Source: Bilabrum cf. latius (taxonomy: Eukaryota). Taken from it: 64,000 bases of DNA. Made by a program: the position numbers and the translations under genes. Each line of letters begins with the position of its first letter. Position 1 is the first letter of the stretch. The notes beneath the pieces are model-generated. The model saw only the letters and a list, made by a program, of their open reading frames with translations, was not told the DNA's origin and made no database searches. The DNA lies in NCBI GenBank assembly GCA_965178125.1, contig OZ237768.1:372001-436000 (forward strand). Reading direction: 5' to 3'. Positions 1 through 64,000 of the stretch are shown here, piece by piece.

Positions 1-187
1 TTAGCATACTGGAAAAGTCCAATGGTTACATTCGGGATACTGAGCATCATGTATATTACAGATACCATACAAGCAAGTGCATATTGGGCCTTCATTTCAC
101 CGAAGATATGCCCACACTTGCGACGCCGCGGACAATCTCTATTTTCCAATTTTTGTAAACCACACACAACTTTTAATTCGTGCTTAT

Positions 188-2328
188 CGAATGTGGACAA
201 GTCGGGTACGCAGACGACTACGTGGCACTGACGTCGAACTGGAACGAAGCAGTGGCGGTCATGAAGCTAGTCAAGAGCCTGTTTGCACTTGCGGGCATGT
301 AGCTGGGAATCAAGCCCCTGACAGCATCGGGCCAGGGAACCAAGACAGCGATCATGGCCTTTGGCTACGCTCGGGACTCAATTCCTGGGGACATGCCAGA
401 GGGCGTCGCATGCAGAGCAGCGGACGCGGGAGAGACGGATGGGGAGTGGACCATCCCACTTGCCTCATCCTACCTGTACCTCGGTCTACTCATTTCGACC
501 CAACCAGTACGGATCAGCCCAGATGAAGTAGCTGGGCTGACGCAGGCGAGAGACATCTGGGTAATTGATATGGCACCCCACGTACGCAGGAGGATTGCGA
601 TGGCGTACCGGGCGGCCAGGGACATCACACGAGCGGCGGTGAACGGCAACTGGGCGGTCTCCCTGCACGCCCAGCTGCTCCATGCAGGAGCAATCACGAG
701 TGCATTCTACGGAGCAGAGGCAGCGGCATGTGCAACAGGATGGGACACCTTGTCAGGATTAGGATATGGTTCCCAAGTTTTCTACGGGATGGAACTGAAC
801 CTGGAAGTCCTCAAGATGCTGGACAAATTCCTGCTGGATACGCGCTGGATGATTGTCAGCGGATCGACACAGGTAAGGCCCTTCACCATGGGCGGTCGAT
901 ACGTGCCAAACCTTGCGATGGACACTGAGCTGCTGACGGCATCGGCAGCAGGGCGTGTTGCTATGGGCCTGCTGGACCTGATCGAGTGTCCCTCGAAGAA
1001 GGGCCTTGATGTTGCGGCCAGGTTCATCCACCAGGGCCGATTCCTGCAGGGACCACCAGTACAGACAGGCCCACTCGGGGCCGCGCTGGCACTGGGATTC
1101 AGGATCAAGATGGCAGGGTGGACCCACCGGATCGATGACGCGAAGGACTGGCTGGGATGCCAGGAGACTGCAAAAAAAGTCACAAAGTGGAGGAAATCCA
1201 AATCCGGAGCTGCTGACCGATCGTTCACAAGCCTGAGCCTGGGATGCTCGCACGATCCGGCACTGTCGGATTGGGACCGGGAGAGAGCTGCGCTCGGAGT
1301 GGTCATGCTTAACCGGTACGCAACGAAGGGACGGTATGCCTTCGGACCAGGAGCCATGCCAACAGCAGCGGTGGTGCAGGAATACGGCCACCAAGGAAGA
1401 CGAATTCTGCGCATCCGAGCTGGACAATACCCGCAACAGGGCACGCCCAACCTTCAAGTGATGGGCACCGCGGTAGAGCAGATGGAGCGGGCCGAGCATG
1501 ACCATCATGCCGGAACGAGACCGTGGCAACCCGATGATGCGGATCAGAATAGAGGGAGGTCCCCTGCCTCCCTCCGGAAAGCATGGGCGAAGACAGCTCT
1601 CGCTCAGGACCCTTGGGACGAGAAGCTGGAGCGCACCAGCAGGGCCAAGCCAATCGTCGAAGACGCACTCACTCGGATAGAGCGTACGATTGCGCGGTCA
1701 TCGGAACGGACAGCTGTCAAGGAGCTGGCCAACCGAGTGGTGCAGGTGATCAGGAACCAGCTGCGCTAGCAGGAGTAGCTGACGTGCAGGCAGTGGATGC
1801 GAGGCGATGCGGCGGCTGCTCTTGCCGCCACGGCCACGCAAGAGCTGATAGCGGCAACCAATGCGAACGCTCGGCTACAGCGACGGATGTTTAAGCCCCA
1901 CGGCTTGCTAAGGGACATAGAGAGGCAATGGGCCAAAGGCATGAGCGCGTGCATGCTAGCCTCTCTGAAGGATCGTGAGACGCAGAGACGGTCATGGAGG
2001 AGGAAATGGTGGGTCCCGGCAGGGGACCCTGATGTGGGACTGGACCGCGCTTTGTGCCGGGCACATGCTCCGCACCTGTATGCTTTCTCCCTGTGAAGGC
2101 ATCAGGCTGAGGGCTTGTGGGGGACCACACTGATGGCGAATAAAGGGGACTCGGCGGTGTAGGCTGAGATTGGGGGGCCTTTGGCCTGAAAGGGTCGGGG
2201 GTCTTGTAGTCCTTGTTTGAGGACTCCTCTGGATTCAGGTGATCACTCGAACTCCTTCGGGGGCAACGGTGCATCTGGGTGCTTGTGGAATCTTTACCCA
2301 ACAATGTATTTCTGTATTTCTGTATTTA
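188..2328 (+). mobile_element. 5'-truncated non-LTR retrotransposon copy 1 (RT from the YADD motif onward, long C-terminal region, 3' UTR and TATTTCTG-type tail)
   Basis: Colinear with copy 3 (about 4118-6268), starting just before GYADD. The frame is open to TGA 2094-2096 apart from TAG at 300, 1767 and 1776, which align with CAG, CAG and CAA in copy 3. It ends in AATGTATTTCTGTATTTCTGTATTT. Confidence 0.85.
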
Positions 2329-3280
2329 TCTTGTTATCCTGGTGGGGGAGATGGACCCTTTATGGGCCCTAGCCTTAGCACATAGTGCTTTGGCTATATT
2401 CTCCCTTACTATGGGATGGGAGAAGCCGACGCCTGGATTGGTATTGTCGGCTGCACCGGGTTCGGTGCCTGTGCTGGTTGAGCAGCACAGCCCTGTTCAG
2501 GCGTCCTGGAGTGTCGTCTGCGCAGCGGAAGAAGAGCAAAATAGCTCTCGATTCCACTCGAGATCCCTGCGGGGGCTGCGAAGTGGTTATGGCCCGTTAG
2601 CCGATGTGCGCGGGAAGGTCTACGACCAAACGGTCGGGAAGGTGTTTACCGCCTCCGATGCCCTTACTGTCATTTCAGCACGGGATTTCTCCCCTTGTGA
2701 AGAAAATGGGTTCTTTGAAGCCCTAGTCTTAGCATCTAATGCTTTGGCGCCGATCTACGTGCCGGAGAGCAGGGCGATTGGTTTCTGCACCGTTGGTGCC
2801 ACCTATATCAACCGGGCCCGGGGACACCGAGCTCAGGAAGACTCCCAGGAGGGGGAGCCTCGGAACTATTCACGTATTTACGCTGACAGTTCCAGAGACG
2901 AGCATGATTGTGTGCATGCTCGACCCTCAGAGGGATCGCGAGTCCGGACGATCCTGGAAGTGACGTCGGAGGCTGGAGGGGCACTCCGTGGTGGGTCTGG
3001 ACCGCGCATTATGCCGGGTCCACGCAGTATGCCTGTGTGTCTACGGATATCCGAAATAAAGGCTCCGGGACTGCTGCGAAGGAGGGCTTGAAGGCGACAA
3101 AGGGAGGTCCCAACATCAGGGCCGGTACATGGGGGGCCTTTGGTCTGAAAGGGTCGGGGGTCTTGTAGTCCTCTTATGAGGGCTCCTACCGCTGCAGGTG
3201 ATCACCTGAGATATGGTGCATCTGTGGCGGGTTCGGTAACTTAACCCAACAATGTATTTCTGTATTTATTTTCTGTATTT
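2329..3280 (+). mobile_element. Degenerate 3' fragment of an older, diverged copy of the same retroelement family
   Basis: About 2903-3060 translates SMIVCMLDPQRDRESGRSWK*RRRLEGHSVVGLDRALCRVHA, versus GMSACMLASLKDRETQRRSWRRKWWVPAGDPDVGLDRALCRAHA in copies 1 and 3. It shares the 3' UTR core (3130-3280) and the tail. Confidence 0.7.
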
Positions 3281-6268
3281 CACGGGTTGCGCCACACATG
3301 CCCAGGGCAACGGCACCACTCAACCTGTACTGCAGGTCGAATGCAGAGGTGGACCAAGCACTGGACAGGATCAAGCACAACAAAGCTGTGGGACCGGACG
3401 GGATCAGGGCTGAACTGCTGATCAAATGCAAGCCCAGCTCCGAGGAGGACGGGCACATGCGGCGAAGTGATGCGCTGCTGGACCTACTCAGAGCCATCTA
3501 TAATCTCACTCTCTTCTCGGAAATACAGCCCGAGGCCTTCCAAGAGGGGTTCATGAGGCCGGTCTCCAAGCGCAAGCAAGGCACAGGAGTCCCAGGAGTC
3601 GACGAATTCAGGCCAATATGCTGGACAACGGCGCTTTCGAAAGTAGTGAGTACTATCGCAAACCAGAAGGTCGTGTGGTACTACGAAAAGCACGGACTCT
3701 TTGGACAGGACCAGGCTGGATTTCGCATCGGAAAAAACTGTCAGCAGGCCTACTCAGCGGTGTTTGAATGGATCACTCAACGAGGAGGGGCTGGAGGCTT
3801 CCTGGTGTTCTTTGATATCAAGGGAGCCTTCGACAGCTGCAAGTGGAACGTCATTGAGGCCATCATGACGGAACAAGGATGGGGACGCCAGACGATACGA
3901 TTCCTGATGGCCCGCATGCAGGTGGCCATCCGCGTCCGAGACCCACACACCAGAAAGGTCTCTACCAGAGTGCAGAAGACGGCGGGCACCCCACAAGGGG
4001 GTATCCTGTCCCTCACTGTCTTCCTGGTATTGATGGGGGCCCTATTGGAGACGCTACGGAAAGAGAGGCTCCAACACGGACACCAACAAAGGATCATTAC
4101 CGCCACTGGACGATATGTGGAATGCGGACAAGTCGGGTATGCGGACGACTACGTGGCACTGACATCGCAATGGAACGAGGCAGTGATGGTCATGAAACTA
4201 GTCCAGAGCCTGTTCGCACTCGCCGGCATGCAGCTGGGAATCAAACCTCTGACTGCACAGGGCCAGGAGACCAAGACAGCGATGATGGCCTTTGGCTACG
4301 CCCGAGACTCAATCCCTGGGGACATGCCAGACGGCGTCGCATGCAGAGCAGCGGATGCGGGAGATGCTGAAGGCGAGTGGACCATCCCACTTGCCTCATC
4401 TTACCTCTACCTCGGGCTACTCATCTCAACTCAATCGGTGCGAATCAGCCCAGATGAGACAGTCGGGCTCCTGCAGGCTAGAGACATCTGGGTGATCGAC
4501 ATGGTACCACACGTGCGCAGGAGGCTTGCTATGGCGTACCGGACGGCTAGAGACATCACACGAGCGGCGGTTAACGGAAACTGGGCAGTCTCCCTGCACG
4601 CTCAGCTGCTGCACGCAGGAACGATCACGAGTGCATTCTACGGAGCAGAGGCAGCGGCATGCGCAACATGATGGGACTGCTTGTCAGGAGTAGGACAAGG
4701 TACTGGCATCTTCTACGGGATGAAGCTAAAACTAGAAGTCCTCAGGATGCTGGACAAATTCCTGCTGGACATGCGCTGGATGATTGCCAGCGGATCGACG
4801 CAGGTAAGGCCATTCTCCATGGGAGGCCGATATGTGCCAAGCCTTGCGATGAACACCGAGCTGCTCACTGCAACAGCAGCGGGACGAGTTGCAGTGAGCC
4901 TGCTAGATCTGACCGAGTGCCCCCTGAAAAAGGGCCTTGACGTAGCAGCCAGGTACATGTACCAGGGCCGACACCTGCAGGGACCACCGCTACAGACGGG
5001 CCCCCTCGGGGCCGCCCTGGCACTGGGATACAGGATCAAGATGCCTGGGCGGATTCTACATTCTGACGACGCGAAGGACTGGCTGGGATATCAAGAGACT
5101 GCGAAAAGAGTCACGAAATGGAGGCGATCCACGTCCGGAGCTGCGGAACGGGCATTCACAAGCCTTAGCCTGGGATGCTCGCACGATCCAGCACTGTCAG
5201 ACCAAGACCGGGAGCGCGCCGCGTGCGGAGTGGTGTTGTTTAACCGATTTGCAACGAAAGGACGGAATGCTTTCGGACCAGGAGCCATGGTGAATACAGC
5301 GGCAATGCAGGAGTACGGTCATCAAGGAAGACGAATCCTGCGCATCCGAGCTGGACAATACCCACAACAGGGAACGCCCAACCTCCAGGTATCGGGCACC
5401 GCGGTAGAGCAGATGGAGCGGGCTGAGCATGAGCGTCACGCCGAAACGAAGCCGTGGCAACCTGATGCCGGGGATCAGAATAGAGGGAGGTCGCCCGCCT
5501 CTCTTCGGAAGGCATGGGCGAAGACAGCTCTCGCCCTGGATCCCTGGGACGAGAAGCTGGAGCACACCAACAGGGCCAAGCCAATCGTCGAAGGCGCGCT
5601 CATTCGGATAGAGCGCACGATTGCACGGTCCTCGGAACGTACAGCTGTCAAGGTGCTGGCCAACCAAGTGGTGCAGGTGCTCAGAAACCAGCTGCGCCAG
5701 CAGGAGCAACTGACATGCAGGCAGTGGATGCGTGGTGATGCGGCGGCTGCCTTAGCCGCCACGGCCACGCAGGAGCTGATAGCGGCAACCAATGCGAACG
5801 CCCGACTACAGCGACGGATTTTCAAGCCCCACGGCTTGCTAAAGGATATAGAGAGGCAATGGGCCAAAGGCATGAGCGCGTGCATGCTCGCCTCTCTGAA
5901 GGATCGTGAGACGCAGAGACGGTCATGGAGGAGGAAATGGTGGGTCTCGACCGGGGACCCCGATGTGGGACTGGACCGCGCCTTGTGCCGGGCACACGCT
6001 CCGCACCTGTATGCTTTCTCCTTGTGAAGGCAACAGGCTGGGGGCCTGTGGGGGACCACACTGATGGCGAAGAATGGGAACTCGGCGGCATAGGCTGAGA
6101 ACGGGGGGCCTTTGGCCTGAAAGGGTCGGGGGTCTTGTAGATCTAGTCCTTTGTTTTTAGGGCTCCTCTGGATCTAGGTGATCACCCAAACCCCCTCGGG
6201 GGCGACGGTGCATCTAGGTGTTTATGGAATCTTTACCCAACAATGTATTTCTGTATTTCTATATTTTC
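3281..6268 (+). mobile_element. 5'-truncated non-LTR retrotransposon copy 3; RT ORF 3298-6027 with one true nonsense codon
   Basis: Non-LTR RT motifs KAVGPDG, FRPI, QAGFR, FFDIKGAFD, GTPQGGILS and GYADD. TGA at 4669-4671 aligns with GGA (Gly) in copy 1, so this copy is disabled. Same 3' UTR and tail as the other copies. Confidence 0.9.
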
Positions 6269-6710
6269 ACGTCCACAACTATCAGACCACCCCGCTTCAC
6301 GTTTCTCGCAAGCCCCCCTTCAATTCCCAGTGTTGCCTGCTTTAGGCGCCTCGCGCAGTCTTATAGTATTTTCCAGCACTGTGCGACACGGCGCAGACCG
6401 CCACCACTGCAGGATCTTTACACGACCTGTGTGGCTCTCAGCCCTTAGGGTGAGTGTGAGCAATGCAGGCCAGGATACCCTACATCAATTAGCGTGCATA
6501 CTGTCGCTCATGTATGGATACAATCATCAGGGCTCGAGATCTCTATCGCTGTATGATGAATAAGTGGAAGGACCGTGGAAAAAAAACTAGCTCATGCGCA
6601 GGCTCATGCGCCACAGATGCATCGCTGCCAACGCGTGATCCCTACTTTAGATCAACTACTATTCGGTCTTCATCCCGCGGGGCATCACCAGCACCTGCAC
6701 ATGCACATGC

Positions 6711-6830
6711 GCCAGCCCCAGCACCAGCCCCAGCACCAGCACCAGCCCCAGCCCCAGCACCAGCACCAGCACCAGCACCAGCACCAGCACCAGCACCAGC
6801 ACCAGCACCAGCCCCAGCCCCAGCCCCAGC
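6711..6830. repeat. (CCAGCA/CCAGCC)n hexamer microsatellite
   Basis: Directly visible tandem hexamers. Confidence 0.9.
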
Positions 6831-7556
6831 TCCATTCTCGGCCTCAGCTCCAGTGGCAAGAGGGCGCCCAGCTGGATCTGACCCTTCGCCTGTGCCACGA
6901 CTGTCCGTAGGGTGGGTTCTCAGCAGACCGAACCCGATCAAGACAACGGCGATGACGTCTAGTCACGTCTCCTGCAGTTCTGCGGCGCCCCTGTTAGGTA
7001 CTGGCAATACCATCTGCTAGCGGCTGCTCTTAAGTCGTCCTGTTCTGCCGCTATAGCCAGCTAAGCGCGTCTCGGCAACGGGGGCAGACTCGGACAGAGC
7101 CTGTCTGACCGCATGCCTCATCTTCGCTGCCTCGTCCGGACAGCACAGCAGCTAGTGCTGTCGGATCTGCAAAGCTACTGCTAGCACCGTTGAAACCATC
7201 CCTTTTGCCAAGAGCTACCACTGGCTCGGCGCCGGTCTGAGCCGGAGCAATCGCGCGTGCTCATCGCTGAGTAGGCTTTAACTTGCAGTACTCTTGTCTT
7301 GAACCAGACCCAAGTGCTCGCATTTAGTTTTACATCCTCGTGTGGACTACCAGGGGCACCCCCACTCCCGCAGGCGAGGGGGGCACCCACCACCGGGCCG
7401 GACCGCTAGCTAGCATTCCCCAGCACCGCAGCGCTACAGGTTGTGGGGCCGAGCTGTCGCACGACTTGCCAGATGGGGGCATGGGAGTGGCTATGCCAAT
7501 AAATCGGTGCACCTGAGCACTCACTTCCAATGAATCCGGGGTGCACTCATCAGTAA

Positions 7557-7890
7557 GTCAGTACATTTCCTTCAGTTGCTTCGTCTGCGCGCGAGTGGCC
7601 GGCCCGTCGTCGCCGCTGCTCAAAGCTTCCATTGGGGGGAATGTGCTTGCCACGCATCCCTCTCGGCAGCTTCCATGCACACAACTCTCTTGCGTTCCCA
7701 GTCCTGCCGGCCCACGGATTTGCATGGCACTTCAACCACACTGTTAGTGTCCGAGAGCCAGTACACAGGCTCTCCCCGAAGAATCTGCTCGAGTAGCATC
7801 ATGGAGTACTTGGTGGGCGCCGCCAGGCCCGGCCTATTGGTAAGCACCCCAACTGGCGGCGCCTTGATCAGTCCTGCTTCGCCCCTGCGC
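7557..7890. repeat. Dispersed direct repeat of about 335 bp, second copy at about 17555-17890; fragment of an unidentified degenerate element
   Basis: Near-identical sequence at both loci. The adjacent 7457-7535 also resembles 15971-16040. Confidence 0.8.
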
Positions 7891-8095
7891 TCTATTTCTC
7901 GTCACGGGTGCAGTGCGCGCCGCGGCGTGCCAGCCTGGCACTGATGAGGGTGGAGTCCTCCGCCGCCGGCCTCGCCTCACACTCCGAGTGAGTCACTGCC
8001 AGTGGCAGGCGGCCTGGGGCAATGATGATCATCAGTGGGAAGGGATTCAACTGATGATGCTGTACAGCTGCCGTGTCTACCTCGGATCTCCAGGA

Positions 8096-9775
8096 ATGCG
8101 CCTTATCGTTCCTATTTTGGTAGCCCTCATTGCCTGCTCGGCGGTCAGTGTGCACGGGCGACGAGCAGCAGGCCAGCAGCACCTTCGCAGCGCTGGCTCC
8201 ACGTCGTCGGCCTCGGTCCGCGCCAGAAGCAGGCACCAGAGCCGCGGCAGCTTTGTAATAGACCTCAAGTATGACAAAGTTGATGCATTCTCCTGTGACG
8301 TCAGCGCCTTGGCCGCCAGGAGGAAGCCGAGATTGCGCGATAGTCTCCAGAAAGGCGAGATTCTGCATTCCGACATTGCCCCGCTCGGTAACACCTTGTC
8401 AAGGAGTCGGACAAAGGTACGGCTCCGTGCTGATTGCAAACTGGTCGTCCAAGTTAAGGATAATGATGAATCGTTCGTCTCTGGCAACGACGAAAAGCAT
8501 GCCGACCACTGCGCTCTTCTCTTGACGGATGCATCCTGCAGCACGCAGGGAGACCTGGCCATCATCGACACGGACACGGGCAAATACCTCTGGCGGATAC
8601 AATCCTCTATCTTCACACCCGAGGTGGACACGTTTATGGCCCAGGCGGACGGCAATGCCGTTCTCCTCCAGGAAGGCGCACAGCTGCTGTGGAGCACAAT
8701 GAACGGGCCTTACGGGCAGGGAAGTTCCACTTAGGGAGTGGGGAAGTTCCACTTCGATCTGGAGGTGCGGGAGGACGTGCACAGTCTGAAGTGCGATACT
8801 GGAGCCCTGCAATCGTCGTACCACCATGTGATTAATGGCGACGTACTGTCTCCGGGTCAGGTGCTGCAAGCCGGGGCCGCCTTGAGGGCGGGCGAGGGCT
8901 CTGAGCTGCGCATGCAGGGAGACTGCAACCTGGTGGTGCACATAGGGGGCAAGGCGCGGTTTGCGACCAACACGAGGGGCAAGGGTACCGAGGGGAAGTG
9001 CGCACTCGTCATCACGGGGAACGGGTGCGACACCAAGGGCGATCTGGCCATCGTGGACAGCGCCTCCGGGCAGTATATCTGGCGGGTGCCTACCTCGCTG
9101 ATGGACCCGGGTGCAGACACCCTTCGTCTGCAGGGGGATGGGAATGCTGTCCTGTTCCAGTAGGGAGGTGCGATCGCGTGGTCTGCGGGGTCGGAAGACT
9201 TGGACAGTCCTGACGACGACTACACCTTCGGCAATGGTCGCAAGACGATGGCGCTGCAGGCGGCCATCAATGGGTGGGCTCCTCGCTGCGACCTCAAGGC
9301 GCTTGCTGAGCGACCTGCCGCCCGGGGGCACTCTCTGTGGGACGATGAGGTGCTGGCCATGGGGAAGTCGATCCAGAAGGGCGGCGACAACGAGGCCTCT
9401 CTGACGGTGCAGGACGACTGCAACTTGGTGGAGACGACCGAGATGGGAGACGTTGTCTGGAAGTCGGACACCCATGGCAAGGCCTCGAAGTGCGCACTTG
9501 TCATCACAGGGGAGGAGTGCGACCGCACGGGAGATCTTGCCCTTGTGGACATGGACAGCGGGGCGTACCTGTGGAGCATCGACACGTCCTATATGTGGCC
9601 CACGGCCAGGGTGCTAATGGTTGAGGGAGATACCATGATGTTGCGCCAGCAGGCTACGTTTTCAAGTATCTGGCGGTCGAATGGCGTGGGACTCTTCAGC
9701 TCTGCGCCCCCTGAGGGAAACCCGGAACCCATGTTCGAGAGTGCGTTTGCTTATTTGGACAAGGCTCAAACATAA
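8096..9775 (+). CDS. Secreted protein with three bulb-type (B/GNA-like) lectin domains, copy 1
   Basis: Signal-like N-terminus MRLIVPILVALIACSAVSVHG; QxDxNxV motifs (MQGDCNLVV, LQGDGNAVL, VQDDCNLV). One frame through TAG 8732 and TAG 9161 (CAG in paralogs), ending TAA followed by TGA. Confidence 0.85.
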
Positions 9776-10419
9776 TGAGAGCGGCGATATTGTTTTGCGG
9801 TTTTGAAAGCACAGGTGGTGCGCGATACTTACTTGTTACACAATGTGAATCCGGCATGATGGCGGAATCCGCTTTCGCCTTCTCGGCGGATGCATCCGTA
9901 AATTAAGTTGAATGCTTCCATACCGAACGGCGTGATTTATAATGAATGCATGAATCGCCGCTTTCAATGTTAAGCATGCGCGCTGGGAATCATCGCAACG
10001 GCCAGGAAGGGCCGAGGCATCTCCAGATTACGGCGGTCACGGCGCGACTTCGGAACGTCTTGAAGGCGTCTTGGTTCCACGTCTTGACGTCAATGATCGC
10101 TGAAGCGGGCCTTGGACAGGCGTCGGGTGAGGAGCCGGGCTGGACCCAAGTTGAAACAGATGCGAGGAGCGGCAAAGCCTGAGGCTGCCAGTGGTATACC
10201 TTACGAATTTGGCGTCTTCTGGGCTCCTTACAGCGGTGCCTACTATGTGGAACGAATACAAGGCGCACCAGACGGCACAAAAACCGCGCGTATCATATTT
10301 TCTCGTATGCCGCGGCGCGTGTCTGCTCGCCTCATCATGATGATTTCCTTGCCGCTTGGTGCATCGTGTCATCAGTTCGGAAGGATATGACTGTCGCATC
10401 AAAATTTGAATTTCCAGGA

Positions 10420-12105
10420 ATGCCATCAATCGTTTCCGTTTTGATAGCTCTCACTGCCTGCTCGGCGGTCAGTGTGCACGGGCGACGGACGGCAGGCCAG
10501 CAGCACCTTCGCAGCGCTGGCTCCACGTCGTCGGCCTCGGTCCACGCCAACAGCAGGCACCAGAGTGACGGCATCCATGTGCCAAACATTAACTCAGACA
10601 AACTTGACAGTTTGGCCTGCAACGTCAGCGCCTTGGCCGCGAGGAGGAAGCCGGCAGCGCACAGCAGGCTCCGGAAAGGCGAGATTCTACATTCCACCGT
10701 CGACAAGTACGATAACTACTTGTCCACGGGTCATACGTTGGTGTGGCTCCGTGCTGATTGCAATCTGGTTGTTACTGGCAAGGGAAATACGGATTTGTTC
10801 ATCGCGGGCAACGACGAAAAGCATGCCGACCACTGCGCGCTTCTCTTGACGGATGCATCCTGCAGCACGCAGGGAGACCTAGCCATCATCGACACGGACA
10901 CGGGCAAGTACCTCTGGCGAGTGCAATCATCTATCTTCACACGCGAGGTGGACACGTTTCAGGTTCAGGGGGATGGCAATGCCGTTCTCCTCCAGGAAGG
11001 CGTATATCTGCTGTGGAGCACCAATACCTGGGACTTCAAGGAGGGAGTGGGGAAGTTCCACTTCGATCTGGAGGTGCGGGAGGACGTGCACAGTCTGAAG
11101 TGCGATGCAAGGGTCCTGCAATCGTCGTACCACCGTGTGCCCGGGGGCGACGTGCTGTCTCCGAAGCAGGTGCTGCGAGCCGGGGCCGCCTTGAGGGCGC
11201 GCGAGTGGGGGGAGGAGGAGGTCGAGCTGCGCATGCAGGGAGACTGCAACCTGGTGGTGTACCGAGGGGGCAAGGCGCGCTTTGCGACCAACACGAGGGG
11301 CAAGGGTACCGAGGGGAAGTGCGCACTCGTCATCACGGGGAACGGGTGCGACACCAAGGGCGACCTGGCCATCGTGGACAGCGCCTCCGGGCAGTACATC
11401 TGGCGGGTGCCTGCCTCGCTGATGGACCCGGGTGCAGACACCCTTCGTCTGCAGGGGGATGGGAATGCCGTCCTGTTCCAGCAGGGAGGTGCGATCGCGT
11501 GGTCTGCGGGGTCGGAAGACTTGGACAGTCCTGACGACGACGAGACCTTCGGCAATGGTCGCAAGACGGTGGCGCTGCAGGCAGCCATCGACGCGGCTCC
11601 TCGCTGCGACCCCAAGGCGCTTGCTAAGCGACCTGCCGCCCGGGGGCACTCTCTGTGGGACGATGAGGTGCTGGCCATGGGGAAGTCGATCCGGCCTTGG
11701 GTTTACAGCCAGGCCTCTCTGACGGTGCAGGACGACTGCAACCTGGTGGAGACGAATAGGAGAGGACGCATCCATTGGAAGACGGATACCCGGGGCAAGG
11801 CCCAGAAGTGCGCACTCGTCATCACGGGGTAGGAGTGCAACCACACGGGAGATCTTGCCCTCGTGGACATGGATTGCGGGGCGTACCTGTGGAGCATCGA
11901 CGCGTCCTACATGCGGCCCACGGCCAGGGTGCTGAAGGTACTGGACAGCACCGTGTAGCTGCGGCAGGAGGCTACGTTTTCAAGTATCTGGCGGTCGGTT
12001 ACCGACGAGGGATTCTTCAGCAGCTCTATAACGCCCCCTGAGGGTAACCCGGAACCCGGTTTCGAGAAGGTCTTCAGATATCTGGGCTAGTCCCAGGATG
12101 ATTGA
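10420..12105 (+). CDS. Secreted triple bulb-type lectin, copy 2
   Basis: Paralog of copy 1. In-frame TAG at 11830, 11956 and 12088. Terminal TGA 12103-12105 aligns with the TGA of other copies. Confidence 0.85.
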
Positions 12106-12174
12106 GATGGTTAGCAGTCGTGAAAGCACAGGCGATCATCGATAAACCCCGCCTTGCGCCCCCCCCGTCCATAA

Positions 12175-12703
12175 TCTGCAGTGCGATGCAGGGGCCCTGC
12201 AATCGTCGTACCAACAAGTGTCTTGCGGCGATGTGCTGTCTCCGAAGCAGGTGCTGCGAGCCGGGGCTGCCTTAAAGGCAGGTGAGGGGGCCGAGCTGCG
12301 CATGCAGGGAGACTGCAACCTGGTGGTGTACCGAAAGGGCAAGGCGCGCTTTGCGACCAACACGAGGGACAAGGGCACCGAGGGGAAGTGCGCACTCGTC
12401 ATCACGGGGTAGGAGTGCAACCACACGGGAGATCTCGCCCTCGTGGACATGGACAGCGGGGCGTATCTGTGGAGCATCGACACGTCCTACATGTGGCCCA
12501 CGGCCAGGGTGCTGAAGGTACTGGACAGCACCGTGTAGCTGCGGCAGGAGGCTACGTTTTCAAGTATCTGGCGGTCGGTTACCGACGAAGGATTCTTCAG
12601 CTCTATCCCACCCCCTGAGCCAGTCACAGCCCAGGAACCCGGTTTCGAAACCGGATTCTTCGAAGATGTGTTCGATTATCTGGGCTAGTCACAGGATGAA
12701 TGA
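12175..12703 (+). pseudogene. Partial chimeric lectin fragment (start of domain 2 fused to end of domain 3)
   Basis: No 5' part. Domain 2 joins domain 3 at the shared AAGTGCGCACTCGTCATCACGGGG (KCALVITG) sequence. Indels near the 3' end. Confidence 0.8.
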
Positions 12704-13369
12704 AAGGGGTGCTGTTTCTTCGGCGGTTCTGAAAACACAGGATGCCAATCCGGCATGCTATAGCGGAATTCGCGTTCGCCTTCTCGGCGGATGCATCCGG
12801 AATCCGGATCCAGATGCGTAATGCTTCCATACCAAACGGCGCAAGTCAAAATAATTGCATGAGTCACCGCTTTCGATTTGAAGCACACACACTAGAAGTC
12901 ATCGCAATCAATCTGCTGAGATATTCCGAAAGGTCCTGGAAAGGCCGAGGCAGCGTACAGGACAGGGTGCAGTAAACTCTCGATCACGGCGGTCACGACG
13001 AGAATTTGAAAAATATGGAAACCATAACTGTTCCACATTTCGACGTCGATGGGGCGCTGAGGCGGGCCTTGGACAGGCGTCGGGTGTGGACACTGTGGAG
13101 CCGGGGTGGATCCAAGTGGAAATGAACGCCAGTTGGGGGCTTCAAGTTTTCAGCGAACAAGCGGCGCCTTCTGGGCTGTCCGTCCTAAGTTACTAAGAAC
13201 GATGCTTACTACATGGAAGGAACATAATTGGCGCACAGCGCGGAAACCGTTCCGGTTTCTCTTTTTCCGACTCGGAGTGCGACTCGTGTCCTTGTCCTCG
13301 CCTTTCCTTGTCGCCTACTGCATCAGTTCGAAGAGATACAACTGTCGCATACACCTGACATCTGCAGGA

Positions 13370-15046
13370 ATGCGATCAATGCTTTCTATTCTGGTAGTTC
13401 TCGTCGCCTGCCAGGCACTCAGTGTGCACGGGCGACGAGCAAAAGGCCAGCAGCACCTTCGCAGCGCTGGCTCCACGTCGTCGGCCTCGGTCCGCGCCAA
13501 CAGCAGGCACCAGAGCCGCGGCAGCGATACGCTACAGCACAACTATGACAATGTTGATACATTGTCCTGCGATGTGAGCGCCTTGGCCGCGAGGAAGCCG
13601 GCAAAGGGCGACAGGCTCCGGAGAGGCGAGATTCTGCATTCCGCCATCGGCCAGCACGATAACGCCTTATCCAAGGGTTCGACAATGTTGTAGGTCCGGG
13701 CTGACTGCAAACTGGCCGTTAATGGCAAGGACTAGCCGGAATTGTTCGTATCGGACAACCGTGAGGAGCACGCCGACCACTGCGCGCTACTCATGACGGA
13801 TGCAACGTGCAGCACGCAGGGAGACCTGGCCATCATCGACACGGACACGGGCAAGTACCTTTGGCGGGTGCAATCCTCTGTCTTCACACCCGAGGTGGAC
13901 ACGTTTCAGGTTCAGGGAGACGGCAATGCCGTTCTCCTTCAGGAAGGCGCGCAGCTGCTGTGGAGCAGCAATACCGGAGACCACACGCGCGGGTGGGGGA
14001 TGTTCCACTTCGATCTGGAGGTGCGGGAGGACGTGCACAGTCTGAAGTGCAAAAAACGGGCTCTGAAATCGTTGTACTACCAAGTGACTGGCGGCGACGT
14101 GCTGTCTCCGAAGCAGGTGCTGCAAGCCGGGGCCGCCTTGAGGGCGGACGATGGGAAGGTCGAGCTGCGCATGCAGGGAGACTGCAACCTGGTGGTGCAC
14201 ATAGGGGGCAAGGCGCGCTTTGCGACCAACACGAGGGGCAAGGGCACCGAGGGGAAGTGCGCACTCGTCATCACGGGGAACGGGTGCGACACCAAGGGCG
14301 ACCTGGCCATCGTGGACAGCGCCTCCGGGCAGTACATCTGGCGGGTGCCTGCCTCGCTGATGGACCCGGGTGCAGACACCCTTCGTCTGCAGGGGGACGG
14401 GAATGCTGTCCTGTTCCAGCAGGGAGGTGCGATTGCGTGGTCTGCGGGATCGAGGTTCTTGGATAGTCCAGATGCCGACTACACCTTCGGCAATGGTCGC
14501 AAGACGGTGGCGCTGCAGGCAGCCATCGACGCGGCTCCTCGCTGCAACCCCAAGGCGCTTGCTAAGCGACCTGCCGCCCAGGAGGACTCTCTGTGGGACG
14601 ATGAGGTGCTGGCCATGGGGAAGTCGATCCGGCCTTGGGTTTACAGCCAGGCCTCTCTGACGGTGCAGGACGACTGCAACCTGGTGGAGACGAATAGGAG
14701 AGGACACATCCATTGGAAGACGGATACCCGGGGCAAGGCCCAGAAGTGCGCACTCGTCATCACGGGGTAGGAGTGCAACCACACGGGAGATCTTGCCCTC
14801 GTGGACATGGACAGCGGGGCGTACCTGTGGAGCATCGACGCGTCCTACGTGTGGCCCACGGCCAGGGTGCTGAAGGTACTGGACAGCACCGTGTAGCTGC
14901 GGCAGGAGGCTACGTTTTCAAGTATCTGGCGGTCGGTTACCGACGAGGGATTCTTCGGCAGCTCTATAACGCCGCCTGAGGGTAACCCGGAACCCGGTTT
15001 CGAGAAGGTCTTCAATTATCTGGCTGGGCGAGTCCCAAGACACTGA
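13370..15046 (+). CDS. Secreted triple bulb-type lectin, copy 4
   Basis: Single frame with TAG at 13691, 13733, 14768 and 14894. A 4-nt CTGG duplication near 15020 changes only the last few residues. Ends TGA. Confidence 0.8.
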
Positions 15047-16215
15047 CATTGAGTTGTGCGTTACATCGAATCAGTTCTAGAACCTCCGGTTTCGGTTGCT
15101 GGATAAATGCGAGGGTGCGTTGGGCCCCGGCTCCTCGGGCGGTTGACCACCCTTTGCGCCACAAGGGGACTCGGCTGCTGGTGCAGCCTGAGCCGTACTG
15201 ACCCGCAGATTTGGCCATGTGGCCACTGCGGCTTGCCGCTCTACGTATACCGGCCTGTGGGTCAAATTAATCCGCTCCGTGGAAAGAGTCGCCACGGTGG
15301 CTGCTGTCCGCTTTGCTTGCCACTAGTGGTAGTCAGCTGTCGGTGGTGAACACCGTGGAGCTACTTGCATCGACTGTTGTACTGTCAGATACTGGTGGCT
15401 GATCTGCAGCATTCACCGTTCCACCGATCCAAAAGGATGAGCCTAGTCGTTGATCGCAACCAGAGATGTCATTTAGACACGAAATCCTCGCCGAGCCTAC
15501 TACTGGTGCCTAAGATGCATTCGGTTATACAGGCTGCTGCGGGAATGATCATCGCTTTCGTCGTTGTTAGTGCTACCCATACGACAGCACCTCCCAGTCT
15601 AGCTTACAAATGGTGCACATGGTGCTGCTCGTTTTGTCCTGTCGTTGCTAGTGCTGTTCATCCGGAACCTGCAAGACGTTGTTGTCGAGCTGCGTCCGTG
15701 CAAATGGTGCAATTGCTCATACACGCTGCCTTGGGGATCCGATGGTCACCTCCTCCGTGGCAGCTAGTGCTGTCACTATGACAAGACCTCCTGGTCGAGC
15801 TGTATCTATTCCACGTATCACGTAATACGGGACACGGCTCCAAACATTGTGAATTCAATCTTCGTGCTCCGCCCCTCAGTGCGCTGCTCTGCGAGTTCAT
15901 GCCGCCACGCTGCTCCACAATAGCCCTCTCGGTGTGCTCTGCTCTGGCTCCCTGATGGGCTACGAGAGCTTTCGCACGACTTGCCATATGGGAGTGGCTA
16001 TGCCAATATATCGGGGCACCCAAGCACTCATCCAATGAATACCAATCCGGATATAGCTCTAAAAACGAAGATGAAAATACTGCCATTGGCAGTGGGTACT
16101 TCGCCGAAAGGTCCAAGTTACAACAGGCCATATCAGTCTATTCCATCCGGTGACACCGAGTCACTAGGCGCGCTTCTGTTTTAAACACTAGTTACTTTAT
16201 TACAGAATCCTTCAA

Positions 16216-17217
16216 ATGCAGTCGCATCAGCAGTACGGCAATGGTGCTGCCGCTCAACGAACTGACCAAATCCCTGTTGGCGTCCCGATAGGCTAGACCC
16301 CAGGTGGCAACCCAGGCCTAACCACGGCAAATGGAGAGAGAAGAACTGATTTTCGCGTTGGATTGTGCGACTGCTTCGGCGAGTGCAGCATCTGCCTTGC
16401 TTCAACTTTTATCTGCTTCTGGCCGTGTGTGATTGGGCAGATTGGAAACCGGACGAGGCGCTGGCCCTTGGGAGCAACAAACATGCAAGGAGCAATGTAT
16501 AGAATTGCCCCAATTGTGCTGGTTGCTGTGATCGTGCAGTTGCTGGTACAAACTGGAGTCGCGGCTGAAAACCCGACTCTCGGGGCGATTCTTAACTTTG
16601 TCAACTTCATCGCCGGCATCGTGCTCGCAATTATCGTGTACTCGGTCCGGACTTAGACAAGGTAGGTGCTCGGATATACTCCGCAGGGCTGCTGCGACTG
16701 CCTCGCGTCCTGCTGCTGCCAGTGCTGTAGCGTGGCGCAGGTGGCGCAGGAAGTGAACGTCAAGGAGCCCTTCAGCACCAAGGACGTGGAGATCGTGGAC
16801 GTCTTCGGAAATCCTATTCCCAGGGACGGGTCTTCAGGCAACGGAGGCGCGGGTGGGGTGCCTATGCAGGCCAATCACCCACCACAAGGAGGCATCCAGA
16901 TGCAGCAGTTCCACCCGCAGCACCAACCCCAGCACCAGCCCCAGCCCCAGGGGCAGGGAGGCTTCCACAAGACGCAAGTGCCCCAAGGGCAGGCACAGGG
17001 AGGCGTGTATCCCCCTCCCCAGCATGGGGCCGTGGCTCCGACCCCTCCAGGGATGGGGGGATACCCCCAGAGCGGGGGCTATGCCGGCAACCCATACGGG
17101 GGTCATCAAGGGGCCGGCGGTGGTGTTGCCCAGCCCTATCCGCAGGCTGGGTTCACTGCTCAGCAGCCCCAGGCCCAGCCGGACCCCATCGCGGCCAAGA
17201 TGGCTTAGAACGTGTGA
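16216..17217 (+). CDS. PLAC8 (DUF614, Cys-rich) family membrane protein with Q/P/G-rich tail
   Basis: FRVGLCDCFGECSIC...FWPC and DCLASCCCQCCSVAQVAQEV motifs lie in one frame only if TAG at 16294, 16654, 16663 and 17206 is read through. Ends TGA. Confidence 0.85.
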
Positions 17218-17554
17218 CGGGTGCGGTGCTCGTTCTGTCATTTTGACTCGTGTCGTGCTTATTGTCTCGTCTGACAATTGAATGGCCGCGCTTGGAGCAT
17301 TCCATGCGGCGAGCGCAAGCCTCTCAAGCTTTCTTTCCGCCAATCCAAGGGTACGACCATGCTGATCGGGGTGCAGCCCTCACGCCGTGCGCAGTCCCAA
17401 GCCAGATCAATCACATCCACCTCAATGCAAGCAACAGGACTAGGCACGGAGTACTAGACAGAAGCTCTCAAGCGAGCTACTTCGTGGGATAAAACATTTG
17501 TAATAGTTGCACAATTCACACTGTCAGCCGTAGCCCCAGCGTCAGCGACCCTTC

Positions 17555-17890
17555 CAGTACATTTCCTTCAGTTGCTCCGTCTGCGCGCGAGTGGCCGGCC
17601 CGTCGTCGCCGCTGCTCAAAGATTCCATTTGGGAGAATGTGCTTCCCAGCCACGCATCCCTCTCGGCAGCTTCCATGCACACAACTCTCTTGCGTTCCCA
17701 GTCCTGCCGGCCCACGGATTTGCATGGCACTTCAACCACACTGTTAGTGTCCGAGAGCCAGTACACAGGCTCTCCCCGAAGAATCTGCTCGAGTAGCATC
17801 ATGGAGTACTTGGTGGGCGCCACCAGTCCCGGCATATTGGTCAGCACCCCAATCGGCGGCGCCTTGATCAGACCTGCTTCGCCCCTGCGC
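17555..17890. repeat. Second copy of the 7557-7890 repeat
   Basis: Near-identical to 7557-7890. Confidence 0.8.
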
Positions 17891-18120
17891 CGCTTGCCTG
17901 CCTGCGGTGCCTTGTCCTGCTTCAACCCTGCTAAGGCATCGACAGCCTCGCGCGAGCCCCCGCTTCTAGCTCGTTCGTCGCCCAGCTGTCTCCTCCGAGT
18001 CTCGGTCGCTGCGCTCCCCCCGCAAAATGCCTGGCCTACTGAGACTTTCTACACTGCGGCAGACTGCAGTAGCGAGCTGATCTTAGAGCGATAATTGCGA
18101 TCTGCTCCCGCAGGCTACCT

Positions 18121-18198
18121 GCTGGCTCCAGTCCCGCTTGCGGCTCCAGTCCCGCTTGCGGCCCCAGTCCCGCTTGCGGCCCCAGTCCCGCTGCTGGC
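18121..18198. repeat. 18-bp minisatellite (GCGGCYCCAGTCCCGCTT), about 4 units
   Basis: Directly visible. Confidence 0.85.
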
Positions 18199-19688
18199 TC
18201 CTCTGCTGGCCCCGAGGTCCTCCGGACCGGCGTCAGGGATCCATCGTGGGATGCTTGGGTCTGTTTCCACCCATCCGTTTATTACCTCTTCCACCGTCAC
18301 CACGTCCACGGCTTGCACGTATCGGAACCTGGGGTGACGAGTAGCTGGGCCCAATGATGAGTGCGCTCCGGGCACAGCGGTCGAACCAGTGCCGCTGCTG
18401 CCGCTGCTGGCGATCAAAGAGAATGACGACAAAGGGGGTTTATTCTAAATGTCGGTGTGGCCCTTGACAGCTGGTTCATCTCTGACTTCGCTGGCAGGCT
18501 TCGGCTTGCTCGATGAGACTTGCCAGTTGTAAGCAGAGCCCACTGCCGGTGGACTTTGCTGTAAACCGCTGAGGAGGTCAGGGCTCTACTTCTATATCTC
18601 ATGATCGGCGGCAATTGCTGCCAAGTCGAGTGATGCATCCTATTCCTACGAATGGTGTGCAGAGACCGATCGAAATGGGAGAAGTCATGGGATAACAACT
18701 GCCTGCCTTTGAATGATGAGATACAGTACTAGTGGCTAGAATCATGGCATTTTTCTTCTCACTGTGGCATCAGTCCCATTAGAATGGTTCGCCGTCCTTG
18801 GAAAGTGGTGGCCTTGCTCGTCCGATCTTGATTCCTGTGGAAGCAGCTCGGTCACAATACCGAAATGTCAATCGTTCGCTTATATCATAATGCATCATAC
18901 CACGTGTGTCAAGAACCACTAAATGCCCACAGGAAGCAAACCTGTCTCTCACCATTGCGCGGAGCGCGTTGTGATCAGTGATCAGTGGGTGCGACTAGAC
19001 TGGACTATTCCTGCACGAAGCTGAACGTACCTAGATTGAAACGCCAACAAAGTAACAGGATCGAAAGCCAGATGCAAGAGGTGTGGGCCTGGTCTTGTAT
19101 ATGATCCTAATGTGATCGAGAACTGCTCGGTCACCAGCCGGCGCCGCATTTGTAGCGGAACCTCACACACCGAGCACTTGCTCTGGAATTAAAAAGTCTG
19201 CTCTGGCTTGGACCCAGTTTGCCTGATCGGAATTCCCCCTTCGTTTTTGCTCAATAGCGGCCATGTTTTGAGGCTTGATTTAAAAGCCATACTCAAGAAG
19301 GGCCAAAATGAGACTATTGGAATGGCTTCCCAGTCCTGAGGTCGCAATGTGCCGATGGTCGCATTAAGAGTATGTCTACACACTGGTATCAGCAAGCATA
19401 GAGCAAAGCACGAAACCGCAAATGAAAACCAATCTGAGAGCATGTTGGCTCCTGTCCTGCATGCTGCTGCTATTGGTTAGACCTGGCCAGTGAATGCGGC
19501 TCTTGCTATGCGCATGCTAGCGACTGCTACCACAGGGCCTCTCTAGTCAACGGCACCACACCACACAAAGGGTACTCACAGCATTTACAGCAGAATACCT
19601 CGCATCTGCCCGTGCATGAAAACTGTATGGTGATCGGCCAATGACCAGGTCAGTAGCTAGGTTGTAGCTCATACTCCGAATACTGTTT

Positions 19689-22600
19689 TCAGGATCCAAC
19701 GATATCCGAGCTCGAGTTGTACGCTCGCAACGGGCGCCGCGCAGCAAGTTCCGCATCGCGCCGAGCAAGGCCTCTACCCTATGCAGCTGCATCCGAAGCA
19801 AGATGTCCGGGAGCGATGCCCTGCTTACCCTCCGAAAGCAAGCTACCGATGCCCGCTCGCGCCTTCATTGTAGTTCCTCTGCTGGCAGCCAAACCACGTG
19901 AGGCGGCAGCGTCCGTGCTTCTGCTGCTGCTGTTGCTGCTGCTGATCGCCACTGGCACTCCAGAGGCGCCTGCTCCATTGGGCAAGGACGGCGTTTGTCG
20001 CGCAACTGCCTCGATACCGGAGGATGAGGCCCCCCGTGGCGGCTTCGCACTCGTCACACCAGCAGGCAGCCCCTTGCGCCCCTGCTGCGCGATAAAGTCC
20101 TGCATCATGCGGCGGGCCTCCGCCTAAGCCCTTTCCGATTCCGGGTCGGTATTGCCAGGGGCGCCATCACCACCACCAGCGCCGCCGACACTGCTGCCGC
20201 TGCCACCGCTGGTTCCGAGTGCGCTGGTTCCGATGACCACAGCGCCCCCTCTTTGTCCTCCGATGGGACCCGGCGCCTGGTCTTTCTCGATCGACTCCAG
20301 CCGGGAACTCAGGTTGCGGAACCTCTACTGCAGGTCGGCCGGCGCCACGCTCACTGCCTCCCCTTTTGCCGCCTCGACCTTGGTAGTCACCCCTGACCCG
20401 CCCGGGCCGCCGCCGCCGCCGCCGCTGTCACCTGCGGTTGTGTTCTCTGGGCGGCCAGTCGGGTCAACTGCCGCATCGCTTGCATCCGGTGCGAATGCGC
20501 CCTGCGGAACCAGGTCTGCGAACCGGCGCCGCGCAATGGCCTCCCGCTCAACTGACTCCCTGCTGCTCGGGAAAGAAACGGCCGCCGCTGGTGATAACGA
20601 AGACGAAGACGCCAATGCTGCGCCCCCACTCGTCACACCGCCAGCCAGCCTGCTCCGGAAGCTCTCCACCTGCTCGTCTGCGATGCGCTCCGCCCGGGCT
20701 CGCACCATCTGAGCGAAATCGGCGGCGCTCAGCTCGTGCAGGGACGCCGATTGCGCGGCGCCGGACAAGCCGGTTCCGCTATCCTCGGCGTGCTGCAGGC
20801 CGGCGCTGTGGGACGGCTGCGGAGACACAGGGGCTTGTTCCCTGTAATTGGACTCGGAGCCGTAAACACCGACACCGCCGCCGTTCCTCTTGCCGGGACC
20901 GTACCGGTCTGCCAGCTCGGATACGGGGGTACGAAGCCCGCTGGGAATGCTCTCGGGCATCTCCTGTGCCTCCTGATCGATCGACCTCTTTGACTCGGAG
21001 GCAGCGCCCCTTCTGCTGGCACCTGCACTCCCCGATCGCATCGCATCCGGTCTCGAGCTGGGGCGCCCCTGCTCTTGAAGCGCGTCCTCTACTGCAGCCG
21101 CGATCATCCCATGCACCTGCCCAGCGTCCCCCGGGGCCGTCAATGCGGAACCGAATTGCGCGGCGCCGCTCCCATCCCCGGGCAGGGAGCCGTCGCGACC
21201 CACAACGCGGGCACCCTCGGGGAGGTTCCGCAATGCGCGGCGCGCGACTGCCCTCGCGACCTGCAGCACCGGGTTGTCCCCATCAGAACCATCGCCCTCC
21301 GAACGACCATCACTCCCCAGCTGCAGCAGCCTTGCGGCAGCCCTTGGCCTGCCGGCAAGGTGCACCAGCTGTACCATCGCTGAGGCCAGCCCCTCCAGCC
21401 TACCCCCCACCGTCCGCAGATCACTCTGCTGCCTGTTCAGCACGTTCCTTGCCTGCCGCAGGCCACCCAACGCCTCGGTCAGCTGACGCTTGGTCTGCAT
21501 CAGCTCCAGCTGTGCCTGCAGCAGCTGCGCAGTCTCACGCTCGCCAGCTGCTGGGCTGCCCGCCGCCTCCGCCGCCTCCCGTCTCGCCGCCTTCGCTGCC
21601 TCCATGGCGCCGCGCGTGACCTCGTCTGGTTCCACAAAACGGACGCGCGAAGTTCCTGCGGCAGCTTCAGCAGTCGGCCCCACGGCTTCAGCGCCAGTGC
21701 CAGCGCCAGCGCCAGTGCCAGCGCCAGCGCCAGTGCCAGCGCCAGCTTCAGCGCCAGCCCGCGACCGAGACCGAGACCGGCCCGACGACGACGAGGCACG
21801 TGCACGTTTGGCCCGGGCCGCAGACCCCGGTGGACTGGGCCGGGTCATGATATGATCCCCCTGCGCCTCCGGACTCCGCAGGGTCCGCGAACTGGCCTGT
21901 TGCTGGTTCCGCTGCTGGTGCTGCGTGACGAGTGCGTCCTTTCTCCGCTGTGCCTTCTGCAGTTCCGCTTGCAGCTGCAGAAGGCGGCGCCGCGCATCCT
22001 CCGGGCTACGCAGCGGTTCCGCTTCGCGGTGCGGCCTCCCACTTTCACCACCCCGTCCGTCGCTGCTCCCACGCGACCCCCTGCGGCCGTTTTGCTGCTG
22101 CCTGCCCCGCGCCCCCGCGTTGTTCCCTGCCCTGGCCCCGGCCCCGGCCCCCCGCCCCGTGCTGCTGCTGCGGCCGTAACCGCTGCTCCGCACGTTCGAG
22201 TACCTTGCCTTATATCCTGGAACTCCTTCAGCACCGCCGTGCGATGCACCCGGAGAGCCCCTACCCACGGAGGAGGACCTGCCTCCGCCGCCAGCTCCGT
22301 GCGACCGACGCGCCCCCCCGCGGGGCATCCGCTCTGCGGAACCGGATCGTCTCAATGCGCGGCGCCCCGCATCAGCGGAACCATCAGAGGCGCCGCGCGC
22401 TGCCGCCCTCCTGGCCGCCTCCTCCGCCCGCTGCCATGCGAGGGGAGAGACTGGGCTGTTGGTGCTCGCGCGGCGACCCCGGGTAGCGCTCGCCGAACGT
22501 TCGCCGAAGTTCGGCGGAGTTCCGACGTTGGACGGGCTGGAGACCCCATGACCCGGTTTAGGCGATCGGAGCAGCTCTGAGGCATCTCCCAGGAGGACCC

Positions 22601-23111
22601 CTTGCCTAAGGCTGGAGGGGTCGAGCGAGGCGGCCCCGGCGGGGAGGTACACGTACGTCTGCTGCTCGGGCAGCACGGAGGGCATGCCCCGGGCTGTGGA
22701 AGCGGAACCATTGCGCAGCGCCTCCTGCTATGCGGAGCCGCGGGGTGGGCGGCGCTCTGCCGATCTCGCGCGGCGCCGCCTTGCGGAACCGGAACCCTGC
22801 CTGCCCCGGTCGGAGCTGCCTGCGCTGGAACCACCGATCGCAGCTCCTGCTCTTGGGGACGCCCACTAAGGCCTACTCCTGCGACTCGTGGCGCTGAATG
22901 CTTCCGAATTGGGATCACGCTGCTTCTGCTCCCGCTTTTTCTCGATAGCCTGGCGGCGCTCTAATGCTTCTCGCCGTTTGCGATCGCTCGCAGCCGTCTA
23001 ACGGGTAAAGCTGCTCGTCATCTTGAGAATAGCATGGGCTGTGGGGGCTTCTGTTGGCGATTCGGGACGAGAAGTGGACACTCCCGACAGACCGCGAGGA
23101 TGCTGTGCCAT
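19689..23111 (-). CDS. Hypothetical low-complexity / coiled-coil protein, 1140 aa
   Basis: ORF-track pieces 22998-23189, 20325-22685 and 19779-20108 are one frame, separated only by TAG (22998, 22866, 22728, 20325, 20124, 19779). ATG at 23111, TGA at 19689. Confidence 0.75.
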
Positions 23112-23656
23112 CTTGTTGATACTTCGGATCGCGAGCAGTTCTGCAATGAAACGTCGTCGGAGCAGACAATAGTACGATAAATGGTTCAAAACGACAATCG
23201 AAAAAAAGCGCGCGATTTCCCATTGAACCTACGTGGCCATCAAATGGCCACAATCAGGTGAGTCTGCCTCTCGCGGACAAATGCAGCAACCAAAAACTAC
23301 ACCCAAACCTATCTTCCAGCAGCTCACACTTCAGATTGGTGTATGTCACAACACGTTCAGCCAAAAACACAGGAATATCTGTATTTGCCTTGCTTGATAC
23401 GCGTAGAATGCCTCAGCTAGCCAGATGTCGGACTTCGCCCAATTGTGGTTCCGCTTTTATTGCGCGGCGCCACTAGCCTTCTTGTCTCTGACCTTGCAGC
23501 AGAGACACGAGGACAGGTGATCACCAGCAGTATTGTAGATACTTTATATACTCTTTCGCAGCTAAGGCTGCCGTTCTAAGCTTATCAGCAGCACCTGCTG
23601 TCGAGTCAAGCCTTCGCTTTCACAGCTGGTCGTAGAGTACCCGCCACCTTGGAAGC

Positions 23657-26600
23657 ATGGGAGAACCATTGAAGCAAGGATGGCTGCAGAAGGCGGATAA
23701 ATCTGGTGGTAATTGGTAGAAAAGGTGAGCCTCCCCGATGAGGCAGCTGTTCCAATGGACTGCACGCATCCACAAACTAGGCGTTCAGCTTCGGTCATGT
23801 GCCTGCGTGCGAATATGGAAACGCATTATTCCGCATTCGCATGAACTATTCACGAGGTGCTGCCACTTCAGTATTTTCGCTTTGCACCAACGCAGGTTTT
23901 GCGTAGCTGTCAGCGGAGAGCTGCGATACTACCCGGACACTGAGATGCAAGCGACCAAGGACCCCGTCAACCTGAGCAAGGCCCGGTTCTACCGCGGATG
24001 GGACCTTACCCGATGGTCACCGACCGAACATATCTTCCGGTTGGTTATGGACTCGCGCGATTTCTATTTCTGCTGCACCACCGCCGCCGAGCTCGACGAG
24101 TGGGAAGACGCGATCATCAACGCGAAGCGAATCGCAGAGGGGCAGGCGCCGCTGCCCCCCAGAAACCCCGCCCCGGGTGGGGTCACGGGTCTGCCTACCC
24201 CCACAAGCCCCGGGGGATTTCCCCGCTCCGCATCCGCTGGCAGCGGGGGTCCCATGCCGCCGCCGGGGTCTCCCGGGCTGCCACCCCACGCCCAGCAGCC
24301 GCAGAGCACAGGCGCCGCCAAGATCACCCTGCACGTGCGGGTGGAGGGCAGGACCCGCCCCATCACGGTGAGCCTCAAACCGGAAACAGCCGCGGCCGTG
24401 AACATGGGCACCCTCAAGGCTCGCATGGCGTCCAAGCACCCGGGGGGCACGGCTGATCCGTCTGGACTGGAGCTGGTGCTAAGGGGACAGGACGCAGAGC
24501 ACGTGCTCAAGGACAGCTGGAGGGGCAGGGACATCGGACTGGGCCCGGACACGGATTTGTTCCTCAGGGCAAAGCCGGGGAGCGCGGCAGCAGCGGCTCT
24601 GGCCTCGGCGCAGGCGGAGAAGGAGAGGCGAGGTTCCGCAGAAGAAGGCGCCGCGCAGTCCGATGCGCGACCAGGTTCCGTGGGCGTCCCCCGCCAGAGA
24701 ATCGTCTCCGCCCCCGAAGACGTGACCCCTCTGCCCCCCGTGCGGGAGGAGGACGAGGCGGAGGAGGACTCGAGGAGCGCCGCGACCTCGCAGGCCCACA
24801 CCGCCGTGACGAGTGCGACGGGGGTTGCGGCGGGTAGCAGCCGGGGGACGGGCGGGGGAGCCGGGCCTGCGACGGACTCGACCGGGGGCGAGTCAGAGTC
24901 CAGGACGGTGCCATCGCGACCGAGGGCTGGTGCCGAGGACGACGACGGAGAGAAAGAGGGAGAGAACAGGGGGGATGAAGCGGACCCCGATGGGGCGGCT
25001 GTGGCGCGGGCAGAGAGGGCGCTGGAGCGGCTGCCTCGGGGGAGCGGTGTGACGAGTGGGGTTGACGGGAAGGGCTCCTTGCTGGCGCAGGCCGCTGCAG
25101 AGGCTGTCAGGCAGGACCAGGACATGCAGCAGGGGCAGGACATGCAGCAGGACCAGGACATGCAGCAGGAGCAGGAGCAGGAGCAGGGAATCGATAGCGC
25201 TCACGGAGGCCGTGGGGAGGCTAGACACCGGCCCATGGATGAAGACGTGCGGAACCGGCACATTGCGCGGCGCCGCAAGATCCTCGAGGTGTTCGAGTCT
25301 CTGCCGGGGGCGGGCCCTACGGTGGGCCGTGGCAGGGCACGCGTGGAGCGGGCGGCTCTCGCGGGGGCGCTGAGGGCAGACAGGGAAGTTTCCTCCTGGG
25401 CGGGCCACGAGGCAGCACTCGTCACACCGCTGCTGCAGGCAGCTGCGAGCGGGCAGCCGATGATATCGTGGGACGGGGTGGTGCTTCTGCTTCGGTCGGG
25501 CGTCCAAGAGGCCCTGGATCGGGCCTTGGGCGAGGCCTCCCAACCCGGCCGTCGCGGAATGCCGAGCCCGATAGGCACCCATACCAGCGAGCTTGACTAC
25601 GCTTCATGGAGGCAGGGAACAGACGCGGGCCCGGGCGCGGTGCCGGGGCTGCTGCAAGGACCCAGGTCTGCCACTTCGTCCGTGTCTACGCCCGGTCTCG
25701 GACCCATGAGCGACCCTGTGGGGGACAGCGGCGCCGCGCACCCCGGTTCCGCAGGCCCGTCGTCGTCCTCCAACGCTTCCTCCTCGCAGCCGGCAGGTGC
25801 CAGGGCTGTCCCCGCGTCAATTCCCGCGGCCCTCTCCGAGTCGATCGGGAGGGCACGGGCGGCGCTCCGGCGGCTCGAGGCAGAGGGGCTGGGCCGCACG
25901 GCAGAGGAGGAGGAGGCGGACCTGGCCCGGGGAACAACAGTGCGGATCGAGATGGACGAGGAGGACGGCGGGGGCGGTGAAGGGGGGGGAGCAGAGGTCA
26001 TTCGGGTGGCGCCGGGGGACGACGCCATGACCGTGGCGCTGCGGTTCTGCGAAGAGCAGGGGCTGCCTCAAGAGGAGTACAGGGGGGCGCTGTGCGAGGC
26101 GCTGCAGAACGCGCAGCTGTCGCAGGTGCGGAAGCTCGCGACCCGGAGGGCGGTGCATCGGGAGGAGCTGGAGGCAGTGCTCCGATCGATTGTGGATGCC
26201 TCACGGCGGAGGGACCTGTCGGACCCGGACCCGGCGGAGCCTTGGGACAAGCTGGCCGACGCGGAGGAGGAGAGAGACAGGCTGCTGAGTCAAGTGGCGC
26301 TGCTGCGGAGGGCGGCGGGGGCCAGGGAACAAGGGGAGGACGCGGGGGCGGCGGGGCCTCTGGACGTGGTGGGGGCGGGGACGGTGCCCCCGATGGGGGG
26401 TGGCGGAACCTCGGGCAGGGGCGCAGCGCAGGCGAGCGTCTCCGAGGAGCTGGTCCGCGTCAGGGGCTAGCTGAGCGACGCTACTCGTGAGCTGGAGGAT
26501 CTTCGGGCCAGGCTGCGCGACGCCGAGGAGGATCTCCGGGCAGCGAGCAGGAGGGAGAGAGTCGAGACTCGGCTGGAGGGGAGCATGGGAGGGAGCATGG

Positions 26601-51253: not shown

Positions 51254-52571
51254 GCCTGCAAGTCTGAGGTTGACGCGGCCGCGGGTGGCAAGTTTGTGTC
51301 AACACTGGCAAATGCGCAGTGCATAATGCCATCAGTGATGCACTGCGTCACGCCCGCCGGCCGCCGGCCCGCCGGGCGGCGTGCCAGTGGCCGCCACTGG
51401 TACAGCGGAACCTACTAAAATGTGCCCAAGCTGAACTTTCTGCTCAGGTACGGGACAATTTCGGCCAAGCCGATTTGTGTTTGAAGTGCCAGTGGGTTTG
51501 CCGGGAATTCAGCGATCGCGCCCGAGCAGAATGTAAGGCTCGGGCGCCGAGCACCTCAGGCTGCGCCCGAGCCGGAGTTTTTCTTCTTTTCGTTTCGAGC
51601 ACGTGAAATTTGCTATTTATCTGGCTGTTTGCTTGGTAGATTGAGTTGGCGTCGCCGCCGGTGTGCATTTCGACCGAGCAGCGGTCGGAGGCTTTCACCG
51701 CAACACACGCAATTCTGCTCGTACAATGTACCGCAACACACGCAATTCTAGCGTTCTTTGACTCAATGAATCGATCATTCCTCTAAAGGGGAAGCACTTG
51801 TTCGGCTTGCGCGGGAGTCGCGCCCTATCCGTCGGCCATGGCGTACAACTCGCGACTGCGCTTGCTGCCAATCTGGGCAGCCCCACCCAGGCCGGGCCGC
51901 GGCTTGCGCGCTAGCCCGTCTCCGCCAGGGTCACTTCCCCCCGCCCCGATATCGCCCCCAAAACAAGACGCTTTGTGGCTTACGCTGGGCGAGAAGCTGC
52001 TCTTCCTGTCCATCATCCCGACATCAGTGGAAGGGATGCTCGTGGCATCCAGGTCGACCGAGCCATCCGGCTGCCTGGGTAGCTGATCATCCACTGGCCC
52101 CAGTGCGTCGTGCTCGTTGGCATACGACTGTATGCCACGTGCTTGCCTCCCCATCCTCTTCCTGCTGCTGCCACCCATCTCCTCTTCGTCCATGCCCCTC
52201 ACTCCCCTGGCGGCCAGCCCAGGAAGGCCCTAGAGTGTGCAGCCATCCAGGACCAGCCCATCCCACCTGCCACCACGATGCTGGCTTCCTTGCGACTCGG
52301 AACGGACGTATTCAGCACGAGCTCCTCCCTGCTGCTGCTGCTCCTGCTAGAGTGGGTGGGACACGAAAGCTGTCTTGGAGCTGCACGCAGATGCCTGATC
52401 CAGCCACCGCCTACCACGGTTGTCCCCAGCTCCAGGCTCTGCAGTACAGTGCAGTGTCAACCCATCCAAAGAGCCAACTGCCTCGAAACGGCATAGCCGA
52501 CCCCGGAAAGGCTTCCGGTCTGTCTTTCTTGCCGACCACTGCGTCAGCACGTCAAACTCAGATCTGCAGGG

Positions 52572-54251
52572 ATGCGATCAATTGTTTCTTTGTTGGTAGC
52601 TCTCGCCGCCTGTTCGGCGGTCAGTGTGAACGGGCGACGAGCAACAGGCCAGCAGCACCTTCGCAGCACTGGCTCTACGTCGTCGGCCTCGGTCCGTGCC
52701 AGCAGCAGGCACTTGAGTGACGGGGTCTATCGATTTTATCCGGAATATGACAAACTTGACAGTTTGTATTGCGACGCGAGCGCCTTGGCAGCGAGAAAAA
52801 AGCCGGCAGAGGGCGACAGGCTCAGGAGAGGCGAGATTATGCATTCCGCAGGTGGCCCGCTGGATGACATCTTGACCAAGGATTCCATAACGGTGCGGGT
52901 TCTTTCTGACTGCAACCTGGTCGTCCAAGGCGAGAATTTGGCCAAAGAGGGGTATCTGTTCGTCTCGGACTTCCCCGGTCGGAAGGGCCCCTGCGCTCTT
53001 CTCTTGACGGATGCATCGTGCAGCACGCAGGGAGACCTGGCCATCATCAACACGGACACGGGCAAGTACCTCTGGCGGGTGCAATCCTCTGTCTTCACAC
53101 CCGAGGTAGACACGTTTCTGGTCCAGGGGGACGGCAATGCCGTTCTCCTTCAGGAAGGCGCGCATTTGCTGTGGAGCACAAAGGCTGAGGGGTCGGCGTT
53201 CAAGTTGGGGTTCCTCCACTTCGATCTGTAGGTACGGGAGGACGTGCACAGTCTGCAGTGCGATGCAGGGGCCATGCAATCGTCGTACCACCAAGTGACC
53301 GATGGCGACGTGCTGTCTCCGAAGCAGGTGCTGCGAGCCGGGGCCGCCCTGAAGGCGGGGAAGGGTGTCGAGCTGCGCATGCAGGGAGACTGCAACTTGG
53401 TGGTGTACCGAGGGGGCAAGGCGCGCTTTGCGACCAACACGAGGGGCAAGGGTACCGAGGGGAAGTGCGCACTCGTCATCACGGGGGACGGCTGCGACAC
53501 CCAGGGCGACCTGGCCATCGTGGACAGCGCCTCCGGGCAGTACATCTGGCGGGTGCCTGCCTCGCTGATGGACCCGGGTGCAGACACCCTTCGTCTGCAG
53601 GGAGACGGGAATGCCGTCCTGTTCCAGCGGGGGGGTGCAATCGCGTGGTCTGCGGGGTCGGCGGACCTGGATAGTCCTCACGACGACGAGACCTTTGGCA
53701 ACGGTCTCAAGACGGCGGCGCTGCAGGCAGCCATCGAAGGGGCGTCGCCGCCTCGATGCGACCCCCAGGCGCTTGCTAAGCGACCTGCCGCCAGCAGGAA
53801 CTAGCTGTGGGACTCCGAGGTGCTGGCCATGGGGAAGTCACTGCAAATGACCACACGCTATGACAATGCCTCCCTGACGGTGCAGGACGACTGCAACCTG
53901 GTGGAGACGGATAGGAGAGGTCGCATCAACTGGGATGCGGGTACCCAGGGTAAGGCCCAGAAATGCGCACTCGTCATCACGGAGGAGGATTGCGACCGAG
54001 TGGGAGATCTTGCTCTGGTGGACATGGACAGCGGGGCGTACCTGTGGAGCATCGACACGTCCTACATGCGACCCACGGCCAGGGTGCTGAAGGTCAATGA
54101 CAACACCCTGTCGCTGCGCCAGCATGCTACGCTCATGTGTATCTGGCAGTCGAATGCCGGTGACGGCTCCCCGCCCCCTGAACCAGAGGGACATCCTGAA
54201 CCCAAGTTCGAGAAGGCGTTCACATATTGGGGCAAGTCCCAGGATGCATGA
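52572..54251 (+). CDS. Secreted triple bulb-type lectin, copy 8
   Basis: Single frame with TAG at 53229 and 53802; ends TGA. Confidence 0.85.
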
Positions 54252-54891
54252 GGGGGTTATTTTTGTGTTGTGGTCGTGAAAGCACGGGCCGAAGTAGTGG
54301 ACAGGACGGCGTGCAGGAAACTCTGGACCACGGCGGTCACGACTTCGGAGCATTTTGAAAGCCTCTTTATTCCACGTCTTAACGTCGATGATATCGTGAC
54401 TTCCAAAAGAATTCAAGATAATCTGTCAGTCCTTAGCTCTTCTACCCCGAATGGAGGCGATCGACTGGAGAAATGCCAACCCCCACTCTTCGTGGCCTGC
54501 CTCTTCCGTTAATCATATTTCGAAGTCTAAGTGGCTACAGCTCGAATTCATCGCAACCTGGCTGTCATACATCTTCGAGATAGGCGCGCCATATCACTGT
54601 TACGCTTCGATGTCGTGGTAACTTCGGGTTGGGTTGACTAGAACGATTGGGGCCGGAACTCGATGGCGCCGCGTGCGCGGCGGTGTGGTGGCTCCGTTTT
54701 GCTCTAACTGCAACTGCGAGCAATTATCACACAAGAGACTAACAATCAGCAAGTTTGCATTTCACAGCGAACGATATCGTACTATGTTCCGCTACAGAAG
54801 AGTAGTGTACATTTGGGACTGATTTAAGGTTCCGCAAACGTGCGAGAGCCACACATCATTCCAAACGCAAAGTTGGGGGGCTCACTGGAAG

Positions 54892-56532
54892 ATGTGCGCA
54901 CAAGTCGGAGATATAGCGTCCGATCCAGGCTCTTCAACAATTAAACTACCAGTGACTGTTCTGTCGGGCATGCTGGGTGCCGGGAAGTCGACTCTACTGA
55001 AGCACATCCTGACCAACTAGGAGGGTATGAAGATTGCCGTCATCGTAAACGATATGAGCGAACTGAACATCGATAGCGAGGAGCTGAAGAAAGCTGGCAT
55101 CATCCGTAAAATTGAAGCAGAGATGGTCGAGATGCAGAATGGCTGCATCTGCTGCACGCTGCGAGACGACCTTCTCAAAGAAGTGTCTCGGCTAGCCGCA
55201 TCGAAGCAGTTTGACTACCTCGTGATCGAGTCCACGGGGATCTCCGAGCCAATTCCCGTGGCACAGACCTTTACCTTCACAGCCCCCGGCTTTGCGGGCC
55301 TGCCTGCCATCGCTAGGCTCGACACGATGGTCACCGTCGTGGATGCTGCCTCGATCTGGAGCGACTTTCAGAGCGGCGAATCACTCCTCGACCGCAAGCA
55401 GCAGGCCGGACCCGGCGACGAGCGCGAGATCAGCGACCTCATCTTGGACCAGCTCGAGCTAGCCGACGTCGTGCTAGTCAACAAGTGTGACGTGGTGAAG
55501 GAGAGCGAGGCAAGACAGGTCGAGACGTTCATCCGCAAGATCAACCCCAAGGCCAGGGTGCATCGCACTGTGCGATCCAACCTCCCGCTCAAAGAGGTCT
55601 TAGACACGGGCCTGTTCAACATGGAAGAGGCCCAAAAGCACCAGGGCTGGATCGAGGAGCTGCAGAACCCGCACCACACACCGGAGACCGAGGAGTACGG
55701 AATCTCTTCCTTCGTGTTCAGGACGCAGCGGCCCTTCCACAGCGAGAGGCTCCTGCGACTGCTGGCCCACTGGGTGAATAAAATCGCCACTCCCGTCCCT
55801 GGGGAGGAAGAGGAAGGTCTAGAGGGAGCCGGCGGGGAACAGGCTGCCGGTGCGGGCGCCGACGCGGGATCCGGGTCTGGCTCGGGTTCTGCTGCCATGG
55901 AGGACGGCGATGAAGATGAAGATGAAGATGAGAAAGGGGAAGTGAAGTAGGTGGAGGCCAAGGAGGAGGACGAGGAAGAAGGGGAGGACGAGGACGGCAT
56001 TGACATGCGTGACAGGCCAGAGGCACCTCCGGGCGGCCTGGCTGAGTCCATGGGATGCGTGCTCCGAAGCAAGGGCTTCGTGTGGATGGACACTCTCAAA
56101 GACTTCAACGTGTTCTGGTCGCAGTCCGGCAAGCTGCTGCAGGTAAGGGTGGGCGGGCCATGGTGGGCGTGCCTCCCTGACGAGAAGTGGCCCAAGGACG
56201 AGGACAGGCGCAAGGAGCTGAAGGAGGGCTGGGACAGGCGGTGGGGAGACAGGCGAACCGAGCTCGTCATGATCGGGAAGGACATGGACAAGGCCAAGGT
56301 TGCGGAGGCGCTGGAGTGGTGCCTCTGCACGGAGGAGGAGATGAAAGGGGGCTTCAGGGCACTGACGTCACACGAAGACACGCTGCTGGCAGGTGTGAAC
56401 AGGGAGGCGCTTGCCATGCAGATCGCCATGTGGCCGGCGGACGGTGATGAAGGAGAAGAAGAGGAGGAGGAGGAGGAGGAGGCTGGGGGAGGCGGTGCGA
56501 GCGCCCCAATGGAGTCCGGGGACGATGCTTGA
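54892..56532 (+). CDS. CobW/COG0523 (G3E) zinc-metallochaperone GTPase with acidic insert
   Basis: LPVTVLSGMLGAGKST (Walker A), TN[TAG]EGMKIAVIVNDMSELNID, GCICCT, IESTG, NKCD, ETEEYGISSFVFR, LRSKGFVW, WGDRRTELVMIG. TAG at 55018 and 55948; ends TGA. Confidence 0.93.
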
Positions 56533-56993
56533 GACCATGGGTACTCCTACTCGCGCCTGAACTGACTGTTCCACTGCTGCTGCTACTGTTTTGCTGCTAC
56601 AGTGGCGTTATGCCGCTCTTACTACTTACGTAACCTGATTTAGACCGCACTATCTTATCCACGACCATATCGATGCTTTTAAGCCCTTTCACACTAGCCC
56701 TGGATCCGGATCTAGGCCTAGATCTAGGCGAGTAAGGTCTGGATCCGGATCCGGAATCCGGATTCCGAAACGCATCAACTCGCGACCGCTACGGGGACCC
56801 AACAGCCAGGCGCAGGTCAATCCGAGGGTGCAGGGAACAAGAGGGAGCTAGTCATCCATCAAGGAGGTGAATCGCGATGGTGTTCGGGTTTCATAAAATA
56901 CATCCTGTATACCCGTATGGATGGCGCAAATCAACCTGATGGGACTGTGTTGTTATTGTGCGTATCCGATTGGCAGGTGCAAGAGGGTACTAC

Positions 56994-59900
56994 CCGGCGC
57001 CGTGAAAGGTCCGCCATTATTGGCATTCCGAGTCCCAAAATCGCGACCATCGTGCCTTTAGGCTCCCATTGCTCAGAACTGGACCAATTTCTTGGGTAAA
57101 TTTACATTGCAAAAATATCTAATGTAACATTTAAATGTAATGCTGTCCCAACGAAGCCATGCAATTCGCAGCATTAGACTGAAAACGAGTCGTGCTTGCG
57201 ACCACCATTTTTGGCGACCACCCCGAGCCCAAGATTTTACTCGCTGGCGAGGGGTGCCAGATGCACGCACCGTGTGCCGCCAAAAAAGCTTTTCTTTGGT
57301 TTCTATTGGTACTTAGTAGGTAAACACGTACTTTACAACATGTTATCAGGTCGCCAGGCTCATTCATTTGCAATCCAGCGAAATTTGGCTGCCATTCCAA
57401 CACACGTCGGTTCAAACGGTTCCAAAATTTGCAGGGCATTTATACCTTAGCGCAATAGACTTTTAACACACTGGCACTACTGTTGAGATACAAGGGTATT
57501 GAATGCAATATCATGTGGAGGATTCCGTCTAAGTTTGCGAGAAGAACGAGTGGGACGCGATAAAGTGGCTCCAGCGGCGCGTCCGAAGTTGGGTCTCGGG
57601 GTGCAAGTGCCCCTGGTGGGAGTGCCTCGTCTCGGCGTCACGAGCAGAAATCCGCCAAACTCAGGCTCATCGATCAAAGTGAGTACGGTATTATTTTGGT
57701 TGATGGAATTGCATGGGCTGTAGCCGGCTATTATCGGGGTACCGTACAATCTGCCGCAGAGGCACCGGAAGCCACGAATGTGGCACTCATTGACAGTATC
57801 CATGCATCCGTGGTATGCTTGACGAGGTGTTGGTTGAATAATCATTCCATGGTGATGTGGACGAGCTTAAATAATTATACAGAGGTATAATAGGGCCACA
57901 ATCGGGCTTGCGTCCTGTGCAGAATTGGCCATGCACGGTGTTGCTGCAAGGCCACTGATATCAGCCTTCATCGCTTATTTGTGCTTAGCCTTCGCAGAAG
58001 CATCTCAGTCAATCCCAAAATTCTCATTGGAGTCTTGTAAACCTATATCTAGCGTTTCGGTTGCTAGCAAGTAGTCAAGAAGCAGCCCGTCCCATGCGGC
58101 CAGTTCGAGCCGACGCGCCGGGTCCAAGCGTAAACGGCAAGAGGACAATGCAAATAAATCGACAAAAGATTATGATTTACGTGATTTGTTGGGCGAAGCA
58201 TAGGCCAGCGATGATGATATGGACTATGTCGGCGATTCAGACGAGGACGAGCCGGTATCCAGTCGGTCTGCAACTTTGAGCCGGCCTCCGGTGCAGCATC
58301 GTAGGAGGCAGTAGGCTCACCAAGCAAAGCGGCGCAGAATAGAGCAATATGAAAGTATGTTTCCTATGGACAAAATTGCATCGTTGGTTGATGAGCCTGA
58401 ATATAGGTACTTCTTGAATGACCGGGTTGTGATTGGCGGTGATGGGATCCCGATCGCTCGCACAGCGGCTACTCATGTGGCTGCTACTGAGTATGTCAAT
58501 GGCTGGATGACGGCTCATCATGAACAACCAATATCTCCAATACGCATTCTGTGCTCGCTGGTGCCTCTCGATATTGCATTTTCGTGGCGAGGCACTGCAG
58601 CGGCAGAGGTAGCTGGCCAGGCAGCCGGCCAGCCGGCAGCGACCAACCAATGGACATGCCAGTTGCCATGATGTTCCTGGCCGTGGCATTGACTCGGTCT
58701 CTCATTCGACCCCGGATACCTTTAGAATTGCTGCAATCAAAGTAGTTCCTGGTGCGCATGAAAGACGATATCGTAGTGCAAGACTGGAATCGGTTCCATC
58801 GAAACTTGTCTTTCGCCGGGAGGTTGCAGGAGGCTCCGGCACCCCTGCTGGCGGAGGAGCGCGCCACAATGAGGCTAGGGAGTGTGGGCAGTCCTCGCGA
58901 GCGGGTTCTCATAGAATATCCACCAGGCATGCTAGATGCAGTTTCAGAGTACTTTCGTGCGGCTACTTTGAGCCCAAAGAGCATCGCCGTCGATGAGATG
59001 ATGGTGATGGCGTACGGCCGAAATCGGGCATGTGTCATCATGCCGAACAAGCCCACATCGCATGGCTTTAAGCTATGGGCAGCTGCACGAAAAGACGGGT
59101 ATGTGTACCATTTGGATCTAGCAACATCTGTTGCCGATGATACACGATAGTACAGAGGGAAGGCTGAGTACTCGTATAAGGTAGCAACCGGCAGCGGTGC
59201 CGCTGCCGGGTAGCTGACCCGGATGGACCTGCAAACAGCAGCTGTTGCGTCGAAGGCAATGGGCAAAAACTTGAACGGGGGCCTCCTAGCGGTGGATAAC
59301 TACTTTACATCGGCTCCACTGTGTGATTGGGCCACCAGCAAAGGCCTTCGGGTTGTTGGCACGCTTCGCCAAGGCAAAGTGAGCGGTGAGCTGTACCACG
59401 CGATTGGCTAGCTGAACAGACGAACCCCAGGCGAACGCGGGCAGGCTGTGAAGCGCGCTCTTCTTGGGTCCAGCAAAGTATCTTTATGTAATGTAACAGC
59501 TGGTGATGTTTTTGATGCGAGTGAGCTTCCTGCGGGATCGCTGCTGGCCGAAGAGGACCTTGGCAGTCGGGGCCTGTTGAGCCCTGGCCAGACAGTAGCC
59601 TTTGACTCGCCAGATGATTCAGCTTATGGGATGCAAGTTTTTGGATACTGTGACCGCGCACCATTTCTTATGGCTTCTAACATTCCTACGAAGTACTTTG
59701 TTTGCTTGGTAAAGACGCTACGGAGAGATGGTGGCGACCTGAGTGTGGTGAACGCGCCCCTCGTGTCCGTCCTCTACAACAAGTACATGGGGGGTGTGGA
59801 TCTAGCTGACAAGTTCCGGACGCAACTTTCGCTAACAAATTCATTCCAGAGAGAGACTAGGGCATACTTAAGAGTGTGGGAAGGTTTAATGGAGCAAGTT

Positions 59901-60889
59901 ATCGTCAATACGTACATCATCTGGGTCAACTTGGAGGCACGTCGACTGCTACGCCACGGACCCACTCGTCGGCTAGCTGCTGGAGCTAGCAGCAAATCCG
60001 TTCAGGAACAGGTTTAGCACATGGTGCGGCATCAACAGGCTCGTGGTATGTTTGTGCAGCTGTTGTATGACGAATTGATGCGTCCTTACCGACATGCACG
60101 TGCAGGAACTCGCGGTGCTGCAACCTCAGCTGGGATGCGTGCGGAGGCGACCCCCGGGAACCTTGGATGTAGAAAGCAGCACGTGGTAGCTACGCTGCTG
60201 GGCTCGCTCCATTTGATTGGAAAGGAGTAGTTACAAGCAGGACTGATTAAATTTCTCAGTAGCGGACGATCAAAGAGCCGTCGAGTGGGGTGCAGCGCCA
60301 AGTGCAAGGGCTCCAGATGCAGCAAGCGGCAGCATCATTAGTCGGTTTCTTCCTATAAAGTGTGTTCACGCTGCTGCAAGTTCATTTGTGGGGATTGTAA
60401 AGAATCTCTGTATCATCTGGAAACAGGATTTGGCTGTGATGTAGATTAAGTTGATATAAATGCCAAGTAGATGGATGCACAAGAATCGGGTCACGAAGCA
60501 CGTAATTCATGGTAGGTCCACATTCGATTCAATATCTTGTAAACCGTTCGGTAACTTTTTTGCGCTAAGACTTATATATAATATAACCACCAATAAATTC
60601 AAAAAAGCTTGTTTATTTTGCAAGCATGCCTGCTTGGACAAACTTCTGCAGTATCAAAGTAGCCCTTCCTGAAAATCGAGCGTTTGGTTTCATGACCACC
60701 AAGTATACTATTGTCGCAAGTTTATCAATGAGTAACACTCGCAGTCGATAGTTAACTTATACAATTTTCAATATCTTGATATTATTTTAGGATTACTTGA
60801 ATGGTACGCGAGAATCGGTAAGGTGAATTGAAGGTACCGATATCGGCGATACCGGTCGGTCGGCCAAATCCGACCTTTCACGGCGCCGG
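56994..60889 (+). mobile_element. Full-length piggyBac-like DNA transposon (3896 bp)
   Basis: Perfect 18-bp TIR CCGGCGCCGTGAAAGGTC (56994-57011, inverted at 60872-60889), flanked by direct CTAC (56990-56993 and 60890-60893), enclosing a transposase. Confidence 0.9.
57931..60449 (+). CDS. piggyBac-family (DDE_Tnp_1_7-like) transposase with acidic N-terminus and C-terminal Cys-rich domain; one frame change (intron or frameshift) near 58610-58670
   Basis: AVDEMMV..GR...MPNKPTSHGFKLW, VDNYFTS, VGTLR, YNKYMGGVDLAD, CSRCCKFICGDC. TAG at 58072, 58201, 58312, 58743, 59148, 59211, 59409, 60015, 60228 and 60339. First TAA at 60447. Confidence 0.85.
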
Positions 60890-61166
60890 CTACTTGTCGT
60901 ATCGCGACTGTTCAAAACACAGTTCTGGGCAGTGGAAGCCCATAGCAACGACATGGACACCCCGCAGCTTGCGGTTGGTACCCCCAAAAACACCCCCACT
61001 GGAGCCTGGTTCATCGTGCACGAGGATGCATAGATCAACACACCCTGCTACCACGCGACTCGAACATCATCCAATCGAGGTGACGTCAACGAGTCAACCT
61101 GCGCAATCGCGTCATAAACTCACCACCAACTGGTGCCTCCCGTGATGAGGGTTGCCTCCTCCGGGT

Positions 61167-63880
61167 TCAGTACCCGGTGAGCGGCTCCTTGGCCATCGCG
61201 ATCATCTCGTCCGCAGAGGGAATGGGACCGGTCTTGGTGCCCAGGTCGGCGTTGTACTTGCTCTGGTAGTCAGCCACGCTCATCCCGCACTCGGTGACGT
61301 CACCGTTCGCGGCGAATACCCTGTTGTCGCCGAGGATGTTGGCAGATGAAGACGGGGCGCAGGTCCCGTGCCAGTAGTTGCCGGTGCCGCTGAGTACGAT
61401 GGTCATGTTGGTGAAGTGGTCCACGCAGCACGGGTCGGCCTTAACTGCGGTCATACCTTCGCCCACGTAGGCGGCGAAGGAGCTGGAGTGCTGCGGATCG
61501 AAATGATGGAGTGCGAGGGTGAGTGGGCACGATACGAGAGCCATAGAAGAGCAGCCAGGTGTGATGTGAGAGATATTCAGCTATATGAAGGCAAACAAAC
61601 CATCAATGATTTGTCAGCATAACTGCATTGCAAGCTTCTCACGCTGTTCAGCGATCCTGAGAAGTCGTTCTTGAGCTGGTAATGGCCCAGGTACTGCGAG
61701 TTGTTGTTGCCGAGGAACCGGCGGCTGCCGTCATCGTTGTCGAGGAGTGCGTCCTGCGATATGCGCGGTAGCGATATGCGGACGGGATATTCGTGGGCAG
61801 GGGGAGGTGGTCAAACACAACGCGCCTGCCTAGACTAATGACGCATCGGGCTTCAAAATGGAGGCACCGTTCGAGTTCGTCAGCATGTGGAACATGCTTC
61901 TTGGGAGATTGAACATAATAAGCAGAAGTCGTCGGGTGTGAGACAATAGCAATCGATGAAAGTGCTGGTACGCGGTGCCTCACCGAGTTGTAGTTGGAGA
62001 TGCCGATGTTGCCCCGGATGATGGTGTTGGGCCGGAGCGTGGTGGGCTGCCCGTTCTCGTCGGGAAACTCGTACACCTGCCTGTCCCAGCTGTTAAATAC
62101 TGCGAAGACCATGCAGCAAATTGGGTGGTACACACGACGAACGATTGTAACCATGGCTTGGTTGGGGTCCATAGTGTGCTCATGGTAGGCCTGTTCGGCA
62201 TCCACCACGCAACGATGCTGGTGTAGCGAGACGAGATAGCTGTGCAGCTCTGCTAAAGAAAGCCTCCTATTGACTCTGATCGCAACAAAGCTCATTTCTC
62301 TGTTGCATCACACTCACGCGCGTGGTCGCCGCTCTCCCTGCATGAGTTCCACAGCACATTGGACTCGATGAGGTCGCCGCCCACACCGCCATCCTGCGAG
62401 AGCAAAGGTAGGTCAAGGGAACACACGTACAAAGGATTTAAGTACTGCATGCAGGCAATGAAAACATGCCGTGCGAGGTGGAGGCAACGTGAAGTCAGCA
62501 TATCTTGCTGTGGCATTGCCGCCAGCTCACGTTCTAATTAATGTGCGCGCGAGGACCGTTGTAGACAATGTTGCGGGTGTACTTGTTGTGTCCAGCCTTG
62601 GCATAGAAAATGGCGCTGCTCTGCTTCTCGTGCACCCCGAATTCCTTGAAGAGGCACTGGTCGATCGTGGTGTTCATGGGAATGTCCAGAGACATGAGGC
62701 TGGGGCCGAAGCCCGGAGCGCCCGCTGGCGCGCCCTCGCCGTTGCCCCACAGTGCGATGCACGTATCGCCGTTCCACTCGAACTGCGACTTGGTGATGGA
62801 GGCGTCCCTGTTGTACGCAGAGAGCAGCAGGGCATTGCCGTCGAGGCGGGTGAACATGCACGAGTCGATGGTAAGGCCCTCGGTACCCTCTACCTGCACC
62901 GCTGCAGTGCGCTGCAGTCCCCAGTCTCCGCCGGATGGCATGCTATGGGGGTCCATGTACGTGTAGGCGGTGTCCCGGAAAGTGACCCCGCGGAAGGTGA
63001 CGTCCCTGACGGGGTAGTTCTTGGAGCCAGCGATGTCAATGAGCACTTTGTTGGTGGGCGCAGCGAGGCTGGGCAGCTCGCCTTCTGCCTGCCCCTTGGA
63101 AGAAGGCGGCGCCCCCGTCCCGTTGTGCCAGAGGTATAGCGCGCGCTCGTCGGTGTCATAGAAGAACTCATCGGGGTAGTCCAGCTCCTCGAACACGTTC
63201 TCGATGAAAAATACGTCCCCCGTGTTGGCACCTCTGCAAGGGAGGGGTCGGAAGGAGAACGGGGCAAGCGACGGAGGGTACGGGCACGGCAATCTGGCAA
63301 GGGACAGAGGGTACGAGAAGGCGATCTGGCAAGGAACCCATGTCCAAACCTAGGCATAATCAGCAAGGCAGCACAGTATTCGGACGCAACTCCTTCATCC
63401 AATGGGAAATTTAGACGAGCATCAGTCACGTCTGCAAGGCCTCAGACAGAAGCACCCTGCCAGGCATACCAGCAATCTCACCGAGCACCCTGGAAGAACC
63501 CGTAGTCCACCCAAAATGTGTTGTTGTCAGGGTCGTAGCGGCTCAGCTCGCCCATCCAAGAGGACCAGTGGCCGGGCCTGCGAGGGAGGAAACCAATCAT
63601 AGAGGCAAGACCACGGGCGATGCAAACACGGGCAGACCCGGTGTTTGTAGGCGTGATCGCCAGGGAGCAGCAGTTGGGGCACTCTGACAGAGAGGACGGG
63701 TGAAAAGCAAATGTCCGTCTCCCACGGAGCTATGCAGATACACATGTTCCCTCTTCTTCTCTTACCTCCAGGTCTGGATGATCCCACCCTTGGTCGTCTT
63801 GTACGGCTGGTGGGGCAGGATGCTCGTGTCTGCCTGGAAACCCGCTGGCACCCGGTAGGTGAATGCACCGCCGCCGCTGC
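61167..63880 (-). CDS. Multi-exon right-handed beta-helix (pectin-lyase fold) carbohydrate-active-enzyme-like protein; 5' part probably outside the window
   Basis: Exon pieces RPGHWSSW, FFQGARG, FFIENVFEELDYPDEFFYD, PSGGDWGLQR, GVHEKQSS, NGPRAHIN[TAG]N, CRESGDH, FNSWDRQ, DNDDGS, bounded by GTGAG donors and GCAG acceptors. Ends TGA 61167. Confidence 0.7.
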
Positions 63881-64000
63881 AATGGAGGAAGGGGCACACG
63901 GGGCATGGCACGAGAAGATGTTATATATAAACTGTCCCGCGCAAAATGGCCCCTTCGAGGGGCACGGGCAGCTGCGGTAGCCAAGTCGCCAATCAATATT

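Follow-up and report, generated by a model that had tools for sequence, protein, structure and literature searches.

UAG is very probably a sense codon for a polar amino acid in nuclear genes of Bilabrum cf. latius

Results

Coding content and TAG positions

The DNA examined here, hereafter the window, is the whole 64,000-nucleotide stretch, and much of its content is multi-copy (lectins, reverse transcriptases, piggyBac), alongside single-copy conserved genes. No tRNA gene and no eRF1 were found within these 64 kb. The features are as follows, with window coordinates and strand; all seven lectin copies rest on tblastn and codon alignment, and L1 also matches Pfam B_lectin.

177..2096 (+): RT1, LINE-like reverse transcriptase, 5'-truncated; TAG 300, 1767, 1776; stop TGA
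3202..6027 (+): RT copy 2; no TAG; in-frame TGA 4669-4671
8096..9775 (+): lectin L1; TAG 8732, 9161; stop TAA
10420..12105 (+): lectin L2; TAG 11830, 11956, 12088; stop TGA
13370..15046 (+): lectin L3; TAG 13691, 13733, 14768, 14894; stop TGA
16216..17217 (+): PLAC8-domain gene; TAG 16294, 16654, 16663, 17206; stop TGA
19689..23111 (-): low-complexity gene, 1140 codons; TAG 22998, 22866, 22728, 20325, 20124, 19779; stop TGA
23516..27424 (+): PH-domain gene (Pfam PH); intron 23723-23893; TAG 23717, 26468, 26918; stop TGA
27907..28348 (-): ribosomal protein eL30; intron 28113-28247; no TAG; stop TAA
28722..29654 (+): methylglutaconyl-CoA hydratase (AUH/ECH_1); introns 28723-28810, 28878-28974; TAG 29382; stop TGA
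32740..33925 (+): MIB/HERC2-domain gene; introns 32642-32739, 32805-32897; TAG 32933, 33545
34305..37502 (-): last exon, 1065 codons, of a gene without detectable relatives; TAG 37326, 37140, 36939, 36915, 36675, 36564, 36390, 36276, 35862, 35088, 34884, 34713, 34551, 34539 (14 in all); stop TGA
40123..41805 (-): lectin L4; TAG 40159; stop TGA
46390..48045 (-): lectin L5; no TAG; stop TGA
49562..51253 (-): lectin L6; TAG 50861, 49931, 49613, 49583; stop TGA
52572..54251 (+): lectin L7; TAG 53229, 53802; stop TGA
54892..56532 (+): CobW/ZigA-type G3E GTPase (Pfam); TAG 55018, 55948; stop TGA
58524..60449 (+): piggyBac-type transposase ORF; TAG 58743, 59148, 59211, 59409, 60015, 60228, 60339; stop TAA
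62495..63232 (-): beta-helix repeat ORF; TAG 62534; stop TGA

Domain assignments were supported by Pfam scores of 44.2 bits for PLAC8 (with X placed at TAG), 52.5 bits for MIB_HERC2 and 46.1 bits for DDE_Tnp_1_7 in the piggyBac ORF, while Beta_helix reached 22.7 bits, under its curated cut-off of 25.9. The gene at 19689..23111 matched no Pfam family. Repeat ORFs near 31720 and 48270 also carry a TAG shortly upstream of a TGA or TAA stop.

Stop-codon statistics

We counted stop codons in 21 validated coding segments (11,243 codons), each with a reading frame established from homologs, paralogs or spliced contigs of transcripts. In-frame TAG, TGA and TAA occurred 58, 0 and 0 times, against 136, 400 and 90 times off-frame in the same DNA, giving in-frame to off-frame density ratios of 0.85 for TAG and 0 for both TGA and TAA. 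The exon at 34305..37502 has 49 TGA and 12 TAA off-frame and neither in-frame. Random nonsense mutation, given the codons that these genes use, should yield a TAG share of only 0.40-0.60, and by hand arithmetic the probability of 58 TAGs out of 58 is about 1e-13 even at a share of 0.6. Reading through TAG raised the number of ORFs of at least 500 aa from 6 to 14, but reading through TGA raised it from 6 to 18; ORF lengthening is thus non-specific in such GC-rich DNA, which is why the argument is built on frames anchored by homology. The main stop codon of the window genes is TGA, not TAA.

An initial annotation of this DNA had proposed about 60 in-frame TAGs in unrelated gene families, and this observation is confirmed. 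Every TAG that it singled out (300, 1767, 1776, 8732, 9161, 11830, 23717, 29382, 32933, 33545, 40159, 49931, 53229 and 55018) lies in-frame in the gene it was assigned to, and we obtained the same totals for RT (3), lectins (16), PLAC8 (4), the gene at 19692-23111 (6), PH (3), AUH (1), MIB/HERC2 (2), the ORF at 34308-37502 (14), CobW (2) and beta-helix (1). Its count of ten for piggyBac holds for seven in the main ORF, whereas the other three would need an upstream ORF in a different frame, and its label of MACPF-like for 34308-37502 is without support, that ORF having neither a Pfam match nor a homolog. Likewise, its statement that these genes lack internal TAA and TGA is true of the 21 validated segments but fails for RT copy 2, where the TGA at 4669-4671, the sole in-frame TGA in validated frames, faces GGA in RT1.

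Paralogous and conserved genes

Each of the seven full-length lectin copies is recovered as one collinear tblastn match, with in-frame indels only and no frameshift in tblastn or codon alignments, despite differences at 10-18% of non-synonymous sites. Six of the seven carry TAG (2, 3, 4, 1, 0, 4 and 2 from L1 to L7), and two TAG columns (11830 and 11956 in L2) are common to L2 and L3. L2, L4 and L6 have a TAG 4 to 12 codons upstream of the stop, past which the paralog tail resumes as far as the aligned stop; this had been described for 40159 in L4 and is borne out. The aligned stops are TGA in six copies and TAA in one. Lectin dN/dS is only 0.43-0.77, so some copies may be decaying. RT1 and RT copy 2, in which Pfam detects RVT_1, align over 639 codons with 86% nucleotide identity and a pN/pS of 0.23.

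Single-copy genes carry TAG as well. The CobW gene scores 177.7 bits for cobW and 65.9 bits for CobW_C; its TAG at 55018 takes up precisely one alignment column, with the Walker A motif before it and the remaining GTPase after it, and that at 55948 lies within an acidic insert. The alignment across TAG is contiguous with YjiA and 120 homologs, and the 230 residues past it are on average 56% identical to 119 homologs. In a metagenome contig (L001, 57.8% GC) we found a CobW ortholog, 62% identical to that of the window over the GTPase domain, which has its own in-frame TAG at 2148, elsewhere than in the window gene; 15 of the next 20 residues match the ortholog P0001, and the gene ends on TGA. 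The AUH gene (ECH_1, 195.5 bits; PDB alignments reach the chain ends) runs on for 89 residues past its TAG at 63% identity to 120 homologs, which are themselves 67% identical to one another in the same region. As had been claimed, conserved sequence thus continues in frame past TAG in both genes. In the PH gene, TAG 23717 lies in exon 1, inside the W-x-K-R of the domain, at a position that is usually basic; 26468 and 26918 fall in exon 2 of the spliced translation.

Transcript evidence

Transcripts were taken from Logan contigs, in which rare variants are dropped, from other studies. Run X5 bears the program label 'RNA? (probably DNA)', but we infer that it is RNA, since it has spliced joints and its depth is highly uneven. 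Of the 15 joints listed, 8 are bounded by GT..AG or CT..AC on the ORF strand, and these are confined to runs X5 and X8, being absent from the DNA run X1. TAG 23717, TAG 29382 and all 14 TAGs of the exon at 34305..37502 lie in spliced contigs with no differing letter: one X5 contig connects 23516-23722 with 23894-25964 in the PH gene, another covers the AUH gene without differences, and a single one (34208-37502, 0 differences) crosses CT..AC introns at 37503-37619 and 37680-37794 and stops about 100 nt past the TGA of the read-through ORF. The eL30 intron is joined (CT..AC) in both X5 and X8, at a depth of 1921 in X5, and X5 contigs over 19376-21718 and 22187-23140 match the gene at 19689..23111 with 0 differences. 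Overall, the TAGs are unaltered in contigs from four runs of four studies, and the spliced transcript contigs retain them.

Discussion

UAG as a sense codon

Taken together, UAG is very probably a sense codon in the nuclear genes of this organism, with UAA and UGA as stops. The initial annotation's claim that UAG is sense is upheld by the stop statistics, the collinear paralogs, the conserved sequence past TAG, the spliced contigs that keep their TAGs, the conserved C-termini that end on TGA or TAA, and the metagenome relative with a TAG of its own. This would be a UAG-only stop-to-sense reassignment, of the NCBI table 15 type if the residue is Gln. In such a system a cognate tRNA with anticodon CUA would decode UAG, possibly a former tRNA of some polar amino acid whose anticodon had changed once, and eRF1 may no longer recognise UAG efficiently, while UGA (in most genes) and UAA would keep terminating.

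Which residue UAG encodes

The residue is polar; hydrophobic and aromatic residues are disfavoured. Gln is the residue that we favour, with modest confidence. The earlier wording, Gln best supported and Glu not excluded, is fair, but the support is thinner than it reads, given that the tests did not split Gln, Glu and Lys. In paralogs, TAG faces a Gln codon six times and a Glu codon (GAG or GAA) in four columns (53229; 11830 with 14768; 49613; 32933). In the closest orthologs, K or R stands there instead. Three of the Gln partners come from the RT pair, where 300, 1767 and 1776 face CAG, CAG and CAA, exactly as annotated; in the inverted paralog of the MIB/HERC2 gene (29983-31018, -), GAG faces 32933 and CAG faces 33545, again as described. 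CAG to TAG is a transition, yet the Glu partners occupy four columns against six for Gln. The argument from the sugar-binding Q at 49931 is softened: the in-frame TAG is there, but the same L6 copy has K for Q in its second-domain motif. A small Codetta-like profile sum gave Q +4.6, K -0.5, E -1.3 and Leu -19.6 bits, although the control run revealed a lack of power, since Q also came first for codons that really encode Lys or Arg. Pfam scores by residue placed at TAG were flat between E and Q (PLAC8: E 47.7, Q 47.4; piggyBac: Q 47.4, E 47.1), while for PLAC8 K reached 48.3 and Leu, the lowest, 42.3.

Glu, in a code that keeps UAA and UGA for termination, is an unlikely but serious alternative to Gln. 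Beyond its four partner columns, the minority codons of the 16 E-majority lectin columns include four TAGs and no CAG, E is the commonest residue at the AUH column (37/120), and P0242, a lectin fragment from a protein library (protein sequence only), terminates where its paralogs have E. A conditional likelihood of the Q and E partners with measured dN/dS, in rough hand arithmetic, came out even or slightly toward E. However, the RT partners come from a pair with low pN/pS, and at the column of TAG 55018 in CobW, 112 of 120 homologs have R while L001 has K; E would be a charge reversal there. The powerless profile sum and the flat Pfam scores do not help Glu, nor does the usually basic PH position. 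The excerpts of the literature on reassigned codes that we consulted hold no description of UAG as Glu combined with UAA and UGA stops.

Lys appears less likely still. Among the nearest orthologs K stands at both CobW TAG columns (L001 at that of the window, P0001 at that of L001), Lys gives the top Pfam score for PLAC8 as well as for the two segments of MIB/HERC2 (53.4 and 16.5), and K is commonest in the lectin columns of 40159 and 12088. On the other hand, TAG is absent from the 15 K-majority lectin columns, AAG never faces TAG in the RT or MIB pairs, the profile sum places K below Q, and the excerpted literature holds no nuclear UAG as Lys, only UAA as Lys in one ciliate. Any residue other than these three is improbable. 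Ser is a poor fit, scoring below Q, E and K in Pfam, with no conserved S at the RT, MIB, CobW, AUH or PH columns and one at only 1 of 14 lectin columns; Leu is strongly disfavoured by its profile sum and PLAC8 score.

Dual use and the standard code

That UAG might be sense within genes and a terminator near some 3' ends seems rather doubtful. PLAC8 TAG 17206 lies three codons upstream of TGA, and in a repeated, transcribed element two copies agree in having a TAG seven codons ahead of the stop; such TAGs may be genuine terminators. Yet TAG ends none of the anchored C-termini (seven lectins, AUH, whose TGA falls at the conserved C-terminus, and eL30, whose TAA does so in alignments that reach the chain ends of solved eL30 structures), in a small sample of only about ten C-termini anchorable by homology, and the tails of L2, L4 and L6 run on past their late TAGs. 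Dual sense and stop use is known in Condylostoma, Parduczia and Blastocrithidia, for codons other than UAG.

A standard code, with TAGs as nonsense codons in decaying pseudogenes or dead transposons or as artefacts, is scarcely credible: the multi-copy content, the lectin dN/dS and the RT pair alone (3 TAG and 1 TGA, which fits neutral decay after insertion) would suit it, but decay, editing, splicing or assembly error is very unlikely as the source of the TAGs because of the exclusive use of TAG, the frameshift-free collinear lectins, the unaltered spliced contigs, the anchored stops and the differently placed TAG of the L001 CobW, and the single-copy CobW, AUH and PH genes, with sequence conserved at family level past TAG, carry it too.

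Comparison with known reassigned codes

A reassigned UAG would give this organism a nuclear code of a rare but already known type; statements on other taxa below follow excerpts of the sources. UAR is read as Gln (NCBI table 6 type) in ulvophyte algae, Hexamita, Streblomastix and Amoeboaphelidium, likewise a change from stop to polar residue in non-ciliate eukaryotes, but TAA is not sense in the window, and Amoeboaphelidium genomes have about 40% GC (PMC10608142) against about 58% here. In Oligohymenophorea sp. PL0344, UAG is Glu and UAA is Lys (PMC10553269); there too UAG and UAA differ in meaning, and Glu is a live candidate for the window, whose UAA is nevertheless a stop (TAA closes eL30 and is never in-frame among the 11,243 codons). 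UAG is Leu in the uncultured rhizarian exLh and in TARA ciliate MAGs (PMC5304391, PMC11687900), which share the decoupling of UAG from UAA but differ in a residue strongly disfavoured here. The green alga Scotinosphaera reads TAG as Ser and terminates at TAA and TGA (PMC8271138), and is similarly a non-ciliate with one reassigned stop and both others retained; Ser, however, fits the window TAGs poorly, and the best 120 AUH matches include no green alga.

UAG alone is read as Gln in Iotanema spirale, Protocruzia tuzeti and the phyllopharyngeans Hartmannula sinica and Trochilia petrani (PMC5304391, PMC11687900). Unlike in such table 15-type taxa, Gln is not established as the residue in the window, where genes end mainly on TGA and not on TAA; the window is further set against them by its 53-69% GC and short GT..AG introns. 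Nothing in it points to ciliates or fornicates, and the nearest named AUH relatives among the best 120 matches are oomycetes and chytrids at no more than 70% identity. What it shares with the table 15-type taxa is UAG as sense with UAA and UGA as stops, UAG being absent from conserved C-termini and scattered through gene bodies.

Gene content of the window

The window is eukaryotic nuclear DNA with a GC content of 53-69% across its 64 kb and one 200-N gap at 37967-38166. It carries a gene for ribosomal protein eL30, short introns with GT..AG ends that are seen in transcript contigs, two LINE-like reverse transcriptases (RT), one piggyBac-type transposase and seven tandem or inverted B-lectin paralogs (L1-L7), beside one gene each with PLAC8, PH, ECH_1 (AUH), MIB/HERC2 and CobW domains. 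The features used below are:

177-2096, RT copy 1
3202-6027, RT copy 2
8096-9775, lectin L1
10420-12105, lectin L2
13370-15046, lectin L3
16216-17217, PLAC8 gene
19692-23111 (-), low-complexity gene
23516-27424, PH gene
28722-29654, AUH gene
34305-37795 (-), transcribed gene with a long last exon
40123-41805 (-), lectin L4
46390-48045 (-), lectin L5
49562-51253 (-), lectin L6
52572-54251, lectin L7
54892-56532, CobW gene
58524-60449, piggyBac open reading frame (ORF)

The seven full-length lectin genes, of about 555 codons, lie in two clusters (7868-15046 and 40123-54251), with a partial eighth copy at 12167-12697; each has three lectin domains besides a signal peptide. Near-identity of the central domain across all copies suggests gene conversion or strong constraint. 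Other duplications were observed. The MIB/HERC2-domain gene is present as an inverted duplication (29983-31018 on the minus strand, 32825-33925 on the plus strand), the exons being 67-77% identical as protein, with one long identical stretch and similarity that reaches into an apparent intron. A further stretch is duplicated at 7517-7992, upstream of L1, and at 17275-18094, adjoining the PLAC8 gene (88-98% identical as translated). Within the low-complexity gene, 21280-21945 reaches a depth of 3122 in the DNA run X1, against about 20-50 in adjoining bins; this coding repeat, of GAGTGA type, is either simple or present in very many copies.

In-frame stop codons

Because reading through TGA also raises the number of long ORFs, ORF length proves nothing in such GC-rich DNA: stop-to-stop ORFs of at least 500 amino acids increased from 6 to 14 with TAG read through, but from 6 to 18 with TGA, and stayed at 6 with TAA. 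Reading frames were therefore fixed from independent evidence, namely homology to Pfam families and PDB chains, paralogy and spliced transcripts, before stops were tallied, which gave 21 segments and 11,243 codons, the two halves of RT copy 2 entering separately. These frames contain 58 TAG, no TGA and no TAA, while across these segments the remaining two frames contain 136, 400 and 90, respectively; the density ratio of in-frame to off-frame codons is thus 0.85 for TAG and 0 for both TGA and TAA. In CobW and AUH, TAG fills single alignment columns.

These counts bear out the main reading of the initial annotation, that UAG is a sense codon, and every coordinate that it named is an in-frame TAG. 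Its statement that the genes have no internal TGA or TAA holds for all 21 segments; RT copy 2 departs from it with a TGA at 4669-4671, opposite a GGA of copy 1. Its ten TAGs for piggyBac need a qualification, in that an upstream ORF in another frame, 57871-58668 (+), holds three TAGs and may be continuous with the piggyBac ORF across an intron or frameshift; such a join would account for the count. Together with the collinearity of the lectins, the spliced contigs and the conservation of sequence after TAG, the stop statistics make it very likely that UAG is a sense codon and that UAA and UGA are the stops.

Codons used for termination

A weaker form of this reading would have UAG as sense inside genes with a residual terminator role near some 3' ends. 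TAG 17206 of the PLAC8 gene, three codons before its TGA, is the kind of site that such a role would produce, as is a repeated transcribed element whose two copies, 31475-31750 (+) and 48219-48617 (-), have in common an in-frame TAG seven codons before the stop; this TAG may be read as sense or may terminate the element itself. The ends that can be anchored by homology speak against such a role, as TAG is found at none of nine (seven lectins, AUH and eL30; a small sample). The TGA of AUH falls one residue from where human AUH and four other solved chains end, and the TAA of eL30 falls within 1-5 residues of the C-termini of solved eL30 structures; TAA likewise closes L1 and the piggyBac ORF. 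We regard a residual terminator role as improbable. Depth over 31270-31935 in the DNA run is 1095, against about 20-120 nearby, so the repeated element is high-copy.

Gene decay and transcript artefacts

If the standard code applied, the TAGs would be nonsense mutations in decaying genes, or artefacts of assembly, editing or splicing, an explanation to which we give next to no credence on the following evidence. Random single-base mutation of the genes' own codon make-up, with transitions weighted twofold and one segment (PH exon 2) left out, is expected to yield nonsense codons in shares of 0.40-0.60 TAG, 0.21-0.34 TGA and 0.11-0.28 TAA; 58 TAGs out of 58 then have a probability near 1e-13 even at an expected share of 0.6. 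Lectin copies L1-L7 diverge from one another at 10-18% of their non-synonymous sites and at 14-30% of their synonymous sites; their dN/dS of 0.43-0.77 indicates moderate constraint only and is given no weight here. Against decay, each lectin copy matches the TAG-free L5 in one unbroken tblastn alignment, lectin indels are all in frame, and all seven copies end on the aligned TGA (six) or TAA (one). Two TAG columns are common to L2 and L3, and these codons were therefore inherited through later divergence. The RT pair has a pN/pS of 0.23. Following its TAG, AUH retains 63% identity to 120 homologs over 89 residues, compared with 67% among the homologs themselves, and CobW 56% over 230 residues; sequence after TAG is thus conserved at the family level in single-copy genes.

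Contigs of four sequencing runs, from four studies and with four different organism labels, were aligned over 17950-37900. The long pieces listed have no differing letters, none being reported at any TAG, and the 20 differences listed all fall between 30569 and 32283. Eight of the 15 joints listed, out of 26, have GT..AG ends on the plus strand or CT..AC ends on the minus strand, fit the strand of the interrupted ORF and skip 88-171 bases; they were seen in run X5, three of them also in X8, and never in X1 or X6. The other seven have different ends, with sides of 20-27 letters, mostly at repeats. X5 is labelled 'RNA? (probably DNA)' and none of the listed runs is on record as RNA; we infer that X5 holds RNA because of its spliced joints and its very uneven depth (0.3-1921, highest on eL30).

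In X5, a contig joining 23516-23722 to 23894-25964 contains TAG 23717, and a contig with two AUH introns carries TAG 29382. A third, of 3792 nt, matches 34208-37502 unchanged and then crosses two introns; all 14 TAGs of the exon 34308-37502 are present in it, and it ends about 100 nt beyond the TGA that closes the read-through ORF. At the contig level, then, the TAGs are kept with no differences in spliced sequence and are neither edited nor spliced out, although this describes the predominant form only, since rare edited forms could escape detection in contigs.

The same alignments place multi-kb pieces of 17950-37900 with no differing letters in runs of four studies and four organism codes, and in two more runs, with the labels of a protist and an algae metagenome, about 5% of the sampled words were present. 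It may be that this organism often accompanies or contaminates other cultures.

Identity of the inserted residue

In paralog alignments, TAG stands opposite CAG or CAA at 300, 1767, 1776, 9161, 49931 and 33545, as in the initial annotation (CAA at 1776), and opposite GAG or GAA in four columns (53229, 11830 with 14768, 49613 and 32933). The GAG partners that had been proposed for 11830, 32933 and 53229 were recovered; at 8732 the partners are mixed (GAG twice, CAG once and three others). Elsewhere, the partner is a conserved TCG at 50861 and TGG/CGG at 13691, and the remaining TAGs lie in variable columns, K being commonest at two of them (40159 and 12088). Since Q or E is the partner in 10 of the 11 TAG columns with a clearly conserved partner, against the approximately 44% expected from neutral mutation of lectin codon counts (rough p ~0.003), the residue appears to resemble Q or E, and not W, Y, L or S. 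The split of six Q to four E columns shows no preference for Q, because CAG to TAG is a transition and the measured dN/dS is applied. The 16 E-majority lectin columns contain four TAGs and no CAG.

Single-copy genes give a mixed picture. The CobW column at 55018 holds R 112, T 2, E 2, K 2, Q 1 and one gap among 120 homologs, with K in L001 (a metagenome contig carrying a CobW ortholog) and Q in E. coli YjiA; the TAG column of L001 itself has K in the protein-library sequence P0001 and S in the window's CobW. The AUH column at 29382 holds E 37, A 36, D 11, T 7, K 7, Q 4, P 4, G 3, I 3, V 3, M 2, H 1, S 1 and R 1 among 120 homologs. TAG 23717 falls within the W-x-K-R motif of PH, a position of the consensus that we take to be usually basic. 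The well-transcribed gene at 34305-37795 (-) (contig depth 126 in X5), with a last exon of 1065 codons, had been labelled 'MACPF-like', a label we drop: its ORF 34308-37502 has no Pfam family and, in a comparison with 8000 candidates 585-1864 residues long, no homolog at E <= 0.001, so its 14 TAG columns are silent on the residue.

A Codetta-like profile test on 10 TAG columns, using HMMs built from fetched homologs, gave sums of 4.6 bits for Q, 2.8 for D, -0.5 for K, -1.3 for E, -15.2 for Y, -19.6 for L and -20.9 for W, with a control that had no power for Lys or Arg (in 10-column samples, 18% of trials recovered Lys and 2% recovered Arg). As much as 3.8 of the 4.6 bits for Q come from a single column, the QxDxN glutamine in L6, and the second-domain motif of L6 has K instead of Q. 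In the all-column sums of the control, true AAG and CGG codons of these genes were likewise called Q, which rules out the profile test as evidence for Gln. Pfam bit scores, computed for ten readings of TAG in PLAC8 and piggyBac and four in MIB/HERC2, place Q, E and K within 1 bit of each other in all three; the lowest are L and Y for PLAC8 and Y for piggyBac.

Two known assignments were rejected. Leu (table 16 type) gives the -19.6 bits over 10 profile columns and a PLAC8 score of 42.3, against 47-48 with Q, E or K. Ser (Scotinosphaera type) is conserved in one of 14 lectin TAG columns (50861) and in none of eight CobW, AUH, PH, RT and MIB columns. We conclude that the residue is polar. Weighing the present data with precedent, most known UAG or UAR reassignments being to Gln (PMC5304391, PMC11687900), we lean towards Gln; Glu is an unlikely candidate, Lys somewhat more so, and any other residue improbable. 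Taken as a whole, a code with UAG as Glu or Lys and with UAA and UGA as stops, in a little-sampled GC-rich eukaryotic lineage that includes the organism of L001, is a tentative alternative to Gln. In those parts of the literature that were examined, no nuclear code of this kind is described.

A related contig and the effect on annotation

The best eukaryote-like match to the window's CobW, P0001 (48% identical over 442 aligned residues), was the query of the metagenome scan that yielded L001, a contig of 5307 nt and 57.8% GC. Its CobW gene is intronless, has 593 codons, ends on TGA and is 62% identical to that of the window over the GTPase domain. One in-frame TAG, at 2148, lies inside the conserved C-terminal extension and is followed by 20 residues, 15 of which match P0001; the sense reading of TAG therefore seems to be common to at least one other organism. 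Two further long ORFs of L001, 2497-4032 (+) and 4199-5305 (-), match no Pfam family; in one, which TAA closes, three in-frame TAGs lie near the start, while the other is free of TAG and closes with TGA.

Most genes of this genome will come out truncated or fragmented under any standard-code annotation, as the initial annotation anticipated: at least one TAG is present in 17 of the 21 validated segments, and the only close lectin relatives in a library of 1.84 billion proteins are the fragments P0241, P0242, P0244 and P0256, of 58-185 residues against about 550 encoded. Two of them start with M where the paralogs have V. Such pieces are what one would expect had gene calling under the standard code split the TAG-containing genes of this lineage, and their ends offer hints only of extra TAG columns. 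A separate metagenome scan with L5 gave 94 pattern matches, none of them to a relative, and the ESM Atlas gave only weak B_lectin leads for L5 (0.86-0.87), with nothing on lineage.

Comparison with known genetic codes

By analogy with described cases (PMC5304391, PMC11687900), we would expect a tRNA with anticodon CUA, able to read UAG and unable to read UAA, and an eRF1 that recognises a third-position G less well. ARAGORN and Rfam searches found no tRNA genes or other Rfam families within the 64-kb window, and eRF1 was not among the window ORFs scanned.

Nuclear codes in which UAG and UAA differ in meaning are confined to a handful of lineages in the sources consulted. The present case touches on how eRF1 loses one stop codon with its near twin kept, and on why UAG and UAA usually change together. 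It would add a GC-rich, intron-bearing, non-ciliate organism with TGA as its main stop, and the related environmental contig suggests that the change is common to a clade. Among named relatives, AUH is closest to those of oomycetes and chytrids, at 65-70% identity, with Acidobacteria interspersed.

For a GC-rich, intron-bearing organism with this code, the literature surveyed gives no matching description, and within the same limits no GC-rich non-ciliate UAG-only code came up other than those of Iotanema, the rhizarian exLh and Scotinosphaera. Known assignments of UAG include Leu in a rhizarian and TARA ciliate MAGs (PMC5304391, PMC11687900), Ser in Scotinosphaera (PMC8271138), and Glu, with UAA as Lys, in one ciliate (PMC10553269). 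The Ser code of Scotinosphaera and the Leu codes fit the window's TAG columns poorly, and Amoeboaphelidium is rejected as the source of this DNA because of its GC content (about 40%, against about 58% here). In UAR-to-Gln codes (table 6 type), UAA is sense, whereas here it is a stop, with no in-frame TAA against 90 off-frame and TAA at the ends of eL30, L1 and piggyBac. UAG alone is read as Gln in Iotanema, Protocruzia and two phyllopharyngean ciliates (PMC5304391, PMC11687900), and, if the residue is Gln, the present code falls in the group of Iotanema and Protocruzia (table 15 type). The window's code belongs to a rare, already known kind of genetic code.
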